Source of the DNA: Candidatus Omnitrophota bacterium
GTDB lineage: Bacteria > Omnitrophota > Gorgyraeia > Gygaellales > Profunditerraquicolaceae
Direction of reading: 5' to 3'
NCBI GenBank assembly: GCA_963805065.1
Contig: CAWDSS010000010.1
Location: forward strand, 536,359 to 600,358
DNA length: 64,000 bases
The translations under genes and the position numbers were made by a program. Below are positions 1 through 64,000 of the stretch, piece by piece; within the stretch, counting starts at the first letter, position 1, and each line of letters starts with the position of its first letter. Below the pieces are notes generated by a model. The model did no database searches. It was not told the DNA's origin and was given only the letters and a program-made list of their open reading frames with translations.

Positions 1-468
1 GTGCCTAAGAATTTCACGCCTGCTAAGTCTGTGTAGAGTAAACGTACGGCATCCAGGCCGCCCTGCTGATTGAAGCTGGCAGCATTCTTGTAGCTATTGA
101 TGATATCCTGTAAGGTCAGGGCTGTATCTAAGGTGGTAGTGATCACAGCGCCGGTGTCGATGTCTACACCCTTGATGGAGGTCTTGCCGATGTTGGCCAC
201 GGCATCAAACACGATCTGCCTTAACACAGCGCTCTTGGTAGAGACGCCGATTTTCTCATCAGTGGTGCCTAAGAATTTCACGCCTGCTAAGTCTGTGTAG
301 AGTAAACGTACGGCATCCAGGCCGCCCTGCTGATTGAAGCTGGCAGCATTCTTGTAGCTATTGATGATATCCTGTAAGGTCAGGGCTGTATCTAAGGTGG
401 TAGTGATCACAGCGCCGGTGTCGATGTCTACACCCTTGATGGAGGTCTTGCCGATGTTGGCCACGGCA
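1..468 (-). repeat. Perfect in-frame tandem repeat, period 264 bp (88 codons), truncated by the window edge
   Basis: Bases 1-204 are identical to 265-468 by direct comparison. The encoded unit contains ...GKTSIKGVDIDTGAVITTTLDTALTLQDIINSYKNAASFNQQGGLDAVRLLYTDLAGVKFLG. Confidence 0.95.
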
Positions 469-3400
469 GAAGTAATAACAACGCGGAATAAATAAGCCTG
501 AGTTGCCATGTCAATCCCATAAAGATCAACTATCAATTGACCGTTATTTGTCGCATCAATAAGACTGGCGCGATCCCGGATATTCTGCTTAACTTGATCG
601 ATGCTAGTGATAACACGAGCCTCTGATATCGTATCATTACCCGTAAGGCCTACATCAATATCTATATTTAAAGCAGTGTAAGTGCTAGCCCTGCCTGCAT
701 AAGCAAGAACCTGCTCCTCGACTCCAACAATTAAGCGGTGCAATTCATTATTCCCGTCATAGGTGGAATCAACCCTATAATACTTGGCGATGTCAGACCA
801 ATAATCTACCAAAGCCGCTCTATTCTTTATACTTGTCTGAAGAGCCCCCATAGTGGTATATTCACGCGGGACATACTGGTCTATAATTGTCAAGTCCGGT
901 TGCAAGACCCTGCCCAGATAAGTAGCTGTGCGACCAGACAGCATTAACGGTTGATCTTCATAGTCAATTATTTTCCAATCCTGCTCATTATACACATCAA
1001 AAAGCAAGTTCGGGTTATTGAAGTAAATCTTAGTGATGTCCGGCCAAACAGCCAAAAGCTGGGCTGCCTGTTCATAAGACGCAAAAACCGTGGCAACATC
1101 ACGATGTGTTCCATCGCTCTTATAGAAGATGCCATTCTTACTATCAGCAAATGCCAAGAGGTCATCATAGCCAACTCTTCTATCACTTAAATCAATGCCG
1201 AATTTAACCAAGATAAGATCATTAATCTGCTGCTTGAATTGTGAATCAAGCCAAAGCGAATAAAATGGAACAACATCTACCAGCACAGAGAATTCCGGGA
1301 AAGAGAATGCCTTAAGATCATCTATATTATAAGTACCATCCATGATATTTATTCCAAGGGTGCTTAGGACATCGTCATTAATCCTCTGTGCGTTTTTGTC
1401 GCTTGCCCACCCTCCAAATCTATCAATTGCCCTTTCGTAAAAACCTACCACGTGGTATAAGTCCCTCAGTGCGCCCGGTTGATCATAAACACGACCAAAA
1501 TCAGGGTTACTAATAATGGCCAATTCATCAGTATCAATGCCGTAAGTAAAATCTAAGTTAAAGGTGGAAAGAATCTTGTCATTAATCTTAGTCTTGTAGT
1601 TAGAAGGCGCGTTCTGCCAATCCGTGTACAAGGCCTGAACATCCGGTGGCAGATTACTAATATCTATCGCAGGGCCATGCAAATGCCTATCAGTGCCCTT
1701 GTTGAGTACAACGCGAGAAAGATCAAGCGATTTTCCCTGCCTATATTCTTTGTAGAGGCTCTTTAGGGTTAAGTTTGTAGCTGAATCAAGCCCTAACAGT
1801 CCGCCGATTTCATCAGTAACATCTGCTCCTGCTTCAATAATATTCTCATTTGAGCCTGCCTGATCATTTAAATATGCAGGAATTACATATATAGTATCAA
1901 TACCGTTATTGCCAAATTCGCCTGCAGGTTTAAATTTCAATCCGGATTTTATCTTGATATATTCCTGAGCTTTTTGCGGGTTAAGCGCAAACAAGGCTCT
2001 TCTTAAGAAACTGTCAACATGCCTGAATTCACCATACAACGCCTCTTTTTGCTTACCCTGAATTCCCTCTAACGGAGCTTTACCCAACAATTGCTCCAAT
2101 AAGTTTACATCTGTGTCTAAGCGACTGTTAAAGTTTTTGCGGTCTATCAGTGCATCTCTTAACCTTGCCTCAAATTTTGCAAATGGAATATCTTTATAAC
2201 CGCTGGCTGTCTTTAACACCTTTGCCCAGTAAACTATATTCCTGAAATCTCGCTCATTGCCGGAATCCAGCCTCACTTCAGCAAACCTGGCTAGTTTTTC
2301 TGCGTTTACCACATAAGGCATCAATGCCTTGAATCCGCCTACGTCCTTATACGAAGGGGCAATATAACCTTCATTAACAAGTTCCTTGTATTGCTCATGA
2401 AGCATATAGTTATAATAAGGTTGATTCTGGTATGCAGACGTATCTGCCAGGGCTATCCTGAATTTCTCCTCGTTAAGTTCCTGCGTAATCAAGGAAGTTA
2501 TCTCAAGAATCTGTTTAAAACCTGCGCCAGTGCCTTTCATAACCGCCTGCACCTTTAAGACATTGGCAAGTTCTCTCTCGGTATAACGTTGCTTGCCCTG
2601 CCCAAACATTTCTGCGTGAATCTGCTCAGCTTCTCTTAGTGCTCTCTCTTTATCATAACCTTGTTTAAGGAAAAACGCTGTATCGCGTAAAATCTGTCCG
2701 TCATCAACTGTGCCAAAGCTATTATGCTCAATGGCGCCAACCCAGTAGAATAATTCATCCTGCCATTCATCGCCGGCTATCTCGATATCTTTACCCGCAT
2801 GCGTTATCCTGATTAAATCCATTATGGGTGAAAGTAGCTCTGCGTTCAAACGGCTTAAGACTGCCTTGACCCTTTCTATATCAGGCAGTATTGCAAATGC
2901 CCTTGTGAGGGCAGCGTACCTGCTGTCTGCAGCATTAAAATGCCCGCCTAATAAATTAGCTACCTCTGGCCTGATCTTTAAGGAGTTATTGATATATTCT
3001 GCTGTCTTTTGTGGGCCCTCTGTCTTGAGCATGGCTGCAAAATAAACCAGCGTCCAAAAGTCAAGAGGCTTGGTAATGTCTAAGGTGGCTGTGTCAGAAT
3101 CATAATAGAGGTAATCAGCAACCCTGAATCTTATATCTGCAACATCTGCCATATAACCAAGGAGTTCTCTGGAATTTTCAAATACTTTCTTGTCATTTAG
3201 CTTATCAAACGCATCTGCATGGGCGATGAATTTCTTAACATCCTCGTCTTTGGTGATATTGAGCCTTGCCAGTTGAGCTTTTAAATCACTATCAATTTCC
3301 CCGGGCAGGAAACCTTCTACTCCCTTGATGAATGAAACCTTATCTTGTGTTTGCGATGAGCGCACATTTTCCCGTAATGACTTAAACTGGTCAACTGAAC

Positions 3401-6400
3401 ATATTTCACCTACTGGTTCTGCAGGAGCAACCTTTTGATTATCCTGGCTACCGGGGACTGTTCCTCGGGGATTAAACATGTTAAATAGGTTGGCAGAGAT
3501 GCTCATCTGGCTGCCATTATTGCCAAAAGAAGAATTAAACGTGGAATAGCTATTGCCGATATTAAAACTGACACCTTGATCCCTTGTTCCTGAATTCGAA
3601 TCATAGAAGGTGCTAAATCCGCCATTGTTGCCGTCAGGCTTGTTCCAGTTAATACCCCCGGTCGAACCATAACCCTGCCCTGAAGAATTAATATTCACAA
3701 AAGGATTAAACTGTCCACTGGTTTGCTGAGCCTGCACTTGATACACAACCTTATGCGTCTTTAAATCCTCACCTAATCCTGCTGACCAGGTCTCAATTCC
3801 AAAAGGACCTTTGCCTTCTATCCCCAGAGAAAGCGTAGGATGATCTTTATCATAGGTATAAGTAGGGCCAAACTTCATATCTTCCCTGGTTGAAGAAGTC
3901 CTTAAAAATTCTGTGGTAACCCTAACCGTGTTCTGTTTAAAATCATCATCTGCGCGCGTGCGAATCTCAAACCCCTTTGGCGCATAATCCACGAATACGC
4001 TACCGGCTTCATTCGTGCCAAAGAATCCCAGGCTTCCCTTTGCTTCACCCAAATCATATGCCATACGCGCCCCGCCTCCAACAACAGTAACGTTGCCGTT
4101 ATCACCAAGTTCTGCTATTGCAGTAGTAGAGGTGCCGTCTTTTGTTGTGTTAGTCAAAGAAACCAACGTGCTTCTTTTGTTATTTGTATTGCAGGAGTCC
4201 TGGTTATCACTCCAGTACTGCGTTACCTCAAGATTCTGCTTGTTTGTCCCCCCATTTCTTCCTACATCTATGGTAATGCTTTGTTGCTGCGGAGCTTGTG
4301 TTCTGAACCTGCCTACAAACGCCTTCTGATTGAGCTCCCAACTATGAATGATATCAGTATACATGTCTTGGCCCAAGTTAAGCTGCTGGAAGTATCTGCC
4401 GTAAAAGGTCCTTTCGCTATTGGCATCTTTAAACAGGTCGCTCTTTGACAACAAATCTACCTGAGAAATCCCTGTTCCCATAATCATATGGCCGTCCTGA
4501 TAAAACACTCCTTGTTTCAAGGCCTCAAAGAATTCAGTGGCCGTAATATACCTGTATTGTCCTTTGCTGTCTCCAAAACCAATAAACGTTTGATTATTAA
4601 TGTTATCATAGACCATTGTTGCTTTGGGTTGTGAAGCTACCTCTGCAGTAGTTTTGACAAAATTAGATTTAGCCTCTTCTTTTATCAGCCTAAGGGTTGC
4701 CTCTGCTGCATTTTCTATCTTAACATCAGCAGAACGGTCAGGCATAACATCCCCCGCAATACTGGCTAATAAAAGTATTACTCCCACCGTAGGATTAGTA
4801 GCGGTAGACAAGCTGAAATCCTTGGATTTCGTCTTGGTAAATTCCAGGTAAGCCAGGCTTGAGTTAATACTGGCCCTTAATAATGCTTTTTTATAATTCA
4901 GCTCTAAGGTTTCCAGCGCTCGGAGTGCATGCATATCCTTTTCGTCCTGGCTTATAGCAGCCACTTTTATAGCTTCTATTATTGCGTGCTGGATTTTAAT
5001 TACGCTTGGATTACTATCTAACACTTTAAATCCCTCTTTTTCAACAGCGGTTTTAATTGCCTTGAGCCGCTCTCTGAGTTCTTCTATATTTATATTGTAT
5101 TTATTGAGACTCTCTACAATGTCTTTATTATCCAGCGCAGTTAAGATGTCTCTTGCATAGATTGAATATGCCCTAAAAGCATATTTGAGGAATTCATAAT
5201 ATCCGGATGATTCTTTGGATTCTGCTGGTTTTGCAAAGCTTACGGTGCCAAAGGCAAAGTTAATCAGATTAAGTTTAATGCCTTCATCTAAGACTGCACT
5301 ATATTCTTTAAGGAAGTCAATTAGGGTGGGGATTTTATCATTATCAGGAACATTTTTAAGGTAAGGCTTAGCTAAATCATAGTCCGGAGGTGGATTTTCC
5401 AGTAAACTCTGATATTCAAGTCGTTTATTATCATTAATATCTTGGAATATTTTAAGCAGTTGCCTTTCTTCTTCTTGTTTTTCAGGGCTTAAATACCTTT
5501 CGTAATTTATGAGGAGCGTTTTAAGTTCGCCGGGCCCGGAAATTTTACTCGTAGCCTCTAATGGTTCTGTTGTCGGCTGAACAGGAATGGATTGCTCATT
5601 TAGTACTTTTAGTACTTTACCCATAAGACGATTGAGCCTAGCTGCATCTATTGCCTTGTCATACTCGCCTGTCTTCTGAAGACAAGTCTCTTCAGTTTCC
5701 CTTGCAATCAGTTGCACAATGTTTATCGCTTCTTTTATCCAAGTTGGGGAATCCATTTCACCTTCACTATTTTTGACCTGATCTAAATATCTGGCGTGGT
5801 TTAAAAAGTCCCTAAGCGCTGTAAGAACGGCTGTTTCGAAGAGTTTACGAACCTTCGAATCTAATTGCGCGTCCCCTAATATTTCTACGCATATTTCAGC
5901 TGGGCATTTTCCTCCCAGTTCCTCACTTGGCACAAATGCCACATCCCAAAGCTTGTTGTAGGCAGCCTGTTCTTCCTTTTCAATCTTCTGGCGCCTCTCA
6001 GATGAACTCAAGAAATTATCCAGGGCCTTTCTTGCCTGCTCAGACTGTTTTTTCTTTGCGTCTTTCAGTGTTTGCCTCACGTAAACTAACTCTTCATCAA
6101 GGGTTTTTTCTTCATTTACAATTGCAGGGATAGCTTTTTCAATTTCCGCCTTCCTTTCAACCTGCGAAACAGTAAGCTTTCCTGCTGCCATCTCCAATAA
6201 TTCATTCTTAAAATTTCTTTCTTCTGCCAGAAGGGTTGCAATCCTAGAATCAACATACCAAAGCCTTGCATATAAAAGCTTTTCTCTGTCTGGCTGCTGA
6301 ATTTCAGCATAGCCAGCATTATTAAGGTATTTAATAATGTCCTTGAAGGAAACTTTGCTGTTCTTTGCCAAGAATTCCGCAATTGCCTTGACCTCTGTAT

Positions 6401-9400
6401 CTCTGAATCTTCCCTTAACGCCTGTCACTGCCATAAGTTCTTCAATGAACGTATCATAATCCTCTTCGCTTAAGGCGCGGGTAGATAACTTATCCTTATT
6501 GCGCTGGGCAATCCTTAAAATTTCGTAAATAGACATCTCCTTAGTAACAGACAGGGGCTTAACAGTGCGGGTGACATTCTTGTCAAAATTATCCACCATT
6601 TGCTTGACCTGCTTTGCCGTTTCGGTTGCTGATATTTTTTGCGGCTGCTTTAATTGATCGAGAATTTTTTTCTTTTGATCTTTGCTATAATTTTTCTCAA
6701 CGTTCAGCTTAGACAACAGCGCTTTAGGATTAAAGGCTTTAAGATTCTTTATTGCTTCCTCACAAAGTATGCTGTAGTAAAATGCTTTGTAGCGGTCGGC
6801 AATAGGCCTGGTTGAATCATCAAACAATTTGACAAAACCTTTCTCGCCTTGCTCAAGCCCTTCTATTTCATCCTTGATTTTTGCATCCTGATAATAATCT
6901 TTTAAAGCAGCTATAACCAGATCGAGTTGTTTTTTGTGATCAAGCAATGTTATGCCCAACACAAATCCTGCATTCAGGCTCTGTGAACTTCCTGTTTCTC
7001 TACTAATGCTATGGTTAAGCCCTACATTAAAGAAAATAGAAGATAAGATTCCCCGGTCTTCTTTCTCTAGTGCAAACCTCCCGGGGATATTTTTAAGAGA
7101 TTCTGAAAGCTTGTTTCTGTAATTATCGAAGTCTTTTTGGATAACTGCCTTGACTTCATTATCCATAATATCAAGGCTTACATACTGGTTAAATTGCTTA
7201 AAGTAAGCCTCTTGTGCATCAACATATTCATTATAGGCTTGCAAATATTCCAGCGTTACCCTTTCTTTTTCTTTGCTGTTTAAATTCTCAATAGCGGCAA
7301 ACACGCGTATTCTGAGCGCTTCTGTGGCATTAAGTGCCTTATCCATTTCATTCATAAAAGCATTGCCTAACTCTGCCAGTTCTTCCATACTGATATCCTG
7401 GTTGCCCGTGAGAAGGTTAATAAGCTTGTTCCGGAACTCTGAAATTACACCTCCGAAATTAATGCCCAGGTTTGTATTCTTTAATAAATCGCGGCTTGAT
7501 TCTCCCTGAACCCCTCCACTAATATTTAATTGATTTGTGGTAGCCTCGTTGTGGGGTTTACCTATAACCTTTTCTCCATCGAAGGAAACATTGATTTCTG
7601 CGGGCTGCATCTTTTTATATTCCGGGCTGCCCGGCTTGAATCGGGGGATAGCTTGTCTTTGTTTATAAATAAAATCGAGGGCAATCATCAAAAGCTGATA
7701 CACGTCAGATTCTACAAGCACGCCCATGAAAATGTTGGCATCCAGCCAAGCCTTTAAGGTATTATAATCATGATACGCCTTAACAGGCGGCTGCATGTTG
7801 ATGCCTAAATTCTTAAGGGCTGCTGTAACTGCGTCTTGAGAAATAGCAATAATCTGGTCGCCGATTTCCTGCGGATTAACCTCTGAAGAGTTATTGTCGC
7901 TCACCCCTGCTAAGCCTGAACGGGAATCCAGCTTTCTTTCTTCTTTTTCCAGATTTCCCTTTTCCTGATAAAGCACCCAGAGTTTCCGGAAAGCACCTTG
8001 ATAAGAAGGCGTCATTCCCTTCAGGACCTTAATAAGGTCGCTGGCGCCCTTTAATGTCAATCCTTCTGCTCCAGTAATAACGCCTATTAGTGTCTTAAGC
8101 TTTGCCTCGATTCTTTCGTCCCGCAAAGGCGCCCTCTCTGCCCTTAACACCTGCAATACCTTTCTCAGTAGTTCTATTTTCTTATAATTGAGGCCACTCT
8201 TATCGGGATTGCTTTGTGCTTCAGCCAGGAGTTTTTCTATTTCAGCTACAGTATTGCGCTCCATTTCCAGGAGATTGATTTCTTTCTTGATTGCCTCCTC
8301 ATCCTGGCGGATTTTCTCTAATTTCTCATTGTCAGCCTTGCTGAAGGATTTAATTATAATCTTGTTGTCTTTGCCTATTTTAATTTCTCCTGCCTTAACC
8401 GCATGGTTGTAGAAATTGAATTCTTCTCTTAACTTTCCGGCAAGTTTCTTATGCTGCAGAATAAGGTTATTTAACACTCCTTGCATTTCTTGGCTTCTGG
8501 CTTCGCAAGCATCTTTTTCCAGCTGCCTCTGCTCTTCTTCTCTCCAAACTTCTTTTAAATACTCCTGGGTATTGTTGCCTTTGGCTGCCATAGCATCATA
8601 GTAGTCCCTATAGAAGTCTTGAGCGTTGTGCGGCAGGTATTCTCTGGGAATACCGTTACAATTTAACAAAGACAGGCGCGCTGCGTATAAAGAGCCGCCT
8701 TGTATAGTTTGGGCTTCATTGTAAGCCTGATAAATATTACGAATTGTCACCAATGGCTTGATTTCTGCCAAAGCACGCTGTAAAATTTTATTCTTTGCCT
8801 CCGGTACATAACCACTGAACAAATTATTTAAAATCCCTTCGATAGCCAGTAATTCTTCCAAGGAGCCGTTTACTACATGAACATTGATAATATTCGATAT
8901 TCTGTTGTTAATGGCCTTAATTGCATCTGCATAATCGCCGTTCTCTGTCGCTTTGCCTTCTTTGCTTCTAGTGTCTTTCAGTTGGTCCGTTATTATCTCT
9001 TTGAGAATGTTTTTCAATACGGATTTTTCTTCTTCCGTAATAATATTCAATTCGTATTTTTTCTTAAGCGCTTCGAGCAGCGATTTCATGGCATTATCAA
9101 AATCAGCATTCAGGAGAAATTCAACTGCCCTATCTGTATCCTCAGAAATTTTCTTAAGAGAATCGATTTTCCCATTGAGAGATTCTAATTCCTTCTTGTT
9201 CTTTTCAATATCAACTCCCTTTATCTCTGCCTCTAATTTCTCCCGGTCAATGGCTATGCCTAAAACCTTCATGGCCTCGGGGCTCAGTTTCAATTCATCA
9301 AGAGTTTTTGCGTAAGACAACTGATGTTGTTTCTTTTCATAATCCTTGACCTTAAGATCGAGTTCTGCCTGTTGTATCAACAAATCTTTATTCTCCACAG

Positions 9401-12400
9401 CTGTATTCTTGGTTAGCTTGTCCTTTTCTTTGGGCAAATCATTTACTTGCTGTTGTAAAATCATAACCTTGGCTAAATCATAGAGTGCGCTCAGATATTG
9501 CGGCTGCCTGGCAGAGTCAGCGATGGCTGCGTTAATCAATAGCCTAACGCGTTCTTTAGTGCTGTTATCAGCTGAAGTTAATAAACCGCAGAGGGTATTC
9601 TTGTCTTCTTTGGAAGCATCAGCCTGTTGCGGATTAGTCATTCCTGATTGTAACTCAAACGCTGCCTCCTTTACGATTTCTGCCATCTCACTTGCGCTAT
9701 CTCCCTTGGCTTGCAATTCTTTGTATCTTTTCTGTAAATTCTCCAATTTTTGTTTCTTGCTCTGGAAATCTTCGCCTTTTGACGCCTGAACACTTCCCAG
9801 GCTCATCTTCAGTTCATTCAATATCTGAATCTCTTTTTGATCCTCATTTGTATCTAAGCCAGGGACTCTCATCTCTATCAAGGCCGCTACCCTGTGCAAT
9901 CCTGCATTTTTGTATTCCTCAAGCGACTTCAGGCGTTCCTGGGCTTTCTTAGTAGCTTTCCGGACTTTCTCAACTTCTTCCTGGACATAAAACTTCTTAC
10001 CTTGCTCAATCTCATCTTTCTTGGCTTCAGCGATTTTTTGTTTTGCTGCTTCAATTTTTAAATTCATTAAAATATCTTCTATTTCCAGGATGCGTTTTGC
10101 ATTCTTCCGGAAACGAGTTTCCTTATCTTTGCTTTGCTGCTCTTTCTTAAGGATGCTCTGATAACTAGTCACTAACGATTGCTTTTGTTCCAGGAGCGAG
10201 AGCGTCCGCTCTGTATCATCTTCTGCCTTCAGGAACTTAATAGCAGAGTTAAAATAGGAGATTAGCGCAGCAGCTTTTTTGCTATTCCCCTCCATATCAA
10301 AATCTTTCTTATAGGTGACGGACAACCAGATACGGTTCTTTTCTACATCCACAACTCCCACAGGATACTCTGCCTGCAGGTAGCGATTCATAAACTCTTT
10401 GGCTTTGGGTTCGGTGATATCATTAGGCGAGGCTTTATTCTTGTTCAACAGATCCAAAATGTTCTTAAATGTATTAAGCTCATCAATCAGTTCTTTATAA
10501 AACTCTGTTTTTTCTCTGTTGGCTTTCTCATGATTCCACCAGAATAACTCTTTTATCCAATGCCTTGGCTCTTTTTCCCCAAAAGCTTTTCCCTCATCAG
10601 AGGTATTAGCAGCAATAAGCAATGCCTTTTCTGCCTTGAACTTATCAAGAGCGGCGGATATCTCGGCTTTCTTTTCCTGCAGCGGGTTATTTTCCTCCGG
10701 CTCTTTTATCTGCTGCTTAATCTCATTAGACGGATACTTTTCTTTAAACTCTGCAAATTTAACCCGCTCTAACGCCTCCTCTTGTTCTTTAATTTCACTG
10801 TCTTTTCTCTGAATATCTTGAGCCTTTGCTACGAGCATCTCAATAAACTTAGAGAATTCAGGCGTATTCCAATACCCAGCCAGTTTTTCCAGATTCTCCT
10901 TATTTACATCCGGTTTATTAATTCCTATATATCTTAATATCGTCTCCAGTGCTTCTTTAGAAGATTTGTTTTTCAGGGCTTCTCTGAAAGACTGTTGTTT
11001 GAATTCAGCAGAGTTAAGCATCTTCAGTGCCTCTTGCGGCTTTATGGGTTCTTTCTCTTGCGGGACGTTCTTTAAAGAAATTTTCTGGACCATGTCTTTC
11101 AGCTCATTCAAAGTCAAATTCTTATGCCTTTCTGAAGCCTCCTTAATAAGCTGCGCTCTGATTCCGTTAAGAGCCTCTTGCCAATTAATCCTGCCTTGAC
11201 GATCCCTGACTAAAGAAAGCCTAACTTTTTGTTTATTAATTCCATTCTGCTTGTTAATATCTTCTATGTATTTTACAATTGCCTCCTGGTCAGGCTTTCC
11301 AATAACCCCCGCTTTTCCTTTTTCAAATAACTCATCTACCAGTTTTTTGCTAAAATAGCGGCTGGTGAGCTGCGATTTCATCTCTTCTTTATTTAATAAT
11401 TCAATGATGAGATTCTTGCTGGCTTCAGGAATGTTTTTCCAGTCCAGCTGGTCGTTCTTAAGCACATTATCCAATACCTTATCATCAAGGCCCTTAAGCA
11501 TTGCCCTGTTATCCTCAACATAAATTCTCGTCTGATTATATTGCATCCAGGCATCCAAATTCATTCCTTTAAGCAGGACAATATTAGGTAAAATCTTTCC
11601 CTCTTTGGTTTCTCTCAATTCCTTGACATTTGCCCCGAATTTAGGCAGCTGGTTCTTTAGTAAATCTATTGCCTTCTTAACTTTATCTGCCATTGTGCCT
11701 TTTTGGCTAATCACCAGCTCTATGGCAACGGGTGCTCCGGGAGATAACTTCTTGTTATTAAGCCGCTTTACAAAATCATCTGTGAGGTGGGGGAATTCTT
11801 TTGCGTTTTCAGAGACGAAAATAACCTTTTCCGCAGTATGGATAAGAAATCCTGTCTCATCCTTCTCAGAAGATACTATACCAACCACAGCAACCAGTGC
11901 CTGCATGTCTTTGGCTATCTTCATAAGCTTATCCGGACTTGCGGTATCGACAATAAACATCATCTTGCCCAAATCTCCGCTTAATGCCTGTACCATCTGA
12001 ACCCCTAAGTCCTCTTTCATCTTCTCCCAGGCTTCTTGCTTTTCTTTAGTCGGATTTATCTTTAGCCGTTTTAATTCTTCAATTGTGGCAAGTGGTAGAT
12101 TTGCCCTGCCTTTATTAATGGTATCCAAAATCCCCTGAATTTGTTTTGTGTAAGGATGCCTTAGGCCATCCATCATATCTGCGAATTCGGTAGATGTCGG
12201 GAAACGATTGTTATGCTCTGCTCTCCATTTATTCAATTCAGGCTTGACTTGTTGTCTAAGCTCCGGAGCTATGTCTTCTTCTCTGTTGTCCTTAATAGAT
12301 ATCCAGAGTGATATGTTTGAGGCCTTATCAGTACATACCGTATCCCACTCCTTAATATTCAGCTTGCCATGTAACGCCTCATGTGTGAACTGAGCAAAAT

Positions 12401-15400
12401 CAATACCAGTAGCACCATTCACAGTGTCCAACATAGACTGGCCCCATGCAATAGCACCATATTTACCTTCAAGGTTCTGTGCGAATTGATCCAGCGTTTT
12501 ACCTCCAAAGTCTGCAAATATGGACCGGTCAGGATCACCCAACACATGGGCACTCTTAATAATACCTCCAATTTCAGCTGAAACAATCCACATATACCAA
12601 TAGCTCTGGGCAAACTCTTTGCCTCCGTGTAGCCATACATAAGTATAAGGTTTATTCTTTTTAATATCATCCAACTTTACCCTTGAGAATATACGCCACA
12701 CTGGATAAACAATCGCAGAAACAGGCGCTGTTAATGTATAAAATACCGCTCTTACTGCAGGCAACACAAGATATTTTCCAACGGCGAAATTCCTCTCTTT
12801 ATCAACAAATGCCTTAAATGCATCTTTGAAAGATTTACTTGTTGCGGCATTACCTGCGTAATATGCTCTAATAATCATATTTACCAACCCTGGGTCGCGA
12901 ATCGAACGCACCAACCCAAGAGTAATAGCTTCGCCGATTTGTGTTTTAACTTGCTCTAACTTACGCAATTCATCTGCACTCAATCCTTCTTTATTCTGTT
13001 CTGCTTCATTTATGGCAATAATCATATTCCACAAATACCTTGGATCCAAAGATACCGGAAGATTTCCTGGGACCTTCCTAATCTTAATATCTCTTAAGAT
13101 AGTCATTAATCCTAGTATTCTCTGTAACCTAAGGCCGACCACAATAACTACCAGCCTTGCAAGCTCCTGTAATGTATGAGGTAAACCGTATTCCGCGCAT
13201 ATTTTTACCAGAAATGCTGGCAAGGGAGACCAGGTTGCGATATTTTGTGCTGCTTCAACCGGTATTAATCCAAACACTGTAAACACCAGGGGCAAAAATG
13301 CATGAGCTATAACATATCCCCAAAAAGTCATCTGTCCTCTAACCAGGGCAAATGTGAATAAACCCATAAAAACAGGGAAGGCTTCATTCAGCCTTAAATA
13401 AGCGCTCTGGATGTTATAGCTTCTCTTGCCAAACCAACCAGCTGCTTCATATTTTTTATCATAATGTTTAACCAGAGCTATAAACTTTTCATCTTTTCTC
13501 AACTCTTCAAACTTATCTTTGCTATTATCAACGTTGTTCTGCATATCAGAGGTAAAGAAGTTATTGGTTACTTTGGCCAGAAATGGGAATAAGAAACCAA
13601 CGATCACGCCCGTAGCCACATCATGACACATCAGGCCAAAGGTAGCTCCGATTGCACCACCGATAATAATGTTTGCGATAGCATATTTATTAAAGATGTT
13701 TTCTTTCCCGTATATCTTAACGGAAAAAAGCGGGAGAAGTAATCCAACTATTGCTCCCAAGGCTATATTGGTCCAAGTGAGGCCAAATGCAGCTCCCAGC
13801 ACTATACCTATCGGTATATTCACTAATAGAGTGTATTTATTAAGCAGGGCCTTCTTAAAAGATAGCTCAACAACATCCTGCGTCTCTTGTGCCTTTTTCT
13901 CATTCCGCATGTCTCTTCTGGCAAAAAACTCACTTCTTCGAGCATGCCAGGTGTTACTGATCTTGCCGAAGATAAATGTCGGTTTTTCACCTTTTAAGAG
14001 CGCTTTGATATTATTTGTTGCATAAAGCATTGTTATGATTGTGGCGCCGCCCGCAACTAACATATTAAACAATCGTGGAAAATAAGGATGAGCATTAATA
14101 AATGCTTCTGATAATAATTCTTGGGCAAGATTGGGGAGGTAATTTGTGCTAACATAGAGCATACCGACTATTATAGGAAGGATGCTTCCATTGCGGAGAA
14201 ATTCGAATTGTTTCTTGGCGTAATTTCCCGTTAAATATTTTGCATATTCATCCGGTCCGCGTATCCCGCCATTATGGATATCCAAGGCTTGCTTGAAGAA
14301 TTTATAAGAGGCATAGAGAAAAGCTGAAGACAACGCTATAGCAGGTATCGGCATAGCCAGGATGAATCCAACCGCAGTTAAAACTGTAGCCACAGCAAGA
14401 TTAGCCACGCCCAATATAGCCGAGCCCCTTGTTGCCATACGTCCATCTTCGTGGGAAATCGGCGAGCTGGAGTGCGAGGTAAGTGGTGAATTGGAAGATT
14501 CATTTGGCTTGCTAGCTTGTTCAGAATTTTGCCCAGCAACTTTCGCAGGATGCGACTTCAATAATCCGTTATATCTAACTTCTAACGCTTCTGTGCTTTG
14601 TTCTGCCAGGATGGCTTCAACCATTATACGTTTACCATCGCTATCTAAAGCCGAGAGGTCAAAATATGTTGATTCTACAAAGCCTATATTCCTGATAGCA
14701 AAGTAAGTCTTCCTTAATTCATTTTTTACTTCGCGTATAACATCCTCATCCCTTCCTAACTTGTGGGCAACGCCCAATACTACATCAAGATTCACTAATC
14801 CCACAATAAATAACTTTCCGCACAGGTATACCAGATCCGCAAGCATATGAAAAACAGTAGAAACATAGAAGTGAAAAGTTAACATGCTGTTATTGAAATT
14901 GCGAAGTGCTTGTATTTTTCTTGAGGATTTTTCAATTTCCCTGAAGATTGACATATGCGGTTGCGGCTGTCTTAAATCTCTCTTAAATTTCACGGGTGAA
15001 CTGGAGCGTTGGGTAAGCTTCGAAATAATTGAACTGGAAACAGTTTTGTTGCTGGACTTAATTTTATAAGAAACGGCATATTTTTCTGGTTTAAAATTCT
15101 CAGGCATTAGCGCTAAGCTTGCAGATCCAATAACTATATAAAAGATATTGAAAGGTTCGAAAGATTGCAAGGAAATTAATATAATCGCACCGCTAATTCC
15201 ACGGATAACAAAACTTGTTATACCGTGGATAAAGTCATCTGCTTTATGACGGAATGCGTCTTTGGTATCGTAACCAATGTAAAGTAAAACAGTGCCTAAA
15301 CCGCCGAATATTACCGTTACAATTAGATCTAAGTCAATATTCATATTAAATGCGGTCAGGCCAAATAATTTTTGTTCTAATCTTAATAATGTCGGTGTCA

Positions 15401-18400
15401 TGCCAGCTATTAAAAGTAAATTTGAATACACATATTTGTAACCCGGAAAATAATTTAATGATGCATACTTAAACAATGTATTGCGTAATTTCTCCGCGAG
15501 CACAAAAATCAACCCGCCAACAATTATTGGATTTGAAATTTCTCCCATCGGATGCGAAATGAAAGAGATTACGGTAAGTAAAATACCGGTCAATGTGTTC
15601 TTTGTATTAACACCTTCCACCGGTGAGCTGCCTTTTATCAAAGAAACAATCTCTCCATTCTTCTGGACAGGGAATTTCGTAAGTAGCGACTTAAGTGCCG
15701 CAACGTCAAAATGCCTAAAGAGCATAACATCATGCTTAAAGCTTTCATATTCTTTCAAATCTAAAATGTTGCGAGCATTGCGAAGAGTTGATGCTAAGAA
15801 TTTATTCATTGCCAGGACAATGTTTTCGTTGGATAGATCTGCCAGGGCTATATTTAATAGCTTTGTAAATTTCTCTTCAAGTGCGACTCCCACCTGTTGC
15901 TGTTTCCTACCAACAGAAATATACTCTGACGAACCGACGTAAACGTGTATACGATCCTTGATAACAGACAAAATAAGCTGCGCTCGCTTCGCCGCATGGC
16001 TGCTATTTAAGAATCTCGAATTCGGTAAACTCTGCAAAGCAAAACTCCCATTCAAATCTGATAAGAGCCCTTGAGCGATTTCATTGTAATGGCTCTCAGG
16101 CAAAGCTGCTATTTTTCTTGAATAACCTGCGGGACGTATTCCTGAGGCGGGCAACTTAGTAAATCGTGAAACATATCCCATGACATCATAAGCTAAGGCA
16201 TGAATGAGTTGCTTTATTTGAGAAATAGAGGCGGCTTCGAGAATAAGGGGGCTATAAATTTGGTTCAGGATTTCATATCTGTCATACAAGAACTCTCTGT
16301 CAGCGAAACCTTTAAGATTTGCTTTTAGGGTTTCACGAAATTCGCCTATTAAATTCAGCGCCTTCTCCTTAACATCTGATTGCTCCAACATACCGCCACG
16401 CAGAAACTTAACTATAGGCGAAGAACCCTTGTTGTAAAAAGACGCTCTGGAAGCCAGGAATAATGAATATACCTCACTATCCTTTCCCCATACCTTTAAA
16501 ACCTGCTCATCAGCAAAATTCCTTACTTCTTCGTTAGTCAGGCGGCCATAGTTCTGGTTAATTCTCATAATGAGTTTCTGCGGTTTGCTCTTGTGATTAT
16601 CAATGTAGTCCTTTAATGTTTTAAGTAAGAACGTTAACACATCCGAGTTAACCATGTCTTCTAAATCTTTACTAAATGGATGATCCGGAGTCATAGCCTT
16701 AAGGACAACCTCATTCCCCAGCACTCCTGCCCGATTTAATCCTAATTCATGATAGAGAATTAATGTGCTGATATATTCTATATGCTCTTCGCTGAACCAG
16801 CCAACAAATGTCCTAAGGAACTCCTCAGCTATCTTAGCATTCATCATGGCGTGGAGAACCAGCTTGCGGAATTCTTCATCCAGCTGAGGATTGGAAAGCT
16901 TTGCCGGTTCAAGCCAATTGAATTTACGGCCATGGTCGTGGTTAAGAAACGCAATCTCCTTGTAAATGTCTCCCGGAGTAGCTAATCCGTATTTCCGCAA
17001 GAGGTAGTAAGAATCCAGAGTTTGCTCGTGATGATAGCGGTCAGATTTTTGTAAATAAGAACCTATGGGATGAAGCGCTGCGCCATAGCTAAAATCTAGC
17101 ACCTGCTTAACAGCCTCAAATTTCTTACCATCATTCGGCCCATCTCCTACACTCCTCCTTGCTTCCAAGGCTCTTTTAGTTACGCCAAACGGAAGCACAA
17201 CACGAGCCTCTTGAACTTTCTTGTATAATGCCCAAGCTTCATCCAGGGACATAGGGCTTGAACCGATTCTTTGGATATGCTTTCTTGAAGGCCTAATTTC
17301 AAAGATTGCGGCTTCTTGTTTTATTTGGCGTCTGCTGTCAAATATAAACTCTACATTGGTTGCTCTAATATGCTTAAATAGATGCACGGGTAACAAAATC
17401 CTGCCACCTTCTCCAACATCTAAAACCTCGGAAAGACTAAGAGCAATGTATCTTAAGCGGTTATCACTGAGTATTTCTTTAATTGCATTTGTATTGGGAT
17501 TGAGAACCAGATATGGCGCTCTTCCCGGAATAGTAAGCGACCTCGAAACAAGAACCTTTGTTCCAATAAGTTCTTCAAAGTCTTCGGGTAATATTAATTC
17601 TCTATCCCATTTGGCAAGACCGTAACTAAAAATGACTTGGGTTTTTGAAAAGTCAGGCTGTCCAAAGATTGATTTAAATACTTCTATTGGCTGGTAGCCT
17701 TTTAATAATAAAGAATCAATGTTTGCACCTAACCGCGGTAACTTATTTGCGTTGGCTCTCCAAATCTCCTTCCTTGAAAACGCCGGAGAACCAGCTAAGT
17801 TTTCTAATTTTTGCAGTAAATTAATAATTCGGGGTTGATTGGTTGCTTGCATCGGCGAGCTGCCATGAGCGGTAGAAATAATTTCATCTATTCTAATCAA
17901 AACCTTCTCGATTCCAGAAGCAACATCAACGACCGTGAAGCTCATCTTCGCTATAGCGCCGTATATGTTGCGTAACTCTATTCCCTTGCTTGTTCTCATT
18001 AATAAAGCATCTTTGACGTTCACCTTAATTTGCCTGAATATGCATTCAATAGGTTCATCTTGTATATGACGCCTTATTAATTCATGATTTAGATATTCAA
18101 CTATGGACAAAATGTCGTTCAAAGATTGCTCAAAAGGTTCGATAGATTCTTCGGAAACAGCAGTCCCTTGCATACCCCTGACACTACTTTTGAGCTCCTT
18201 AATTATTTGAGTAATTTCTACAGATCCCTGAAGAACTGCTGCTTTTAAGTCTCTAAACGCTTGTTCATAATAACCCACCGGCGAAGAGGAAGTGCGGATG
18301 ACATGGCCGTCTTTTGAGAATAGAATCGGTTTTTGGGTGAAAGGTTTTTCGTAGTAATATCTCAAAAATCTCTCGACTTCAATCCTTGTTTCCCTCCACG

Positions 18401-21400
18401 GACGTCTGCCTTTTTTATTGGGCGTTTCAGACAACTGTTTCAGCCAATCCTCTGGGCCATACGTCTGTAGTGCTTTGTATGGAGGCGTGCGTCCGGAATT
18501 GTACATAGCCACAGCTGCACGTACGTAACGGTAACCATAGAAGAATCTATTAAAGGAAAGAATGCTTATTTGTTCAAAATGGTAGCCTTCCTGGTTTTTA
18601 TTCTCGACAAGGCGGTGCTCACGCGTAAACTTAAGATCGCAATAGAATATCGCTGTGCCAATAGCTATATTATAGTCTGGGCTATCGTAAACCTTTTGGC
18701 GGTTAATCTTTTTAACTTTTTCCGGAGCAATTCCTTCGGCAGCTCCGATAATCTTTCTCAAAACTGGAGCATATTCGTCATTATTGTGTATCGATGCATC
18801 AATCATATCCATGCCCTGTGGAGTTATTTGCATAATGCCAATGGCGCCGGCCCAAGAAATAATGACTCTACGTTTGCCATTTTTACCAAAAATCCAGTGA
18901 TTTATATCTGTCTCTGCTCCAGCGATAGATCTTGTGATACGTGGATTGAAGTGGGCGATAAGAGCATATTTTGCAAACGAATCAAACTCAATGACTAGTT
19001 TTTCAACTTCCTTCTTGATGAGGTTCTCTACAATTTTCCTCACAGGCTCGGTTTTTCTTTGAGGGGTAAACTGAAGAGGTTCAGATGTCGGTTTATCTTC
19101 CTTTATTATTGGTGCAGTTTCAATTTTTGACAACTGGGAGGATTTCCAAGTAATTGGCTTTTCTCTTGTGGGCCGCGGCAATTTGTGTCGAATATCCTGA
19201 TTAATCTTTTTGTCTGACTGCGGCTTACTCTTCTTAACTGGCAACACTGGTTGAGTTTCAACTGGCTTCTGAGGCTTCATTATTTCTGGTAAGCGTTTAT
19301 TATTGACCTCAACAGTAACTGATTCTTTTACTCCTTCTTTCTCTGTTACAAATACTAGAGGCTTATTATGAGCAATAATACCTTTATATTCGAATTGAAG
19401 CGCAAAAACTCTAATCTGTTCTTCAGGATATGTTTGGTCACTGGTCACATATACTTTTTCTATTTTGCCTTTTTCATCTTCAACCTCAACCACATGGCTA
19501 GGGATTCCTATCTCTTCTAGTTTATCAACAATTTTAAAGCCGACTTGTCTATCATATTTAAAGCCGACTTGTCTATCATAAACCTTAATGTTAAATTTAC
19601 CTTCTGGCGAAGTTTGATATGCTGTGTTAAAAGATGGAAGTAGATGCTCCAAATTAATACTAGACGCGTTAATATCAGTAAGAAACACGTTGCCTGCAAA
19701 GACAACAGCTACAATTGTACTAATAGATTTTACCAGCACGCCCTTAAACGTCATTGGTGAAGAAGTACTATCTAATAGCTTTTCTATTTTACCTATATTT
19801 GTATTATTGCTAATTTCTGCTGTATTCTTTACAAAAGCTGCTTTGTCAATCTTCGTATTTATAACTGAAGATGCGGCTGGGCTGGAAGAGACATCTTCTT
19901 TTCTCATATAAGCTCGTAACGCCCAAATGAATCCAAAAGCCGCGACAACACCTAGGGCAATCTTTCCTGCCCCAATTTTGCTAGATTCTTCTACTAATAC
20001 GCCATTCTTGAATTCTAATACTTCGATGTTTTGCAATGTGGCGTCATATGCCCGCGCCTTGGATTCATTATCAACATCCACATACAGCTTAGGATTGCTG
20101 AAAGAGATATCCTTAACACTATGGAATTTACCTTTGAGTGCCGATATCAACTCAAATCTGGATAACCTGTTATTAGTAGAAATTGTATTTACAACTAACT
20201 TCTCAGGCTTAAGGCCATACTTTCTTAATATAGTAATTAAATTATCGACTTTTTGCTCTATCTCTCGAGAGCTATTCCAAGTTTGATCATCATTAAAAGG
20301 AGAGAAGTGACCCACTATTACTTTATTGCTGGAAGTACCATCTATCACAAACACTACACATTTATTGGTCTGAATGGCATTTGTGGTAATATAACTACCT
20401 CTATCAGCGACTGCTAATGTATTCTCAGCAACCGTGGTATATTCATGTTTTGCTTTTACAGAAATAGCCGGATTTAATAAATCGTATACTGTGATAGAAG
20501 CAAACGCCTGCAAGGCTGGGGTAAGCCATATTACCAAGCTTACCGCAGCTATAGCGATAACTTTGGAAAAAGAGGCTCCTCTGGCCTCCTTATGATAAGA
20601 GGAGCCTATTAATCCTGTAGGTAGGGACTTTGCCATAAGCTGATTCAGCGCGTTGCCGGACAATGTCGGCACAGCCACATTCCAATTCAAGCCAAGCCTC
20701 GCCGCTCTGCTGCTTAATAACCCCGTTGATAAGGAAATTAGCTGTCCTGCCGCTACCGTTGACCTTTGCGGAACCAAATACCGTGCCATCACTGTTGTCA
20801 ATAACAAAGTGGATAAACTCCAAATCACTATACTGTTTACACATGGTACACCTCCTATTGATGTTGTCATGAGGGCGGTGATGGGGGTCAGTTCCCGGAG
20901 GTATGATGGGACCATCACCAGCGCCTCATGAGCAACAATAGCCGTAATTGCTACTATTCCTGCCACGGAAGGAGTAGCTAACGGCCGGATTAAATTCAAT
21001 ATATTTTCTGTTAAATGTTGGGTTGCTGTATGTATAGTTGTTGTAATAGGGGTCGCAGGATGGGTCAGTCTCTGGAGGAGAGATCCTGCGAAACCCCTAT
21101 ATACAACAATAGCCGCTACTATGTTCCTGCCACGGAAGGGATAGCTAACGGCTGGATTTCTAATGTTTATTATTAATTTCTTGATTAAGGAAGTACTTAA
21201 GGAAGGTGTTTTATAGACAAAAAGACCACTAGGAGTTTCTTTAGTGGGCGGACTAAGTCCGTTTAAGGTTTTGACAGGATTTCTACCGCTTAACTCAGAT
21301 CTTTCCACAACTTTGCCGGATAATACTGGCGAAGCTGCTAATTGCAGTTTCTCTGTCTCAACCGCACTATTAGAATCTATAATAGTTCTGTTACCAGAAC

Positions 21401-24400
21401 TCTTACTTTGTTCCTTACCTGTATTTACAGGTGAGGTTCTTTCAGCTGGAATGCTTTTAGCTGGAGTTTCGCCTCTGGCATTTTGCTTAATTATGTGGAG
21501 CTTACCTATATTGTAGGGCTCTACATTAATTAGCTTCCAGTTGCTCAGAGCACTGACCCCTATGAATCTAACCTTAGAGGTTGCACTCCAAGAACCTGCC
21601 CTAGCTGCATCTTTTATAGATGCACTTCTAGAACCTGGCGTAGCTCTATAAGCTGAGCTTACACCTTCTGCACTAAATTGTGCAGCTTTGTAACCTTTTG
21701 AACCAATATTTGTACTCGCTATTCTTTCAGATCCACGACCTGCGATCGCGAGAATCGCAGCCGCGGGTCTTATGGGGCCGGCGCGCTGGCGCAACATCCA
21801 AGCAAGAGAGTTAAGATCAGTCAAGGCTCCGCTTAGAGTTGCAAGGGAATTCTTTTGCAGATAAGTTTGTAAGCTAGGGAATTGTGAGACAATCACAATC
21901 AATGCCAATCCTCCCGCAATCCAAGGATTAGCTGTATTACCTATATATAGTAGGGCGAATGGCACAGCCATAGGCATTCCCAACGGCTGCTGCTTAGGCC
22001 CTCTATTCTGCAAAGGAGAGCCATTTGCCTGATCATCAAATGGCGCTTTGAGTTTCGGCATATTCCCTAGATAATCACTCCTGCCTATAATACTCAAAGG
22101 CGCTATAGGCTTGAGTTGCTTAACTACTAATGCCTTAAATTTGATTACGGATGATGCAAGTTTTGTTGCTTTCATAAACGTAAGTGGCAACAATGGACTC
22201 TTTGCTATCTTAGCCGTATTGGCCATTAACATGTCTTTGTTATTATAAAACACGGTCGTAATAAGCGACCCTTGCCTAAATGGAGTTGAACTTGCTGTTA
22301 TTAAAACAACTGCCATCTTAGCGCCTTGCGGAGCAATAATCCTGATTTCTTCTGCCTTGGTTAATGCTGCATTAAGTGTTAAACGCGCTACTAAATCAGG
22401 CGATCTGACTATTATTAAAGTAGGTAGAGTTGCCTTTCCGACGTCAGGAGCAAGTTGTTTTGCTTGTGCTGCTGTAAGGCGTATATTTTCCGCAACCTCA
22501 GGCCCAAGCTTCGTAGGCTTACCTATTATTGCTAGGCGAAATGCCGTATCAGACAAAGGCTGACCAGATCCCTCTACAGCCGCCATTATCGTCCCACCAG
22601 TATCAATCATCAGGTTTAATACCCCTATAGGGCTAGCACAGAGGCTATACTGCTCCAGTAACGACTGTAGCGCCTCGCCTACTGTTGGTATCTCTTCTAT
22701 CGGCGTGCTTCCGACGCGTAAACTTACCCCCGGCCTTACCGGCAACGCTTCAAAAACAGGCGAAGACGTTATTTTAACATCCACGCCTACTTCTGATGTT
22801 TTTTCAATTAGCTTAAACACGACCGCACCGTTAGGCTTAATATCTTTTACTTCAATTTTTGCTCCTTGCTGTTCAGCCAAATCTATTACATGTGTTGTGA
22901 ATGCTCTAATTTTAGCTTCCTGTTTAATGTTGTTAATGAAATCGTGTTTTACATAAATCAACCCCTGAGGTTTCAATACGCGGATAACTTCCTTCATTAC
23001 ATCTTGTTCTTTAGCCCACCTAAAAAGATCAATAACACTAACTTTTGTGACGCTATTATCGGCGAGAGGAATTTTTCTTGCATCAGCCCTCAGCACCGAA
23101 ACATTGGCGGGGATTGCTTCAGCTTGCTTATAAGATTTACTTAAGTTATTCAACTCCTTAGAAATATCAACCATCGGCTTCATGGCGAGCTTATCCGTTA
23201 AATCTGGTATCGTAGGATTATTTACAAACTTTAATAAAGGTACAACTAAATTATTGATATTCTTTTCTGATATATCAAGGTATATGGATTTGATGCCTTT
23301 CAATGATGCAACCGCTATATATGTTCCAGGGCCACCGGCTAAGTCAAGGAACGTATCTTTGTCATTTAGATCAAGCGCCTCCATTACTGCAATTGCAGGA
23401 ACTGTACGCTGTAACCTAAGTTGTGTCATGGGTGATGCAGAAATATTGATATCTTCTATATCCCCAAGATAATCTTTGCGTGGCGACGCAGACTGCGCCA
23501 ATGGCGTGGGTTTTATTGCTGTCTTCGCCATCGGCGAACTTGCAGCATTGGTTTCAATGCCGCTTTGTTTAACCAAATTCTGCAATGTAGCAACCGGAGC
23601 AATGTGCATAATTTCATCAATGCCGGTTTGCTTGTAAATAGCTTCAAATTTCTGGCCTAATTCAGGAGTAGAAAGTATCTTATCTGCCGCTTTAACCATC
23701 TTTTCATCTACTGCATAATAACTCTTGGCAACTCTATAAGCAGCAAAGAACGGAGTCATATGCCCAAAGAGTTCTATGGCTACTCCGAAATCAGTCTTCT
23801 CAATCTTGGAAGCTGACTTTACTAAATTATCCCATTCCACCTTAACCGGCGTGCTATCTTTGATTGCCACGCCGATATCTGCTATTGCCCCTGCTGCCAG
23901 TGTTGTGAATTTCTCCACTGCTATACTGGTACTATCGAAATCAGGGCTTTCTTTAATACGCCCTACCAGTGCTTCTAATGCCCTTGCCTTTATTATGGGA
24001 GCCTTATCGCTATCTCTAATTGCCCTAACATATTTGGCAATACTATCGTAATCAGTTCTTAAATAATCTACTAATACTTTTACAGACTCAACATCTTGTA
24101 ATTCTTTCACAAACTGCTCTAATGCTACTTTGTTATCTTTATACGCATATCTTAATCTGGCCTCGGCAGGATCATGTGTAAAGGCTATAAGGTTTTCTGC
24201 TGTAGGAATCAGTTTATCTTCTCTGATTAAGGTAGCGCCTACGCCATTACCATATTCTACTGAGTTAGCTAACATACTTGTCCTTGCGCCTTCAATAATG
24301 CCCAGGGTATTTAGTAATGTAGTTTCGAAATCATCTTTAGAAACTATCCTTGCTATCTGTTTATCTATAGTTGCCTGCTTTATTTCTTCAAATAGCACTT

Positions 24401-27400
24401 TCTCATTATCATTAAGCCTGGCTCCTATATTGCCAACGCTCGTGGGCAACCCGGATTCAAAATTATATTTCTGCTTGTTTTTATCCTTAGCATAGAAAGA
24501 TGCCATGTAGCTATTGGGATAGAATTTTGCCAAGGAAGGAGTTGATAGTTCACTTCCGAAAGAATAGGACCCGCCGTTCTTTACCAAATTATATTTCGTC
24601 CTATGGCTTAAGGCAGCATAATCGGGATTCTTGTATCTTAAGGCATTTAAGACATATCTTCTGCTAATACCCTGCAGGAACATCTTGGACATTTTTTTTA
24701 GTTCTTGGCTATTTTTATTAGAATAATAAAGTTCTGAATATTGCCTCATAAAGTCTTTAAAGGAACCTTTTTCCTTCATGGATTCAGGCTTAAAGAAATA
24801 TTTTACCCTTTCGCTAAAGGTTAGAGGCGTAGTGCCGGTGATATCTCTTACGTATTGCATCTGATCAGGGATTAAAATCTCCCCTGACTTGAGCTTCTTA
24901 TTCGCCCACTCTACTGTATCAATAGCTGTATAGGTGAGGGCGAACCATTCTGTAGGATTGTAACCCCAGAGGCTATCACGGCTCTCGCCTAAAGGAATGC
25001 CTGCTAATAAACCGAAAAGGTGACCTAATACTTCATGGCGGCTTTCAACGTTGCCTACTGATCTAATCTTAAAGCCGTATCTTCCATCTTGACCCAAGAC
25101 TGTTTCGAATCTATTCAAAGGAAGCCATACTTCAAACTTCTGCCCCATTTCATCGCTCTTGTCGAAAAGTTTTACTGTAGTGATATTTGGAGGCGCAGCC
25201 TTTAATACAACCTTACCTTCCAAGAATAGCATTTTTAATTCATCCATAATGGCTTCCGCACTCTTACCATTCATTAACGGCTTAACTTCTTCTGTTGCAG
25301 CCATAGTTTGCATTAATTTTTCCTGGATTTGCTTACGCTGTCCGGGATCACGAATACTGATATAGATTTCCCGTTGTAATTGATTGCAACCAGACTGCAA
25401 AGAATCAATCTTGGAAAGATCGACTTTTTCCGGTAATAATCCATTAGCTTTTAAGGCAACCGCCGTAGAAATACTTTCTATAAGCCTATCAGTGCCGATG
25501 TTCTGGCTATTTGATAAGCCCAATTTTTCCTGCAGGCCTTTAAAATCAGTATTATATTCTGAAACTAAATATTTTGAAACATCCTGTATCTTATCTGTTT
25601 TAAGTACATCAATCTTAGTGCTGAGATAATCCTTATTACTCTTGCTCTGGAGCACCTCTTGTAATACCGCTAATTTTTCCAATCTGTTTAATAAGTTTTC
25701 TACATTGCTACTCTTTTCATTTATCTTTTCAAGGTCTTCGAGATTTGCCCACTTCACAAACAGATCCTTTACATCAGCTACCTTCTCATCAATCAATGCA
25801 TCGGCAATGTTATATAGATATTTACCGCTAGATACTACCTCGATGTTCGCTTTAGCCTTATATCTTGTTTCTAATAGTTTACTATAATTTTTGAAGAGGT
25901 TATTCAGACTGGCCTTATATATTAATGTATCTTGGGCATCTAATTTAGAGGAATTCATTTTATCTACCAATGAATTTATATAATCGTCTACGAATGCTTC
26001 CTGCATTTGAGGCATAGCTAAACTTATCTCCCGTGCCAGTCTCTTTTTAGCTAAAAAATGATAGGCCCAATCCTCTGTGCTTATAGAAAATGTGGATTCG
26101 ATCTTGGCGAATTTCTTATCAAAAGATAGCTTCTTATCAACCAAAGTTGAATAAATAGTAAAGTTGATGTCTTTCTTTAATTCCTCAGAGGAAATTTCTT
26201 GGTTCTCCAATCCCGTTCCCTGCTTATATTGATCGAATTTTGTTTTAATTGAGGCAAATGCACTATCTTCTTCCCCTATTTCACGGGCCTTTTCTATGCT
26301 CGTCTTAAATTTAGTCTGATAGTATTGGATGGTCTTGTTAAATAACGGCTGGTCGAAATTATTTTCTCCCAAATTATCTTTTATTTCGTCAGCCAATTTA
26401 GTTTGGATATCTGGAATATTGATTATGTTTTGAATCTTATCTGTGTAGCTGATGGCTTGATCTTCTTGTAATTGTTTTAAGGCTAATTTCTGGTAAGCAC
26501 TGTTGTAGGCTGAGGTTAAATATTTAACTTTTTGAGCAGGAAATTCTTTTTCAGATAAAACAGAGGGCAGCGTCTTTACAATTACTTCCCTTAATTGCTC
26601 TTCTCTTTGCTGCTCTTTCTCTAAATCACTATAATCTTCTACCAAGCCTTGATATTTTAAAATCTTAGTAAATGATCTTAACTCTTCTTCATTAATTACT
26701 TTGTCTGTACCCGCTATAGCCTGCGCCAAAGAAATTTTATTGCCGTTAATTTCGATTTCTTTAAACATGAGGTTGTCTACAGCGTATAGCAAATCATCTT
26801 TATCAACTTTTGCTTTTGGTGCAGCAGGCTCTGTGGTTTTCTTGGCATCTTCTTTTAATAGGCCTTGCTTAAGCATAAACTTCTTGGCATCTTGCAATAG
26901 GCCTTGCTTCTCAACTGGAGTGTTTACATTTATTAAATCCTCCAGTTTAAGCCTCTGCCACAAAAGCTCAACCGCGGGATAAAGCCCAATGCTCTTTCTG
27001 ATCCTGCCTAATAAATCCTCCTGCTGGTAATTGATAATATCTTGTAAGGAAACCTTACTTCCCAGATTCTTGAATAATTCATCAGTAGCTTTTATCTTTT
27101 CTAGAGTGGATAACCCGTCATTATCGCTGTAAGAGACCTTGTATAATTTATCGAATGTTGTGCTGAATATTCTGTTCTTTTCTTCGAGTTTTTGGTAGAA
27201 CTTACCTGATAGTGAAAATGGACGGATAAAAGAAGCTATTCCTGCAATAGTCGGATATTCTCTTGTTGAAGCATACTGACCTTTTATGCTGGCATTAACC
27301 ACAGCCAGGCCAAGCAAGTAATTAGATAACTCGGCAGAACCACCTGCGATTTTCATTATATTCTTTTGAATATTGGCAGTCCTATTGATAACGGGCAAAT

Positions 27401-30400
27401 GTAGACGAATTAAGCTTGGGTTAATTGTAGCTGAAATCTTTCTTAAAGAAATTCCTTCATTAAAATTAACTGGATTGACCAACGCATGCTTTAAAATATT
27501 ATCTGCTCCCTTATCTCTATAAAGATGAATAAATCTAGAAACGATGGCCGTAGGGCTTATAGCATCGGCCATGGTGAAATATTTCATTAATAAGGTATCA
27601 TTGGTTTGCGCAGCAAAAGGAATATTGTTTACTAGCTGCGTATTTGCCCTCTCAAGCAATAACTTTTGGTCTCTAAATTTAGAAAGCCGCCCATAGGTAA
27701 CAGACGGGTTGATACTTAAGGATACAATCTGTTTTATATCTTGCTGGTCAACAGGAGCTAAGTTATTAATACCGGGTAAGGAGGTATCAATATACTGAAT
27801 TAAATTAGCTGCAGAAACCTGCACATTGAAATTAGTTGAGATATTCTGCCATAAAGCATTATTATGCTGTAAAGACTGCAGAGAATTATATAGAGTATTG
27901 GCAAAGGCATTGTTATTAATTTGAGGCCCGACAATACCTGCTACGATTTTAACGAGATTGGCGCTAGTTAAGGTATGCGTGCTAAAACCATCTATTGTCT
28001 TACGTATTGCATCTTTATCAGCCTCTGACACTGCGATTTGTTTGCCTTCTAATGTCCTGATTAATTGCTCTGCGCCTTCCCTTACCTGCATACTCTGTTT
28101 CATTAGGTCCTCTGAAGAATTGGAAGATGTTCTAATTGTAGGAAGTAAGAAATCTTCGGCTAACCTCTTTGCAGAAGGAAGGATATCCTTGACTGTCTGG
28201 ATATCTCTTATACCTATAATTTTTCCAGAGGATGCGCCAAACATCTGTTCTTCGAAGTTTTTATCTTTGGTGAGGTCCCATTCAGCGCTCCTGAATGCTA
28301 ATTCTATCTGTCCACGCTTAGCATAATCCTCTCGGAATGGAGACTCTTCTGCTAATAACCTAAGCTTGGAAGAAGTAGGCTCATAAGTGCGGTCCTTTGT
28401 CTCAAATGCCCTAGAATTGCCTTCCAAGACATTTACTAATGTCTTTACCTGTTTACCCAGGCCTTCCAATCTTTGTTTTACTATATCTTTAGGACGTGCA
28501 ATATCTTCGAAGGCAATGGTAGTATAGAGTTCTGAATTTCTGTCCAGAATAACCTCTTGATAAACCTTTTGGATAAAGTTGCGCTGCTTAGCATTCCAAG
28601 ATTTACCCATAAACTCTTCAAATGTACGTGTCAAGAATACCTCTTGCATGCTTCTTGTAAATATATCCAATGCTGCTTGGCTTCTATCTCTATATTCCTG
28701 TATATGAAAAGCTAGCTTAATGGCTTCTGGGTCAGAAAGATTCTTGTTATCTAGCGCATCAATATAGTTCTCAAGCTCAACACGCTCTCTTGATCCATAA
28801 GCAAGTTTACCTGCCTCTTTTTGCCAGCGTTCTTTTAAATATTCCTTTACTGGGGCTATATCCTTGAAATAAGCATCTGCTTGTCCGCGAGAGTAATAAA
28901 AATCTACTTTTGCGCCACGATCACTGTTACGGTTGATACGTGCTATTGCCTGCAAAGCTCTGGACATGTTGGTGATAGAAGGATTTTCCGCATAGAACAA
29001 ATTCACATCCTTGGCAACGTTAACTCCCTCTTCGCCGATTTCTGTGGTAATAATGATTTTACCTTTGCCGCTTAGCTGCTTTGCCTCACGGACTAGGTCT
29101 CCTTTATCAAAAGAGTCTGAACTGCCGTCAAATGACCGCAGATGTTCTCCACTTAACGAATCTAAATCTATGCCGCGATCTAATAATTCGTTCCTTAAAT
29201 AACCTTTGAACTCTCCCAGATTTTCTGCTCCCACAATTACATAAGCGGATTTACCTGATTTGCCTCTTTCCTTGCCAGCAATATTAGTTGCAATATTTTC
29301 GGCAACTGTCTTAGCCATTTCTTTCAGCGGCTCTGCTTTATCGTTGAGCTTTATCTCGCTGACGATTTCATTACCTACCATATAGAATAATTCATTATTT
29401 CTTATAACTAATCTTGCTTTTTCTCCGGCCAGGCTAAATTCCTTGCCATTCATAAAGGAAATGATCTCTGAAGGTGTTCCGGTTAATGCTGAGTTTCTTC
29501 CGCCAATCTTAGTAAAAAGCTGTAATACAGAAGAGGAAATAATTGTATCTCCTCCAGCAAAAGACTCGTTCCATTTAATCTTGTCTACAGGGATATTCTT
29601 TTCCTCTGCTTGTTTTAAGGCACTGGCTACCATCAAGGCTTTATTGTGTAAAACCATATCTGCCTGTAAACCATCCATCTTGCTAGACACCTGCACTCTG
29701 CCATCGGTAATAGCAACAGAAATTCCCTTCTTAATGATTGCGGATGCAATACTGGTAATATCTGCATCGGTAATGGTTTTGTCATGATTTAACTGAGTTT
29801 TAAGATAATCTAAGGCTGATTGGGTAAGAGCAACGCTATCGCCTTCTATAGCATAACCTCTTGTGGTGATGTCTTCTCTGGTCTTGGAAGGCTGTTCGCC
29901 TTGTTTAGTATCAACTTCTGCCAGCTCTAATTTAGTAATTGCCTTGCTATTTATGGCATCCTTTATCTTGTCATAAGCCAACTTGTATTTATTGTAGTAG
30001 TTGGAAAGCTTGGTGTGATCGCGTCCGACAATTGCTTCCAGGCTCTTAATAGCATTCTGTCCTTCATCAAAATCAACCAGGTGGTTGTTTTCTCTTAAAT
30101 ATGTGAATAACTCATCCGCGCTCTTCTTTGCCATATAATCAGAGACCATTCTGCGGTTAAACAGATGCGGGAATTTCTCGTAGCTTGCTACATTAATTGT
30201 ATTGGCATCTTTTAAGCTGGATAAAATCAATGATGTGGGAGTGAGAGGATTAGAAACAGCATTGTCTATGTTTTTGATCTTAAGTCCGAATAATTCTGTC
30301 CAGAAAGTTGCCTGGTCCATCACAGACTTAACCAAGGTTGTATTCTTGGTAAGATATAAAGAAGCTGTGTCTTTACGCGCCATGCTCTCTGATATCAAAG

Positions 30401-33400
30401 CAAGAGATATTGCTAAAGTTTTCCCCTGATTCATGGCAGCTTCGATATTCTCGCCCTTCATGATATCAAGCAATTTATCCGCTTTTTGCACCTGATTTAA
30501 AGACAGGAAATCAGTGTCAAGCTTACATGTCTCTACATCGGTAAAGATATCTTTTCTTATGCAGGCACGGGCGAACCATTCCATATCCTTCTTAATAATA
30601 TCTTCGGCGTTAGCACCTTTTTCTTGCTTAACTTTCTCTATTGCTTCCGCGAATGCCTTAGAGTATCCTTTATCAAATCCAGTAATTTTAGTTACGTCCT
30701 CACCTTTTTCATTAGTTAAGATATTGTAAGTAAACTCAATATCGATTTTGTCTACACCTTTAGAAACTTTTATTTTTATAACATCCGCACCATCTCGCAT
30801 GCTATTTTCTATACCCTCAATTACTACGCTCTTCGTTCTTAACATATCCCTGATCGGGCTACCAGAGGTCGATTGATCCACTATCTTTTCTGCAATCTTA
30901 GCGCTAATCAAACTGGTTATATCTGCATAATTAAATGGTTTGTCTAATTGAGCCTTCTCTATTAATTCTTGTTTAATCCCATCTACCAATTGCTGAGCAA
31001 GAATAGCTTTATCTGCTTCTTTTACAAATTTGATTTCTTTTAAATCGTCTTTTGTATAGCTAACTTGTATGTCTTCTGACCTACTGCCGTCTTCCTTTAT
31101 AAATGATACCCCTAACACTCCTTTGATTTCTTTTGTCAGCGGATCCATATTTTCTTTCAACACCCTTACTTCAATAGAATCCATGCGATTGTTAATTATG
31201 TCTTTGACTTCCTGGAATTTGGCGGGATTTGTCTCTGCTAATAAGGCTATATTACCTTTATTTGCATTTATGCTTTCGACGCCTCTCGTTACAAGGAACT
31301 CTATGGCTTCCAGCTTATTAGTATTCTCATCCTTAGCTGCTTCAATAAATAGTCTATTGAGAGACTTCTGATACCCTAACCAATCCTTGCTACTGCCGGT
31401 TTCAATGAATTTCGCTTCCGCTACCTCAAAATTTTCTATAGGAGATTTTTTCTTGTTTAACCAAGCATCTATCCAAGTAGTTTTCTGCATACCAAATAAT
31501 TCGCTGGGCATTACTGGCATCTTCGGCAGCTCTTTACCAGCATTTATTGCCTCTAGCTGCTGTTCCTTTATCCCCTTCAATTGACTATGCTTTTTCTCAA
31601 CTTCAACCTGCTGCTCTAAACGAAGCAATTCCTTCTCTCTTATGCTCTCAGGTTGCGAAAGAGGATTTTTCAAGTAATCAACCATTGCATTAGCATATTT
31701 TTTCTCTGAGTCAAATTTAGAATTCTTGATTTTCTCATTAAACTTCGCTATTTGTAGCAACCTATCAACAACCCCTGAGAGGGTATAAGGATTATCTGCT
31801 TTGATTTCTTTGCTACGATTGTCAACCAGCTTTACCTCTTTCAAGCGACCAAATATTGTTTTTGCTACATCAAAAATGTTATTTACATCGCTATCCTTTA
31901 CCTCTAAACCTTTTTCTCTTAAGATGGATTTGATTTGATCTATCTTTGCGCCTTCTTCTGCATTACTAAACACAATCGCTTCTATCGCCTTTCGTAAATC
32001 TGCTCTCGCATCCGTCAAATTCTTTTCTGCACGGCTGTCTGTAATGATATTGGTTATGGCACTGTCAAGATCGTGTGATAGTTCTCTGATTTTTTCTCCG
32101 GATTCGGAAGAAAGTTCGTTAATATCAACTCTCTTTGCGTTAATCGAACCTATAATATATTCTGCATTGTCAACGGAGACTGTTATGTCTTTTAAACCCC
32201 TTAAAGACCAAGGTAATTTAATACTGGTGTTTACCAATGCCTCTTGCCAAGTCACCTTGCCATCTCTTATGTCCTTGAGTTTCTCCGCCAGATTATCGGC
32301 GAGTTTAATCTTCTCTGTACCATAGTTACTCAATATTCCAGCCACAAATGAGGCGCGCTCTTCATCTCTATGTTTTAACAAGCGCTCTACGCCTTCTGTA
32401 ATTTCAAATTCTACTTTATCTATCTTTCCGTTTCTTGTCTCTTCCAGGGTTATCTTTCCGTTAGACATTACCTTGGTATGATTCATAGGAAGCTTTGTAA
32501 TCAGTACATTATCCAAGGCCTGGCTTAATGCCGATGTTTTATATTTCCCTTCTTTATTGATATCGAAGGCGAAATCTTTCCCTAAATCTATCTCTTGTGC
32601 GTTTACTGCTTCTGCTTCCTTGACTTTATCCTGTATAAACTTTAACTGGTTAAGGCTAAGATGAGAAATGCGCGTCATATCAAGGATAGCTTCTGCTTCT
32701 GATAACATGGTAACCGGTAGGGTTCTGGTTCTATAGGAAACAGTGATATTCTCTATCTTATCGGAGAGTTCGGTGGTAAAGTTGGCTAGGTTACTATAAA
32801 AATCTTCATTTCTTAAGAGGTTGTCTTCTGCGGCTTTGAATTTCTCCCAGGTAGCAAAACCATAGTATTTAGCTAATTTCTCCTGGGAAATTTTTGTATT
32901 ACCAGAGAACATGAAATCTTCTTTGAAGCTTAAATCAACAGGAGGAGAACGCTGTTGATCGGCGAGGTCTATATGGGCCTTGTAATCACTGGCAAGGTCC
33001 TTAACCAAATTCTTTATGTAATCCTCTCCTAACCTGCTCTTCATATCCCTGATTAAGAGATCGGGATTATCCTGATACATCTTTTTTAAAACATCTGGTT
33101 TCGTTTGGTAATGCTGTTGAAGTGTTCCTTCCCAGCCAGTATCGTTATGTTCTGCTGCTTGTTTATTTATGAAATCTTCCTTTTCTGCAAGCCTGGTTAT
33201 GGAATTTTTCAATACCATCTCTTCTATTGCTTGATCAAGGTGCGCTTGTGTGACCTTCGGGTTCTGGGGATTTTCTACTTTTGCAATTTCCGTTGCCTTA
33301 TCTATTACAACTTTGGAGATATTTTTTAAGCCCTGTTTATAAAAAACTTCCGCTGTTTCATCTAAAGATTTTCCAAACATATCTTGGGCTAAATTATTTT

Positions 33401-36400
33401 TGTTGATGTCTGAATCTGACAAGCCCTTCGCATTTAATTCCTCTTTTAGCTTAGAAGATAAGGCTTCTCTGTAATTTTCTAACCTTATAACTCCTAGCCC
33501 TAATCTTTGCGCTTCTGCATGTATACCAGCAATAAAATCTTGCTGACGATCGGCGTTAACCTTTATTTCCATAGTTTCCAAGTTTTCGGTTGTAGGTGTC
33601 ATGCTTAATCTATATGCGTCTTTATTAACAGCCGGAAGAATATCCTCTACATGACTTACGACGGATTTTATTAAATCCTCGCGTTTGAACTCACCGTTAG
33701 GACCAACATAAGCTCCGGCTTTTGTCTGTTCACGTAACATTTCCACTATGGGGTTTACTACGTAGGCGTCGATATCTTTTCCTAGTTCCTCAGGATTGTT
33801 GGCATAATGATTTTCAAGAATCCATATCCTGTCCTCTATGGCAGCATCCTTCATAGGAGAGGAGCTGTATTGCCTTCCCGCTACTATTGAAGCCACCAAT
33901 TCTTTTGCGCCTAGTCCGGAACTCTTAATTACATCGCCTATGCTGTTTTTGATATAGGTATTAATGGGAGTCAGGATTTCTGCTTCTAAAGCTCCTGGAT
34001 CATTAGAACGAATAGTATTAGTAACTAAGGTTCCTAAATCCTGCTTGTTTTCTCTTAGTCGAGAGATTATTTGTAGCGCTGTATCCTCCCTATTAATCTT
34101 CACATCTTCTCTGCCAATATCCTTGCCTTCTGCAACATAAGCTCTTAGGGTTCCCAGAGTATTTTCGGAGATTCTTCCGCCCATAGGCATACCTAAGAAA
34201 CCTATGAAAGAATAAAAACTAATTGCTTCTTTGGAAAAACCTTCATTTTGACCCAAATAGCCTTTAAGAATCTTATCATTTACCAATCCAAGGGCACCTT
34301 CAACGCTGCTTACAATTGCCGGCATGGTGATTACTGTTGATTCAACCCAATTCCCAAGACTCTTCATGGCGCCTTCTGAACCTTGGCGTAAAATAGCCTT
34401 TTCTATTGCATAAGCAGGCGCCCCTTCAGAACTTCTATTTATTGCGGCTATTCCTTTTTTCAATTGAATACCCAACCAGCGAGAAGGAGAAGTCAATAAT
34501 CCGAACTGCAAACCAGGCTCTAATGATTGCGCCTGAGCTAATCCAAATGTTGCGGGCATCCACCTACCAGAAAGAGAAGATTGCAAAACAGAGAACATAT
34601 TAGTAATGACAAGGTTCTTCCAGGTAAAATCCAATTTATTATTCACATCAAAAGGATTATCTAACTTTAAAGGCTCACCTGTAATCTTATCTGCTATCGC
34701 CCTGGCTGCTACTCCTCCTATATTAAATGCCGGGCCAACCGCAAGCCAGTTTGCCACACCTGCAGCATTAGTCTTATAAAGCCACTGCGCTCCGGAGAAA
34801 CGCTCATCTGAACCTAAACCAAATACTTTTACAGGCTCTCCTTTGCCGATTAACTCGATATTCTTAGTAAAACTCTTGGATAAATTTCCTAAATACCAGA
34901 AACTTAAGCCTCCCTTAAGTGCGCCCTTAATGTTATTAGCCAAAAAACTATTAACATCCGGCAAGCTCATGTAGTTAACTGCGTAGCTTACATTTTCTAT
35001 GCCTGCTCCCACTAATGTACCATATGCTATTTTTTTCCATCCCTGCGTCCAGCCATTCCATTCACTAATTCTTGATACGGCGCCGTTCCATTGAGTTATC
35101 CCTTGTGCTTCATTTTCTGTAAGTCTCCAACCATTGGATTTCTTGCTACCAAAAGGATAAACCATGGCTGCACCCCATAAAAGACCTGTAAAATAATTAT
35201 TGGGGTCAGATAATGAATTCTTCATGGAATCAATAAAGCCGCTATTCCCTTGCGAATAATTCCAAATCCCCTGACCAATAGGATTTAATATTGCCCCGGT
35301 TGCCGGATAGGTAAATACCCGGGTTGGTATCCTATCGGCAAAAGGCAGTTTAGCCAAAGTAGGTCCCGCTTCGGAAAGCTTGGCTTCAGGAGAATATAAC
35401 TTGGCAAAAGCTGATGTTCTTTCTTCTGCGTTTGTTGTAGTCATCTGTTTGGCTAAGCTAGGCGTCAACTCTAATACACCACCTATGGCGGCGCCAAAAG
35501 CTGAACCCTTTAAGAACCCGCCGCCAAAATCATACGCCATTGAAATAGGATTAGTTGGCTGCCCCAAAGCAGTTCTTATGCCTGTATTAGCTACAGCCTC
35601 GGTTCTTCCCCAGAAAATCCCAGTTGGAATAACATAGCGGGAAATAAAGCTGCTTTCTTTAGCCATTGCTAAACTCTCCCCCTTGTTTCCCAAAATTCCC
35701 AATACGCCAACCGTAGCAAGGTTTTCAAACGTATAGAAATCTCTTACGCCTTGTAATGCGCCTGCCCAAAAACCTTTTCCGCTGCCACCATCGCGCCAAC
35801 CGTTTATCCCGCCGCCTAATCCAGCAAATGCAGTGTAATAAGACAATTCTCTCAAGGCAGCGCCCACAGCATTCTTGCTTAAAACTAATTTTGCTCCCTG
35901 ATAAGCCATATCCCCGAGAGCTGCTGAACCTGCTTCGCCCAATAAAGGTAAACGGCCAGCAAGGCTAGTACTATATTCTTTAATTGTTAAAGCTGCGCGC
36001 TCAGAAAATGAAGCTCCCGCTGTTTCCTTAACCACTCCTTCTGTAGCTGCTGCAAAAGGAGCTGTTACTAATCTTGCACCTATGCCTAAGGTTAGAACAT
36101 CAAAACCTCCTTGCAAGGAAAGCAAGAAACGTTCAGTTGAGTTCTGAGCCCTATATAAACCGTATACATCGCTAGCTCTCCCACTTAATACTTCATAACC
36201 ACCTATGCCGATACGTGAAACTATAGCCATAGGATCAATAGGGTTTAATTTACTTGCCTCTCCTAAAGTAATCCTTAATTTTGCAAAATTATCATTGCCT
36301 ACGTTTTCGTATTTATAGCGACTATCTATTGCATTAGTCACTGCCTGCGCTCTTGATATAAGTGGGTCAACGACGAATTTAGTTGCAGGATAAACTAGTA

Positions 36401-39400
36401 CACCCAAAACAGGAATTCCTAACAGTTGTTCAGACACCGGAACTTCTAATGCCTTTGCAATAGCTTTATCAATATCAGCTCTGCTTGGTTCTGGAAGCTG
36501 TTCAGTGCCTTGTGGAGTGACGAAATTATAATTTGACATTGCTTTTCGTAATGATGCTTGAGTGAATGATGCACCAGTTCCTCCATTAGCAATGCTATAG
36601 GGATCCAAATCTAAAGTAACCCTTCCCAATACAACTGAATTCACTGTCTTCTGGCCTTGACTTCGCAGAGAAGCAGCAGTATTTAAATCTACAAGCTGCT
36701 GTTTAACTTTTTCATCTTCTTGCTGGAATTTTTCTGGGGTGGGGTATTTCTCTCTGACGTATTCGCCGATTGTGGTCATTGTTACAATGCCCCCTGAAGG
36801 ATTTAAAGGAGTTATAACTTTATAAGGAGTTTTGCTGTCAAGCAAAGATAAATAATTAGCATGGTCTTGGTCTTTTGTGTAATGTTCCGATGCATCACGA
36901 AGTAGTGCCAAGTCTGACTCTACGCTCTCAGGCAAAATTATATCAGGATAATAATATTCGCCCTTGCCCATTGCTTTATTATATAAAGTAATAGCACGCA
37001 GATTCATAGCGGTCGAATAATTATTATATTTATCTAGAGCTATTATTGATCCAGCATAATTCCCATTTTGGATGCCGAGCTCTGCTTGTTTTAAAACGCG
37101 ATCCTTTTGGTAAAGCACATCCTGTTCAGTCCCAATTTGCTTCTTTGCCAACTCTTTTAACCCATTAGCCATGCCTTCAATTCCTAGGTCAGAAGTAAAC
37201 TTATCGAAGTCCAAATGCTCACGAGTTTCTTGTACTTGCTTGCTTAATACATCTTTGGCTAATTTTGCGCCTTGATCCGTCAGGATATATGTTTTACCTT
37301 CGACAACAAAAGAACGTACTCCATTTTCAGACTTATTAAGATCCGTCAGGTTTTGCCATTTATCACCCTGCTTAATAGCATATGGCACACCTTCTCCTGC
37401 GGGAGAAACTTGATAAGCAACTCCGTTAACTTCATAAGTCTTTCCTACGGGTACAGGTACCGTTAGCCCTTCAACTTTTTTGGCATAAGCATTGATTGTA
37501 ATTTGGCCTTGAACTTCATCTAAGACCGCTTGCTTAAGTACATCTCCGAGTTGATAAGTGCTTCCGATTTTACGCCAGGCATTATCTGCATAAACCCAAA
37601 GCGGATCTCCCTTAAGACTATAGGCAACATTATTTTTTATAATAAAAAAACCATCTCCAGACTTATTTGGCATTACTGTTACAGTCTTTTTCCCGTCCCG
37701 CGGATATAAAGTCAAATCCCATGACAATGAATCTTTATTTGGGCGTGCCTTTAATATAGATGCTTCCAAACCACTTATGTCATCTTGCTTTGTTACTCCG
37801 TTAATCTCATAAATACCATCTAGGAATTTATTAAATATTTTGTGGGCATTCTCTGTTTCTGGTCCGGAGAACCCATCGGGATTTATTTTATTAGCGTTCA
37901 ACCCTTTGTCAATCAGGCTATTAAAGAATTGTTGAAATTCCAGCGTATATTTCTCTCGTCCGTCAGGATAATAAAAAGCTACCTTTTGTTTGTCTAAAGT
38001 GGCTAAAGGATCTTCTATACTCAATCCATCTTTTTGCAAAATACCAACAAACTTCTTGCCATCTTTAGTCGTTATGTTGAACGTTGTGCCTACGGGCAAC
38101 TGTTTGCCTTTAGTAACATCAAGGAGTTTCCCGCCGGCATATACCACATCATCCTTACCCATTTTACCGCCGGTAATAGCTTTTGAACCATTATACAACG
38201 TGTTATTCATTACTGCGCCATCCTCTAAATGGAAAATAGTGGTAGTAGCTATACTGCCTTTTGACCCCTTCAGCGCTAACTCACCGCCAGATAACCCCGT
38301 AACCAGACTAACCACCTTGCCGTCTACTAATTTCTCTCCGAAACGAGCTGCTACTTCTGTCGCGCCTTTGTCGATTTTATAAAGAGACAGGTCTTCGCCG
38401 CCCCAGCCCACTGAAGCCTCGCTGCCTTTTTCAAAGGTAATTTTACTACCTGGGGTACCGGCTAATGATTGCAAGCCGCCATCTTCAGTAAAAGCGAATT
38501 GCAACTCCGTCCCCTGCCCAAAGCTGACTACTTTTTTGTCTGTACCTATATTTTGGATTTTTTTAAGATTAGTTAAAAGCCCGATGTTATTATCCAGGCC
38601 GGTATGAGGCTTATTCTGATTCTTTGCTCCGCCATACTGGTTAGCTTGCAGGACGTAGTCATGGAATATTTCCTCTCCTTCATTTGCTGAAACAACAATT
38701 CCAAACTGGTTAATATTCCCTTTATTTAGATAAAAATAAAGGCTATTTATGGAAGCTTTTCCGATATCTCCTTTCGGCGTCCTGGTCTCAAGCACTCCTG
38801 GCGCATTAAGCCATGCCAATGGATAAAGTTTTTCCTGATATCGATTATCCTCTTTTTCCAATATGGTGAATTTCGTTATGTCTAAATTTTGTGCTTTAGC
38901 AATTGTTCCTTGAGGCATTGTTGTGCTGACATCCGTTTTTACATTAATAGCTGCTAAAGGAACTAATCCTTCCTTCCGCCAGCTCTCAACCAAAGGTGCC
39001 TGCTCTATGCCGTTTAAGCCAATGGTTAATTTTCTGTTCCAAACATCCTGCTCGCCGACCGGCAGGCTTGAACTTAGCAAAGCATTCAACTGCTCGGCGG
39101 TTATTGTCTGCCTAGCCAATATAACATTAACATCCTTTATATTATTTCTCTTATCACGGTTGGGTATATAGAGTATTACCTCTTTATCATTATTGTCTTT
39201 ATTTTCTATCTTGATTTCTGCTTCCCGATGTTGTTTCGCCAGCTGAACAATGTTATCATTGAGCGTCTTAAAACCTGTTTCCTGGATATTATAAATATTA
39301 GCTCCCCAGAAGAGATGAGTAGAAACTGCTGAAAGGCCTTGTTCTGTTGGGACTAGCTGTACAAAGACATCTCCGGACAAGGCATCCATCACCAACCTGC

Positions 39401-42400
39401 TATCAGCGTCACGCTTAGCAACTACATTATTAAGAAAACCTGTGGGAGGAATATATCCTATTTCTGAAGGCTTAGAACGCTCACTGTTATTCCTGCTTGC
39501 AAGGCTTTGCAGGAAAAGGGGATTTTTATCGACATTAATTGAGAATCCCATCACATCCCTGTATATTGCAGAAGGGTTTCTTCTTAATTCAGTTATGCTG
39601 CCCGCTGCTTCTAATTCTGCTAAAGTGCCTTTTGCGGTCTGCCAGTCTGCGTAAAGTTTATTATATGATTCCAGCAGGTTTTCATAAGCCTCTTGTTGCT
39701 CAGGAGTCTTGGTTGGCTGAGCCACTAACTTCTCCAGTGCCTTCAATTGCTCTGCCTTGTTAGATTCAACCATCATGTTTGCCAATCCGAGCTTGTTTTC
39801 TCTATAGAGGTTCAGGCTATTAATTTGCAGGGGTCCGTTAGCAGTTTCAAACACAAGCGGCTTAGAAAGGTAAGTTAAACCGGAATTATAAAACTGTCCG
39901 GATTGAGGTTCAAGTGTTTGAACCAAGGCAACTTCTCCTTGTGTTATATTAACATTCTTACCTTGTTCAAGCGTATTTAGTTGCTGGGAAATCTTATCAT
40001 ATTCATCCCGGGGCTCTGATTTTGAAACAATCTTTGCTAACTCAGTCTGCTTTGCTTTCTGAAGCCTAGCGATTTCTGAACTCGTTTGGGAATCCTTTGG
40101 CATATTTTCAATCGCTACCCCTGCCATATTGTAATACACGACGCGGACTGCAGGGATATTCTTGTCTGTTTGGCTATATTCGGCTTTATCGGCATATCTT
40201 ATGGTTGTGCCGCCATAAGAACCGCCTTCATAGCTGAATAAACCATCTGGCCCCTTAAGGCCGTCCATTTCATTTTTAGAAATCTCTATCGTTGCCTCAA
40301 GATTTCCAAAAGGTTTCCCCTCTGTGCCGCGATCAAAAATTTCTATCTTCCCGCTTGTTTCCCCAAATGTCATTTTGTAAGAATATTCATCAGTAGGATT
40401 TAATATGAGTTTAAAATTAGCGTCCTTGTTATGCTCTGTCACAAATTCATTCCACTTTTTACTCTCTATATTTATACTCGAGCCGGAAGCACCGAGCAAC
40501 CCAGTCATTCCAGTCAATTTTCCGTGGGTGTCAAAATCTAAAAGAAATTCTAATGATCCGCTCACGAATTGGCCTTTTGCATCTTTGGCACCAATCAGCG
40601 TGGTACCATTTGAAACTATCTTTGTGTTGCTTGGCGGTACATCATTATGTTTATAATCCTGGGTATAAAAATGATCTATATCGGTAATGAGTCGAGCTGC
40701 TCCCGAATCATCAATATAAGCTCCTGTAATTTGCCCAACATTCAACTTGCCATTTTCGCCTATCTGAAATATAGGATTATTAGCTCCTACTACAGCCATG
40801 GCCACATTTTTACCGGTAGCTAAGTTCTGCGTAAGCCAAGCCTGTCCTTGAGTAGCAACATTATAATCTGATAACAAGCCTTTAGTCAAATCTACACTTG
40901 CTTTGTCTTTGGGCAAGATAACGTTTAAATCCGCTAGAGAAGCACGGTAACTATTAGGATTCCCGTTTATGCCTAATGCATATTGCTCTAACGTACCTAT
41001 CCGCTCGGGAGAAGAATAAACACCGAGAGCCGAGCCCAACAAAGGCAATAAGCCCTGGATGTTTTCCCGGTTATAAAGCTCAGATTCTCCCAGAGAGACA
41101 CTATGTCTTGCTTCTGTTAGAGAAACCGGGCCTAAACTAACTGGTTTTTCTCCAAAAGAATTCAGTAAACCTTGTATTGCATAAGCACTGCCTTCCCCTT
41201 TATAGGTGTCAATTTTCGCACCCGTAAACAGCAACATTGCATTATCAACCGCCGCATACTGCAGCCCGTTAGCAGTATAATTTACCAAAGAATAATAAAA
41301 CCCTGGAGTTAGTTTATCCAGCTGAGTACGCTTAAGTTTATTCCAAGACAAACCCGACTCTTTCTTTGCCTGGTCAACATTATAGACAAAATCAGTGTAG
41401 CCTGCGAATTGTCCGAGTTTTTCATTATAAGCATTGAAGTAATACCCGCCTGCACCGCCGGTGTATAAAGGAGAGGTGCCACCCCAACTAGTAAAGTTCT
41501 GGCTGAGGTTTGAAAATTGCGTCAAGAATGCATATTTACCAGTGTCTTTGTCTGTTTCCAGGGCAGCTAATCCGGAAAATAGAGAAGCTGTTGCTAGCCA
41601 ATTTAAACTGGACATCTCTACATTAGTCAACCCCCACTTATTCTTTCCTGTATCTCTATCGAATTTACCGCCTAATTGGCTTAGCCCACCGGCAATTGCG
41701 CCCTTAAGCGCACCTGACATAATTTGCTGATAATAATCCTGAGCGGTAACGCCTGAATTCACAGCGCCACCAATGCCGCCGCCTAATAACTGAGACCATT
41801 CTCTCTGGTGCGTTGCATATTGCACGCCTAAGCTGACTACGTCTGTGATTAGCCCACCGTTGTAAACACTGTCCTGCCACGATGCCTTTATTGCATCCAT
41901 AGGACTGTTAATTTGTGCATAGGCATAAGGCTGATTTGTTATGGGATTATTCAATAGTTCTTGCGGAGTAAACTGCATTGTCGTATCGCCAACAAGAGGA
42001 GAATACAATATCCCGCGTTTCATCTCTAAAATAGACAGTGGCGTATTAGCCTCTACCGGAGACTTAATACCGGGGTTCATCCCTGCGCCGTAAGCAAGTA
42101 GATTAAAACCTGCTTCGCCAACAACCCCTCCTGCCATAGAAGCCAATTGGTTAGCAATGAGCGGATTCCTTTCAGCAAAACCTGTATTTTTGATTAAATC
42201 ATAGGCTGCCAATTTGCCTGCTCCCTGGAATGCGCCCTGGGTGAAACCTCCAACCGGTCCGCACAAATAATTATTCCAAAGATTAGCATCATTACCCATA
42301 GTGAATATATTGGAATTTTGGAACATCGAAACTGTGCCGGTTAACATGCCGCCTACACCATATCCGAACACCATGGCGCCTGCCGGGCTCATGTCCCATT

Positions 42401-43478: not shown

Positions 43479-43527
43479 TTTATTTACCTATATATAAAAG
43501 AAAAAAGTTAATGCTTCCCCTTACCCC

Positions 43528-43568
43528 AACCACTGATTTCACGGATTTTTCAATCACGGATTTCACGG
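43528..43568. repeat. Left arm of inverted repeat bracketing the giant-gene promoter and leader
   Basis: AACCACTGATT-T-CACGGAT-N8-CACGGAT-N2-CACGG. Its partner lies at 44063-44101. Confidence 0.8.
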
Positions 43569-43650
43569 TTTCGCCTCATTTAAAAAGCTTTATAAAACTT
43601 ATTAGTAAGTCCTTAAATAAAAAAGGTTGTCAAATACTGACTTTTCTCGT

Positions 43651-43750
43651 CGATATTCGGCAACCCGGCTATCTTTTCTTGCTTGACTTGGAATCTCCAA
43701 GACCCGTGGCTTTGCGCCCCCTGATCACTCAGGGTTTACCTTTTCGATCC
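43651..43750 (-). promoter_or_regulatory. GEMM-I (c-di-GMP-I riboswitch)-like aptamer candidate in the giant-gene leader
   Basis: Minus-strand RNA GGAUCGAAAAGGUAAACCCUGAGUGAUCAGGGGGCGCAAAGCCACGGGUCUUGGAGAUUCCAAGUCAAGCAAGAAAAGAUAGCCGGGUUGCCGAAUAUCG. It has GGUAAAC, then a 6-bp hairpin with a GNRA loop (CCCUGA-GUGA-UCAGGG), then GCGCAAAGCC, a second hairpin, and AGCCGGGUUGCCGAAU. From memory, the Vc2/GEMM-I blocks are GGCAAAC ... GACGCAAAGCC ... AGCGGGGUUACCGAUGG. Confidence 0.5.
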
Positions 43751-43772
43751 CCTACTTTTCAATTGCATTTCA

Positions 43773-43801
43773 AGTATAACATTTCAATAATCCCTTGTCA
43801 A
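43773..43801 (-). promoter_or_regulatory. Sigma-70-type promoter of the giant gene
   Basis: Minus strand TTGACA (43796-43801), 17-nt spacer, TATACT (43773-43778), about 295 nt upstream of the ATG. Confidence 0.6.
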
Positions 43802-43852
43802 GCCGAAAGTTAGGAATTAAAGATAACGCTTTCTTATCCCCATCTTTTTACA

Positions 43853-43909
43853 GGGACACCCAATATTTCAAAGCAGGGACACCCTTGTTTCTGAAGCTAA
43901 AGGTGTCCC
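43853..43909. repeat. GGGACACCC REP-like element, type 1 (half-site plus hairpin)
   Basis: GGGACACCCAATATTTCAAAGCAGGGACACCCTTGTTTCTGAAGCTAAAGGTGTCCC. It is near-identical to 54795-54851. Confidence 0.8.
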
Positions 43910-43957
43910 CTCTACCCTAAAATCTAGTAGATTATCCTTACAAACCTAATTCTACAT

Positions 43958-43993
43958 AGGGACACCCTTCCGATTGATTTCGAGGGTGTCCCT
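43958..43993. repeat. GGGACACCC REP-like hairpin, type 2
   Basis: AGGGACACCCTTCCGATTGATTTCGAGGGTGTCCCT. It differs at one base from the copy at 56838-56873. Confidence 0.85.
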
Positions 43994-44062
43994 GCTGTTC
44001 TATGTTTGCGGTGAATGAACCAAATTTTCGGGCTTTAATGATGAATTTTCGGGTATTTCTTT

Positions 44063-44101
44063 TTCCGTGTTATCCGTGTACGTTCCGTGTAATCAGTGGT
44101 T
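44063..44101. repeat. Right arm of the inverted repeat (reverse complement of the left arm)
   Basis: Reverse complement reads AACCACTGATT-A-CACGGAA-N4-CACGGAT-N2-CACGGAA. The first 11 bp are identical to the left arm, and both arms carry three CACGG sub-repeats. Confidence 0.8.
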
Positions 44102-44102
44102 C

Positions 44103-44154
44103 AGATTGGACATTTTTAGCATAATATGACAGGCTTATCTCAGATTGGACATTT
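44103..44154. repeat. Two direct copies of the 13-mer AGATTGGACATTT
   Basis: Copies at 44103-44115 and 44142-44154. The same 13-mer pair occurs at 54717-54792. Confidence 0.85.
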
Positions 44155-44174
44155 ATAAAATAACTTATATTGGT

Positions 44175-45044
44175 TTAACCTTTGAACAAATTACCTTGCG
44201 TGAATTGTAAGATAATTGGACCGGCGATAACTATTCCTATAACCGGCAATATGCAGAATATAAGCGGGATAAGCATTTTCATGGGGGCTTGTAGGGCTAT
44301 TCTTTCTCCTCTTTGTGCCCGTTGCATCCTGACGTCCTCAGACAACATACCCAGGACCTCAACCACGGGGGTACCCATTCTTTCTGCCTGGGTGAGAGTA
44401 TTGACAAAAGAGCGTATCTCCGGAAGCTCTATCCTTTTGGCCATATCTTTTAAAGCCTGTAAACGGGGCTTGCCCCATTTTATTTCTTCCAGGACAAACG
44501 CTAATTCTTCTATCATAGGGTTGGTTTTGGTCTTCTTAACTATCCATTCCATGGACATGGTAAAATCTAATCCTGCATCCATGCACAGGCTCAATAAATC
44601 TACTACCTCAGGCAGCACTTTCGAAATAACTTGCCTGCGTTTTGCTATTCTCTTGCTTAGCCAAACATCAGGAATCATATAACCAAATGCCAAAGCCGCA
44701 ACTATGGCAGGAGCTACAATCTTGCTAAATATAAGATAGGTTACAAATACTAAAGCAATCATTAATACAAACTTTAGGCTGAAGAATTCTACGGGTGTCA
44801 GCTTAAGGCGGGCAGCATACAGCCTCTGGTAAATCTTTTCTTTTAACTTGGGGTTCTGCAAGGCGAAGTTGCTGAGCCGAAACACCGGTTTTAAATACCT
44901 CAGGAAATCCGCCTTTACTCCCGTAGGTAGTTCTGATGAGGGAAGGCGCTGGCGTATCTGGGCGTTACTGTTCATAATGCCCAGGGTTGCCGTAAGCACA
45001 AGGCCGATAGCAACGATGAAAAATAAGAAAATCAGGTATATCAT
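44175..45044 (-). CDS. tadC: Tad/Flp pilus inner-membrane platform protein TadC (T2SS-F family)
   Basis: 289 aa. GspF-like core LPEVVDLLSLCMDAGLDFTMSMEWIV ... RSFVNTLTQAERMGTPVVEVLGMLSEDVRMQR with N- and C-terminal TM helices. It is the second of two tandem paralogues. Confidence 0.8.
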   Translation of the reverse strand: MIYLIFLFFIVAIGLVLTATLGIMNSNAQIRQRLPSSELPTGVKADFLRYLKPVFRLSNFALQNPKLKEKIYQRLYAARLKLTPVEFFSLKFVLMIALVFVTYLIFSKIVAPAIVAALAFGYMIPDVWLSKRIAKRRQVISKVLPEVVDLLSLCMDAGLDFTMSMEWIVKKTKTNPMIEELAFVLEEIKWGKPRLQALKDMAKRIELPEIRSFVNTLTQAERMGTPVVEVLGMLSEDVRMQRAQRGERIALQAPMKMLIPLIFCILPVIGIVIAGPIILQFTQGNLFKG

Positions 45045-45046
45045 GT

Positions 45047-45895
45047 TTAGAAATCTATCTTACTGAATTGGATTATTAAAAAAATCCCCAATATCTGCAG
45101 GAAAGCAGCTGCCATCAAAAACATCCTGCCGACATCGCTTTGCAGCATAATATCAAAATGATGCCTGTTTATCGTAAGCACCCATCCGATAAACGCAATG
45201 GGTAATACCGACATGACTACGCCCTGAATCTTTCCCTGAAGAGTCAAGGTGGTTATCTGGTCTCTGAGTTTACGTTTAGCCCTCATGGTTTCGGCAAGCC
45301 TAGAAAATACCTTGGTAAGGTCGCCTCCTGTTTCGCGCGCCACAAGTATGGAACTTACCATCAGCTCAAGGTCATCAGATTGGGTGCGTTTATTTAGGCG
45401 GGCAAGACTCTCCTCCAGGGGAATCCCTACCTTGTTCTCCCTTAAAACCAGGCTGAATTCCTGGTTAAGGGGTGGAGGCATTTCTTCCACTACAACTTCC
45501 ATGGCCTGCAATAAAGATAGGCCTCCTTTTAATGCCGAGGAAAGCGTCATCAGCGCATCTACAAGCTGGTTTTGAAACTTTTTCTTACGCGTCACTTCGA
45601 TTCTCTTGATTATAACCTCAGGCAAAATAAAACCTGCGGCCATGCCGATTAATACGAAGGCTATCTTATTAAAAATAAAAAAAGCTGCTGCTGCCAAAAT
45701 AACCGGGCTTAGGGTATAATATAAAAAGAGCTTGCTGGTGGGAACCATCACGAACATATCTTCCAGCTGGGTCTCTGCCTGGCTTACCTTCTTTCTCTGG
45801 GCGCGGTGAAATTTATTGGTAAGAAAAGGCACCAGCTGGCTGCCAATCAAACCTACCGAAGCAAACATAAATATCAATATGATTAGTTTAAGCAT
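45047..45895 (-). CDS. tadB: Tad/Flp pilus inner-membrane platform protein TadB (T2SS-F family)
   Basis: 282 aa. LVDALMTLSSALKGGLSLLQAMEVVVEEMPPPLNQEF ... LMVSSILVARETGGDLTKVFSRLAETMRAKRKL. TM helices at both ends. Confidence 0.8.
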   Translation of the reverse strand: MLKLIILIFMFASVGLIGSQLVPFLTNKFHRAQRKKVSQAETQLEDMFVMVPTSKLFLYYTLSPVILAAAAFFIFNKIAFVLIGMAAGFILPEVIIKRIEVTRKKKFQNQLVDALMTLSSALKGGLSLLQAMEVVVEEMPPPLNQEFSLVLRENKVGIPLEESLARLNKRTQSDDLELMVSSILVARETGGDLTKVFSRLAETMRAKRKLRDQITTLTLQGKIQGVVMSVLPIAFIGWVLTINRHHFDIMLQSDVGRMFLMAAAFLQILGIFLIIQFSKIDF

Positions 45896-45910
45896 AAATA
45901 AACCTGGCTG

Positions 45911-46132
45911 CTACTCGAACCTGCCGCAGGGAATGAGGTTTCCTGCGGAATCATAACATTTGGTGCCGGTCGGATAATACTGCCTGCCGTGGCCGAATGT
46001 ATCTCCCACATCACGCCACCTGCCGGTTATCGCCCTCCTTAAATAAACTGACATGGCAAGCAATGCAGCTACGATTATTGCGATTAACACTGCGTACTCT
46101 AATGAACTAAAGGCCTTGCGTATATTAATCAC
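45911..46132 (-). CDS. Flp/pseudopilin-like small protein
   Basis: The N-terminus MINIRKAFSSLEYAVLIAIIVAALLAMSVYLRRAITGRWRD shares the xSxLEY + hydrophobic helix + Y-x-(K/R)R motif with the pilin paralogues at 50.7-52.8 kb. Confidence 0.55.
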   Translation of the reverse strand: MINIRKAFSSLEYAVLIAIIVAALLAMSVYLRRAITGRWRDVGDTFGHGRQYYPTGTKCYDSAGNLIPCGRFE

Positions 46133-46580
46133 CTGCCCCCTCCCATTGTATATTAATCAACTTCTTTCCCCCTGATTCGAACAGGGTGAATAAAACTGTT
46201 TTTGATTTTAGATTATAATCCGCTGATACGACTGTTTCTAAGCCGCCTTTTTGGTAAATGCGCCAATTAGTAACTGCTTGAAATTTTCCTCCCGCCTGCC
46301 TTGAGCCTCGGGCAAAACTTTTATAAAATTCTCTCCTGTAAGCTTCCTTTTCCTTTGCGTTAGCAAGCTTACTATAGGTTGCCCCCACGTCTAAACCTAA
46401 AGCCTTCAGATGCTCCCAGTCAACGAACTTTTCCATGTCTTGTTTTCCTTCCACAAAGCCCTGGAAAATACCGCGGCATAATTCTATATCGTTAGGCTGC
46501 TGTCTGTATAAATAGACGGCGAGGATTAACGCAAGGATGATTAGGACAAACCCCAAAACCTTCTTATATTCATTATTCAT
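46125..46580 (-). CDS. Hypothetical membrane-anchored protein
   Basis: 151 aa with an N-terminal TM (VLGFVLIILALILAVYLY). Tightly packed within the operon. No family recognised. Confidence 0.5.
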   Translation of the reverse strand: MNNEYKKVLGFVLIILALILAVYLYRQQPNDIELCRGIFQGFVEGKQDMEKFVDWEHLKALGLDVGATYSKLANAKEKEAYRREFYKSFARGSRQAGGKFQAVTNWRIYQKGGLETVVSADYNLKSKTVLFTLFESGGKKLINIQWEGAGD

Positions 46581-46583
46581 AGC

Positions 46584-49415
46584 TTAGTGCGTTCCAGACA
46601 AAGACACGTCTGTAGCCGTATAGCTAGCGCGGCTCGTGCGTTTAATGGTAGTTGTCGGCCCGGCAACAGGACTCCAGATTAAACCCAGGTTAGCCGAGCC
46701 AGAATGAGTAAGCGCCGTTCCCGCAGGGTCAGTTCGGGTAATTTCTATCCAGGTGTTTTTGGAATCTTTGTCCCACCAAAGTTTCTGGCACTTCTTACCC
46801 CTAAGCCAGTTTCCCGAAGAAGTCTTGTGTAAATAAGGGAACAAAAATGCCCCGGTTTCCACCCTCACAGAATGTTCTCCTTCAGTATCCTTCCAGCTGT
46901 ATTCTACTGCTCCTTTTCCATCTTTAGCGCGATTATCCGGAGAGCTTATCAAGACATCGTTAAACTGCTGTAATTCCGGAAGAAAAGCATTGATACTCTG
47001 AATTTCATCTGTCAGTGTATCTAAAACCGGCTGAAATTCATCTTGGTTATCTTGGTCTATGGTAGCAAAGGTATCATCAGATGCGCCATTGTAAGTAAGG
47101 TTGCTGATGTAATTTTGCAACGCTGTTAGGCGGCTATTAAAAGTGGCTGGGGCTGTTGCTGGTATATTCAGATCAGGCGCGGCAATACTACGGCTTACAG
47201 TGCCCCTGCCTGACCCGGGGTATGTTGTTGTGGTGGTTGTGGTAGTGGTGCAACCAGCGTTGCCAGTTTGAATGCAGCTGCAAGTCCACCAGCCGTAAGG
47301 ATTCCAAATGCAAGGAGACGCGCAACAGGGTGAAGTCGGGGCGCATACACTGCCATATACAGGCCATGCGCCTGTGCCATCAGGAGCAGGACGCGTAGTG
47401 CCTGCCACTGATAGAGTTCCACATGAAATTGGGGTGGTCGTGCTTGTAGTACAAGTGCAAGTATATGTATATGACACATCCCAACTCATTGTTCCAGAAC
47501 CAGGGGGGCCCAACGGCGTGGTACTACAACCGCTATGAATAGGGCTGGTTAGTCCCACGCTATTTATACTGGTTATTGCAATACTGCCAACAGAACATGT
47601 GCCGGGATAAGGACAGGAAGCTGCAGAATAGCCTGTAGTGGGCGGGCTTAAGTAGTTACTTCCGGCAACAGCTATCTCATTAAGCAGGATAGATTTGTCT
47701 GACGGATAAACTTTACATATAGGATTGGGGAAATAGGGACCGGTAATGCTTGTTCCGGTCAGCCTCCAATTACAGGAATAATCACTATCATTGCAAGAAT
47801 ATTCTGCTGCACTTTCTTCTTTATAAACAGTGGTGCTACCCGTGTTATATGCCAACTGGCAACCCGGCAAACTATTCCTTACCCTAGTAATCTGGTCTTT
47901 CCAATCATTCATCCAAGTAGCAATTCCTGCTAACATATTGTAGTGATCCATTGTCGTAGCTGTATGATGCGAGTAATACAGGTTATCAAACCAGTCCCAA
48001 TCATCAGAGCCTCCGCTGGGATATCTTTGCTTTAACTGTTGGCTCAATTGATTTGCGTCATATTTATAAAAGCCGCAGGAATCCGGCTTTAATATGTCTT
48101 TTGCGTCTTTAAGGAAATCTTCGTAATGCATGCGGGCGTAATCATAATCATCCAAGCTTGATGGCAGGTCAGGGCAATCAGTATCGCTGTTTTCATTACA
48201 ATTATAATAAGCATCGAGGTCGGCTTGTGTAGGGCCGGGTATGTAGAAAATAGCATACCCGCAATGCGCAATAGCGTCCAACAGACGGGTCATCGGAGAC
48301 TCTGAGCCTAAATAATACGCGGACGTGCCGGAACCCATTGCGACCTCTGGACCGCAAGAACATTCTATTTCTTTTCTATCCATCTGCTTAATGAAATCCG
48401 AAGCCTGCTCATAAAATGGAATCAGGGAATTAGTTAAGAAATTATTTACCAAATCCTTGAGATTGGTAATTGAGTTTTGCAGGTTCTGCAGATGATTATA
48501 CCACCAATAATCAAAACAGCGAGTCCTTTCAGCGGTTATGCCGTCGTGGTCTAAATCCAGGGGGTCTCCTCCGGAAACTACGACCGAGGAATCATTCCAG
48601 GTAACCCAGTTGCCGTCAGAGGAAGTCCAGCCAACTGAGGTATTTTCACCACAAGTAACGTCTTTGGAAAGATTAGTCATAGTCGGGTCATCCACCACCT
48701 GATTAAGCGCATAGAGAAATATCCCTTCCCTGGCAGCTTCATATTCAGGCAAGCCGTTTAACATCTTATTTAATGTAGACATATTCTGGCTATTTATTGC
48801 TGCCTTGTTACTTGCGTTATAAGCAATGGCTCCTGTGCCAACTGTCCCTGTTGCAGCTGAAGCTACAGCTACTACATCGCCTATTGATATACTGGACAAT
48901 TCTCCTGATGCTAAACCAGCAAATTCCTTTGCTGCAAACTCGGACCCTCCAAAAAAAGCGCTTGCCGCAGCAAACCCCTGCAGCGCTCCCATTCCAGCCC
49001 CATTTACTCCTTGCACAATCATGTTTCCAATGGCTCCTGCAGCTGTAACTAAACCGAAAAATCCTACCCATCCCCATAAGCCTGCTGGCGGACAGCAAAT
49101 TGTTAAAACTAATGCTACTATGAAAGCAAGCACAACGCCTAATAATCCACTCCTGCTGCATTTGCTATAGCTATTACCCAATGCCACATAGAGATAATGA
49201 GCTTTAGAAGCAAGCGTGCTTCCTAAATAAAGCGCAGTAGAATCAGCTGCATTGGCAACTGTGGTTGCCCTATAAGAAACAGTGCCCAGGTTAAGCGTAA
49301 CCAAAATAAACACTATCACCGCCACCATTATCAGTATAAGTATAGTGGCGATTTGGCCTCCAGCCGCCTGTATTTGGAGGTTGCGTAACGAAGATATTCT
49401 CTTTAAATAAATCAT
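46584..49415 (-). CDS. TadG-like large pilus-associated protein with a Cys/Thr-rich C-terminal half
   Basis: 943 aa. The N-terminal GGQIATILILIMVAVIVFILVTLNLGTV resembles the TadE/G-like anchor. A Gly-rich hydrophobic block follows (GLWGWVGFFGLVTAAGAIGNMIVQGVNGAGMGALQGFAAASAFFGG). The C-terminal half has many Cys and a T9 run (CTTTTTTTTTYPGSG, about 47215-47260). Confidence 0.6.
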   Translation of the reverse strand: MIYLKRISSLRNLQIQAAGGQIATILILIMVAVIVFILVTLNLGTVSYRATTVANAADSTALYLGSTLASKAHYLYVALGNSYSKCSRSGLLGVVLAFIVALVLTICCPPAGLWGWVGFFGLVTAAGAIGNMIVQGVNGAGMGALQGFAAASAFFGGSEFAAKEFAGLASGELSSISIGDVVAVASAATGTVGTGAIAYNASNKAAINSQNMSTLNKMLNGLPEYEAAREGIFLYALNQVVDDPTMTNLSKDVTCGENTSVGWTSSDGNWVTWNDSSVVVSGGDPLDLDHDGITAERTRCFDYWWYNHLQNLQNSITNLKDLVNNFLTNSLIPFYEQASDFIKQMDRKEIECSCGPEVAMGSGTSAYYLGSESPMTRLLDAIAHCGYAIFYIPGPTQADLDAYYNCNENSDTDCPDLPSSLDDYDYARMHYEDFLKDAKDILKPDSCGFYKYDANQLSQQLKQRYPSGGSDDWDWFDNLYYSHHTATTMDHYNMLAGIATWMNDWKDQITRVRNSLPGCQLAYNTGSTTVYKEESAAEYSCNDSDYSCNWRLTGTSITGPYFPNPICKVYPSDKSILLNEIAVAGSNYLSPPTTGYSAASCPYPGTCSVGSIAITSINSVGLTSPIHSGCSTTPLGPPGSGTMSWDVSYTYTCTCTTSTTTPISCGTLSVAGTTRPAPDGTGAWPVYGSVCAPTSPCCASPCIWNPYGWWTCSCIQTGNAGCTTTTTTTTTYPGSGRGTVSRSIAAPDLNIPATAPATFNSRLTALQNYISNLTYNGASDDTFATIDQDNQDEFQPVLDTLTDEIQSINAFLPELQQFNDVLISSPDNRAKDGKGAVEYSWKDTEGEHSVRVETGAFLFPYLHKTSSGNWLRGKKCQKLWWDKDSKNTWIEITRTDPAGTALTHSGSANLGLIWSPVAGPTTTIKRTSRASYTATDVSLSGTH

Positions 49416-49431
49416 CCTGGCCTCTTAATCG

Positions 49432-49692
49432 CTAAAAATTCTTGAAAAAATCTAAATTTGCCAACTCATCTTCATTAACCTCTACTGTCCAGTTGGTCGC
49501 AGTATCTGCTGCTATTTCCCGGCCACATTCAGGGCTGCTTTCATAATACTGCTGGCGGATGACCAGTCGGTTATTCACATAAAGGAATATTGCCACTGCT
49601 GCCCAAAAAAGAAGCAGCACGATGACCATGGCAAAAGCGAATTCTAAAGTTACCTGGCCGTTACCAGGGTGTTTCCTGGGTCTGTTTTTCAT
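49432..49692 (-). CDS. TadE-like minor pilin
   Basis: 86 aa. GNGQVTLEFAFAMVIVLLLFWAAVAIFLY matches the TadE-like N-terminal motif. Confidence 0.6.
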   Translation of the reverse strand: MKNRPRKHPGNGQVTLEFAFAMVIVLLLFWAAVAIFLYVNNRLVIRQQYYESSPECGREIAADTATNWTVEVNEDELANLDFFKNF

Positions 49693-50743
49693 TCCTGTTC
49701 TCGGTATTGGTTATAGGAGTCTCGGTAACTGTACTAGTTCCATAATGCCTGAACACAATCATCCTGATATTGCTATAATTTTGGCTTAAGGTATCGGTTG
49801 TAGTTATGCCTGTAGTTGCCTCCTGTTTCCTTAATGTGTTATTCTTTATATGGGTATCTGTGTAATCCTGCTGCACACCCATGCTCTTTAAATTGTTGGC
49901 AGCAACACTAAAAAGATTATCTAACTCACTTCCGCAATACCAGGGAATCTCAATATCGGGGCTGCAGAGTTGGGAACAATTGGTTCCTGACTCAAGCTGG
50001 CATTCTTTTACGCAAAAATTCTTGTCGGTTATAGTGTTGCACTGCCTCTTACAACCGCTATAATCCAAAATTTCTCCTTCGCAGGAATCAATAACCTTTA
50101 TAGAGCTTAATGTATTCCAATTTGGATCTTTTTGGTCCCAGTTGCTTCCACCGGAAGTTAACCCTTGCATATTTTGAGCAGTGTATATCAATGCATATTT
50201 TTGCCACCTGCGTTCTTTTTCGCAATTGTCAGTGGTCCCTATGGCAATATTGCGGAACCCCGCAGTAAGATAATAACAGGGAGGATTACTTCCCGGCGGC
50301 GAAAGCCGGCAATTGTTTCTACACGCACTATCATTAGCTGCGCAAGTCCCACAAGCTACCGCTCCGTCTGGCCCGCCGCTGCCAGGACAAGTGCTGCCTT
50401 TAATATCAATTGCCATTGCTGGCAATTCATCAATATAATCTGCGGTTTCATTCATTGTATAATTACGTATAACAGAGGCAGCGGAATTTGCGGGGATAAA
50501 AGAACCCTGCCCAAAGGCATCGCTGGGATCGGGTATGTGCCTATCGCTTATATATATGTAGCTGGCTGTTCCTTTTTGCTTGGCGAGTATTAATGCCCTT
50601 CTAAATGTTTGCTGCGTTATCTGTTGCAGGTAATTATTTTTTAGGCCGTAAGAAAGGAGGGCTGCGATAAAGGCTATTAACAGGGCTCCTAAGATGGAAA
50701 TTTCCAATAATGATTGCGCCTTTTTTTTCCTATGAATTAGCAT
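49661..50743 (-). CDS. Pseudopilin-like protein with a large Cys-rich domain (TadF/minor-pilin candidate)
   Basis: 360 aa. The N-terminus is KKKAQSLLEISILGALLIAFIAALL. About 15 Cys are spread through the C-terminal 250 aa. Confidence 0.5.
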   Translation of the reverse strand: MLIHRKKKAQSLLEISILGALLIAFIAALLSYGLKNNYLQQITQQTFRRALILAKQKGTASYIYISDRHIPDPSDAFGQGSFIPANSAASVIRNYTMNETADYIDELPAMAIDIKGSTCPGSGGPDGAVACGTCAANDSACRNNCRLSPPGSNPPCYYLTAGFRNIAIGTTDNCEKERRWQKYALIYTAQNMQGLTSGGSNWDQKDPNWNTLSSIKVIDSCEGEILDYSGCKRQCNTITDKNFCVKECQLESGTNCSQLCSPDIEIPWYCGSELDNLFSVAANNLKSMGVQQDYTDTHIKNNTLRKQEATTGITTTDTLSQNYSNIRMIVFRHYGTSTVTETPITNTENRNEKQTQETPW

Positions 50744-50756
50744 CGCTTAACAACTC

Positions 50757-51134
50757 TTACGGTAATGGCCCAACATCCTCCCAGCCGTTCTGTCTTGTAT
50801 TATCATGACTGGAAACAGTATCTGTGGTCCTTAGCCTTCCCCCTACTTCATTAGTAGTGGCGCTGGAAGTGCTTGTACTGTTCGATGTAATGGTGATATC
50901 GGAAGTTGTGTTTTTTGGTTCGTAGGAATTGCCAATCTGATCGGCACTATCTCGGTAATTGCCCTGGAAGCTTCTTTTTATATATGAGGACATGCTTATG
51001 AGTGCAGCTACAAACACTGCTATGACCACGGCATATTCCAAAGCTGATTGCGCTTTGCTTAATTTAATAAGTCTTGTCTCTGTCTGAATGCGATTGGTCA
51101 TGCGGCACATCGCCTTGTGACGCCTGGTTAACAT
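50757..51134 (-). CDS. Flp-like pilin paralogue (start uncertain; the track start overlaps the upstream gene by 71 nt)
   Basis: LSKAQSALEYAVVIAVFVAALISMSSYIKRSFQGNYRDSADQIGNSY followed by an S/T-rich tail. Confidence 0.6.
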   Translation of the reverse strand: MLTRRHKAMCRMTNRIQTETRLIKLSKAQSALEYAVVIAVFVAALISMSSYIKRSFQGNYRDSADQIGNSYEPKNTTSDITITSNSTSTSSATTNEVGGRLRTTDTVSSHDNTRQNGWEDVGPLP

Positions 51135-51411
51135 CCGTTCTATAACTTCCGTCTACAAAACTTCTTTTTCTTGTGACCCCGGAGCTGCTGCCAGTTTGAG
51201 AAGATTCATCTATCCATACACCATCCTTAGCCGTCTCGTTAGCATCTTCCTGGCTGCCTACCTGGTCCGCTGCTACTCTTACTACTGCCTGAATCCCGCG
51301 CTTCATGTAAACCTGCATGCCAACGAGAACAGCACTGACAATTGCGATTAGTATAACATATTCCGCTATACTTTGTCCACTATAAAGATGTCGTAATTCC
51401 TTGCTTTCCAT
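51064..51411 (-). CDS. Flp-like pilin paralogue
   Basis: SGQSIAEYVILIAIVSAVLVGMQVYMKRGIQAVVRVAADQVGSQ. Confidence 0.65.
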   Translation of the reverse strand: MESKELRHLYSGQSIAEYVILIAIVSAVLVGMQVYMKRGIQAVVRVAADQVGSQEDANETAKDGVWIDESSQTGSSSGVTRKRSFVDGSYRTDVNQASQGDVPHDQSHSDRDKTY

Positions 51412-51453
51412 GATCTTTTCGCGAATTTGCCAGTGCTGCCCCCTATTAGCTTT

Positions 51454-51777
51454 TTACGGATACCACTCCTGATCCAAAGCACCCACGTTCTCACTGGTAT
51501 TCTTATTTTGAGCCTGATTCGTGACCACGTTAGTTGTTGACCCTGGTCCTCCTGATATGGTTTCTACAGAATGACCCTGCGTTATACTTGTAAGAGAAGT
51601 ACTTGATGTGGTCTGAGGAGAAAACTGATCGCCAATATCATTGGATGAATCTCTTAGTTTACCCTGAACACCACGTTTAATATAACTGGACATAGCAATT
51701 AATGCAGCTACGATTACTGCAATAACTACAGCATATTCAAGCGTATTCTGCCCTTTTTTATTTAAATGAATAAACAT
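51454..51777 (-). CDS. Flp-like pilin paralogue (start moved to the ATG at 51777)
   Basis: GGAGGTG lies 6 nt before the ATG. MFIHLNKKGQNTLEYAVVIAVIVAALIAMSSYIKRGVQGKLRDSSNDIGDQF. The track start at 51786 is a GTG inside the SD. Confidence 0.7.
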   Translation of the reverse strand: MFIHLNKKGQNTLEYAVVIAVIVAALIAMSSYIKRGVQGKLRDSSNDIGDQFSPQTTSSTSLTSITQGHSVETISGGPGSTTNVVTNQAQNKNTSENVGALDQEWYP

Positions 51778-51807
51778 TACTTTCACCTCCTTAGATTAAA
51801 CTTTTAT

Positions 51808-52134
51808 TTACGGCGTTGCAGTCATAGTCTGGTTACGATTAGCTGTTGTATCCATGTTGGAACCCCTGGTTGTTGCTCCGCCTAAACTTACATTTTCATT
51901 CTGGCTTCCAGTCTGATCAGTTGTGGTAGTGCCAGTAAGATAATACGGTTCGTATTGTTTGGTGTCTGTGGTAGTCGCCATACCCGAACCCATATTGTCT
52001 ACCACGTCCTTAACCTTTCCCTGTAACCCTCTTTTTACATATATCTGCATTGCTGTAACTGCAGCTACTACTAAAGCAATTAAGATTGCGTATTCAGCGG
52101 TGGTTTGTGCCCTTTTACCAATTTTACGTAACAT
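51808..52134 (-). CDS. Flp-like pilin paralogue (start moved to the ATG at 52134)
   Basis: GGAGGTG lies 6 nt before the ATG. MLRKIGKRAQTTAEYAILIALVVAAVTAMQIYVKRGLQGKVKDVVDNMGSG. Confidence 0.7.
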   Translation of the reverse strand: MLRKIGKRAQTTAEYAILIALVVAAVTAMQIYVKRGLQGKVKDVVDNMGSGMATTTDTKQYEPYYLTGTTTTDQTGSQNENVSLGGATTRGSNMDTTANRNQTMTATP

Positions 52135-52149
52135 TCGTCTCACCTCCTT

Positions 52150-52314
52150 TTAGAAATTTATTTTCTGTGCTTCATTATTCATCTGCGTTGCCGCGTTTTC
52201 TAATGAGCTCTGGACCTTAGGCTTCAAGAAATTGTTAGCGAAGATGATTATTACTGCGATAATCGCGGTCAAGATAATCACGTACTCTAATACACTTTGT
52301 CCCTTCTTGTTCAT
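52150..52314 (-). CDS. Short Flp pilin (54 aa; start moved to the ATG at 52314)
   Basis: GAGGAGGTGA lies 4 nt before the ATG. MNKKGQSVLEYVIILTAIIAVIIIFANNFLKPKVQSSLENAATQMNNEAQKINF. Its size and G-QSVLEY motif are typical of a mature-pilin precursor. Confidence 0.7.
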   Translation of the reverse strand: MNKKGQSVLEYVIILTAIIAVIIIFANNFLKPKVQSSLENAATQMNNEAQKINF

Positions 52315-52378
52315 TTTGTCACCTCCTCTCATATTTATGCTCAATAAATATCTACCCATCTATCACCTCCTTCAATAA

Positions 52379-52537
52379 TTACTGTATCGATTCTACATTG
52401 GTCTGTTGCTGGATCATTAATAAGTTTGCGTATATTGAACGCCTTACATATAGGCTTATCGCCATTATAGCCGCTAAAACAATGGTAATAAGCAAGCTGT
52501 ACTCCAACACACTCTGGCCTTTATATTTTCTTATCAT
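52379..52537 (-). CDS. Short Flp pilin (52 aa) absent from the ORF track
   Basis: The ATG at 52537 lies one base after the TAA of the upstream gene, and AAGGTG precedes it. Hand translation: MIRKYKGQSVLEYSLLITIVLAAIMAISLYVRRSIYANLLMIQQQTNVESIQ, stop at 52379-52381. Confidence 0.65.
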   Translation of the reverse strand: MIRKYKGQSVLEYSLLITIVLAAIMAISLYVRRSIYANLLMIQQQTNVESIQ

Positions 52538-52538
52538 C

Positions 52539-52754
52539 TTACCACACCTTGTTATCAGCGTTAATTATGGCATCAAACCCTTTTTGAGCATAACCTGGTG
52601 TTGCGGAAGTGCCTTGCGCTGTATCTCTCACGCTTCCAAAAAAGCTATTTATCGTACCGCCTAATGTAAGCAAGGTTAAAAAAATCACCGCTGTAAAAAG
52701 TAAAAAATACTCTAAAGTAGCTTGCCCTCTTTTTAAAGACTTTTTTAAAATCAT
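52539..52754 (-). CDS. Flp-like pilin paralogue, first gene of the pilin operon
   Basis: GAGGAG lies 6 nt before the ATG. MILKKSLKRGQATLEYFLLFTAVIFLTLLTLGG. Confidence 0.7.
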   Translation of the reverse strand: MILKKSLKRGQATLEYFLLFTAVIFLTLLTLGGTINSFFGSVRDTAQGTSATPGYAQKGFDAIINADNKVW

Positions 52755-52795
52755 TATTAACTCCTCAAAAAATAAACCGAGTCACACGAATCTCT

Positions 52796-52950
52796 AACGG
52801 CATTCGCTAACCCGGTTAACTTACTCGCTTAGACCCAAAAACAAAAATAAAAACTTTTTTTCCGGCGAGCATATCCCGTGGCTTTGCGCATCCACTTACC
52901 TCCATAAGTGAGATGCTCCCTCCGTAACCCGGAGGAATTTCGCTGCCGTT
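52796..52950 (-). promoter_or_regulatory. Leader RNA of the pilin operon sharing GEMM-I-like blocks with the giant-gene leader
   Basis: Minus RNA has a closing stem AACGGCA...UGCCGUU. Inside it are the hairpin CCUCCG-GGUUA-CGGAGG, an extra hairpin CACUUA-UGGAGG-UAAGUG, then UGCGCAAAGCCACGGG and later AACCGGGUUAGCGAAUG. The two blocks GCGCAAAGCCACGGG and CCGGGUU-CGAAU also occur in the giant-gene leader. Confidence 0.35.
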
Positions 52951-52974
52951 ATTTATATCTTTAATGACACTTAA

Positions 52975-53003
52975 AATATAACATCTATAACATCAAGTGT
53001 CAA
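52975..53003 (-). promoter_or_regulatory. Sigma-70-type promoter of the pilin operon
   Basis: Minus strand TTGACA (52998-53003), 17-nt spacer, TATATT (52975-52980). Confidence 0.6.
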
Positions 53004-53033
53004 GGACATTTCGGGTTAAAATGAAAGCGCTTG

Positions 53034-54707
53034 CTAAACTGCAAACCAGAGCCTTAATTTCTGGGAGGTTAAAATTTCCCTTTCGTTCAATCTGCGGCAG
53101 GCATACTCAAGATCTTTTAATAATGGGAACCCCTGTGGTGGTTTGAAAGTTATCCTTAACCCATCTTTTTCTTGGCTTATATCAGTGGTTAGTTTGTAAA
53201 AGTGTTCTTTTGTGAAGGCAAAATCCTTATTTTCATATCCCACGGGTAAAAAGTGCCATCTTACATATAAGTCTAATGCTTCCAGATAGTTACTGAATAG
53301 AATCCCGCTTTCAGGGTTGGTTTCTTTCTCTAATTTAAGTATTTCTGTAGAAAAAAACCTGCCAGAAGCACCGGTATATGTGAAAAGTTCAATTTTTCGG
53401 CTGTAGTCATGGAATGCCTCTTCAAAATTCGGCCAGTGGCTTAGATATGCATTTAGCCATTGAGAAGCAGGTGCATCATCAACAAAATTAGTCAAAACAA
53501 TTAATCTTGTTTTCTCGGTCAAATTTGTTTTTAAAGCATTGCCTCTAAACGTAACATGTTGACTTGTATTTGGTTGTGTTAACTCAATTTCGATTTCTGC
53601 AGCATATATTTCTTTGCCCAGCGGTTCTGCAAAAAATGGCTTAAATTCCCCTATCTTTTTCACTTTTCTATACTCTACGAACTGCCAAGGCCATAACCCG
53701 AAGACAAAATATTGCTTTTTATCCTGGTTTATAGAAAGGCGCTCCAATTCATCAAAATTACTGTCACAAAGAGTCAGTTGTGTAATTTTCTTTGCCGTAG
53801 AATCAAAACTTAAGATAAAACTAAAGAACTCTTTGGTAGGAGCATCATATCCCGGCGCCATGAACAGCAAAAAAGGAGAATTATCCCGAAAATATCTATT
53901 TATGTAACTCTTGATATCATAAATAGTTGTGGAAAAATCGTGAGGGATATGCGGCGTGGACCAAATTGTATGTAACTGTCCATCTAAATACATGATGCTG
54001 CCATCAGACATATTGACTTTAACACAGCGCACTTCCTGCAGTGTGCTGGATATTATGCGTAATAGATCTAAAGGAATTGATTTAACTGATTGCAATTCAT
54101 TGAGATAAGCTACGATGGTTTCAGCGGGTATTTCCTGGCCTGCTAAGGGATATGCAATGCTTTTTGGCGCTTCTTTAGCACCTTGGAACAAACCAAGATA
54201 AATAAGGCTTTCTGTCTTAGCTAAAAAGTCCTCGTTCGGCCGGTTGAGCCTGGCTTTGATAGCGTCGGAAAAGTAGTAGCTGCCGCCAATAAGGTAATCA
54301 GCTGCCTTAAGTAAGATAGCGCCTGTACAGGCTATCTTTTTAGGCTCTTGAGCCTTAATTTCGACGAGTGGTTCTGCAACCTTAATGGGCTTTGGCTGGG
54401 GCTCTGGAACCGGAATCACTGGCGCAGGCGCTTCAGGCTTAATTTCTACCGGTACTTCAAGCAACTTCGGTTCCTGTGGTTTTTCCAGCATAACTACAGG
54501 CTTACGCCTCTTTTTTTGCCTCCTTCCCACCGGCAGGCTTAACCCCTGTTGCTTTATAATTGAATTTATGCTGGATTTAGAGAGTTTTATCTGAAATTTC
54601 TCTTCTACCAAGGCAGTCATACCGCGACAGCTTAGGATTGGCTTGGTTTTTTTCTCCTCTAAAATGAAATCTATTATTTCCGGCTTTAATTTGTAAATTA
54701 CGCCCAT
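53034..54707 (-). CDS. HTH-domain protein, possibly transposase-like or a regulator (start moved to the ATG at 54707)
   Basis: GGAG lies 5 nt before the ATG. The N-terminus MGVIYKLKPEIIDFILEEKKTKPILSCRGMTALVEEKFQIKLSKSSINSIIKQQGLS looks like an HTH. A K/P/E-rich linker and a roughly 430-aa unrecognised domain follow. The track start at 54755 would lie inside the predicted promoter. Confidence 0.6.
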   Translation of the reverse strand: MGVIYKLKPEIIDFILEEKKTKPILSCRGMTALVEEKFQIKLSKSSINSIIKQQGLSLPVGRRQKKRRKPVVMLEKPQEPKLLEVPVEIKPEAPAPVIPVPEPQPKPIKVAEPLVEIKAQEPKKIACTGAILLKAADYLIGGSYYFSDAIKARLNRPNEDFLAKTESLIYLGLFQGAKEAPKSIAYPLAGQEIPAETIVAYLNELQSVKSIPLDLLRIISSTLQEVRCVKVNMSDGSIMYLDGQLHTIWSTPHIPHDFSTTIYDIKSYINRYFRDNSPFLLFMAPGYDAPTKEFFSFILSFDSTAKKITQLTLCDSNFDELERLSINQDKKQYFVFGLWPWQFVEYRKVKKIGEFKPFFAEPLGKEIYAAEIEIELTQPNTSQHVTFRGNALKTNLTEKTRLIVLTNFVDDAPASQWLNAYLSHWPNFEEAFHDYSRKIELFTYTGASGRFFSTEILKLEKETNPESGILFSNYLEALDLYVRWHFLPVGYENKDFAFTKEHFYKLTTDISQEKDGLRITFKPPQGFPLLKDLEYACRRLNEREILTSQKLRLWFAV

Positions 54708-54743
54708 TTTATCTCCAGATTGGACATTTATAATCTCAATACA

Positions 54744-54772
54744 AATATAACACACATAGAATAAGCTGTCAA
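54744..54772 (-). promoter_or_regulatory. Sigma-70-type promoter of the HTH gene, flanked by AGATTGGACATTT copies
   Basis: Minus strand TTGACA (54767-54772), 17-nt spacer, TATATT (54744-54749). The 13-mer copies at 54717-54729 and 54780-54792 bracket it. Confidence 0.55.
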
Positions 54773-54794
54773 GTAATTTAGATTGGACATTTTA

Positions 54795-54851
54795 GGGACA
54801 CCCAATATTTCAAAGCAGGGACACCCTTGTTTTTGAAGCAAAGGGTGTCCC
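54795..54851. repeat. GGGACACCC REP-like element, type 1
   Basis: GGGACACCCAATATTTCAAAGCAGGGACACCCTTGTTTTTGAAGCAAAGGGTGTCCC. The hairpin arms lie at 54818-54826 and 54843-54851. Confidence 0.85.
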
Positions 54852-54859
54852 TCACCCCA

Positions 54860-56340
54860 AACGAAAAAATCTTTGTTAGAAATAGTGACCTGATACGTCT
54901 GTTATGTTAGAGAGTGTCAAACTTTATTACATGATAGACCTGCCAGCTTTTAGAGCCTTTTAACTTTCTGTTATGCGTGGCATGCCGAAATTTCGGCATC
55001 GCACTATTTAATTTTGCGTTTGGAGCCTAGGGGTCCCTATCTATTATCGAGCCTTATAGCTCTGACGTACGACCGAGTCATCCCCAGAGGCAAGCGTTGC
55101 TTGTGGCTCTTAAGGCTTGGCATCTAAATATTAGCGATGTATTCACGCTGCTCTTTTAAAACTCTATAAATAATCAAGGTTAATTTACGCGCCACCGCGA
55201 CAATGGCTTTACGTGAGCCAACCTGAGGATGATGTTTAGCGCGTATGCGATCGTAGAATTGGCGCAGCCGTGCATCTTTGTTAATGTTCGCCCAGGCAGC
55301 TTCAACCAGTAAGGACCTAAGCACAGAGCTGCCTAAATGGGTGATACGACCTCGCAAGATTCGTTCTCCTGTTGAGTATTCACTAGGCACGAGTCCCGCA
55401 AAAGCAGATAACTCTCTGGGGTTACGCAACTGCTGTGGGTCACCAATGCTTGCAAGAATAGTTATAGCGGTAATAAAGCCTATGCCGGGAATAGAGCGAA
55501 GATAATGTATATTGCGTTTAAGGCTTGCATCTTGCTCAGAGAGCTTTTTAAGCTCTTTAAGGATTATCAAAGTTTGGTTACGTGAATACTCTAGGTCATT
55601 AAGGAGTAAATCTAATCTTTGGCGCGTAGCCGGGCTACAGGGTAGTTCTTTGAGTCGTTTAATATGTGCATAAGACCAATACTGGGTCGTATCTTTTAAT
55701 AGTGTGTGCAGATGGGCAAAAAGTAGAAGCGATTTGATGCGTTGTTTGCTTACTTTACGCATATCGACATATTCTTCACGCGAACGAAGCAGCTGGCGCA
55801 GCTCCCGGCAATCGTAATCCGGGATACGAATAGGTTGCATATCGCCGTTCTTTAAATGCTGGGAGATTCTCTCTGAATCAAGGCGGTTATTCTTGATACG
55901 ATCATTACTGGCTTTGGGGATTGATGGAGGCGGTACCATTAAACACCTTATGTTTTTTGATGTTAAATAATCATGCAGATAATAACCAGTTACTCCGACT
56001 TCATAAGCGCAGATAACCCTTTTATTATTATACCTGTTGCGTATATGTTGGTAAAGATTTTCCGGATTAGCCGGTATTTTGTGCGAGTTGTTCATGGTAT
56101 CGTGATTTTTGACGGTAAATGAGAAGCTTTTCTGATCAACGTCTATGCCTATGAAAATATCGTACTCGTTGGGGCTGTACGCCATGCTTTCCTCCTGGTT
56201 AAACGGTTAAACTATTTACCTTTAGTTTACACCATATTTTGGAAAGCTCGGCACTCTAAACATATTATCTATTATAGTAAAGGCAAAAGTAAAAAGCCAA
56301 AAGGAAAAAGTTAGGGCTAAGTCAAAAATAAGAGGAGGTG
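54860..56340 (-). mobile_element. IS110-family insertion sequence (ends not determined)
   Basis: A single DEDD transposase gene has about 260 nt of structured non-coding sequence downstream and about 160 nt upstream. IS110-family elements lack classical terminal inverted repeats, so the boundaries cannot be read off. Confidence 0.5.
55124..56185 (-). CDS. IS110-family (DEDD) transposase/recombinase
   Basis: 353 aa. N-terminal IFIGIDVDQKSFSF (RuvC-like DEDD). C-terminal LRSIPGIGFITAITILASIGDPQQLRNPRELSAFAGLVPSEYSTGE...GRITHLGSSVLRSLLVEAAW, typical of the IS116/IS110/IS902 family. Confidence 0.85.
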   Translation of the reverse strand: MAYSPNEYDIFIGIDVDQKSFSFTVKNHDTMNNSHKIPANPENLYQHIRNRYNNKRVICAYEVGVTGYYLHDYLTSKNIRCLMVPPPSIPKASNDRIKNNRLDSERISQHLKNGDMQPIRIPDYDCRELRQLLRSREEYVDMRKVSKQRIKSLLLFAHLHTLLKDTTQYWSYAHIKRLKELPCSPATRQRLDLLLNDLEYSRNQTLIILKELKKLSEQDASLKRNIHYLRSIPGIGFITAITILASIGDPQQLRNPRELSAFAGLVPSEYSTGERILRGRITHLGSSVLRSLLVEAAWANINKDARLRQFYDRIRAKHHPQVGSRKAIVAVARKLTLIIYRVLKEQREYIANI

Positions 56341-56346
56341 ATATAA

Positions 56347-56829
56347 ATGCCTAGAGGTGCACGATTATTTGTAAATAATGCCTATTATCATATTGTCAAT
56401 CGCGGAAATCAAAAAGAGAAAATATTCATAGAACCCCCCGATTTTGAAAAATACCTACAGCTGTTAAAACACTACAAACGTAAATACGCTTTCGAAATCT
56501 TTGGCTATTGCCTCATGCCTAATCATGTTCACATAGTATTAGGGGCTAAAGCGGCGCATAAGTTGCCAAAGTTTATGCAAAGCTTGACTCAAACATACAC
56601 TATGTGGTTCAATGGCAAATATAATAAAGTTGGCCATCTTTGGCAGGGAAGATTCAAATGCATGATTATTCAAAGAGATGAATATTTTCTGGAAAGTATA
56701 TATTATGTTGAGGCTAATCCTGTAAGAGCCGGTATGGTTCATTCTCCTAAAGATTATGTTTGGAGTAGCTATAAAGACAGGATCTTCGGTAATAGAAACG
56801 GTTTGTTAGATCTGCCTGATTCAACCTAA
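56347..56829 (+). CDS. REP-associated tyrosine (Y1, HUH) transposase, RayT/IS200-like
   Basis: 160 aa. HUH motif in GYCLMPNHVHIVL. Tyr region SIYYVEANPVRAGMVHSPKDYVWSSY. AGGAGGTG SD. GGGACACCC hairpins lie immediately downstream. Confidence 0.8.
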   Translation: MPRGARLFVNNAYYHIVNRGNQKEKIFIEPPDFEKYLQLLKHYKRKYAFEIFGYCLMPNHVHIVLGAKAAHKLPKFMQSLTQTYTMWFNGKYNKVGHLWQGRFKCMIIQRDEYFLESIYYVEANPVRAGMVHSPKDYVWSSYKDRIFGNRNGLLDLPDST

Positions 56830-56837
56830 TAGCTGAT

Positions 56838-56873
56838 AGGGACACCCTTCCGATTGATTTCAAGGGTGTCCCT
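56838..56873. repeat. GGGACACCC REP-like hairpin, type 2
   Basis: AGGGACACCCTTCCGATTGATTTCAAGGGTGTCCCT, 9 nt after the RayT stop. Confidence 0.85.
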
Positions 56874-56881
56874 TGATTGAA

Positions 56882-57238
56882 TTATTGGGTGTCCCTATTT
56901 ACAAAGAGAATCTCGTCACCTGCGGAAGTATGATGGGTTTCTATTGTGCCTGCGGGAAGTTCGATAGCTAACTGAGAGCTAAAATATATTGGGGTAAGGT
57001 GAAAGGGCATTATGGAGGAAACGGCTTTTACCACGCGGTTATGTTTATCCAAGAATAATACATCAATGGGAAAACGCATAAACAAGGTATGAATTGAATT
57101 GCAGGGGTCCAATATCAAAGCTTGCCCTTTAAGAAATTTTTTCCTGCCTAAAAGGCCCCTCATCCTGGTAAGTGGGTTATTCGCCACTACAGCATTATCT
57201 GCCAAGATATTATTGTTGGTTTTATTAATGACCTGCAC
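56882..57238 (-). CDS. DUF192 (COG1430) family protein
   Basis: 118 aa. NNPLTRMRGLLGRKKFLKGQALILDPCNSIHTLFMRFPIDVLFLDKHNRVV ... AIELPAGT matches the DUF192 pattern. Confidence 0.7.
   Translation of the reverse strand: MQVINKTNNNILADNAVVANNPLTRMRGLLGRKKFLKGQALILDPCNSIHTLFMRFPIDVLFLDKHNRVVKAVSSIMPFHLTPIYFSSQLAIELPAGTIETHHTSAGDEILFVNRDTQ
56887..56895. repeat. Isolated GGGTGTCCC half-site overlapping the 3' end of the DUF192 gene
   Basis: TATTGGGTGTCCCTATT. On the minus strand it encodes the last residues ...NRDTQ and the stop of ORF 56882-57238. Confidence 0.8.
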
Positions 57239-57240
57239 GG

Positions 57241-59403
57241 TTAGCTGGCTTTGAAGATGTCCTGATTAAGCGGAATATTACGAACCTTTATTTCTTCTAT
57301 GAAGGAAGGCACGTATCCGGTAGCCTGAAAATCTCCCAGGACTTTACCCTGGCTATCAATGCCTTTTTGTTTGAATAAAAAGATGTCGCGCAGGTCCACG
57401 TGCGTTTCATCTTTCATGCCGCAGAGCTCGGTTATCTGTATAATCTTACGGCTTCCGTCGGAAAGCCTGGAGGTATGGATAATCATGTCCACGGCTGAAG
57501 CAATCATCTCGCGTATTGACCTTAGGGGAAGATCGACTCCTGCCATAAGAATCAGGGAATCCATCCTCATTAAAACATCCTGGGTAGAGTTGGCATGAAG
57601 CGTGGTCATGGAACCGTCGTGCCCTGTGTTCATTGCCTGAAGCATATCCAGAGTCTCATTGCCGCGGCACTCTCCGATGATTATCCTATCAGGCCGCATC
57701 CTTAATGTATTCCTGAACAACTCCCTCATGGTAATTGCACCTTTGCCTTCTATGTTTGAAGGCCTAGATTCCAACCGCACCCAATGCTCCTGGCTCAGCT
57801 TCAACTCTGCCGCGTCCTCAATGGTTACTATGCGCTCGTTTTCAGGTATAAAGGAAGACAGTACGTTTAACATTGTGGTCTTTCCTGAACCGGTAGCGCC
57901 CGATATAATAATATTTTGCCTGGACAAAACACAGGCCTTAAGGAATTCCCCCATCTGCTGGTTTAAAGTATTTAACCTGACTGCTTCCTCTACGGTAAAT
58001 CTTTCTTTTTTGAATTTTCTTATGGTTAGCGTGGGCCCGGTCAAAGAAAGCGGGGGTATTATGGCATTTACGCGTGAGCCATCAGGTAACCGTGCATCTA
58101 CCATGGGCACCGACTCATCAATATGCCTGCCGATAGGGGCAATAATGCGTTCTATAATCGTCTTTACCTGCTCGTTAGTAATGAATCTCTTTTTGGTAAG
58201 TTCAATTTTTCCGTTACGCTCAACATAAATTTCATCTTTATTATTAACCATGATATCGTTTATTTCCGGGTCGGCGATTAAATCTTCTAATGGCCCCAGG
58301 CCCAATGCTTCATCCAGGATATCTTTAATCAGCTTCTTTCTCACTTCTGAAGATGAGATAAAACTACCTGACTCCTCTGCCAGTAAATTAGAGACGATGA
58401 CCTCGGCTTTCTCTTTCAGTTCTTTTGCCTTTTCTGCATCGGTGAATACTGCAAGGTCCAGCCGTTTTATGTTAAGCTCTTCTATGAGCCTGCTGTGAAT
58501 TTTACGTTTAAGCAAAAGCGTTTCATCTACCTCTTCCTGCGAAGGCATTAATTCAGACAAAGGGCTGGTCATGCCTAAAAGCTGCCAGAATTTTCCTGAC
58601 TTATCTACTAAGCCCGCTTCTTTTAAACGCAGCTCATCTATTTCCTGGCGCGCCATAAACAACTTATCATTGCGGGTTAATTCACGGACAAAATTCTTTA
58701 TACTTAAGGAGACTTTTGTCCTGGGGTTATCTATAACAACAGGAATCCCCCTGTTTACAGCCTGGCCCACCACTTTACCCTCAGAGGGGATATGGGCAAT
58801 TATATCTATGGGCAGGCTCCCCTTGACCTCTCTCCAGTTAATGCTCGACGCTGACTCTGACCTATTGAGGATGACTTTTACCATGCTGATGGGAAAATGC
58901 AGGAATTGCAGCGTATCCATAACCCATTTGGTTTGATAAATAGAGAGGATATCCGGCGTAACGACTAATAGTATCAGGTTGGCCTGATTTAAAACAGCAA
59001 CGCATGTTTCACTAAATCCCTTTCCGGCATCTACAATTATATAATCATAATATTTATCCAGTAAATTAAATACGTCTTTTATCTTGAAGGCGTCTAGATG
59101 CGGGGCTTGCTGGGGGTTAGATACACCCGCCAGGAAATCTATGCCTAAAGGAGAGCTTTTGGTCAGGTAATCATCTTTCTTAATATTTTCCGGAGATGTC
59201 TTAAGATGGTATATTAAATCCGCCATGGACTTCTGCGGCTTTAAATCCAGCATCCTGGCTATGTCTCCTACCGCCAGCACGTCCAAATCTATGAGGCAGA
59301 CTCTCCAGGAGAAATCCCGGGCTAAACTAACAGCAATGTTTGTGGCAAGCAGGGTTTTACCTACTCCGCCTTTTGTGCTAAAGATTATTATTCTTCTAGC
59401 CAT
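57241..59403 (-). CDS. cpaF: Fusion of a TadZ/CpaE-like ParA/MinD ATPase domain with the CpaF/TadA secretion ATPase
   Basis: 720 aa. N-terminal RRIIIFSTKGGVGKTLLATNIAVSLA (deviant Walker A). C-terminal T2SS-E core IIISGATGSGKTTMLNVL, IVTIEDAAEL and RMRPDRIIIGECRGNETLDMLQAMNTGHDGSMTTLHAN. Confidence 0.85.
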   Translation of the reverse strand: MARRIIIFSTKGGVGKTLLATNIAVSLARDFSWRVCLIDLDVLAVGDIARMLDLKPQKSMADLIYHLKTSPENIKKDDYLTKSSPLGIDFLAGVSNPQQAPHLDAFKIKDVFNLLDKYYDYIIVDAGKGFSETCVAVLNQANLILLVVTPDILSIYQTKWVMDTLQFLHFPISMVKVILNRSESASSINWREVKGSLPIDIIAHIPSEGKVVGQAVNRGIPVVIDNPRTKVSLSIKNFVRELTRNDKLFMARQEIDELRLKEAGLVDKSGKFWQLLGMTSPLSELMPSQEEVDETLLLKRKIHSRLIEELNIKRLDLAVFTDAEKAKELKEKAEVIVSNLLAEESGSFISSSEVRKKLIKDILDEALGLGPLEDLIADPEINDIMVNNKDEIYVERNGKIELTKKRFITNEQVKTIIERIIAPIGRHIDESVPMVDARLPDGSRVNAIIPPLSLTGPTLTIRKFKKERFTVEEAVRLNTLNQQMGEFLKACVLSRQNIIISGATGSGKTTMLNVLSSFIPENERIVTIEDAAELKLSQEHWVRLESRPSNIEGKGAITMRELFRNTLRMRPDRIIIGECRGNETLDMLQAMNTGHDGSMTTLHANSTQDVLMRMDSLILMAGVDLPLRSIREMIASAVDMIIHTSRLSDGSRKIIQITELCGMKDETHVDLRDIFLFKQKGIDSQGKVLGDFQATGYVPSFIEEIKVRNIPLNQDIFKAS

Positions 59404-59412
59404 TGTTTAATC

Positions 59413-61017
59413 TCAATTCAACCGGTATTCTATAGGGATATCTATCCAAAGGTCCTTTGAAACGATAGAGGGAGGAAAAGGCGGATAAGCAGAAATTCCT
59501 TTTACTACCGCGATTGCGTTATCGTCGATAATTTTGTAACCCGAGGAGTCTTTTACCAGGGCATCCATTAATTCCCCCTTATAAGAAAGGTGCAGGCTCA
59601 ACTTTACCGTGCCCTGGAAACCCGCATCTTTTGCAGCTGGAGGATAATTCACATTTTGCAATATGCGTTTTTGGATAACCTGAGAATAGCCCACTAATTC
59701 TGGAGGCAAATCTGAAGCAGCTGCCAAAGAGGTATTTTCAGTATTTTTATTTTCTTGCTTAGCCAGGGTAACCTTAGATTCTTTTCCGGAAACAATAGTA
59801 GGCGTGAGAGTGATGAATAATTCGGTTTCTCCGCGGTTGCCGGCGCCATCGCCTATTTTGGTTTGTTTTCTCCTGAAGAGTACGCCTAATATAGGCAAAT
59901 CGCTTAAGAATGGGGTTTTACGGATATCCTCCTCGTTTTTACGTTTTATCAACCCCCCTATTGCCAGGGTCTGCTGGTCATCGAGAATAAGCTCTGTTGA
60001 GGCATTACGCTTGGTCAAGGGATAAGCCAAAGCAGTAGGCTGAGAAACAAGGCCAAGGACGACTGCATCACCCACTTCGCTTACCTCCATCTTTAATGAT
60101 AATTTTATACGCCTATCTTCTCTGACTACGGGCTTTATTTTAAGTTTTATGCCGAACTCTTTGTAATCAACCGTAGTAGAATTTGACCCACTTGTACCGG
60201 ATACTACCTGGCTGGTTAATGTGGGTTTCTCTCCGCCGACTAACAACTCGGCTTCTTTGCCGCTTTGGCAGGCAAGTTTTGGCCGGGAAAGAATTCTTGC
60301 CTTTCCCTCCTGCACTAAAGCATCTATCGACCAGATGAATGCTGCGCGTTGAAAATTTACTACTTTAAATAAATTTGAAAATTTGGCTCCTGTGTCGGAA
60401 ATGCCTGGTGAACCCACCTCAGTTACACCTATTGCCCCTGGCCAGCTGAAGCCTAAAGTATTAGTAGCATCTCTGTCTAACTCCAACAACTGCACGTCAA
60501 TTTCCACTATGGCTTCTTCTTCCTTCACTTCCACTAAATCCATGATTTTTTCTTTTAGGGTTGTTAATGCATTTGTGATCTTTTCTTTATCCGAGACGTT
60601 TTTTACGCTACCCATAATAACCACTTTACCTTCGTCTTCATCCGCCTTGGAGTAAACTGCGGGAATATTAAGGTCGGCTAATATATTATCAACGCGGCCT
60701 TTTATTGGTTCAATATCTTCGGCGAAAACTTTTATTTTGTAAGACAGCTCGCCGAATTTATCCCAAATCACCAGGGTAGTGCTACCCGCTGCTTTCGGGC
60801 TAAGCGTTATTTCGCTACTGGTTACATTCATTACGTCGAGGATATTGGGATTGCCTATCACGATCCGCTTGGGGCCGTCTACCGAAAGCATTTTTGCTTC
60901 GCCTAACAATAGCTTGAGTTCCTCTGCCTGCGAATCAGCCGCATAATATTTGGCCGGAAAAATCAATACACCGGCAATCATCAGCATAATCAAGAAAAGG
61001 CGTCTTTTCATCGTCAT
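59413..61017 (-). CDS. cpaC: CpaC/RcpA-type secretin with a C-terminal TonB_C-like domain
   Basis: 534 aa with a signal peptide. Pilus N-domain (LLLGEAKMLSVDGPKRIVIGNPNILDV). Secretin core AIGGLIKRKNEEDIRKTPFLSDLPILGVLFRRK...ELFITLTPTIV. Then VNYPPAAKDAGFQGTVKLSLHLSYKGELMDALVKDSSGYKIIDDNAIAVVKGISAYPPFP (59413-59700), a TonB C-terminal signature. Confidence 0.8.
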   Translation of the reverse strand: MTMKRRLFLIMLMIAGVLIFPAKYYAADSQAEELKLLLGEAKMLSVDGPKRIVIGNPNILDVMNVTSSEITLSPKAAGSTTLVIWDKFGELSYKIKVFAEDIEPIKGRVDNILADLNIPAVYSKADEDEGKVVIMGSVKNVSDKEKITNALTTLKEKIMDLVEVKEEEAIVEIDVQLLELDRDATNTLGFSWPGAIGVTEVGSPGISDTGAKFSNLFKVVNFQRAAFIWSIDALVQEGKARILSRPKLACQSGKEAELLVGGEKPTLTSQVVSGTSGSNSTTVDYKEFGIKLKIKPVVREDRRIKLSLKMEVSEVGDAVVLGLVSQPTALAYPLTKRNASTELILDDQQTLAIGGLIKRKNEEDIRKTPFLSDLPILGVLFRRKQTKIGDGAGNRGETELFITLTPTIVSGKESKVTLAKQENKNTENTSLAAASDLPPELVGYSQVIQKRILQNVNYPPAAKDAGFQGTVKLSLHLSYKGELMDALVKDSSGYKIIDDNAIAVVKGISAYPPFPPSIVSKDLWIDIPIEYRLN

Positions 61018-61022
61018 CCTTA

Positions 61023-61979
61023 TTATTTAGATAAAGGGATTCTCTCTCTTCTTAAGCCGCGATATATCTCTACATACTCTGTTGGAGGCGCTTTCACGGT
61101 TGCTTCTTTTGTCTCTGCGCCTGTTGATTCAGCGTTTGGCATAATATATTTAAATAAGGTGTCCCATGTCGTGGGGACCGCCGGCTGGACTTGAGAATCA
61201 GCCGGAGAACGCAGGGTAAGACGAATCTTTCCCTGTTCCTGTACAAATGCAATAAGATTAGCTTCCTGGGGATTAAGCGCCAGGGTAATAAGCTGGCCAC
61301 TGTTGCTGCCACTGCTGCTTTCGGTTTTGCTGGCTTCCGCTGCTTTAGAATACCTGCCTACTTCCGGCAAAGCGGAAGCAGAAGGCCTGCCTATCTCGCG
61401 GCCCACGGCTAAGACTAACACATTCTGGAATAAAGGCGCAACCGCCACCTGGACGCTTTGTTTTTTATCAGGCGTATTAACCGGCACAGGAATCAATCCG
61501 ATTACATCTACATAATCGCCTGCCTTAATCATGCCGGCGAGGCTGGAAATATTGTCAACTGAAATAGTTATCGCCCTCTTACCGACGGGAGTAACCATTG
61601 CCAGGCTTCCCGCAGCAGCACCGCTGCTGGATGTTTGTTTAGGCCATACCAGTTTACTCAGGGTAACCTGTTCGCCCTTGGCTATGGGCACTATGGTGCT
61701 CATACCGTTAATCCTCTCTACAGAGCCAACTGCCTGCGGTTGTACGAATTGCTTGGGCGTCATTTGCACTTCCAGGTTTTCAGCTTCTATGGGCGAATCT
61801 TTAGGGATGTCTTTTTTTGCCACCAGGACCGGCACCGTGCTCTCCTGCACCTTTTGCATTCTATTCTTTGCCTGCTGCTCTAAGATGCTTCGCTGCTGGT
61901 CAAGATAAACCTTTACCAAAAATACCGCAATTACCCCTAAGACAATCCCGATTATTAAAATCAGCCTTTGTTTTTGCAC
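61023..61979 (-). CDS. cpaB: Flp pilus assembly protein CpaB/RcpC
   Basis: 318 aa with an N-terminal TM. SAF-like VPVLVAKKDIPKDSPIEAENL...VPIAKGEQVTLSKLV, followed by GKRAITISVDNISSLAGMIKAGDYVDVIG...VLVLAVG. Confidence 0.75.
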   Translation of the reverse strand: MQKQRLILIIGIVLGVIAVFLVKVYLDQQRSILEQQAKNRMQKVQESTVPVLVAKKDIPKDSPIEAENLEVQMTPKQFVQPQAVGSVERINGMSTIVPIAKGEQVTLSKLVWPKQTSSSGAAAGSLAMVTPVGKRAITISVDNISSLAGMIKAGDYVDVIGLIPVPVNTPDKKQSVQVAVAPLFQNVLVLAVGREIGRPSASALPEVGRYSKAAEASKTESSSGSNSGQLITLALNPQEANLIAFVQEQGKIRLTLRSPADSQVQPAVPTTWDTLFKYIMPNAESTGAETKEATVKAPPTEYVEIYRGLRRERIPLSK

Positions 61980-62951
61980 TTATTTTATCTCCCCTTCATA
62001 AACTTCTATTTTTGCGGAGCTCGATAATTTGCCGACGAGATCTTCAATTTTCTGCTGCTGTTTTAAGAAAACCAGCCCTCTTTTTATATCATCCCACATG
62101 TCAGCTAAGGGTTTCTGTTGGCCGCCTTTCTTTGCTTCTAATCTCAATATGTAGTAGCCGTCAGGCCCCTTGAAGATATTGCTGATTTTACCCGCTTCCA
62201 GGGAATCGGAAAAAGCTATGCTGTCAAACTGGGAAAACTTCTTTCCTTTTTGAATAAAACCTAAATCCCCTCCGTCTTTGGCGCTGGCAGACTTAGACCT
62301 TTCCTTTGCCAGGGTAGCAAAATCCGCTCCCTGTAACAGTTGAATCATTATATCCTTTGCCTCGGGCTCCGTAGCCACTACAATCTCCCTGACATTTCTT
62401 TCTTCGGGCGATTTTAATTGTTCTTTATAGGTATTATAATAATCTTCCACTTCTTTGGAAGTAACATCCACTTTATCTGCTTCTTGACGCACCAGCTGGC
62501 TGACCAAAAGATTTTGTTTTATTTTATCCATAGCCTTCTGGACATCTTCTGTCCTGTCCAATCCTCTGTCCAGGGCCTCTTGATACAGAAGCATCCTGCG
62601 CACTAAGTCATTCTTTAAATAATTTACCTTCTGTTCGTGAGTCGTAATCTTTAATTCGGGCTTTTCCGCCGGGACCATATTATTATAAGCATCAATTTCT
62701 TCATTTAACCCTTCCAGCGTTATGGGGGTATTATTTACCTTGGCAATAATAGTCCCTTTAACCGTAATCACAGGGGCTTCCTTTTTAGGCTCCTCTTTCT
62801 TAGGGGTAGCGAAATTAAGCTTGTCGCAGCCAGCCAAAGCTGAAAACGCAAAAGCAAAAGCTGAAAGCACAATTAACTGATATAACCTATTGCCTAAACC
62901 ATTCTTCATTATTGCCTCCGTGAAGTCATTGTTGTTTAGTTTCGCTGCCAC
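61980..62951 (-). CDS. PpiC/parvulin-type peptidyl-prolyl isomerase lipoprotein (SurA/PrsA-like)
   Basis: 323 aa. Lipobox FSALAGC. Rotamase core VREIVVATEPEAKDIMIQLLQGADFATLAKERSKSASAKDGGDLGFIQKG...GPDGYYILRL. Confidence 0.7.
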   Translation of the reverse strand: MAAKLNNNDFTEAIMKNGLGNRLYQLIVLSAFAFAFSALAGCDKLNFATPKKEEPKKEAPVITVKGTIIAKVNNTPITLEGLNEEIDAYNNMVPAEKPELKITTHEQKVNYLKNDLVRRMLLYQEALDRGLDRTEDVQKAMDKIKQNLLVSQLVRQEADKVDVTSKEVEDYYNTYKEQLKSPEERNVREIVVATEPEAKDIMIQLLQGADFATLAKERSKSASAKDGGDLGFIQKGKKFSQFDSIAFSDSLEAGKISNIFKGPDGYYILRLEAKKGGQQKPLADMWDDIKRGLVFLKQQQKIEDLVGKLSSSAKIEVYEGEIK

Positions 62952-63186
62952 CGCCGATAAATGAAATTATCTTGATTAATAAATCCGCGATTTTAGCGAT
63001 CAGGAACAGGAAGAAAAAGAAAAATGCATAAATACCCAGAATTAATACCCCCATCCAGCGCGGATTACCGGGTACAAGGCCTGCCAAAACAGCGATTCCT
63101 CCGATAACGCCTAAAAATAAAAAAATCCAGGCAGCGATTTTAACCACTAGACTGGAAGCCCTTAAAAACCCCAGGTGTTCCTTCAT
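62926..63186 (-). CDS. Small two-TM membrane protein
   Basis: 86 aa with two long hydrophobic helices. No family recognised. Confidence 0.45.
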   Translation of the reverse strand: MKEHLGFLRASSLVVKIAAWIFLFLGVIGGIAVLAGLVPGNPRWMGVLILGIYAFFFFFLFLIAKIADLLIKIISFIGGGSETKQQ

Positions 63187-63283
63187 GTTACCTCCTATTT
63201 TATTGTTATTTTTTTATCACAAACCCGGCCTGAATGCAAGAGAAATCTTAAATATTATAGCAACTCTGTATTAAAAGTCAATA

Positions 63284-63688
63284 TTAAACAAGCTTTGTGC
63301 TGAATTGCTTTTTCACCGATGGCCTGGTTAGGCAAAAAAACAAAATAGTATGATAAACAACGGAAATAACGTTCTTTATGCCGGAGGGGATGCTGGTTTC
63401 CAGCGCCCCGGAAAGGACAATAATACCGAAGAATATGAGAATTTTACTCAGGATAATTACAGTCGAGAAATATAACACGAGATAATAGGCTATGAGGTTG
63501 GATTTTAAAATACCTATGCCTATGATTAAAGAAGCTACGGAGGTTAATAATACAAACCCGAGGATTGCCGGTGGCTTATGGGAAGTGCCTGATAACAGGC
63601 TAAACACAACCGCAGCCAGAGTGACTGTGCCGATTATGATTTCAACGCTGCCGAAAAAAATTATTGCCCGGTGGATTCTGTTTGGCAT
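63284..63688 (-). CDS. Four-TM membrane protein
   Basis: 134 aa with four hydrophobic segments. No family recognised. Confidence 0.45.
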   Translation of the reverse strand: MPNRIHRAIIFFGSVEIIIGTVTLAAVVFSLLSGTSHKPPAILGFVLLTSVASLIIGIGILKSNLIAYYLVLYFSTVIILSKILIFFGIIVLSGALETSIPSGIKNVISVVYHTILFFCLTRPSVKKQFSTKLV

Positions 63689-63707
63689 AAAAGTCGGTAC
63701 TATGTAA

Positions 63708-63782
63708 TAGCCCCAACGAGATTTGAACTCGTGTACTCAGCTTGAGAAGCTGATGTCCTAGACCGGGCTAGACGATGGGGCC
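63708..63782 (-). tRNA. tRNA-Glu (anticodon CUC)
   Basis: Minus strand GGCCCCAUCGUCUAGCCCGGUCUAGGACAUCAGCUUCUCAAGCUGAGUACACGAGUUCAAAUCUCGUUGGGGCUA. It has a 7-bp acceptor stem (G1-U72 wobble), a GUCU/GGAC D-stem, an anticodon stem UCAGC/GCUGA with loop UUCUCAA, and a T-arm ACGAG-UUCAAAU-CUCGU. No CCA is encoded. Confidence 0.85.
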
Positions 63783-64000
63783 AAAGTTTCATTAAAATAA
63801 TAGCATAATTCTAAGGACTATCAATAATTATGTTGACCCGTCTTTGCAACTATTATATACTGATTTTATTTACAACCACTTAATGACTAATGCCGAAATC
63901 CGAATGCCTAATAAATGCCTAATTCTTAAATGTTTAAATGTCTAATTAAGCATTAGAAATTTAGACATTAAAAATTAATTAGGAATTAGAATTTAGAAAT

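Follow-up and report, generated by a model that had tools for sequence, protein, structure and literature searches.

Giant membrane proteins of the archaeovorin type have been described from Omnitrophota (West-Roberts et al. 2023, 10.1101/2023.11.21.568195; 2026 preprint, 10.64898/2026.06.07.730766). The cleavage points of these proteins are stated to be unknown (10.1101/2023.11.21.568195), internal signal-peptide calls are regarded as chunking artefacts (10.64898/2026.06.07.730766), and no junction or cleavage motif appears in either paper. The window analysed here, a stretch of 64,000 nucleotides from a Candidatus Omnitrophota genome (contig CAWDSS010000010.1), encodes a giant that has in common with the archaeovorins an N-terminal TM/signal segment, a C39 peptidase, a helicase-like region, a methyltransferase, many TM helices and a very fast sequence divergence. 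In both cases, the gene lies downstream of a conserved T2SS/Tad-like locus, and the loci share genes for RcpC, a secretin, an ATPase, a class III signal peptide and a Rotamase_2 PPIase. The visible 14,495 amino acids of the window giant yielded no SecA_DEAD, glycosyltransferase or NUDIX domain.

Three further systems invite comparison. Viral polyproteins, known for the picornavirus 3C, potyvirus NIa and nidovirus papain-like proteases and for the internal signal peptides of flaviviruses, resemble the window giant in that a single ORF encodes many unrelated units with a short shared junction motif, a protease is embedded in the chain and some units begin with internal signal sequences. However, the window giant is encoded by a bacterial chromosomal gene and is about ten times longer, its motif is confined to the middle third, and its cleavage is one that we infer. 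MARTX toxins are likewise giant bacterial proteins; their effector modules are set apart by unstructured linkers with short sites, for which a Leu at P1 is the main determinant and at which a cysteine protease of the same chain cuts. That protease is the inositol-hexakisphosphate-activated CPD, whereas the window giant has a C39 domain, and no sequence homology of the giant to MARTX toxins was found. The enzymes of C39/double-glycine leader processing (bacteriocin ABC transporters, PCAT) belong to the same family as the protease located N-terminally in the window giant, and small residues lie beside the putative scissile region here as well. Canonical C39 substrates carry Gly at P2 and Gly, Ala or Ser at P1 after an amphipathic leader; unlike these, the window sites have Gly-Ser in only four of 11 cases, and leader-like periodicity was not seen.

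The giant protein and its locus

The stop-free frame of 14,495 aa spans window positions 3-43487 on the minus strand and runs off at the window start, leaving the C-terminus uncovered. Homologues of the N-terminal part are all from Omnitrophota, and TM helices cluster at aa 36-54, 7508-7935 and 9386-10127. The C39 domain lies directly C-terminal to the N-terminal TM helix, and its Cys141 and His222 are invariant across 11 aligned relatives; a search of genome contigs yielded 158 relatives. The TM helix, the conserved Cys/His pair and the Tad/T2SS-like locus upstream of the gene place the protein among the Omnitrophota giants of the archaeovorin type, and its embedded C39 peptidase is a candidate processing protease. 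The same locus contains a parvulin-type PPIase gene (Table 1), whose conservation beside giant genes has been reported (10.1101/2023.11.21.568195). In the window and in eight of 13 relatives, the giant gene is preceded by a c-di-GMP-I-type riboswitch.

Table 1. Window coordinates of the giant ORF, its modules, motif sites and looser variants
Feature	Position	Strand	Residues (aa)	Remarks
Giant ORF	3-43478	-	at least 14,492	first ATG 43478; archaeovorin-type Omnitrophota giant membrane protein
Peptidase C39 domain	42678-43100	-	~130-270	PF03412 E 4e-8, above gathering score
SSPM (QYS-SSPM)	33852-33863	-	3209-3212	outlier, far from cluster
SSPM (NAA-SSPM)	23529-23540	-	6650-6653	opens 30-aa low-complexity spacer before methyltransferase module
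ASPM, looser variant	23427-23438	-	6684-6687	Met ~25 aa before methyltransferase SAM-binding motif I
Class I SAM methyltransferase module	22767-23429	-	6687-6907 (221 aa)	Methyltransf_11 E 4e-10, UbiE-type matches
SSPV (KIT-SSPV)	22755-22766	-	6908-6911	eleventh site; closes methyltransferase module
Span with five looser variants	19875-22637	-
ASPI, looser variant	22626-22637	-	6951
GSPL, looser variant	22011-22022	-	7156
TSPV, looser variant	21426-21437	-	7351
ASPV, looser variant	21324-21335	-	7385
GSSY	20595-20606	-	7628-7631	N-SSPI in relative L089; then signal-peptide-like ASFSKVIAIAAVSLVIWLTPALQAFA
SSPA, looser variant	19875-19886	-	7868
SSPM (DST-SSPM)	19752-19763	-	7909-7912	then MTFKG + hydrophobic helix (TM or signal-anchor-like)
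SSPV (RTS-SSPV)	18276-18287	-	8401-8404	helix begins at Pro, low-confidence AF2 model
SSPM (AHG-SSPM)	17850-17861	-	8543-8546	coil between helices, low-confidence AF2 model
SSPM (RIG-SSPM)	17250-17261	-	8743-8746	N-terminal edge of HD-like module
HD/DUF4202-like module	16425-17252	-	8746-9021 (276 aa)	HD + DUF4202 matches
SSPI (NKG-SSPI)	16413-16424	-	9022-9025	C-terminal edge of HD-like module
SSPV (IKG-SSPV)	15618-15629	-	9287-9290	hydrophobic helices next
SSPV (QRS-SSPV)	14991-15002	-	9496-9499
SSPI (SHS-SSPI)	14457-14468	-	9674-9677	then n-region (R..R) + TM helix
Parvulin-type PPIase gene	61980-62951

A recurrent SSP[MVI] motif

The giant ORF contains 11 in-frame matches to SSP[MVI]. Ten of them had been listed in a preliminary description of the window and are all present, in frame and where it had placed them, as is a looser variant near 23430 (ASPM); the site at aa 6908 had been missed. 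The excess over composition that had been suspected is real: 0.35 matches are expected, 2000 global shuffles gave at most three, and local shuffles in blocks of 50-300 aa averaged 0.37-0.44 and never exceeded four (Poisson p ~2e-13). An unbiased over-representation ranking places SSP first among all tripeptides of the protein and SSPM, SSSP, SSPV and GSSP at ranks 1, 2, 4 and 6 among tetrapeptides; for 45 comparable giant fragments, the best tripeptides lie at only p 1e-4 to 1e-7. Only zero to two matches were found in each of the other five reading frames, and none in the neighbouring proteins (5,750 aa).

The motif had been described as running through the middle of the giant, which holds for ten sites within aa 6650-9674 (21% of the length; p 2e-6) but not for the outlier at aa 3209; no site lies in the N-terminal 3,208 aa or in the final ~4,800 aa that the window covers. 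In L014, the closest alignable relative, the outlier is not conserved, and the alignment continues straight through. A recurrence every 200-500 aa is roughly seen (142-492 aa) solely in aa 7909-9674, whereas the remaining gaps measure ~1,000 and ~3,400 aa. Several looser variants pair with canonical sites or with each other, 34-43 aa apart, around low-complexity spacers, and four of 15 gaps are 30-45 aa long (p 0.013). Chance or a compositional artefact could produce an isolated site such as the one at aa 3209, but enrichment, ranking, frame specificity and clustering led to its rejection for the cluster of ten sites, and its overall probability is negligible.

Sites at the edges of self-contained modules

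The HD-like module is bracketed by SSPM-8743 and SSPI-9022. Among 1.84 billion representatives searched, its homologues are solely stand-alone proteins of 268-430 aa, and within aa 8380-9579 homologues were found for this unit only. Met1 of one stand-alone homologue (P0002) aligns with the Met of SSPM-8743, and the homologues terminate at or near SSPI-9022; the module thus equals one complete stand-alone protein. In its AF2 model (pLDDT 79.8, pTM 0.80), the first confident helix begins at the Pro of SSPM-8743, and the last one stops four residues before SSPI-9022, with a low-pLDDT tail from there. The PDB matches of best probability for the module are HD-superfamily hydrolases. The methyltransferase module is bracketed by ASPM-6684 and SSPV-6908, and three sites precede an n-region and a hydrophobic helix, which is signal-peptide-like or TM. 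A low-confidence AF2 model covers six of the sites, all of which are predicted as coil or helix N-terminus. The proposed location at module boundaries is thereby borne out, and the motif is very probably a boundary marker. It is not an ancient repeat, as had also been considered, because the modules are mutually unrelated: comparison of the inter-site segments with each other revealed no similarity, and they belong to unrelated families.

The same models would fit passive structural punctuation, in which the motif serves as a hinge between domains and is not cut, in a chain that stays whole, with Ser as helix N-cap and Pro as first helix residue, so that the units fold independently. The helix start exactly at Pro, the six coil or helix-N-terminus predictions, a mild enrichment of G/S/T/P/N/Q in the 15 residues upstream of the sites (0.39 vs 0.31, p 0.027) and the conserved PPIase gene of the locus agree with a hinge. 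However, natural linkers are normally sequence-variable, other boundaries in relatives have ordinary Pro-rich linkers, and a strict consensus of five to seven residues, which excludes Leu and favours Met, resembles a recognition site; we consider a mere hinge rather unlikely.

Residue context and codon bias

As an extended consensus, the sites give [K/R/H]-x(0-1)-[G/A/S/T]-S-S-P-[M/V/I]. The predicted small residue at -1 is present at all 11 sites (p 6e-7), with Gly at only four, and K/R/H occupies -2 or -3 in eight of 11 (p 0.001). A conserved flanking context is found at -1 and -2/-3 but not downstream. After the Pro, Leu, the commonest aliphatic residue, never occurs (p 0.0035), and Met is over-used (p 0.005). 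Of the outcomes named beforehand as speaking against the motif, namely absence of enrichment, lack of a flanking context and location of the sites within folded domains, none was observed when each was tested.

The motif could also be a site of Ser phosphorylation or O-glycosylation beside Pro, or a docking site for the parvulin PPIase of the locus: a Ser-Pro pair preceded by a basic residue is reminiscent of kinase-type consensus sites, and the PPIase gene is conserved beside giant genes. The visible parts of the protein and the locus yielded no kinase or glycosyltransferase, and neither the coincidence with stand-alone N-termini nor the start-codon-like bias would be explained, which makes a modification or binding site very unlikely.

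At the codon level, the motif is biased towards TCR-CCN-RTG. All codon families are used for the first Ser; the second is TCR at nine of 11 sites (p 6e-5), compared with nine of 41 other Ser-Pro pairs (Fisher p 5e-4). The residue after Pro is encoded by ATG at five sites, GTG at three and ATA, ATT and GTT at one each, the latter all one third-position change from ATG or GTG; RTG thus occurs in eight of 11 cases vs 18% expected (p 1e-4), and GTG makes up just 17% of Val codons. DNA-level similarity between sites was not found past the 9-12 nt motif.

These two independent synonymous-codon biases, and the use of TCG-CCG at all three L088 sites, would suit a translation-level signal, with Ser(TCR)-Pro(CCN)-RTG as the place where the ribosome would pause, release the chain or start again, so that discrete proteins are made without stop codons. 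SecM and 2A 'StopGo' peptides stall or skip at a small-residue-Pro bond, and a possible role of P-site tRNA identity there would agree with the codon bias. However, the nascent peptide that such signals require is conserved over ~15-20 residues, and 2A works on eukaryotic ribosomes, whereas the window motif constrains only ~3 upstream positions. No Shine-Dalgarno sequence was found upstream of the sites, while normal window genes have AGGAG; no mRNA structure signal was found, and there is a single rare codon, not a cluster. A general TCG preference in the Ser-Pro pairs of related giants (14-31%) explains part of the bias, and we know of no bacterial precedent. A translation-level signal is accordingly highly improbable.

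Junctions in relatives

Similar junctions are seen in a few other Omnitrophota giants, namely in three relatives (L088, L089 and L090), at a handful of eye-picked sites and with the middles of the relatives mostly not covered. L089 has the order KGSSSV, a 132-aa REC domain, NSSPI, a signal-peptide-like segment and a homologue of window aa 7639-7829 (L089 6868-7062; 31% identity, E 4e-26). The window protein has GSSY at this boundary, probably a decayed or variant junction. In L088, AASSPM precedes a canonical signal peptide (MAAIKTLFIIPLLLLASAIPGLSA, then Q), and in L090 KSSSSI precedes a signal peptide. The methyltransferase module of L088 is not flanked by the motif and is followed by a Pro-rich linker; it lies before the sites, whereas that of the window protein lies after sites. 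The N-terminal three to four thousand residues of ~80 relatives showed no motif enrichment (14 observed vs 8.8 expected).

In L001-L003, the N-terminal part is encoded by an ORF of its own, which shows that splitting and fusion happen. Together with the varying module order, the RTG bias, the alignment of a stand-alone Met1 with the motif Met and the N-terminal-type signal peptides after some sites, this would be consistent with a scar of gene capture, in which the units were once separate genes and M/V/I is a fossil start codon with little present function. Such a scar would leave unexplained the Ser-Ser-Pro, the small residue at -1 and the basic one at -2/-3 before the junctions, as well as a motif that is kept while its flanks are unalignable and beyond which DNA-level similarity ends. 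As the sole explanation it is unlikely, but it is compatible with a functional junction.

A proposed polyprotein-like giant

The motif is strongly non-random, specific to the reading frame of the giant and located at domain edges. By inference, we favour a processing or junction signal over a passive linker or a modification site. The preferred reading, to which we give just short of an even chance, is that the motif is a signature of the junctions in a polyprotein-like giant, a recognition site where the chain would be cut; that it is the actual proteolytic site falls clearly short of an even chance. The middle third of the giant would string together whole protein units that are unrelated to each other (the methyltransferase, the HD-like hydrolase, signal-peptide- or TM-bearing units and several orphan units), each starting at the residue after the motif Pro. 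Cutting at the motif, by the C39-type cysteine peptidase at the N-terminus of the chain itself or by a different enzyme, would release or individualise the units, comparable to the junction motifs of viral polyproteins and MARTX toxins. Several points count against this reading. The motif departs from the Gly-Gly (GG/GA/GS) specificity known for C39 peptidases, a synonymous-codon bias is not expected from a purely post-translational signal, and GSSY stands opposite SSPI of L089 at one homologous boundary; the motif-free ends of the visible protein, the lack of enrichment in the N-terminal residues of relatives, the non-conserved outlier at aa 3209 and the unflanked methyltransferase of L088 count likewise. 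Where checkable, the motif stands at the beginning of self-contained modules of protein size, and so provides the first candidate points of cutting or joining in this class of proteins.

The giant gene and its locus

The giant protein is encoded on the minus strand by a stop-free frame of 14,495 codons (window 3-43487, first ATG at 43478), which leaves the window after 43.5 kb; since the frame runs past the window start, the C-terminus is missing. Residues are numbered from the first codon of this frame, residue i corresponding to window position 43487-3(i-1) and downwards. Omnitrophota giant proteins comprise 10,000 to 147,000 aa, and a gene length of >90 kb is the giant-gene threshold of West-Roberts et al. 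(10.1101/2023.11.21.568195). The N-terminus consists of a TM helix (aa 36-54) followed by a C39 peptidase domain (PF03412; Pfam E 4e-8, score above cut-off), which is the arrangement of archaeovorin-type proteins, and the catalytic residues Cys141 and His222 are invariant among the aligned relatives. Pfam revealed only two further domains, a Helicase_C match at aa 4780-4854, which is weak and barely over the cut-off (E 6e-5), and a SAM methyltransferase match at aa ~6711-6848. Archaeovorin-type proteins also have SecA DEAD-like helicase and preprotein-binding domains; here only the Helicase_C match was obtained, and SecA_DEAD has no Pfam match. Of the enzyme modules of this type, neither a glycosyltransferase nor a glycoside hydrolase or NUDIX domain was detected in the 14,495 aa that the window covers. 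Hydrophobic clusters with many TM helices are located at aa 7508-7935 and 9386-10127.

N-terminal homologues are annotated as Omnitrophota or Omnitrophica, and an alignment-based scan yielded 158 relatives, 80 of which were fetched and are mostly labelled Omnitrophota. Two regions alone can be aligned between giants, namely the N-terminal ~770 aa, at 36-39% identity, and a Gly-rich domain, the latter with the signature W-x-x-V-S-P-A-F-x-x-G-G ... S-G-x-W-M-x-P ... W-V-D-S-S-V-x-x-M-P and without a Pfam match. A sequence search of the PDB with the whole protein gave a single weak methyltransferase match, no record was found for the window's own proteins, and a search of a word-indexed database of 5.8 billion proteins gave no homologues of aa 8350-9750 and aa 4301-5400. 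In most of the 80 relatives, as in the window, the C39-containing N-terminal part is fused to the remainder. In three relatives (L001 10001-24191, L002 2275-15146, L003 5309-17738) it forms an ORF of its own of 809-1396 aa, and the next giant ORF begins 18-110 nt after it; these are either genuine split/fusion events or assembly errors.

A Tad/T2SS-like locus lies upstream of the giant gene on the same strand and encodes a parvulin PPIase, RcpC, a secretin-TonB_C protein, a TadZ-TadA fusion, a DUF192 protein, Flp/class III signal peptide proteins, TadE/G-like proteins and two TadB/C proteins. The Omnitrophota host and the position of the gene downstream of a T2SS/Tad-like locus with Rotamase_2 and class III signal peptide genes likewise agree with the archaeovorin type, for which the same locus, including the Rotamase_2 PPIase, has been described (10.1101/2023.11.21.568195). 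Three related contigs (L001, L004 and L005) share this synteny. Two transposase genes interrupt the locus, separating the ATPase and DUF192 genes from the pilin genes, and transposase genes are also found directly upstream of the giant genes in L004 and L005.

The leader between TadC and the ATG of the giant gene contains an RF03167 aptamer. An aptamer is also located just upstream of the giant-gene start in eight of the 13 relatives tested, seven of which carry RF03167 and one c-di-GMP-I (RF01051). Because the aptamer is found in both settings, expression of the giant gene appears to be under the control of a cyclic-dinucleotide riboswitch; riboswitches are mentioned in neither of the two papers on Omnitrophota giant genes (10.1101/2023.11.21.568195; 10.64898/2026.06.07.730766).

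Features of the giant-gene locus and of related contigs
Feature	Position	Strand	Remark
c-di-GMP-I-GGC riboswitch aptamer RF03167	43655-43749	-	Rfam, 63.6 bits, E 1e-12
RF03167 in relative L007	9731-9828		
RF03167 in relative L020	8123-8208		
RF03167 in relative L027	9731-9828		
RF03167 in relative L029	9678-9784		
RF03167 in relative L039	9737-9836		
RF03167 in relative L047	9667-9783		
RF03167 in relative L050	9713-9812		
RF01051 (c-di-GMP-I) in relative L012	9657-9784		
Gly-rich membrane-like domain	34218-35240 (aa ~2750-3090)	-	Only non-N-terminal region conserved across many Omnitrophota giants
Module with apparent cleavable signal peptide (...PALQAFA/S)	20001-20606 (aa 7628-7829)	-	Shared with Hainich giant L089 (20582-21187), 31% identity
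Parvulin-type PPIase with SurA-like N-terminal domain	61980-62951	-	Heads the Tad/giant gene cluster
Secretin with C-terminal TonB_C domain	59413-61017	-	Domain fusion in pilus machinery
ParA/MinD-like (TadZ-type) domain fused to T2SSE/TadA ATPase	57241-59403	-	Domain fusion
IS110-family transposase gene	55124-56185	-	Inside Tad-like operon
IS200/Y1 transposase gene	56347-56829	+	Inside Tad-like operon
tRNA-Glu(CTC)	63707-63783	-	Upstream of cluster

A short motif enriched in the middle of the giant protein

The preliminary description had listed ten copies of an SSP[MVI] motif, all of which were found in frame at their coordinates; the list was incomplete, as an eleventh copy, T-SSPV at aa 6908 (window 22755-22766), had been missed. 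Its suspicion that the motif exceeds chance was borne out: 11 copies were observed versus 0.35 expected by composition, and 2000 shuffles yielded at most three. Shuffling in blocks of 50, 100 or 300 residues gave means of 0.37-0.44 and a maximum of four (Poisson p ~2e-13). In an unbiased k-mer ranking, SSP is the most over-represented tripeptide, and SSPM, SSSP, SSPV and GSSP rank first, second, fourth and sixth among the tetrapeptides; by way of calibration, the top tripeptides in 45 fragments of related giants reach p values of only 1e-4 to 1e-7. The other five frames contain zero to two matches, and the neighbouring proteins contain none across 5,750 aa. Ten of the 11 sites are concentrated in aa 6650-9674, a stretch that covers 21% of the protein (p 2e-6).

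The position before the motif is occupied by G, A, S or T at every site (11/11, p 6e-7), as had been described, and K, R or H is present at -2 or -3 in 8/11 sites (p 0.001). A conserved flanking context is thus present upstream (positions -1 to -3), and nothing is conserved downstream. Pro is followed by Met at five sites, by Val at four and by Ile at two, with Met over-used relative to Val and Ile (p 0.005); Leu, the most frequent of the aliphatic residues, never occurs there (p 0.0035). Looser variants of the form [G/A/T]-S-P-[M/V/I/L] are found at aa 4209, 6684, 6951, 7156, 7351 and 7385; the preliminary description had reported variants of the form A/T-S-P-(M/V/I). The Pro-to-Ser variant SSS[MVI], which is present in relatives, is not enriched in this protein.

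Copies of the motif and its variants also occur in pairs 34-43 aa apart (aa 6650/6684, 6908/6951, 7351/7385 and 7868/7909; window 19752-23540, minus strand). In each of the four pairs, the two copies are separated by a low-complexity spacer with a high content of P, S, T and N (4/15 gaps, p 0.013), an arrangement that recalls the spacer peptides between the units of processed polyproteins.

Motif copies at the edges of autonomous units

The firmest result is that the motif stands at the N-terminal edge of units that are autonomous, have the size of a protein and together form a polyprotein-like chain. A full HMMER search with aa 8380-9579 in 1.84 billion representatives gave six matches only, all of them stand-alone HD/DUF4202-like proteins of 268-430 aa. 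They align to aa ~8774-9024, the stretch bounded by SSPM-8743 and SSPI-9022. Met1 of one of these homologues, P0002, aligns to the Met of SSPM-8743, and the C-termini of the stand-alone proteins lie at or near SSPI-9022. In an AF2 model built from the alignment of this HD-like unit (pLDDT 79.8, pTM 0.80), the first helix begins at the Pro and the last helix stops four residues before SSPI, where confidence collapses. A Foldseek comparison of the model with the PDB placed HD-superfamily hydrolases highest in probability, with weak E-values, and the unit as a query gave no matches in genome and metagenome contigs. The methyltransferase forms a second unit of 221 aa, which is enclosed by ASPM-6684 and SSPV-6908 and carries its motif I ~25 residues past the Met, as in small stand-alone enzymes. 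When the sites are mapped onto domain boundaries, as had been proposed, both units are bracketed by copies of the motif or its variants. Downstream of sites 7909, 9287 and 9674, the sequence continues with an n-region and a hydrophobic helix.

A single-sequence AF2 model of aa 8380-9579, which is too poor for domain parsing (pLDDT 35), places the six sites that it covers in coil or at a helix N-terminus. A passive hinge, at which the motif would connect neighbouring units, is a live alternative to a site of processing. The idea that the sites delimit an ancient repeated module fails, since the segments between them are mutually unrelated: an all-against-all BLASTP of 300-aa chunks gave no matches between units, and tandem or ancient repetition of motif-bounded units was rejected. 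Repeats are confined to the far C-terminus, where a protein-level repeat with an offset of ~80 aa and at most 41% identity (E 2e-30) spans aa ~13950-14490 (window ~24-1643, minus strand) and has no tandem counterpart at the DNA level.

Junctions in other giant proteins

Homologue searches retrieved no orthologous middles. In ~80 relatives, of which the N-terminal 3-4 thousand residues were covered, the motif is not enriched (14 versus 8.8 expected) and no alternative punctuation motif was found; the giant protein of the window behaves likewise, with no site before aa 3209, so these counts do not test the middle. A metagenome scan anchored on the Gly-rich domain yielded four fragments of 4,600-7,060 aa, three of them of ~7,000 aa, and a shorter fifth. 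Fragment L089 has a 132-aa REC domain (Pfam E 5e-18) between an upstream K-G-S-S-S-V and a downstream N-S-S-P-I, after which come GVKSFKKAVGILLIAGVLVFRSFPAFA/G and a module 31% identical to aa 7639-7829 of the window protein, which itself reads G-S-S-Y...ASFSKVIAIAAVSLVIWLTPALQAFA/S at the equivalent boundary. This module falls outside the known families; the 2026 survey (10.64898/2026.06.07.730766) discarded such internal signal peptides as artefacts. In fragment L088, a textbook signal peptide (MAAIKTLFIIPLLLLASAIPGLSA/Q) comes after A-A-S-S-P-M, two further [A/S]-SSP copies occur within 140 residues, and SSP is found six times versus 1.4 expected. Fragment L090 contains K-S-S-S-S-I, followed by another signal peptide. 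Similar junctions, again just before N-terminus-like sequences, thus exist in other giants, in a small sample picked by eye. Two observations speak against generality: the methyltransferase of L088 is not flanked by the motif, and the outlier site 3209 is not conserved in the relative L014, in which homology continues across the site.

Codon usage at the motif

All codon families are used for the first Ser, which indicates that the motif is selected as protein. The second Ser is encoded by TCG at 6/11 and by TCR at 9/11 sites (background 5.9% and 22.8%), and TCR is found in only 9/41 of the other Ser-Pro pairs (Fisher p 5e-4). At 8/11 sites the motif ends in ATG or GTG (p 1e-4), and the last codons of the remaining three differ from ATG or GTG in the third position only, giving a codon consensus of TCR-CCN-RTG (window 14457-33863, minus strand). 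L088 has TCG-CCG at 3/3 sites, including AGT-TCG-CCG-ATG, which is identical to site 6650 of the window. A general preference for TCG before Pro in related giants accounts for only part of this bias.

Fossil start codons, a common ancestry of the junctions and a ribosomal event would each be compatible with the bias. A scar of gene capture, which would be left where a formerly separate protein was joined to the chain, is a live explanation. A ribosomal mechanism is unlikely. In one such mechanism, the Ser(TCR)-Pro(CCN)-ATG/GTG junctions would cause translational discontinuity, by chain release or skipping of the Ser-Pro bond, with a restart at the adjacent start-like codon. We regard this as very improbable; if it were true, one stop-less ORF of >43 kb would give rise to a dozen separate proteins that begin, in some cases signal peptide included, like an ordinary stand-alone protein. 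Such a process would be the bacterial equivalent of 2A/StopGo, or of termination without a stop codon followed by reinitiation. A Shine-Dalgarno sequence precedes none of the 11 sites, whereas AGGAG or GGAGG is found upstream of several annotated genes of the window; internal initiation driven by such sequences was therefore rejected. The same applies to a recombination site or extended DNA motif, as conservation ends with the 9-12 nt of the motif, to mRNA structure around the sites, of which none was found, and to a rare-codon cluster, as the second Ser codon alone is rare.

A candidate processing site

The cleavage points in Omnitrophota giants have been stated to be unknown (10.1101/2023.11.21.568195), and the published proteomic data for V. 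archaeovorus are too sparse even for coverage. Among the explanations considered, we favour a processing site, because a strict short signature that excludes Leu lies between unrelated units of a protein with an embedded cysteine peptidase. As in polyproteins, a protease domain (C39, with conserved Cys and His) resides in the same ORF, and the junctions of unrelated, autonomous units share a short motif. C39 peptidases cleave at a double-glycine site with Gly at P2 and Gly, Ala or Ser at P1, and their substrates carry an amphipathic leader whose hydrophobic positions are -4, -7, -12 and -15. The motif differs from this Gly-Gly specificity: Gly precedes the first Ser at only 4/11 sites, the rest having S, T or A, and no residue class is enriched at -4 to -10, save for Ser at -9 and -10. 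The Gly-Gly misfit, the restriction of the motif to part of the protein and the fact that no product of the candidate cleavage has been seen argue against processing. A modification site, at which these residues would be altered in the protein, is a further live explanation. A parvulin PPIase is conserved beside giant genes (10.1101/2023.11.21.568195), and any connection between it and the recurring Ser-Pro junctions would be purely speculative.

Implications for Omnitrophota giant proteins

The motif addresses the question of whether Omnitrophota giants act as one chain or are cut, and provides concrete, testable candidates for junctions or cut points in these proteins. It can be used for searches of proteomic data, present and future, for splitting giants into units for structure prediction and for mutation in short constructs. 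Should the codon bias be borne out in many giants, a ribosome-level mechanism would be indicated, which would be of general interest. The 'enzymatic middle' of the giants may be built of whole captured proteins, N-termini and signal peptides included, and the internal signal-peptide calls that are now discarded as artefacts may be real. If the motif is a processing site, it would be the first proposed cleavage code for Omnitrophota giants.

Follow-up and report, generated by a model that had tools for sequence, protein, structure and literature searches.

A conserved small gene nested out of frame behind conserved RNA hairpins in a giant open reading frame of an Omnitrophota bacterium

Genes that are fully embedded out of frame in another gene are known from phages. 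The spanin gene Rz1 of phage lambda lies within Rz, where both genes are functional and their products cooperate physically, and phiX174 carries gene E within D and gene B within A. Palindromic repeats may also lie in frame in protein-coding genes, as do the Rickettsia palindromic elements (RPE), which are dispersed over many genes and are decaying. In the MS2 lysis gene, the puf operon and the REP hairpins of malEFG, flanking stem-loops can set cistron translation or mRNA half-life, and a small protein is joined with cognate RNA hairpins in lambda N-nut, the HK022 put RNA, the RNA repeats of type III toxin-antitoxin systems, and CsrA with CsrB-type RNAs. Giant genes of the Omnitrophota type rank among the largest known in prokaryotes. 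To our knowledge, bacteria have yielded few clear examples of nested genes that are long and conserved and lie out of frame, and such genes systematically escape gene callers. One bacterial example is comS, which lies out of frame and on the same strand inside srfAB, in the surfactin synthetase operon of Bacillus subtilis, and is expressed from the transcript of the large gene (PMC8160284).

The locus described here resembles comS in srfAB in that a very long ORF wholly encloses a small gene that shares its strand but not its frame. It differs in that comS is 46 codons long, restricted to Bacillus and without a described upstream covarying RNA element, whereas the nested gene here belongs to a different family, found at 16 loci (those with titles being three Omnitrophota MAGs and one labelled Planctomycetales), and its host frame avoids stops. 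Complete embedding in another frame is shared with Rz1/Rz, E/D and B/A; those, however, are phage genes of ordinary size, while the host ORF here exceeds 14,000 codons and the overlap peptide is unconserved. Like RPEs, palindromic elements of ~100–150 nt are translated in the host protein with the frame unbroken. Unlike RPEs, they sit at one site beside the small ORF, have invariant loops and compensatory stems, and were found nowhere else in the window or the loci. Stable stem-loops flank a cistron on a long transcript, as they do in MS2, puf and malEFG, but the hairpins in those systems are mostly intercistronic and untranslated, whereas the ones described here lie stop-free inside a presumably translated ORF. 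In having repeated hairpins, invariant in their loops, just ahead of a gene for a small protein, the locus recalls the N-nut, put, type III toxin-antitoxin and CsrA–CsrB systems, and the predicted order of five strands followed by a helix recalls the topology of CsrA. Against these likenesses, neither sequence nor fold matches any of these systems, the protein is not basic on average, and the units are far longer than toxI-type repeats. A nested gene with an RNA element inside a giant gene has apparently not been described before. We hold with high confidence to the structural and evolutionary core of this account, a three-part module (RNA units, a Shine-Dalgarno sequence with its ATG, and a gene in the −1 frame) that is conserved in the middle of giant genes.

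The window analysed here is the whole 64-kb stretch of DNA. Downstream of a Tad pilus locus, its minus strand carries an uninterrupted frame of at least 14,495 codons, and the 84-codon ORF is nested within that frame (Table 1). The earlier note had described a Shine-Dalgarno sequence (SD) and ATG heading this ORF in the −1 frame, two hairpin units directly upstream of it, and a giant-frame Met followed by a hydrophobic segment; each of these features was found in the sequence. The nested frame begins 2 nt downstream of a giant-frame codon, which places it at −1 relative to the giant frame.

Table 1. Coordinates of the nested gene, its associated elements and the host frame in the window.
Feature	Position	Strand	Details
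Giant ORF	1..43478	(-)	ATG at 43478; frame open without stops from 43487 to window position 1; continues past the window start
RNA unit 1, two-hairpin	21036..21160	(-)	CM R1 110 bits, E=3e-26; MFE -54.4 kcal/mol, z=-7.6
RNA unit 2, architecture as unit 1	20859..20993	(-)	CM R1 101 bits, E=9e-24; MFE -59.5 kcal/mol, z=-6.5
Shine-Dalgarno AGGAGGTG	20849..20856	(-)	GGAGG begins at -11 from ATG
Nested 84-codon gene	20590..20844	(-)	-1 frame; 84 codons; stop codon inside coordinates; product MCKQYSDLEFIHFVIDNSDGTVFGSAKVNGSGRTANFLINGVIKQQSGEAWLELECGCADIVRQRAESAYGKVPTYRINRLLLS
3' hairpin (AGGCUCCUCU...AGAGGAGCCU)	20565..20615	(-)	Small-ORF stop codon in loop; then CUUUUU; MFE -23.1 kcal/mol, z=-3.2
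Giant-frame Met + hydrophobic segment (VIAIAAVSLVIWL...AFA)	20499..20636	(-)	Met at 20636, then MAKSLPTGLIGSSYHKEARGASFSKVIAIAAVSLVIWLTPALQAFA

The giant protein itself offered few points of reference. Pfam searches returned a methyltransferase domain and a weak Helicase_C match, and nothing else. Comparison of the two halves of the protein with each other revealed no similarity, and a search with the 500 aa just downstream of the module returned zero homologues. The giant-gene flanks of the module are mosaic and mostly non-homologous between loci, and the module is the best-conserved piece of the giant genes. A promoter and terminator scan showed no enrichment, with no convincing candidates on the minus strand. 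The giant gene is of the Omnitrophota type, and is otherwise an orphan and fast-evolving.

The start of the nested ORF stands out within this frame. The minus strand around it reads ...AATAGGAGGTGTACCATG, with the ATG at 20844 and a spacing of AGGAGGTG-N4-ATG; when read in the giant frame, the SD bases give G-G-V. The sequence GGAGGTG was found just twice in 43.5 kb, and the nested-gene start is the sole SD and ATG in this length that heads an out-of-frame ORF of more than 15 codons. The other similarly strong SDs in the window are on small pilin-like genes. The ORF is held in a 111-codon open stretch (20925..20590). Among the 2,603 stretches that are open in alternative frames of the giant ORF, with a mean of 10 codons and a 99th percentile of 48, none is longer. 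Coding-potential scoring of the frames, using a 3-periodic Markov model trained solely on the other genes of the window and then run over the giant ORF, singled out the same segment, as the earlier reading of a nested gene would have it. The giant frame scored highest in 1,434 of the 1,442 scoring windows. An alternative frame was preferred in the other 8, all of which lie at 20957..20508 and all of which favour the nested frame; it wins nowhere else in the giant ORF.

Fifteen other loci and about 50 protein clusters contain homologues of the nested ORF, among them a protein (P0001) that is 67% identical to the small protein. Six further distinct loci were recovered by tblastn, and four of the seven matches carried organism titles, comprising three Omnitrophota MAGs and one labelled uncultured Planctomycetales. 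A profile search matched 52 representative proteins, 46 of them 76–98 aa long. Three of the 52 (P0048-50; 1,705–2,295 aa) were judged spurious, being FG-GAP, YadA and GEVED repeat proteins that share a short DxxDG-like motif. In protein databases, the family is seen almost only on short contigs or where the contig truncates the giant ORF near the module. Each of the 16 distinct loci has the small ORF intact, at 82–93 codons, inside a frame that is open over the entire contig (up to 6,750 codons). This host frame begins 2 nt upstream of the small-ORF ATG in every case, and the phase of host and nested frames is identical in 16/16 loci. A stop codon of the kind that the earlier note had proposed looking for in orthologous loci was not seen in the host frame at any of the 16. 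Starts are also conserved, with GGAGG or GGGGG at −11 in 12 loci and at −14 in two (14 ORF starts from 13 loci were tabulated), and M1 is present in 98% of the family members.

The two frames evolve differently over the bases they share. Amino acid identity between loci is 0.48–0.66 in the small frame vs. 0.24–0.37 in the giant frame, and the latter equals the identity of the stop-containing third frame. Substitutions by codon position in the small frame were 5:3:21 between two of the loci (L002 and L003) and 24:21:58 between the window and L002, with an excess at third positions, and purifying selection on the small ORF is strong even between sequences as little as ~30% identical. The giant frame reads CVNSIVIWSLSTLLL... 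over the nested-gene bases and would give junction peptides such as ...SIGGVPCVNSIVIW...; it spans both RNA units, the SD, the nested gene and the 3' hairpin without a stop. Synonymous-codon resampling of the small ORF gave an expectation of 2.8–5.9 stops per locus in the giant frame over this part, and a probability of 0.0004–0.03 per locus that the giant frame would be open. Codons of the form xTA were used in 0 of 104 cases where the next codon begins with A or G, vs. 11 of 56 elsewhere (Fisher p=4.8e-6). Stop-creating codons are avoided exactly where they would create stops, and the giant frame is therefore kept open. These comparisons indicate that selection on the giant frame over the overlap acts on openness, not on peptide sequence, and that the giant-frame peptide over the module is a by-product of unconstrained sequence. 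With the giant ORF held free of stops over the RNA units and the small gene alike, ribosomes very probably translate it across both without a break.

Conservation of the small ORF, purifying selection on it, its uniform phase in 16/16 loci and a host frame held free of stops all bear out the nested overlapping gene that the earlier note had put forward, and indicate that the 84-codon ORF is a real gene. An AF2 model of its product built from 16 sequences reached a pLDDT of 89.5 and consists of five strands, a helix and a short sixth strand; the model from a 2-sequence alignment was poor (pLDDT 58). The small protein had no match in sequence searches of Pfam, NCBIfam, PHROGs, PADLOC and the PDB. 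Neither its sequence profile nor its modelled fold showed likeness to CsrA, Hfq/Sm, cold-shock proteins, the RelE, MazF and ToxN toxins, Avd or defence-system proteins. Judging by these searches and this model, the small protein is a member of an undescribed family, with no recognisable family or fold. The median pI of the family is 7.4 and its members are not systematically basic, which weakens an RNA-binding role.

The RNA units upstream of the nested ORF are imperfect palindromes of ~130 nt (range 117–150 nt), with folding energies of −52 to −67 kcal/mol per unit. They are present in 1 to 5 copies per locus, with two in the window. In domain 1 of each unit, a CC-GUGGCA-GG mini-hairpin caps helix P1, in which AGCYGY pairs with RCGGCU; domain 2 is a ~22 bp stem that has CCUCC as its apical loop and bears an ACUGACC bulge on its 3' side. 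The stems of unit 2 differ from those of unit 1 with pairing retained, and unit 2 ends 2 nt ahead of the SD. In the seed alignment, changes on both sides were found in 30 of 42 pairs, and 78% of cells pair, compared to 38–52% with partners slid, a level of pairing reached by none of 500 shuffles. The model-fitted alignment gave both-side changes in 36 of the 42 pairs, with 83% of cells pairing. The GUGGCA loop and the anti-SD-like CCUCC loop are invariant, and are thereby unable to show covariation with the SD. G-U pairs outnumber A-C pairs (46 vs. 21), an excess that favours a sense-strand RNA, and the CCGTGGCAGG box is found in each of the three codon phases and is thus conserved at the nucleic-acid level. 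Across 14 non-redundant units there are 0 stops in the giant frame vs. 51 and 20 in the other two (for unit 1 of the window, 0 vs. 3 and 2).

Matches to the CM in the window and loci were confined to within ~800 nt of the small ORF and to its strand, and no further unit copies were detected by CM in the 64-kb window, the 20-kb loci or viral contigs. Loop-motif searching had given 19 matches in viral contigs, and no real unit was found among them by CM. Rfam returned nothing meaningful over 20000–21800, even at E up to 10, and at gathering thresholds matched only a c-di-GMP-I-GGC riboswitch and a tRNA in the window, both outside the module. The substitution pattern shows an RNA structure maintained by compensatory changes, and the upstream hairpins are a conserved, strongly covarying RNA element that forms part of the nested-gene module. 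Partition-function folding predicted SD accessibilities that ranged across the loci from 0.0 to 0.66, and the SD was neither consistently sequestered nor consistently exposed; a simple model in which the anti-SD loop masks the SD is thus unsupported by thermodynamic prediction alone. Certain units are followed by neither a small ORF nor an SD (unit 1 in the window and the second unit in L002-4), so SD gating cannot be the only role of the units. On the 3' side of the nested gene, hairpins equivalent to that of the window were observed in four loci (L001, L005, L010 and L013), and the codon phase of the GGCUCC arm differs between the two subfamilies. This hairpin has a 15-nt loop and was not called by the terminator scan, and its U-run is missing in relatives.

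From these features, we propose that the small protein would be made by independent internal initiation at its own SD and ATG, either on the giant mRNA or on a hairpin-bracketed sub-transcript, with its expression controlled by the 5' RNA units. The apical loop of the units would present an anti-SD-like ACCUCC 54–69 nt upstream of the ATG, and the 3' hairpin that holds the stop codon may act together with the 5' units. Possible means include stabilisation of the small cistron, gating of the SD, or pausing of giant-frame ribosomes to let a 30S subunit load. The small protein might then work with the giant protein or the giant mRNA, in a logic like that of comS in srfAB or Rz1 in Rz. We regard any single version of this functional account as tentative and more probably wrong than right. 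Less probable again, and offered as a speculation, is that the module serves as a gene-internal expression device of ultra-long genes, in which the target of the RNA and the small protein, both acting in cis, would be the giant transcript or the machinery transcribing or translating it. Candidate activities for such a device would be processive antitermination of the N/nut or put type, mid-gene stabilisation or processing of the mRNA, and ribosome pausing or reloading.

Other explanations of the locus were also considered. The frame could belong to two giant genes with the small gene between them, the second starting at Met 20636 with a Sec signal peptide, as a restart or a fusion scar, and the open junction being incidental. 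Consistent with this, giant-frame coding potential falls over 21180–20640, the Met is followed by a hydrophobic segment that has an AxA-like site, and TM-like segments lie 95–710 residues downstream of the module in every locus examined. In addition, L007 is near-identical to L006 but lacks 7 nt at the first unit, a deletion that interrupts the giant frame and is either a frame split in nature or an assembly error. Two separate genes are nevertheless very improbable given that the frame is open in every locus despite the several stops expected in the small-ORF part alone, and that stop-creating codons are avoided specifically in stop-creating contexts. The internal restart with a signal peptide suggested in the earlier note found no support either. 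The Met has no SD, its n-region would be ~25 residues, and it derives from the Tyr-Gly codons (TAT GGC) of the conserved AYG motif of the small ORF; it is missing in relatives, for example in L001, which has TAC GGG. The hydrophobic core and AFA site are present, and the simplest reading of this stretch is as a transmembrane part of the giant protein and not as a conserved start. A duplicated signal anchor was likewise considered and was dropped because resemblance to the N-terminal anchor was non-significant (similarity score 34, reached by 4% of shuffles, with other windows scoring higher). A fusion of two genes may lie behind the locus, in keeping with the TM-like segments downstream of the module, but the flanks have no detectable homologues that would show a separate-gene state, and the arrangement is old and actively maintained, unlike a decaying scar.

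An RPE- or MITE-like selfish palindromic element carrying a passenger ORF, tolerated since one of its frames is stop-free and having no host function, would fit the size, palindromic character and variable copy number of the units, their translation in frame within the host protein and the mosaic flanks. We consider it improbable, as the module is seen only in long ORFs, occupies a single site in each locus and never differs in phase, and dispersed copies are absent from the window, the loci and viral contigs. The small ORF is moreover under purifying selection, and the stems change by compensation around invariant loops, with no decay. The −1 relationship of the frames, together with a strong SD-like sequence and stable hairpins nearby, which are known stimulators of frameshifting in other systems, might instead suggest a programmed −1 frameshift of giant-frame ribosomes, yielding a truncated giant protein that ends in the small domain and no free 84-aa protein. 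This is hardly credible when the ATG follows small-frame stops by just 7–52 codons, the interval from the last of these stops to the ATG contains no X XXY YYZ slippery site, the hairpin is upstream and not downstream, and the ATG with GGAGG at −11 is conserved, along with M1, in nearly all family members. That the 84-codon ORF is a chance open frame without a product draws only on the prior that most alternative-frame ORFs are spurious; it is refuted by the conservation and third-position substitution pattern, and we give it a negligible probability.

The nested gene and its host frame offer an unusually clean double use of bases, in which one frame is under ordinary purifying selection and the other under pure selection against stops, seen in the context-specific avoidance of codons, at 16 independent loci, and the accompanying structured RNA is new and very probably itself translated. 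For research on giant genes, the module gives a handle on expression, an HMM and CM marker for finding and aligning these genes, and a small partner protein that can be tested. The finding is also a caution that a giant ORF may encode more than one product. If the module did act as a cis device, the distal half of a >40 kb gene would be expressed at all only thanks to it, and it would represent a new class of cis-regulatory RNA-protein element, one obliged to live inside, and be translated within, the ORF that it serves.

A consensus Shine–Dalgarno (SD) sequence and ATG, AATAGGAGGTGTACCATG, open an 84-codon ORF in the −1 frame relative to the giant ORF, as the earlier note had reported, and its translation of these bases in the giant frame (CVNSIVIWSLSTLLL...) was also confirmed. 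The small ORF lies in a stop-free stretch of 111 codons; among 2,603 such alternative-frame stretches within the giant ORF (mean 10 codons; 99th percentile 48) none is longer. There are two occurrences of GGAGGTG in 43.5 kb, and no other SD and ATG than those of the small ORF open an out-of-frame ORF exceeding 15 codons. This SD falls in the strong class seen otherwise on small pilin-like genes of the window, most larger genes having a weak SD or none. Coding potential was scored along the giant ORF in sliding 240-nt segments using a 3-periodic third-order Markov model whose training set was restricted to the remaining genes of the window. The giant frame was preferred in 1,434 of 1,442 scored segments. 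The eight exceptions were contiguous (20957..20508) and all preferred the frame of the small ORF, so the scores do not favour the giant frame alone, whereas the earlier note had named scores favouring that frame only as grounds against a nested gene. No scored segment preferred the alternative frame in the two next-longest open stretches, which therefore look like chance.

Features of the window and their coordinates
Feature	Position	Strand	Remarks
Nested small ORF	ATG 20844, end 20590	minus	SD and ATG at 20859-20842
Two RNA units	21036-21160, 20859-20993	minus	Matches to R1, exactly two in the 64-kb window
Giant ORF	43487 to 1, first ATG 43478	minus	At least 14,495 codons without a stop; continues past the window edge
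Next-longest alternative-frame open stretches	6116-6424, 12419-12676	minus	102 and 85 codons; both +1 frame
Class I SAM methyltransferase domain (Methyltransf_11/25)	22950-23354	minus	In the giant protein, ~700 residues upstream of the module
c-di-GMP-I-GGC riboswitch aptamer (RF03167)	43655-43749	minus	63.6 bits, above gathering score
Tad/Flp pilus locus	upstream of giant ORF	minus	RcpC/CpaB, secretin, TadZ-TadA-type ATPase, two TadB/C-type T2SSF proteins, TadE/G-like protein
Small pilin-sized genes	52150-52359, 62926-63186	minus	The window's strongest SDs: GAAGGAGGTGATAG-ATG; ATAGGAGGTAAC-ATG
IS110-family transposase (DEDD_Tnp_IS110 + Transposase_20)	55124-56185	minus	Within the Tad pilus gene cluster
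T2SSE ATPase	57241-59403	minus	Unusual fusion: N-terminal ParA/MinD-like (TadZ-like) domain
Secretin	59413-61017	minus	Unusual fusion: C-terminal TonB_C domain
tRNA gene	63708-63782	minus	Far end of the Tad locus

A homologue of the small protein (P0001, 82 aa) is 67% identical to the 84-aa product and was predicted as a free-standing gene on a contig of 1.1 kb. Related loci L002–L008 were added by tblastn-confirmed scans of genome and metagenome contigs, and distant family members, at ~30–37% identity, were recovered on contigs L009–L013 and L033–L036. A full HMMER pass over 1.84 billion representatives returned 52 proteins at E ≤ 1e-3, 46 of them 76–98 aa long; three large repeat proteins among the matches were judged spurious. 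Members in protein databases sit mostly on very short contigs, as expected if gene callers suppress the small ORF wherever the giant ORF is visible. In all 16 distinct loci, several of which are short contigs of 500–1,600 nt, the small ORF was intact, started with ATG and lay inside a frame that is open from one end of the contig to the other (up to 6,750 codons) and begins 2 nt upstream of the small ORF ATG every time. For the 14 ORF starts tabulated from 13 loci, GGAGG or GGGGG was found at −11 in 12 loci and at −14 in 2. Together with a substitution bias toward third codon positions, this intact, same-phase nesting upholds the earlier proposal of a nested overlapping gene.

Substitutions in the small frame pile up at the third position (5:3:21 between L002 and L003; 24:21:58 between the window and L002), which corresponds to the second codon position in the giant frame. 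Consequently, amino-acid identity between homologues is 0.48–0.66 in the small frame and only 0.24–0.37 in the giant frame, indistinguishable from the stop-containing third frame, and over the overlap the sequence is dictated by the small ORF. The giant frame nonetheless runs uninterrupted across it, although stops are expected: with the small protein fixed and synonymous codons redrawn from each locus's own usage, 2.8–5.9 stops are expected and the giant frame would stay open with a probability of 0.0004–0.03 per locus. General codon bias was ruled out by the context in which codons are avoided. In nine non-redundant small ORFs, xTA made up 11 of 56 Leu/Val/Ile codons before C or T and 0 of 104 before A or G, where it would create TAA or TAG in the giant frame (Fisher's test, p = 4.8e-6); xTG likewise never precedes A, and in the giant frame at large xTA accounts for 36% of such codons. 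Avoidance only where a stop would arise demonstrates, on comparative grounds, selection against giant-frame stops across the small ORF. The simplest reason for it would be that the small gene is traversed by ribosomes translating the giant frame.

The earlier note had also considered an internal restart at a giant-frame Met (20636), or the scar of a fusion between two genes. This Met and the hydrophobic stretch after it are present in the sequence. The restart was not borne out, as the Met is a by-product of TAT-GGC, the codons for Tyr-Gly in the AYG motif of the small protein; relatives encode this motif by other codons and have no giant-frame Met there, and Met 20636 lacks an SD. Likeness of the hydrophobic segment to the N-terminal anchor of the giant protein was not significant. 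TM-like segments occur 95–710 residues after the module in every locus examined, and giant proteins of the Omnitrophota type have many such segments (10.1101/2023.11.21.568195).

For the small protein, AlphaFold2 with a 16-sequence alignment predicted five strands, a helix and a short sixth strand (pLDDT 89.5, pTM 0.78). Nearly invariant residues include H12, F10, F23, A26, R27, P74, Y76 and R77. No match was found in Pfam, NCBIfam, PHROGs, PADLOC or PDB sequences, and Foldseek searches of the model against PDB and BFVD gave nothing significant.

The hairpin units upstream belong to the same module as the small ORF. Each two-domain unit is 117–150 nt and follows an AU-rich tract. The hairpin that forms domain 1 has a base of AGCYGY paired with RCGGCU and a CC-GUGGCA-GG mini-hairpin at its tip; domain 2 is a ~22 bp stem with the apex CCC-(N)CCUCC(R)-GGG and a 3' bulge, ACUGACC. 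The units of the window fold at −54.4 and −59.5 kcal/mol (z = −7.6 and −6.5 vs. dinucleotide shuffles). Stems differ almost wholly between units and loci, with pairing kept. In a MAFFT alignment of nine units, scored on a structure derived from the same sequences, 30 of 42 pairs show two-sided changes and pairing holds in 78% of cells, compared to 38–52% with slid partners; 0 of 500 shuffles reach this. An alignment of 17 real units fitted to the covariance model (R1), which leans towards the model, gave 36 of 42 pairs changed on both sides and 83% pairing. The excess of G-U over A-C pairs (46 to 21) points to the sense-strand RNA as the structured molecule. The invariant CCGTGGCAGG box falls in each of the three giant-frame phases (12, 2 and 2 times) and loop nucleotides show no synonymous variation, so conservation here is of the nucleic acid and not of a peptide. 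Related loci carry 1–5 units, always on the giant-gene strand and within ~800 nt of the small ORF, and 14 non-redundant units contain 0 giant-frame stops vs. 51 and 20 in the remaining frames. No units were found in a scan of viral contigs with R1, and no Rfam family matches them. The window, L001, L005, L010 and L013 share a further hairpin, whose loop contains the stop codon of the small ORF; the GGCUCC arm of this hairpin falls in a different codon phase in the two protein subfamilies, which indicates conservation at the RNA level. Locus L006 has five units (9234, 9372, 9624, 9864 and 10290) and, behind the fifth, a second, paralogous nested ORF from 10433 (MSIIRIDELEFDHIVDF..., 92 aa) with its own SD and the same phase, which also avoids giant-frame stops (P = 0.0008).

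The giant ORF, the Tad locus and the relatives, most of which are Omnitrophota MAGs where organism titles are given, fit the published description of Omnitrophota giant genes beside type II secretion-like systems (10.1101/2023.11.21.568195). The riboswitch aptamer lies ~180 nt upstream of the giant ORF ATG, right after the Tad pilus genes, so c-di-GMP may control the giant gene and, given co-transcription, the nested one. The giant product is nearly domain-free: the methyltransferase and a weak Helicase_C match are the only two Pfam matches in >14,000 residues. The nested gene has dozens of homologues, in contrast to the 500 giant-protein residues just downstream of the module (19068-20567, minus strand), for which none was found at E ≤ 1e-3 among 5.8 billion proteins. 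BLASTP of the giant protein against the other loci detected, besides the module, only one distant segment. With flanking sequence nearly devoid of homologues, the nested gene and its RNA are the most conserved part of the giant genes compared.

Giant genes are mosaic, judging from L002 and L004, which are 85–88% identical outside a block of ~0.9–1.06 kb swapped for unrelated sequence right after the second RNA unit (L002 10406-11296; L004 10403-11467), placing one breakpoint at the module edge. Contigs L006 and L007 are 99.8% identical, but L007 lacks 7 nt (CTTGTTA) within domain 1 of the first unit (~2066; ~9250 in L006). The deletion shifts and terminates the giant frame of L007 at that unit, and may reflect either natural splitting of the giant gene at the module or faulty assembly. 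At its contig end, L001 carries a heptanucleotide tandem repeat, (CTCTACG)x4 (1-30), in the giant frame directly upstream of an RNA unit, which may be a slippage-prone frameshift site or the mere cause of the assembly break.

The evidence for the module, comparative throughout, shows that the nested gene is real, that the host frame is kept open and that compensatory changes maintain a structured RNA. Translation of the small protein probably starts internally, at a strong SD of its own. The small cistron is flanked by the units and the 3' hairpin, and ACCUCC, identical in sequence to the 16S anti-SD, is invariant in an exposed unit loop 54–69 nt upstream of the ATG. Along with the AU-rich tracts, this suggests control of small-ORF output, which could act by protection of a processed sub-mRNA, by gating of the SD, or by pausing of giant-frame ribosomes while a 30S subunit loads. 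Thermodynamic prediction singled out none of the three; units without an ORF behind them exist, so SD gating cannot be their whole role. Co-conservation of the invariant loops with the adjacent small protein suggests a cognate RNA–protein pair, although the charge of the family, which is not systematically basic (median pI 7.4), does not favour this.

Nested out-of-frame genes as such are already known. Two preprints on Omnitrophota giant genes make no mention of nested ORFs, hairpins or overlapping genes, and a full-text literature search for "Omnitrophota" with "overlapping gene" returned nothing relevant. The case described here is new in four respects: the protein family, the translated RNA motif, the location inside giant ORFs and the unusually clear signature of selection against stops. 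By analogy with Rz1 in Rz and with comS in srfAB (PMC8160284), the small protein is most likely a partner of the giant protein or a regulator of its expression.

Follow-up and report, generated by a model that had tools for sequence, protein, structure and literature searches.

The window, that is, the whole 64,000-nucleotide stretch of DNA that was analysed, carries a Tad pilus operon (tadC, tadB, pilins, secretin, and ATPase) upstream of a giant gene, and a 696-bp spacer separates tadC from this gene. The giant ORF possesses a Peptidase_C39-like domain near its N-terminus, and its orthologue in a related Omnitrophota contig (L128) has been called at 15,506 aa. The features of the spacer and its surroundings are collected in Table 1.

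The spacer holds a promoter for the giant gene and, downstream of it, a cyclic di-GMP riboswitch whose score lies above the gathering score of its Rfam family (59 for RF03167); an Rfam scan of the spacer (E<=1) returned nothing besides this riboswitch. The 3' strand of the aptamer is also used to build a putative terminator hairpin. This hairpin, with its U-run, is present in the window and in two related loci (L129 and L128), the z-scores in the three being -3.0 to -6.3, and the expression platform is predicted to act as a transcriptional ON switch.

Table 1. Positions, in window coordinates, of the genes, regulatory elements, and repeats discussed in the text
Feature	Position	Strand	Remarks
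Giant ORF	3..43478	-	>14,495 codons, stop-free, runs off the window; ATG at 43478
Proximal arm	43528..43570	+	In the 5' UTR of the giant gene; four tandem nonamer units; outer end 49 nt from the ATG
Terminator hairpin	43618..43666	-	Built with the aptamer 3' strand, then U6; expression platform
c-di-GMP-I-GGC riboswitch aptamer	43655..43749	-	RF03167, 63.6 bits, E 4e-14
Sigma-70-type promoter of the giant gene	43773..43801	-	TTGACA-17-TATACT, extended TG, 11/12
REP-like module 1	43851..43909	.	Three GGGACACCC motifs; 95% identical to 54794-54851
REP-like module 2	43947..43996	.	GGGACACCC/GGGTGTCCC hairpin; 88% identical to 56823-56873
Distal arm	44063..44101	-	73 nt downstream of the tadC stop; directly abuts AATGTCCAATCTGA repeat
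Two AAATGTCCAATCT repeats	44103..44154	-	Just downstream of tadC; recur at 54717 and 54780
tadC (T2SSF)	44175..45044	-	Final gene in the Tad pilus operon that precedes the spacer
IS110/DEDD transposase gene	55124-56185		IS110-family RNA-guided transposase, 220 bits

Two inverted arms, 538 nt apart, stand around this resident regulatory DNA. The initial annotation had given their coordinates, had noted that both begin with the same 11 nucleotides, and had placed the promoter, a GEMM-like aptamer, and two hairpins between them; all of this is borne out. The shared start, AACCACTGATT, occurs exactly twice in the 64 kb (43528-43538 on the + strand and 44091-44101 on the - strand), and the match extends to 17/18 over the outer 18 nt (43528-43545 and 44084-44101), a value reached by none of 300 shuffles of the 696-bp spacer. 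The distance from the proximal arm to the ATG, put at 50 nt in that annotation, was measured as 49 nt.

The proximal arm reads AACCACTGA-TTTCACGGA-(9 nt)-CACGGA-TTT-CACGGT, and the distal arm, read on the - strand, AACCACTGA-TTACACGGA-(5 nt)-CACGGA-TAA-CACGGA. The CACGG(A/T) sub-repeats are present as first described, but there are four units in each arm and not three: CACTGA at 43531, CACGGA at 43540 and 43555, and CACGGT at 43564 on the left, and TCCGTG at 44064, 44073, and 44084 with TCAGTG at 44093 on the right. They are arranged in tandem in the pattern AAC-CACNGA-TTW-CACNGA..., and since the repeat period is 9 nt they are nonamers, not the heptads that had been suggested. The window has ten WCACGGWW sites, six of which fall within the arms, as do all four exact copies of the 15-mer CACKGATWWCACGGW; when up to two mismatches are allowed, this 15-mer has 6 sites compared with 0.6 expected.

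All eight units (8/8) are intact, and the less common T and G at two variable positions are common to both arms. The orthologous arms in L129 and L130 (in L130, the forward arm) are decayed, unlike those of the window. The intact units and the shared T/G variants hint at recent homogenisation of the pair, or selection on it, in this lineage. As RNA, the two arms are predicted to form a duplex of -42.4 kcal/mol (-10.9 ± 3.1 for shuffles), and folding of the leader gave no significant structure with the proximal arm (z -1.3).

The spacer also contains hairpins of another kind. Five GGGACACCC motifs lie between the arms and make up the two REP-like modules of Table 1, copies of which are found some distance away. 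There, a REP-RAYT-REP cluster is made up of a RAYT-like Y1 gene, whose score on NF047646 (78.2 bits) falls slightly short of the cut-off of 80, and two GGGACACCC modules that stand on either side of it in inverted orientation (54794-54851 and 56838-56897; 89% complementarity); the IS110 gene has inserted between the Y1 gene and one of these modules. It is the GGGACACCC hairpins, and not the arms, that have the character of REP/REPIN elements with a RAYT. The initial annotation had pointed to the IS110/DEDD gene, 11 kb off, as a possible agent for inverting the arms; the gene is indeed there, but nothing links it to the arm sequence and it sits in this separate REP/RAYT cluster.

The homologues of its TadC assign the window to Omnitrophota. 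The spacer was compared with that of five related assemblies, which are of different lineages and come from other populations, and each of which covers it at least in part; the loci are L127/L128 (same organism), L129/L133 (identical), L130, L131, and L132 (first part of the spacer only). The promoter block AAGAAAGCG...TTGACAAG...GTTATACTT is invariant in five Omnitrophota loci, and the riboswitch is kept, aimed at the giant gene, in the related loci that reach it, with one orientation throughout. The AAATGTCCAATCT/AATGTCCAATCTG repeats after tadC are likewise common to the orthologous loci reaching that feature, and the orthologous spacers also carry lineage-specific REP hairpins.

The arms are not conserved jointly with this cassette. 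In L130, a decayed forward arm abuts AATGTCCAATCTGA, as the distal arm of the window does, and its reverse arms, which are intact, stop at AAGAAAGCG on the upstream side of the promoter; the L130 element thus leaves out the promoter and the riboswitch. L129/L133 possess the 5'-UTR arm only, abutting GGGGTAAGGGG as in the window, and in L128 there is no intact arm (the proximal arm is decayed or absent), with the same promoter present. Because the promoter and riboswitch occur in relatives lacking one or both arms, the interior of the cassette must be regarded as resident DNA. The bracket itself is not conserved and, among the loci compared, is peculiar to this genome. When metagenomes were scanned with a 21-mer from the promoter, one useful locus was recovered (L133), the other eight matches being due to chance. 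Nonamer arrays are rare in the Omnitrophota loci.

Both arms belong to a dispersed family. A search of the genome for further copies of the arm ends had been proposed in the initial annotation; a scan across species uncovered many in numerous phyla. The survey was seeded by one exact 18-mer, AACCACTGATTWCACGGA, over one genome per species (596 Gb), and returned at least 119 loci, with an estimated chance expectation of about 35. Using the record titles for taxonomy, the matches were assigned to Planctomycetota, Verrucomicrobiota, Chloroflexota, Cyanobacteria, Bacteroidota, Marinimicrobia, Latescibacterota, and others, and the listed matches include isolates, such as Chryseobacterium oleae, Laspinema, and Phormidium. 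Tractable carriers of family members are C. oleae DSM 25575, Bacteroides finegoldii, Laspinema, and Nostoc punctiforme. Proteobacteria were almost absent and Firmicutes were not seen among the 80 matches with titles listed. Viral contigs contributed only 7 matches to the 18-mer.

Among the matches listed, 93 of 122 seeds possess a third unit and/or an inverted partner, the partner lying within 150 bp in 44, and double units number 324 compared with 2 in shuffles (about 160-fold). Paired arms take the form of palindromes of 64-140 bp in which the arms are conserved and the core is variable, sometimes holding other hairpin repeats, and most family members are either such palindromes or solo arms at the 3' ends of genes. 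With respect to the spacers in which they lie, the listed matches include 24 in convergent, 48 in tandem, and 3 in divergent spacers (3/75). Arrays detected without the seed also start with AAC-CAC and have two to three units per arm, spaced by 9 nt in 262 cases and by 10 nt in 62. One instance deserves separate mention: a Chitinophaga MAG (L017) carries one 93-bp palindrome in at least five copies, one of which interrupts a 23S_rRNA_IVP ORF and so attests insertion directly.

The usual companions of mobile DNA were also sought. The ORFs within 2.5 kb of the 122 seeds clustered to housekeeping families only, giving no shared neighbor gene family, and no transposase was found within the long-span arm pairs. 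No target-site duplications of 2-4 bp were seen, nor were there direct repeats beside 48 compact members. When 18 family loci were searched against Rfam, a tRNA was the sole match; therefore, no known RNA family covers the arrays. In the literature, the arm sequences were encountered only as primers.

Several ready explanations for such repeats were considered and set aside. A TTAA target fits some copies only. The flanks of the palindromes run T-run, palindrome, A-run, which is the reverse of the order in an intrinsic terminator, and that reading was dropped for this reason. For an RNA hairpin under selection, one would look to the variable unit positions, and on inspection these do not pair between the arms. 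The integron attC site (AAC...GTT ends, 57-141 bp), the DnaA box, the parS half-site (TTTCACG), CsrA GGA sites, CtrA, and sigma-54 are, by description, a misfit to the tandem 9-nt layout or to the phylogenetic spread.

Such arrays are associated with two kinds of genes. On a Marinimicrobia contig (L049), where an element follows nearly every gene, one arm pair abuts the ATG and the TAA of a 122-aa gene that matches PF13366 (PDDEXK_3) and TIGR04256 (GxxExxY). Exact AACCAC-CACNGA arrays bracket a PF13366 gene in L146, and a GxxExxY homologue adjoins the arms in an Opitutales chromosome (L076). PDDEXK_3 is listed among families of unknown function and is reported to have undergone multiple inter-phylum transfers (PMC3424549).

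An independent sample of annotated GxxExxY genes was drawn from PLSDB plasmid records and IMG/VR contigs (n=12). Inverted tandem arrays flank genes from plasmid records of Bacteroides, Bernardetia, and Treponema as well as from IMG/VR contigs, and for 7 of the 12 they beat all 100 shuffles of the flanks, with a tandem period that is mostly 9 nt. The gene of Bacteroides finegoldii, whose product is WP_032839887 and which lies between radA and a gene for an FAD protein, has CACAGA, CGCAGA, and CACGGA units; several contigs from the viral collection have variant units (CGCAGA, CACAAAG, CGCGAAAAG, or an AT-rich 13-mer). The GxxExxY genes of L144 and L148 are without such arrays. The second kind of gene encodes a four-helix-bundle protein of the 23S_rRNA_IVP family, and all four of the Nostocales examples (4/4; n=4) are bracketed by perfect inverted heptamer arrays. 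Apart from the paper on the Coxiella intervening sequence (IVS), no description of this GxxExxY/IVS array architecture was found in the literature, and the element family appears to be undescribed.

The arms of the window share one property with these elements and lack another. They are inverted arrays, at both ends, of units within the 7-13 nt range; searches of the window with tblastn and with an HMM of six GxxExxY proteins gave no ~120-aa GxxExxY or four-helix-bundle ORF between the arrays. More generally, no GxxExxY or four-helix-bundle gene, nor a remnant of one, was found in the window or in the Omnitrophota loci. In the absence of such an ORF between them, we class the arms as gene-less ends, in line with the palindromes of 64-140 bp.

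We consider it probable that the arms in the window are two gene-less arms of a widespread, IVS-like selfish family and that they bracket the regulatory cassette by juxtaposition. Arms have been gained, lost, or decayed independently of the cassette, whose orientation stays the same; the bracket has therefore most likely arisen as a by-product, from two arm relics in a spacer that collects REP elements as well. The distal arm would have settled at the 3' end of tadC, which is the family's usual position, and the proximal arm would be an older relic in the leader of the giant gene. The mobility of the family is possibly provided by its nuclease. As a possible side effect, the arms might pair in read-through RNA from the tad operon and create an RNase III-type processing site, as in the 23S rRNA IVS; RNA started at the internal promoter would carry the proximal arm only.

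The initial annotation had proposed an inverton. In a programmed inverton, a recombinase would exchange the arms and flip the promoter, riboswitch, and terminator, switching the giant gene ON or OFF in a phase-variable manner; the flipped junction would join the outer flank CTTACCCC to AACCACTGATT-ACACGGAACGT. The attraction of this reading is easily seen, as inverted repeats do flank a promoter segment (17/18, around the only recognizable promoter), their length is within the range of known invertons (fimS, hix, and the Clostridioides difficile flgB switch), both arms are unusually well preserved when set against the orthologues, and an IS110/DEDD gene lies 11 kb away. However, no cognate recombinase is linked to the repeats: the 44-64 kb interval encodes no tyrosine or serine recombinase, and its only DEDD protein, the IS110-family RNA-guided transposase, has its place in the REP-RAYT-REP cluster, with no tie to the arm sequence. 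Furthermore, the arms do not stand out from the dispersed family to which they belong and whose typical copies lack invertible cargo, relatives do not keep the bracket (in L130, both arms are upstream of the promoter), and the related assemblies that reach the cassette, though of different lineages, show a single orientation. Many dispersed copies, and arms absent from orthologous loci, had both been named beforehand as telling against inversion; together with arms that are rearranged in some relatives and the lack of an adjacent recombinase, they disfavor a programmed switch, which we regard as quite improbable. Rare recombination between the arms may occur.

The non-autonomous transposon with multi-site ends that was offered as an alternative comes close where the arms themselves are concerned, as these are indeed the ends of a selfish family, but it fails for the 574-bp segment as a mobile unit. 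If that segment were one MITE-like element that had brought the promoter and the riboswitch here, one would point to its terminal inverted, multi-unit ends and to the insertion seen elsewhere in the family (L017); yet the interior is orthologous, in the same order and orientation, in relatives without one or both arms, and does not travel with the ends. There is no target-site duplication (the flanks are CCCC and CAGA) and no second copy within the window. As the interior is resident orthologous DNA, the segment is not itself a mobile unit, and of the readings weighed here this is the one to which we give the least credence. Only slightly more credible, and still highly unlikely, is the proposal that the arms are arrays of transcription-factor sites regulating the giant gene from symmetric positions, upstream and in the leader, by looping or as a roadblock. 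Regularly spaced short direct repeats in paired 15-mers would suit such a role, and the window and L129 have the proximal arm in common. Against this, the same arrays adjoin unrelated housekeeping genes in many phyla, they stand mainly at 3' ends and almost never in divergent promoter regions (3/75), and L128 does without the arms despite having the same promoter. An RNA-level insulator is a somewhat better candidate, although an unlikely one. Here, the arms would pair in tad read-through RNA and the stem would be cut by RNase III as in the 23S IVS, so that the giant gene would receive an intact leader only on transcripts from the riboswitch promoter, in which the proximal arm stands alone. 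The strength of the predicted duplex, the intactness of both arms in this genome, and the finding of no intrinsic terminator between tadC and the promoter on the - strand are consistent with this role, and excision of an IVS by RNase III at its terminal inverted-repeat stem is established (PMC4990558). However, the arm pair is not conserved in relatives with the same operon, promoter, and riboswitch, and inspection of the family showed no covariation between arms at the variable positions of the units, which argues against selection for pairing.

A broader proposal can be built on the reading of the arms as gene-less ends of a selfish family, and we advance it tentatively, as a reading that is less likely than not. 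According to this proposal, inverted arrays of tandem 7-13-nt repeats, most commonly AAC-CACNGA-TTW nonamers, would be the ends of cross-phylum and apparently undescribed miniature selfish elements with a GxxExxY PD-(D/E)XK nuclease or a four-helix-bundle protein as cargo; the 23S rRNA IVS would be a special case, and the 65-140 bp palindromes and solo arms a decayed majority. At the present locus, the arm pair would have been co-opted to pair in RNA, cutting the riboswitch cassette from tad read-through transcripts.

For this locus, the consequence is that an attractive but unsupported layer of control drops out: the giant Tad-linked gene apparently answers to a conserved promoter together with an ON riboswitch of the c-di-GMP type, and not to DNA inversion. 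Beyond it, the arrays might account for GxxExxY and the four-helix-bundle IVS protein, two families of unknown function that are very abundant. If confirmed, the nuclease or its partner would act on the arrays and RNase III would cut the stem, and those who scan genomes would have to reckon with a class of repeats able to yield false inverton or MITE calls.

It is useful to set the arms beside known systems. Promoter invertons, such as fimS and the flgB switch of C. difficile, which follows a c-di-GMP riboswitch, likewise consist of a promoter flanked by short inverted repeats near the gene for a surface structure, and the window resembles the flgB switch in having a c-di-GMP riboswitch in the same leader. 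It differs in that no cognate recombinase is present in 44-64 kb, and in that its inverted repeats are generic family ends whose conservation does not follow that of the promoter. MITEs with multi-site ends and the cyanobacterial STRR heptamers also have terminal inverted repeats of reiterated units and a high copy number, and the family has one insertion into a gene (L017) to match; neither a target-site duplication nor a DDE transposase partner was found in this case, and the associated ORFs encode small nuclease-fold or four-helix proteins.

REP, REPIN, BIME, and ERIC palindromes are, like the present family, dispersed, gene-less, located at gene 3' ends, free of target-site duplications, and subject to variable core insertions. 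REPs are species-specific hairpins tied to RAYT, whereas the nonamer arrays span phyla and are built of tandem units; in the window it is the GGGACACCC repeats that match the REP description instead.

The 23S rRNA IVS of Coxiella, Leptospira, and Salmonella are likewise small and selfish, with inverted-repeat ends that consist partly of short tandem repeats and that bracket an ORF of ~120 aa. The Coxiella IVS, which has been called a selfish element, ends in an inverted-repeat stem of 28 bp that RNase III cuts, and tandem GACAGAT heptamers precede its S23p ORF (PMC4990558). The arms of the window, in contrast, have 9-nt CACNGA units, enclose no ORF, and lie in an mRNA spacer and leader, not in rRNA. 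With GxxExxY genes (TIGR04256/PF13366 PDDEXK_3) the comparison runs in the same way: although none lies between or near the arms of the window, such genes are directly abutted by window-type arrays in L049 and L146 and by arrays of variant units elsewhere.

The giant ORF lies directly downstream of the Tad pilus operon in Omnitrophota, spans more than 14,495 codons in the window and is called at 15,506 aa in a relative; a Peptidase_C39-like domain is found at residues ~189–267. Within the Tad operon of the window, a set of small paralogous genes is marked by a 57-nt repeat, present in five copies that are 61–75% identical, and one of these paralogues (ORF 51808–52143) matches a Class III signal peptide weakly, below the threshold.

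In the window and in two of the related Omnitrophota loci, a conserved hairpin, built with the 3' strand of the riboswitch aptamer, precedes a U-run. This arrangement implies that the GGC-variant riboswitch would control the giant gene through a transcription-termination expression platform, with ligand ON.

Directly downstream of tadC, two to three copies of AAATGTCCAATCT can be seen in every orthologous locus (L128–L132), and the motif is also present in the putative upstream region of a 573-aa ORF (53034–54755) in the window. A nonamer arm, that is, an array of tandem 9-nt units, abuts AAATGTCCAATCT in two genomes, and the motif may be a site for a regulator or a favoured place for insertion.

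The tadC/giant-gene spacer possesses a separate REP family in each lineage. The GGGACACCC modules in the spacer of the window recur in a REP-RAYT-REP cluster, where they stand in inverted orientation around a gene for a RAYT-like Y1 transposase (78.2 bits on NF047646, cut-off 80). A gene for an IS110-family transposase is inserted in the interval that separates the left REP from the RAYT gene. The spacer of L129 is packed with a different REP-like hairpin, GGGACTGTCCC, which apparently extends into the first codons of the giant ORF, and that of L130 carries another hairpin again, GGGGACGGTTCTC...GAGAACCGTCCCC.

Coordinates of the features (L017–L119, loci matching the outer 18-mer of the window's arms; L128 and L129, orthologous Omnitrophota loci; L145–L152, GxxExxY-gene records)
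Feature	Window	Other loci	Remarks
Giant ORF	3-43478 (- strand)	L128:11555-20867	
57-nt repeat	46043-46099; 50982-51038; 51307-51363; 51682-51738; 52039-52095		
Aptamer-sharing hairpin and U-run	43618-43666 (- strand)	L129:8064-8136; L128:11366-11410	
AAATGTCCAATCT	44103-44115; 44142-44154; 54717-54729; 54780-54792		
REP-RAYT-REP cluster parts	54794-54851; 55124-56185; 56347-56829; 56838-56897		
GGGACTGTCCC hairpins		L129:7590-7800; 8265-8300; 8420-8460	
Nonamer family, examples		L020:7673-7737; L115:5596-5661; L025:4947-5029	
Chitinophaga palindromes		L017:4976-5490; L054; L063; L074; L109	
Uma2-family gene with arms		L119:4700-5400 region	- strand ORF, 2667-3243 of reverse complement
GxxExxY genes with inverted arrays		L049:2456-2871; L146:500-1010; L145; L150; L151; L149; L152	

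Among the matches listed (L001–L119), palindromes of 64–140 bp and solo arms, composed of tandem nonamers (AAC-CACNGA-TTW-CACNGA...), are spread across phyla and favour the 3' ends of genes (24 convergent, 48 tandem and 3 divergent spacers); no Rfam family and no literature match was found for them. One Chitinophaga MAG possesses at least five near-identical 93-bp nonamer palindromes with conserved flanks, and a copy splits a 23S_rRNA_IVP-family ORF in L017, which indicates insertion of the palindrome. In a cyanobacterial locus, a Uma2-family (PF05685) endonuclease gene lies between two nonamer arms that point the same way instead of forming an inverted pair.

GxxExxY (PF13366/TIGR04256) genes have arrays of short tandem repeats on both sides, in inverted orientation and with a unit sequence that differs by lineage; at 7 of the 12 genes sampled these arrays beat all flank shuffles. 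Genes of the four-helix-bundle ("23S rRNA IVS protein") family on Nostoc and Dolichospermum plasmids (L155–L158) are enclosed by perfect inverted heptamer arrays with the units CAATTCG, AATTCAA and GTAATTC, which are similar both to the STRR repeats of cyanobacteria and to the heptamers (GACAGAT) in the Coxiella IVS.

Follow-up and report, generated by a model that had tools for sequence, protein, structure and literature searches.

A predicted c-di-GMP-I (GEMM-I) riboswitch with an overlapping terminator in the leader of a giant gene from Omnitrophota

The giant genes of Omnitrophota are among the longest reported in bacteria, and their hosts are almost entirely uncultivated. The locus described here raises the question of what decides when such a gene is made. 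The window, i.e., the whole stretch of DNA that was analysed, comprises 64 kb from a Candidatus Omnitrophota bacterium. Its minus strand carries a giant open reading frame (positions 1 to 43478) that runs from an ATG at 43478 for at least 14,492 codons and is still open at window position 1; the length of more than 43 kb given in the initial annotation is therefore correct, as a lower bound. Inspection of the translation by eye shows a hydrophobic segment at the N-terminus of the encoded protein, which also has a Peptidase_C39 domain at residues 189-267 (32.4 bits), a methyltransferase domain near residues 6770-6842 and a weak match to Helicase_C near residues 4777-4851. Nothing else was recognisable in its first 14,492 residues, and these include no GGDEF domain. 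Its N-terminal 800 residues match only proteins of Candidatus Omnitrophica/Omnitrophota, at 31-55% identity.

Upstream of the giant gene, and likewise on the minus strand, lies a Tad/type-II-secretion-like locus (44175 to 62951). It encodes a Rotamase_2 isomerase, RcpC/CpaB, a secretin with TonB_C, a ParA-like/T2SSE ATPase and DUF192, as well as an array of small genes with class-III signals (Flp-like), a TadE/G-like protein of 943 residues and two T2SSF proteins. Transposases of the IS110 family and IS200-like ones are inserted in the locus, and no GGDEF, EAL or PilZ gene is found within the 64-kb window. For Omnitrophota giant genes, West-Roberts et al. (2023, bioRxiv 10.1101/2023.11.21.568195) have described C39 domains close to the N-terminus, a conserved upstream locus resembling type II secretion, pilZ genes and carbohydrate transporters downstream, and internal GGDEF domains. 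These pilZ neighbours and internal GGDEF domains indicate that Omnitrophota lineages use c-di-GMP around their giant-gene loci.

The leader of the giant gene begins with a promoter on the minus strand that can be read directly from the sequence, and that is kept in homologous loci. Its -35 hexamer is TTGACA (43796 to 43801), and its extended -10 element (43773 to 43781) consists of TG (43781-43780), one base, and TATACT (43778-43773). The match to the sigma-70 consensus extends over 11 of 12 positions, with a spacer of 17 nt and the TG two bases before the -10. The initial annotation had called this a perfect sigma-70 promoter; TTGACA-N17-TATACT is indeed present, and only the word "perfect" is slightly generous. 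The pattern TTGACA-N16-18-TATAHT occurs three times in the 64-kb window, always on the minus strand, where shuffled sequences lead one to expect 0.16 occurrences. Among 56 homologous loci, 53 have a promoter scoring at least 10/12 at 14-33 nt upstream of the aptamer. The usual spacing between a -10 element and the start of transcription is 6-8 nt, which would place the start near 43766. From the -10 element it is 23 nt to the Rfam match of the aptamer and 32 nt to the motif GGUAAAC, for which the earlier figure of about 20 nt was thus only approximate. The leader promoter is a strong, probably constitutive one of the sigma-70 type.

To identify the RNA that follows, the whole window was scanned with Rfam cmscan. 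The sole riboswitch match in the whole window at curated thresholds is to RF03167 (c-di-GMP-I-GGC), with 63.6 bits against a cut-off of 59, an E-value of 1e-12, and coverage of the full model length; on the same aptamer, one further model of the c-di-GMP-I clan (CL00126) is over its own cut-off. The proposal that the giant-gene leader carries a GEMM-I-like aptamer is thereby borne out, and the clan threshold is passed, with RF03167 as the best model rather than RF01051, which had been put forward for the search. The c-di-GMP-II model RF01786, suggested as a control, did not match within 43400-44100 even at E up to 10, nor at its gathering threshold window-wide, and the additional matches in a permissive Rfam scan of 43400-44100 were noise only. 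A covariance model of our own, R1, which was built from five aptamers, scores the window element at 101.6 bits. On the combined basis of Rfam, this model and the covariation described below, we conclude that the element at 43655 to 43749 on the minus strand is almost certainly a GEMM-I aptamer. It sits in the 5' leader, on the coding strand and together with an expression platform; its last base is 43655, with the ATG 176 nt further on.

The architecture of this aptamer can be laid out in the numbering of Vc2, which we mapped through the Rfam consensus and the Vc2 sequence. Helix P1 pairs 43747-43745 with 43659-43657. It encloses GGUAAAC (43740-43734), in which 43740 is the equivalent of G20, and the P1b hairpin CCCUGA-GUGA-UCAGGG (43734-43719), capped by a GUGA tetraloop at 43728-43725. 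There follow the segment GGCGCAAAGCCACGGG (43718-43703), which opens with the bulge GGC (43718-43716) and its C44 equivalent at 43716, and helix P2, in which 43711-43701 pairs with 43673-43662 and which contains a second hairpin, CUUGGA-GAU-UCCAAG. G21/U22 (43739-43738) pairs with G45/C46 (43715-43714), the next base, 43713, is the equivalent of A47, and the segment AGCCGGGUUGCCGAAU (43670-43655) completes the aptamer, with the equivalents of G83 at 43669 and of C92 at 43660. All of these lie on the minus strand, and every RNA element listed in the initial annotation is found there, in the order described.

The same element can be followed through the phylum. Scanning one genome per species with the N-terminal alignment yielded 70 loci, nearly all of them labelled Omnitrophota, and R1 found 65 matches in the window plus 78 loci. 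In these 65 matches, 94.2% of the cells of the aptamer helices are paired, and 14 of 21 pairs have changed on both sides; none of 500 shuffles reached as high, and controls in which the pairing was slid gave 28-44%. An independent alignment of 32 sequences (MAFFT and RNAalifold) recovers both P1b and P2. Each of 20 further homologous loci passes an Rfam cut-off, 18 with RF03167 and two with RF01051 (57.8-59.2 bits against 35), and homologues for which RF01051 is the best match score 49-59 bits against that same cut-off of 35, which RF01051 very probably passes on the window element as well. Eight contigs with N-terminal homologues share one gene order, T2SSF-T2SSF and then the C39 gene, and in five of the eight a clan match above Rfam cut-offs lies directly upstream of the C39 gene.

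Which ligand the aptamer would bind depends on a small set of bases, namely G20, A47 and C92, whose roles have been described along with a universally conserved pair between the two helices (PMC4744006). The window has G at 43740, A at 43713 and C at 43660, i.e., the canonical G20/A47/C92, and the inter-helix Watson-Crick pair (Vc2 C44-G83) is present as C 43716 and G 43669. Across the 58 best matches, the window included, position 20 is G in 56, position 47 is A in all 58, and position 92 is C in 57; C44 and G83 are each kept in 57, and the loop is of the GNRA type in 57 of 58. The initial annotation had pointed to two substitutions relative to the consensus, C to U in GGCAAAC and A to G before CGCAAAGCC. 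Both are real, and both fall outside the pocket, without ligand contact: the former is position 22, which pairs with 45 and covaries with it (C-G in 29 homologues, U-A in 21, U-G in 12), and the latter is position 43 of the bulge, which is variable in this lineage (39 G, 19 A).

The name of the best-scoring Rfam model raises the alternative that the aptamer is a specificity variant, either of the Rfam "GGC" type or of the c-AMP-GMP (GEMM-Ib) type, and senses a ligand other than c-di-GMP. RF03167 is the top model for the window and for 18 of the 20 homologues tested, and the P2 helix is short. The GGC variant is said to have its source in a 2017 PNAS paper by Weinberg et al.; its hallmark base we deduced by comparing the consensus lines of RF03167 (...GACGCGAAgCc...) and RF01051 (...GACGCAAAgCc...), which have one strongly conserved difference, a G or an A at the equivalent of Vc2 A47. 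The window reads CGC-A-AAGCC, a mismatch to position 37 of the RF03167 model, so that the hallmark G (CGC-G-AAGCC) is absent, and the A47 equivalent is A not only at 43713 but in 58/58 homologues. Moreover, RF03167 gives 60.9 bits on L080, an unrelated metagenome aptamer that has A47, and is thus not specific for its own hallmark base. That it outscores RF01051 would be explained by the short P2, which the compact model fits better, as judged from the consensus and structure lines of the two models. The "GGC" label is therefore best read as an artefact of competition between models, reflecting the overall shape of the RNA and not a variant pocket; since RF03167 captures aptamers with a canonical pocket, the annotation "GGC variant" should not be taken to mean altered specificity.

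The c-AMP-GMP version of this alternative turns on position 20, whose significance for the GEMM-Ib riboswitches, in which A is typical, has been described (PMC9481103). One homologue in 58, L032, does carry A there, but the window has G at 43740, and not the hallmark A20, along with C at position 92. A specificity variant is, accordingly, an unlikely reading of the window element. The initial annotation held that ligand specificity could not be assigned by eye; it can at least be argued from the sequence, with G20 speaking against c-AMP-GMP and A47 against the GGC type. The ligand is probably c-di-GMP.

Whether such an aptamer would switch a gene on or off is decided by what follows it. The initial annotation had given no expression platform, and one is supplied by an intrinsic terminator that overlaps the aptamer. 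Its hairpin (43624 to 43666, minus strand), identified by RNAfold and by comparative pairing, has as its 5' arm GGGUUG (43666-43661) and CGAAUAU (43659-43653), that is, the 3' strand of aptamer P2 and P1, and as its 3' arm GUAUUUG (43637-43631) and CAACCU (43629-43624). The U-tract UUUUUUAUUU (43615 to 43624, minus strand) abuts the stem, and nearly all homologous loci have a similar U-run after theirs. In RNAfold the hairpin has a free energy of -17.2 kcal/mol (z -3.78), and none of 200 shuffles is equally stable. Folded without constraints, the 155-nt leader reaches its minimum energy, -43.7 kcal/mol, in a structure that holds the terminator and not P2; with the aptamer pairs forced, the leader folds at -27.5 kcal/mol. 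A simple terminator scanner flagged antisense hairpins only and not that of the riboswitch, because the loop of the latter exceeds the scanner's limit.

The terminator, too, is a property of the family. In nearly every locus, about 31-40 nt past the 3' strand of P2, there is a segment UUGACA(A/G)YYCGG followed by U5-7 AUUU, and this segment is complementary to the aptamer 3' strand CCGGG(U/C)UG-C-CGAAU. In an alignment of 49 loci, the resulting 12-pair helix is 94.3% paired, compared with 17-48% in slid controls, and one of its pairs covaries, between a U or C on the aptamer strand and an A or G on the distal arm (U-A in 26 loci, C-G in 14, U-G in 4). In the window the corresponding part of the 3' arm is only CAACC, where the family consensus has the longer CAAYYCGG, and termination may therefore be leaky there. 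Since the terminator takes its 5' arm from the 3' strand of P2 and P1 in the aptamer, the two folds are mutually exclusive, and an ON switch is predicted. We consider ON polarity probable. Taken as a whole, the leader is likely to be a transcriptional ON riboswitch of the c-di-GMP-I (GEMM-I) class, in which ligand binding and direction are both deduced from sequence and predicted structure.

Past the terminator, the leader continues. The motif GGGGUAAGGGG (43517 to 43527, minus strand) is conserved in 52 of 56 loci, at 95-151 nt past the aptamer; RNAalifold gave no consensus pairs for the region around it. A small upstream reading frame that seemed by eye to follow GGGGUAAGGGG was dropped, as neither its frame nor its stop codon is conserved between loci. 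The probable ribosome-binding region (43476 to 43489, minus strand) consists of AGGU (43489-43486) and the ATG (43478-43476), and the segment AUAUAGGUAA before the start codon is conserved in homologues. Because about 130 nt of additional conserved leader thus separates the terminator from the start codon, the riboswitch may not be the only control of the giant gene.

This extended leader bears on a further alternative, namely that the riboswitch is an OFF switch, or that it acts through translation or RNA stability instead of termination. GEMM-I riboswitches of both polarities exist (PMC6366702), the conserved leader of roughly 130 nt, in which a G-rich motif lies, could hold a second layer of control, and by our reading a linker segment, GAGUUG, in loci of the L006 type can also pair with the 3' arm of the terminator. 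Against an OFF switch, the 5' arm of the terminator is the 3' strand of the aptamer in 49 loci, with covariation, and an OFF design needs a separate anti-terminator, of which none is evident. Against translational control, about 165 nt separate the end of the aptamer from the start codon, a distance too great for direct sequestration of the ribosome-binding site, around which RNAalifold finds no conserved structure. We thus regard this alternative as improbable, and retain c-di-GMP-dependent anti-termination as the most likely mechanism suggested by the leader sequence.

How consistently the element is kept can be judged from the 60 genome loci whose sequence extends 330 nt or more upstream of the estimated start: 52 of these bear the aptamer, at a median distance of 165 nt from the start codon, even though the proteins of these species-level loci share, at the N-terminus, only about 30-45% identity with that of the window. 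A reading of the match as a decaying remnant or an accidental likeness, without function today, is very hard to uphold, for although four homologous loci have lost the aptamer while retaining the promoter and distal leader, and three stripped-down aptamers in L004 and L005 score under Rfam cut-offs, the E-value in the window is 1e-12 and the aptamers of the 52 loci combine an intact pocket with compensatory changes at that low protein identity. The arrangement of promoter, aptamer and terminator recurs across Omnitrophota in about 50 species.

Two further elements were examined alongside this family. The stripped-down variant of L004 and L005 was sought elsewhere with the metagenome pattern GGAAAGCCRCGG...AACCGGGTTGCCGAA, which gave 10 loci, mostly other GEMM-I types in other contexts and not that variant. 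Within the window itself, the stretch 52954-52799, before the pilin genes, is a candidate for a second GEMM-like leader, one that has diverged strongly and has a changed junction. It has no Rfam match at E up to 1, our own model scores it at only 14.5-16.5 bits, and a regular-expression scan found no counterpart of it in other loci.

The mechanism that we propose for the giant-gene leader is as follows. Transcription would initiate near 43766 from the sigma-70-type promoter, and the initial 110 nt or so would adopt the two-helix GEMM-I aptamer with its canonical pocket (G20, A47, C92, C44-G83). The 3' strand of P2 and P1 would double as the 5' arm of the terminator, which ends in the U-run at 43624-43615. 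Without ligand, the terminator would form and RNA polymerase would halt about 150 nt into the transcript, ahead of the gene of more than 43 kb. Binding of c-di-GMP would let the aptamer retain the shared strand, so that no terminator would form and the polymerase would read through. High c-di-GMP is the usual "attach" signal; on our reading, it would license the cell to make the giant membrane-anchored protein along with the Tad-like pilus machinery encoded next to it. Counting against this scheme are the choice of the GGC variant model by clan competition in Rfam, the four homologous loci that have no aptamer, and the lack of a GGDEF, EAL or PilZ gene in the window.

A conserved c-di-GMP riboswitch would be the first concrete and testable regulatory handle on the giant genes of Omnitrophota. 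It leads to the prediction that these genes are off by default and are switched on by a defined small molecule, and it would link them with the neighbouring pilus machinery and with c-di-GMP signalling, the latter previously noted at the protein level only. The arrangement would also be economical, in that the decision falls after about 150 nt, in a transcript whose length exceeds 43 kb. To riboswitch specialists the chemistry will be unsurprising; the value lies in a rule for when giant genes are made, and one that lends itself to in vitro tests for which no culture of the organism is needed.

The giant membrane-anchored proteins are thought to act in prey attachment. Because many of them carry GGDEF domains, and pilZ follows their genes, the riboswitch could close a positive feedback loop by which the cell becomes committed to an attached or predatory state. 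If the diverged element before the pilin genes were a new specificity variant, it may coordinate pilus and giant-protein expression. The full picture, in which a phylum-wide c-di-GMP ON riboswitch is the main checkpoint for giant membrane-anchored proteins, with a positive feedback loop and with the diverged pilin leader as a new specificity variant, is speculative, and we think it rather less probable than its absence.

The window element can be placed among known systems, beginning with Vc2 of Vibrio cholerae (RF01051). It shares with Vc2 the two-helix architecture and the GNRA-capped P1b, as well as the GGYAAAC / GRCRCAAAGCC / AGCCGGGYUGCC core with G20, A47, C92 and C44-G83. The Omnitrophota aptamers differ from RF01051 in that P2 is short and variable and in that U and G predominate at positions 22 and 43, respectively. 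RF03167 is the best-scoring model, over its full length, but the G that distinguishes it is replaced by A in the window and throughout the homologues.

The nearest functional precedent is Bc2 of Bacillus thuringiensis, a validated GEMM-I "on" switch with a terminator, located before the collagen adhesion protein gene cap (PMC4933901). The proposed logic is the same, i.e., a GEMM-I aptamer and an intrinsic terminator through which c-di-GMP promotes read-through into the gene of a large surface adhesin; Bc2, by contrast, has a Firmicute host, a validated function and a gene of ordinary size, and the sequences are not closely related. Another parallel is Cdi-2-4, a c-di-GMP-II riboswitch before pilA1 in Clostridioides difficile, where c-di-GMP leads to read-through into pilus genes and the lack of ligand to termination (PMC6366702). 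Given the Tad-like pilus locus next to the giant gene, this likeness is one of function; the fold of Cdi-2-4 is that of class II, whose model RF01786 has no match in the window.

The giant loci of West-Roberts et al. 2023 ("Archaeovorin"-type) share with the window an N-terminal C39 domain near a hydrophobic segment and, upstream, Rotamase_2, rcpC, gspD/E/F-like genes and small genes with class-III signals; the window gene differs from them in being cut by the window edge and in having no GGDEF within its first 14,492 residues. The word "riboswitch" is absent from the literature that we examined on Omnitrophota giant genes, including that study (bioRxiv 10.1101/2023.11.21.568195). A search for literature linking riboswitches with Omnitrophota/Omnitrophica or with giant genes, non-exhaustive in its coverage, returned nothing relevant, and the full-hit lists of Rfam may include such sequences. 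As far as the literature examined shows, an Omnitrophota host and a regulated gene of at least 43 kb are new for the RF01051 class. Thus, what is known here is the riboswitch class; what is new is its setting, and the consistency with which it recurs.

The Rfam c-di-GMP-I-GGC variant model (RF03167) scores higher than the c-di-GMP-I model (RF01051) on the aptamer of the window, on those of the homologous loci L006-L045, and on that of the metagenome contig L080. Every one of these aptamers has the canonical A47 (Vc2 numbering); therefore, the RF03167 label alone is no sign of an altered pocket. In one homologue (L032:2733-2839; GAAAAAGUAAAC), the G20 position is occupied by A, a signature linked to c-AMP-GMP-selective GEMM-I variants (PMC9481103). 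Two tandem GEMM-I-like aptamers, each with its own terminator-like tail, were seen in a metagenome contig from another context (L081, ~8600-8950, minus strand).

The equivalent leaders of two other loci carry stripped-down GEMM-I-like aptamers (L004:5088-5156; L005:7187-7271 and 9878-9956). These lack the AAAC and GRC bulges, and thus C44; G83 is replaced by A, the loop is not of the GNRA type, and P2 is minimal. G20, A47, C92 and the overlapping terminator are all preserved, and the Rfam scores lie under the cut-offs (34.9 and 26.8 bits). Four further loci (L020, L024, L037 and L047) still have the promoter and the distal leader, at ~200 nt ahead of the C39 gene, but no aptamer. The distal-leader motif reads GGGGUAAGGGG in L020 and L024 and GGGGAAAGGGG in L047, and was not found in L037; in L047, a plain hairpin and a U-run remain. 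It looks as if some species have lost the riboswitch.

A second near-consensus promoter, recognized by its sequence pattern (TTGACA-N17-TATATT, 53003-52975, minus strand), precedes a strongly diverged GEMM-I-like leader (52954-52799, minus strand), the whole region spanning 52767-53003 on that strand. In this leader, GCGCAAAGCCACGGG and AACCGGGUU are retained, P1 is long (AACGGCA/UGCCGUU), large insertions are present, and the C92 junction reads AGCGAA instead of GC. It is followed by a terminator-like arm and a U-run, directly before the first gene for a class-III-signal/Flp-like pilin (ATG 52754). A scan of the leader with Rfam gave no match at E up to 1, and its score with the covariance model that we built from homologous aptamers is low, at 14.5-16.5 bits (E 0.06 in 20 kb). 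The element may be a relic, or else a variant with an altered pocket.

In the distal leader of the giant gene, conservation reveals the motif GGGG(G)UAAGGGG(G)AA (43517-43527, minus strand; also in L006-L079), which lies ~45 nt 5′ of the start codon and is kept in 52 of 56 loci. Downstream of it are a pyrimidine-rich tract and then AUAUAGGUAA. RNAalifold found no consensus structure in the motif region. In C-richer genomes, the second G-run can potentially pair with a downstream UUUYCCCC tract, ahead of a U-run; such an arrangement might constitute a second attenuator. The distal leader also contains short direct repeats, GTGAAATCCGTGA...ATCCGTGAAAT (43536-43566, minus strand), and ATCCGTGA resembles the reverse complement of an ACACGGA repeat further upstream.

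That repeat occurs in three direct copies (44090-44064) between tadC and the riboswitch promoter (repeat region 43853-44090), and inverted repeats GGGACACC/GGGTGTCCC extend over 43992-43853, all on the minus strand. In the upstream regions of L004, L005 and L020, the triple repeats differ from those of the window (L004: CAGATTGGACATT) and are followed by GGGACA-type palindromes. These repeats may be operator or terminator elements.

Elsewhere in the Tad-like locus, the listed GTG start of a 573-aa ORF (53034-54755) overlaps with the third promoter of the consensus type (TTGACA-N17-TATATT, its -10 preceded by TGT; 54744-54772, minus strand). Translation of this ORF probably begins at an ATG further downstream (MGVIYKL...), and the leader behind this promoter is too short for a riboswitch. 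A tRNA-Glu gene (anticodon CTC; 63707-63783, minus strand) lies at the upstream end of the locus. Two transposase genes, of the IS110 family (55124-56185, minus strand) and IS200-like (Y1_Tnp; 56347-56829, plus strand), are inserted in the locus, and a Y1_Tnp gene lies between tadC and the riboswitch promoter in L006 (8574-9278) and L007 (8708-9415). These transposases are consistent with the mobile elements beside giant genes remarked on in a 2026 preprint (bioRxiv 10.64898/2026.06.07.730766).

Follow-up and report, generated by a model that had tools for sequence, protein, structure and literature searches.

Ordered tandem array of predicted Flp-like prepilin genes in a Tad-type pilus locus of Candidatus Omnitrophota

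The closest described systems are the Kil pilus, the archaeal EppA-dependent (Epd) pili and the classical Tad/Flp pili. In the Kil Tad pilus of Myxococcus xanthus a single major pilin is accompanied by 14 minor ones, among them KilK and KilO, which are Flp-type adapters, and the Cys-rich tips KilLMN (PMC12075869). Methanogen Epd pili are encoded by one locus with a major pilin and several minor ones (PMC4858521); an Epd-like ancestor has been inferred for Tad (PMC6668835). Classical tad loci are those of Aggregatibacter, Caulobacter and Pseudomonas (flp-tadV-rcpCAB-tadZABCDEFG).

The Omnitrophota, a widespread group of ultra-small, uncultured bacteria, are presumed to be predators or parasites. 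Their Tad complexes have been linked to predation, the RcpA of Velamenicoccia grouping with RcpA of predatory Myxococcota and TadB/C with Bdellovibrionales (Seymour et al.; PMC10066038). Small class III signal genes are mentioned in one sentence of the West-Roberts et al. 2023 preprint, so that arrays have already been noted briefly. The small genes, their order, the protein p573 and the DUF192 gene are classified neither there nor in Seymour et al. 2023 (V. archaeovorus Tad complex). The word 'riboswitch' is absent from both preprints and was not found together with Omnitrophota in the searchable literature. Relative to that literature, the fixed ordered pilin classes and an apparent c-di-GMP riboswitch ahead of the array appear to be new.

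The window (the whole stretch of DNA analysed, 64,000 nucleotides) contains eight small pilin-like ORFs, all on the minus strand, seven consecutive at 50757-52754 and one at 45911-46132. These ORFs are as originally predicted, and the two peptides then given as examples are correct and correspond to flp5 and flp4. Their assignment to the Flp-like prepilins (type IVc / class III signal) in a tad-type locus is supported by motif, single-helix model, genomic context and family-level HMM matches. Judged from sequence, the seven genes of the array are genuine: they encode Flp-like pilins belonging to a Tad-type pilus machine. The preferred reading, with a probability of roughly 0.65, is that all eight encode Flp-like prepilins with a class III signal, which build a type IVc pilus of Tad/Kil-like kind, specific to Omnitrophota and operating by the mechanism proposed below.

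Precursor lengths rest on starts re-set by the ribosome-binding site GGAGGTG, which stands ahead of most array genes; arrows mark predicted cleavage. Array gene no. 1, flp1 (52539-52754), encodes 71 aa (leader MILKKSLKRG↓Q, mature 61 aa, class QAxLEYFILF). It is followed by flp2 (52379-52537; 52 aa, mature 45 aa), of the short class QSvLEYAxLI..YVxRSxQANLK, and by flp3 (52150-52314; start 52314 after GGAGGTG; 54 aa, mature 49 aa), of class QSxLEYVIvLTAIvA, two homologues of which are annotated by JGI as 'Flp pilus assembly pilin Flp'. flp4 (51808-52134; start 52134; 108 aa, mature 99 aa) belongs to a class with YVKRGxQ and QYEPYY and has an S/T-rich tail. flp5 (51454-51777; start 51777; 107 aa, mature 98 aa) is of class YxKRGvQGkLR..DdIGdQFSP...ENVG..EW(W/Y)P and has 26 homologues, every named one from Omnitrophica. 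flp6 (51064-51411; 115 aa, mature 103 aa) is of class YMKRGiQ..ADQvGxQ. flp7 (50757-51134; 114-125 aa, mature 97 aa; class ..QGxxR..ADxIGxxY(E/D)P..TtSD) overlaps the end of flp6 and has an ambiguous start (51134, 51110 or 51101); its counterparts in loci L001 and L002 are 117 aa by gene callers. The separate gene flp8 (45911-46132; GTG start; 73 aa, mature 66 aa) carries RKA↓FSSLEY and 2 Cys and is of class ..YLRRAIxGxWR..DxFGxGRQYxP. The array consists of three short genes (71, 52 and 54 aa) and four long ones, not of two short genes (52-54 aa) and the rest long, as first described. flp4-flp7 (mature 97-103 aa) have disordered tails; the Flp/Fap norm is about 40-60 aa. That four of the eight pilins are about twice the classical Flp size counts against a pilin reading.

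Each pilin has a basic leader, then (G/A)-x4-E-Y, then a hydrophobic helix. The processing motif is present in 8/8, Ala replacing Gly in flp4, flp7 and flp8; E and Y are the only invariant columns of the eight-pilin alignment. The fuller motif (K/R/S)(G/A)-Q-x-x-x-E-Y is found in all eight, with F instead of Q in flp8, and the class III motif (basic leader, (G/A)↓Q at +1, E at +5) in seven, flp8 having F at +1. Among 141 relatives the conservation of Q at +1 and of E at +5 is 90% or more. The pattern [GA]x4E[YF] followed by 10 or more hydrophobic residues gives nine matches in the six-frame translation of the window, all on the coding strand and in the pilin locus; 200 codon shuffles of the window give 0.11 matches on average and never more than one. 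The second motif, Y-x-(K/R)-R-(G/S)-x-Q-(G/A), maps to the C-terminal half of the pilin's only helix. In the alignment flp4-flp7 alone have it in full; flp2 (YVRRSIYA) and flp8 (YLRRAITG) have part of it, and flp1 and flp3 lack it. Of the extended motif claimed for the array by the original prediction, the first part holds throughout (as a variant in flp8); the second marks only the four long classes and is no hallmark of the array.

No window pilin reaches a Pfam gathering score, that of Flp_Fap (PF04964) included, and NCBIfam gives no match. Scores are 14-21 bits for Class_IIIsignal (PF04021; best 21.0, cut-off 23.7), at best 16.5 for Flp_Fap (cut-off 32.2) and 19 for Flp1_like (cut-off 33.5). 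flp1 matches Class_IIIsignal at E 3.9e-4, below threshold; flp3 has weak matches to Class_IIIsignal, Flp1_like and Flp_Fap; flp6 has no Pfam match. At E<0.01, 31 of the 141 sampled relatives match Class_IIIsignal (best E 2.8e-7) and 25 match Flp_Fap (best E 3e-6); TadE is matched by four. The Flp/TadE HMM support on which the original prediction was to stand or fall is weak: it is found at the level of the family, all window pilins being sub-threshold. No pilin was recovered when PDB sequences were searched with a profile. In its AF2 model flp5 is one helix (residues 10-51) followed by a disordered tail, with block-mean pLDDT 87-93 over residues 11-30. Epd pili are alike in the best Pfam match (Class_IIIsignal), in (K/R)(G/A)↓Q-x-(S/T)-x-E and in having short pilins. 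Unlike them, the present system is bacterial and diderm with a secretin, no EppA was found, and its scores lie below the gathering threshold.

The locus order is RcpC, secretin, TadZ::CpaF fusion, DUF192, p573, array, three larger pseudopilin-like proteins, flp8, TadB, TadC, giant ORF; the features given with coordinates are on the minus strand. RcpC/CpaB (61023-61979) scores 83.3 bits with Pfam RcpC. The secretin (59413-61017) has a pilus N-domain and a C-terminal TonB_C (Secretin 134, T2SS-T3SS_pil_N 47.7, TonB_C 54.6 bits); its best NCBIfam match is GspD. The TadZ-like::CpaF fusion ATPase (57241-59403; T2SSE 223.7 bits; N-terminal ParA/CbiA/AAA_31) scores 341 bits against TIGR03819 (TadA family), below the cut-off of 373.15. 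The platform proteins TadB (45047-45895; 282 aa) and TadC (44175-45044; 289 aa) each have one T2SSF domain (80.6 and 60.5 bits). A CpaF/TadA-family ATPase, TadB and TadC, a secretin with pilus N-domain and RcpC are all present, and the machine is of Tad type. The giant ORF after tadC extends over at least 14,492 aa and carries an N-terminal transmembrane segment. Directly upstream of the array is p573 (53034-54755; 573 aa; N-terminal wHTH), a conserved protein of Omnitrophota only, whose 428 homologues are essentially without Pfam matches; its AF2 model (pLDDT 79.8) has a weak Tn5-transposase-like fold match (E 2e-3), and a DDE triad is not evidently conserved. The three larger proteins are p360 (49661-50743; 15 Cys; a candidate tip subunit with no Pfam domain and only a class III-like N-terminus, KKKA↓QSLLEI plus helix), a TadE-like small pseudopilin of 86 aa (49432-49692; GNG↓QVTLEF; Pfam TadE 22.5 bits, cut-off 22.9, E 1.2e-4) and a Thr-rich TadG-like large pseudopilin of 943 aa with 29 Cys, a candidate tip adhesin (46584-49415; Pfam Tad, PF13400, 22.0 bits at residues 20-62, cut-off 22.3).

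The locus shares with classical Tad/Flp systems the single-helix pilin with G/A-x4-E-Y and hydrophobic helix, the CpaF/TadA ATPase, split TadB/TadC, RcpC, an RcpA-type secretin, a TadZ-like ATPase and, near threshold, TadE-/TadG-like pseudopilins. It differs in having eight Flp-type genes as against one to three, in the mature length of about 100 aa that four of the eight reach, in a nearly invariant Gln +1 with the Pfam Flp_Fap threshold not reached, in the fusion of TadZ to CpaF, the lack of tadV in the locus and the TonB_C of the secretin, in DUF192 and p573 as extra conserved members, and in gene order. Likeness to the predation-associated Kil pilus is one of architecture only. Both have a large pilin repertoire, which in Kil (15 pilins) consists of one major pilin, Flp-type adapters and trimeric tips. 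The short, extended and very large Cys-rich pilins of the Kil tips match the pattern of the TadE-like protein, p360 and the TadG-like protein. In Kil, however, the pilins are scattered over several clusters and the tips are paralogous sets, whereas here one tandem operon holds distinct Flp classes; the T3SS* partner of Kil is not seen, and a giant gene takes that position.

A prepilin peptidase was not found in the window by Pfam and NCBIfam searches of every sizeable ORF and the whole giant ORF or by an A24 active-site pattern, which bears out the predicted lack of TadV/CpaA. Nor is an A24 peptidase present in 1.27 Mb of related sequence (80 loci); prepilin processing is therefore a prediction only. 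The Kil system is alike in this respect, its major-pilin peptidase being unknown and not in the locus (PMC12075869).

The small proteins might instead be endopilins (pseudopilins) of a T2SS-like machine, in which a short periplasmic piston, rather than a long external adhesive fibre, would force the giant protein or else glycoside hydrolases out by way of the secretin. T2SS endopili have one major and four minor pseudopilins, which agrees with such a piston, as do the GspD match of the secretin, a giantN-like ORF after tadC in at least 23 of 49 related loci and the sister riboswitches of pilin array and giant gene (see below). In the account of West-Roberts et al. the locus is a secretion system resembling T2SS, and its position upstream of giant genes is conserved. 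The split TadB/TadC, CpaF/TadA-family ATPase, RcpC and TadZ-like domain nevertheless make this a Tad-type machine; homologues of GspC, GspL, GspM and GspG-K are absent among the window ORFs scanned with Pfam and NCBIfam, and a protein of at least 14,000 aa with an N-terminal transmembrane segment is an improbable folded T2SS substrate. The piston is considered unlikely, and the preferred reading remains a pilus.

The array has a sigma-70-like promoter at 52975-53003 (TTGACA-17-TATATT with TG; 11/12 consensus positions), and near-identical promoters precede p573 (54744-54772) and the giant gene (43773-43801). Between this single strong promoter and the array, the 5' UTR contains a putative, divergent c-di-GMP-I-type aptamer (52798-52958). 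Against Rfam RF01051 (clan CL00126) it scores 16.1 bits (E 0.5-0.9) at 52803-52910, short of the gathering score of 35; against covariance model R1, built from the UTRs of 13 relatives with the window excluded, it scores 74.2 bits (E 3e-15). Elements at the same position exceed the Rfam gathering score in L058 (47.7 bits) and L024 (36.6 bits), and the giant-gene element of the window passes RF03167 (c-di-GMP-I-GGC; 63.6 bits, threshold 59). Riboswitch matches in related loci are on the coding strand in 35/35 cases, 24 before the array and nine before the giant gene; the remaining two (L023, L070) are left unclassified by automatic gene labels. A predicted terminator hairpin with U-run (approximately 52765-52828) overlaps the 3' strand of the aptamer as a putative expression platform; the fold has -19.4 kcal/mol (z -3.2) and a 16-bp stem followed by UUUAUUUUUU. 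The aptamer core GG.AA...CGCAAAGCCACGGG...CCGGG.U.(C/G)CGAA and the terminator-type platform are as in c-di-GMP-I (GEMM-I) riboswitches of pilus and adhesion genes. The window copy differs from these in a shortened P1b, an extra 5' hairpin, a P2-loop insertion of about 38 nt and its sub-threshold Rfam score. Since the platforms are of terminator type, both riboswitches are predicted to be ON switches; c-di-GMP is the predicted ligand of the array copy.

In the proposed mechanism the array would be transcribed from its own promoter through the riboswitch, with c-di-GMP predicted to induce. An A24 prepilin peptidase from elsewhere in the genome would cut the short basic leader after G/A, leaving Gln +1 and Glu +5 on a single long hydrophobic helix, and the TadZ::CpaF ATPase with the TadB/TadC platform would polymerise the pilins through the RcpC-secretin channel. 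The shaft is probably one short class. The remaining classes probably serve as adapters, as minor pilins or to decorate the shaft; the four long ones would display disordered S/T/N-rich tails on the fibre surface. The tip would consist of the Cys-rich p360 and the TadE-like and TadG-like proteins. The sister riboswitch at the adjacent giant gene suggests that pilus and giant surface protein are switched on together, possibly for attachment to host or prey cells.

The same elements can be joined more boldly. Eight Flp classes, three tip pseudopilins and the giant protein (at least 14,000 aa) could form one c-di-GMP-gated attack organelle specific to Omnitrophota, the twin riboswitches co-inducing a heteropolymeric Tad fibre and the giant protein. 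Long-tailed pilins would then make up either a coat able to bind glycans or proteins, or a track by which the giant protein is anchored or deployed on the host cell. Maturation of the prepilins would fall to a peptidase that is non-canonical or distant, none being linked to the locus in about 80 genomes. This extension is speculative and decidedly doubtful. The Tad-like locus and adjacent giant gene are the main candidate host-interaction machinery of Omnitrophota, and the hypotheses for enrichment cultures (e.g. V. archaeovorus) concern the major pilin, the trigger of assembly and joint deployment of pilus and giant protein. The results also extend the range known for Tad pilin complexity and for pili under riboswitch control.

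The arrangement as a whole is found again in about 80 loci of Omnitrophota, full-length ones having 6-13 pilin-like ORFs (647 ORFs in 81 loci). Predicted pilin arrays are the norm in Omnitrophota and not peculiar to this window, and with eight or more genes the claimed excess over the one to three Flp paralogues of classical tad loci stands. For six of the eight window pilins a closer relative than the best window paralogue occurs in 29 to 77 of 80 loci (flp2 52, flp3 69, flp4 77, flp6 64). flp1, without detectable window paralogue, has a relative closer than any window paralogue in 18 of 80 loci; flp7 has one in only two, its nearest relative being flp5 of the same window. Types flp3-flp4-flp5 are consecutive in 64/77 loci, a flp-type ORF is directly upstream of tadB in 51/52, p573 directly ahead of the array in 69/69 and p360 directly after it in 55/58. 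By these comparisons the paralogues are ancient classes held in fixed order, not redundant copies. This favours one fibre in which a major pilin is joined by adapters or minor pilins, like the Kil pilus of Myxococcus, and argues against recent duplication or switchable cassettes. About eight Flp classes in fixed order, together with a tip of three proteins, would make up the pilin set, which is Kil-like in logic.

Of the two fibres offered by the original prediction, the heteropolymeric one, with several pilin species, fits best. In the switchable one the paralogues would be alternative major pilins, made one at a time or in changing ratios, for host range or escape from phages and grazers. 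The many paralogues with divergent surface-exposed tails, the extra copies or duplicated blocks of some loci (L082) and a transposase-like p573 always adjoining the array speak for it. Ancient classes in phylum-wide order are, however, the opposite of fast-evolving cassettes; one promoter serves the array, in keeping with co-transcription of its genes, and inside it there are no minus-strand terminator-like sites or invertible-repeat signals, and p573 does not evidently conserve the DDE triad. A switchable fibre is quite improbable. It is very improbable that the small proteins are not filament subunits but are secreted or membrane-anchored by means of a class III signal peptide, in the manner of the Sulfolobus bindosome subunits, or that the machine releases them as substrates. 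Disordered S/T-rich tails, a C-terminal ..EW(W/Y)P conserved within one class and sub-threshold pilin HMM scores speak for this. Against it, conservation falls precisely on the pilin polymerisation helix with Glu +5, the short classes hold almost nothing beyond it, and the locus has three larger pseudopilin-like partners of the kind seen in pilus priming complexes. The preferred reading remains a heteropolymeric Tad-type pilus. Among the loci with extra copies or duplicated blocks, L082 has the flp3-flp4-flp5 triple twice.

The array consists of seven consecutive, tightly packed small ORFs on the minus strand (flp1–flp7, 50757–52754), with an eighth, flp8, at 45911–46132 (−). GGAGGTG-type ribosome-binding sites precede most of the eight pilin genes, and starts corrected from these sites are 52314 for flp3, 52134 for flp4 and 51777 for flp5. 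Precursors of flp1–flp8 are 71, 52, 54, 108, 107, 115, 114–125 and 73 aa in length. Each of the eight opens with a short basic leader and Gly or Ala; E-Y follows after four further residues, then a hydrophobic segment, and no column of their alignment other than E and Y is invariant. Searched as a regular expression in all six reading frames of the 64-kb window, this leader/E-Y/hydrophobic signature has nine matches, each in the locus and on its coding strand (the eight pilins and an 86-aa TadE-like protein, TadE86); codon shuffles average 0.11 and never exceed 1. The predicted paralogous array with its E-Y motif is thus real. The other motif originally assigned to all members, Y-x-(K/R)-R-(G/S)-x-Q-(G/A), is complete only in flp4–flp7, partial in flp2 and flp8 and missing from flp1 and flp3, so that it marks a subset. 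Four genes of the array are long; the short ones number three, not two. Tails contain 29–48% S+T+N. N-x-S/T sequons are not enriched in the tails over composition (1.69 vs 1.57 expected per 100 aa).

Pfam matches of the window pilins are all sub-threshold: Class_IIIsignal 14–21 bits (cut-off 23.7), Flp_Fap 15.5–16.5 (32.2) and Flp1_like 19 (33.5). Nothing meaningful is found for them in the NCBIfam scan. A flp5-family profile run against PDB sequences recovers no pilin, only chance avidin matches with E 0.04 or worse. Among 141 sampled relatives, Class_IIIsignal is matched in 31 (best E 2.8e-7), Flp_Fap in 25 (best 3e-6) and TadE in 4, and some homologues bear the JGI name 'Flp pilus assembly pilin Flp'. 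Curated HMM support is thus weak for the window pilins themselves, with family-level matches in a subset of their relatives. The AlphaFold2 model of flp5 (15 sequences) is a single helix of residues 10–51 with a low-confidence tail; block-mean pLDDT is 87–93 across residues 11–30. In this model the Y-x-KR-G-x-Q-G motif is simply the helix's C-terminal half. Positions +1 (Gln) and +5 (Glu) are each at least 90% conserved among the sampled relatives. This is reportedly the pattern of archaeal EppA-dependent pilins (Szabo et al. 2007), the proteins from which PF04021 was built. The pattern agrees with an archaeal, Epd-like origin of Tad. That origin has been inferred for Tad systems (PMC6668835). 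The pilin assignment is well supported and rests on motif, fold and the context of a Tad machine, not on curated thresholds.

The locus begins with a PpiC-type PPIase (61980–62951, −), RcpC/CpaB (61023–61979, −) and a secretin (59413–61017, −) that has a pilus N-domain and, at its C-terminus, TonB_C (54.6 bits). TonB_C is an unusual fusion partner for a Tad secretin and suggests a peptidoglycan or inner-membrane anchor. Next is a 720-aa fusion of a ParA/MinD (TadZ/CpaE-like) domain and the CpaF/TadA ATPase (57241–59403, −), in one protein where two genes are normal. Nearly all related loci share with the window a DUF192 (COG1430) gene (56882–57238, −) directly after the ATPase gene. A REP-associated tyrosine transposase (RAYT, 56347–56829, +) and an IS110-family transposase (55124–56185, −) are inserted between DUF192 and p573; the pair is specific to the window, and the related loci lack it. 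p573 (53034–54755, −), named for its 573 aa, has its own promoter; a wHTH at its N-terminus is joined by a Pro-rich linker to a C-terminal domain of 430 aa, its AF2 model reaches pLDDT 80, and the Foldseek resemblance to Tn5 transposase is weak. It has 428 homologues, in Omnitrophota only. On the minus strand it is followed by the seven pilin genes, p360, the TadE-like gene, the TadG-like gene (TadG943), a gene for a 151-aa membrane-anchored protein (p151), flp8, TadB and TadC. p360, a 360-aa protein, begins KKKA|QSLLEI, then a helix, and has 15 Cys; TadG943 has 29. tRNA-Glu(CUC) (63707–63783, −) adjoins a 134-aa polytopic membrane protein without family match (63284–63688, −).

Directly downstream of tadC is the giant ORF, stop-free from 43487 to the window edge (3–43487, −; 14,495 codons). 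With its likely ATG at 43478 it encodes at least 14,492 aa, with an N-terminal transmembrane segment. Pfam identifies no domain across these 14,492 aa apart from a methyltransferase (about 22953–23171).

All named homologues of flp5 and p573 belong to Candidatus Omnitrophica/Omnitrophota. Of 174 confirmed stretches from a pattern-based scan of GTDB representatives, the best 80, almost all from Omnitrophota MAGs, were used. By regular expression nearly every full-length locus has 6–13 pilin-like ORFs (647 in 81 loci). When every ORF of these loci was compared with the proteins of the window, one conserved order emerged: PPIase, RcpC, secretin, TadZ::CpaF, DUF192, p573, flp array, p360, TadE, TadG, (p151), flp8, TadB, TadC, giant N-terminus. 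A flp gene stands directly after p573 in 69/69 loci and directly before p360 in 55/58, and a flp-type ORF directly before tadB in 51/52. A giant-N-terminus homologue follows tadC in at least 23/49 loci, a lower bound because the loci end at 10 kb.

The paralogues form ancient, ordered classes. Relatives closer than the best paralogue inside the window occur in 77 of 80 loci for flp4, 69 for flp3, 64 for flp6, 52 for flp2, 44 for flp5, 29 for flp8, 18 for flp1 and 2 for flp7, whose nearest relative is flp5. In distant loci the signature motifs keep the same order: F-rich QAxLEYFILF; one or two classes of about 45 aa with ..YVxRSxQANLK; QSxLEYVIvLTAIvA; QYEPYY; ..IGdQFSP...EW(W/Y)P; ADQvGxQ; QYDP..TtSD; and, beside tadB, ..FGxGRQYxP. 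Types flp3, flp4 and flp5 are consecutive in 64/77 loci. Louvain clustering of the 647 pilins was rejected as a class definition: it separated lineages as well as types, and signature motifs, best-match counts and adjacency counts were therefore used. Closer relatives elsewhere, together with the fixed order, indicate non-redundant roles kept over a long time. Some lineages carry extra copies or block duplications, as in related locus L082, where the flp3-flp4-flp5 triple occurs twice (8136–10330); in L010 (8571–9480) pilins have Gly/Thr-repeat tails (TGGTTGGTTGGGYY). Duplicated blocks and repeat tails show lineage-specific expansion added to conserved classes.

p573, the flp array (promoter at 52975–53003) and the giant gene (promoter at 43773–43801) each have a sigma-70-like promoter (TTGACA-17-TATAxT with TG), the three being near-identical. 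Between the last of these, a strong promoter, and the giant ORF lies a c-di-GMP-I-GGC aptamer (RF03167, 43655–43749, −; 63.6 bits, gathering score 59), in a riboswitch region at 43651–43756 (−). The element also precedes giant genes in nine related loci (L046, L073, L064, L049, L044, L076, L060, L050 and L081). The flp array has a 220-nt leader with an unusually stable fold (z −4.3) and a weak match to c-di-GMP-I (RF01051, 16.1 bits); at the same leader position two relatives exceed the Rfam threshold (L058, 47.7 bits; L024, 36.6 bits). Aligning the window UTR by MAFFT with two Rfam matches gave a poor result, and a covariance model, R1, was used instead, built from 13 relatives' array leaders with the window left out. 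R1 scores 74.2 bits (E 3e-15) on the window leader and has 35 matches in related loci, all in coding orientation: 24 in the interval from p573 to the first flp gene (12 of these not used in training), 9 ahead of the giant gene and 2 unclassified by automatic gene labels (L023, near the array start; L070, downstream of the ATPase). For the two elements of the window, an alternative pairing of the aptamer's 3′ strand with a segment further downstream is predicted, giving a terminator-like hairpin followed by a U-run; the flp-leader hairpin has −19.4 kcal/mol and z −3.2. On sequence grounds, these would be two ON switches that co-induce pilins and giant protein at high ligand, c-di-GMP being the putative ligand. 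Neither of the two Omnitrophota giant-gene preprints uses the word riboswitch, and the searchable literature contains no link of Omnitrophota to such riboswitches.

Tad complexes, one of them expressed in V. archaeovorus, are known in Omnitrophota (Seymour et al., PMC10066038). The closest functional analogue of the window system, by architecture, is the Myxococcus Kil pilus, with one major pilin, KilP, and 14 minor ones, among them the Flp-type adapters KilK and KilO; each of its Cys-rich KilL/M/N tip trimers combines a short, an extended and a very large pilin (PMC12075869). TadE86 (short), p360 and TadG943, both Cys-bearing, match this tip pattern. The preferred reading, with a probability of about 0.65, is a Tad/Kil-like pilus. 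Its shaft would be built by one short Flp class; the remaining classes would be minor pilins, adapters or decorations of the shaft that carry the tails, the tip would consist of the three large pseudopilins, and pilus and giant protein would be induced together through a c-di-GMP riboswitch. A T2SS-like endopilus serving the giant protein is clearly less probable. A conserved T2SS-like system of >10 subunits has been described upstream of giant genes in a preprint that also mentions the small class III signal genes (West-Roberts et al., bioRxiv 10.1101/2023.11.21.568195), and a 2026 preprint repeats the flank pattern. The array as such is thus already on record, though no analysis of it has been published. 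Use of the paralogues as alternative major pilins is improbable, and the suggested switchable fibre is disfavoured, as conserved ordered classes do not resemble rapidly turning-over cassettes. That these class III proteins form no filament, as sub-threshold scores might allow, is very improbable.

The prediction that the window has no prepilin peptidase gene is confirmed: Peptidase_A24 is unmatched in every sizeable window ORF and in three segments spanning the whole giant ORF. Prepilin peptidase is absent from the window and about 80 related loci. The A24 active-site expression G.GD[..]K has one match over 1.27 Mb, non-membrane and false. Unannotated multi-TM ORFs taken as candidates proved to be TatC, ABC permeases, DUF6580 and PMT_2; the 134-aa polytopic protein beside the tRNA gene was ruled out, having no Pfam match. 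Nor are tadV, pilD or flp named in the searchable supplements of Seymour et al. The peptidase of the Kil major pilin is unknown (PMC12075869).

A short contig of the same organism, L001, has other genes (PMT_2, GH92) downstream of its TadE-like gene and may be a strain variant or a misassembly. L081 (JAIWAR010000014.1), filed as a 'Methanosarcinales archaeon' MAG, has a complete Omnitrophota-type tad/pilin/giant locus, and further related loci are filed under Planctomycetia, Deltaproteobacteria or Pseudomonadota. Such filings are likely mis-binning or mislabelling, possibly of an epibiont binned with its archaeal host. The repeat AGGGACACCC occurs in ten exact copies in both orientations, forming hairpins (about 1.6 expected by chance). 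They make up three intergenic clusters, two upstream of the promoters of the giant gene (43852–43993) and of p573 (54794–54852) and one beside RAYT (56838–56896). The copies could be REP/REPIN elements of RAYT or operator sites. Outside the window, repeat sites are present in L059 (4968–6058) and L007 (173–231).
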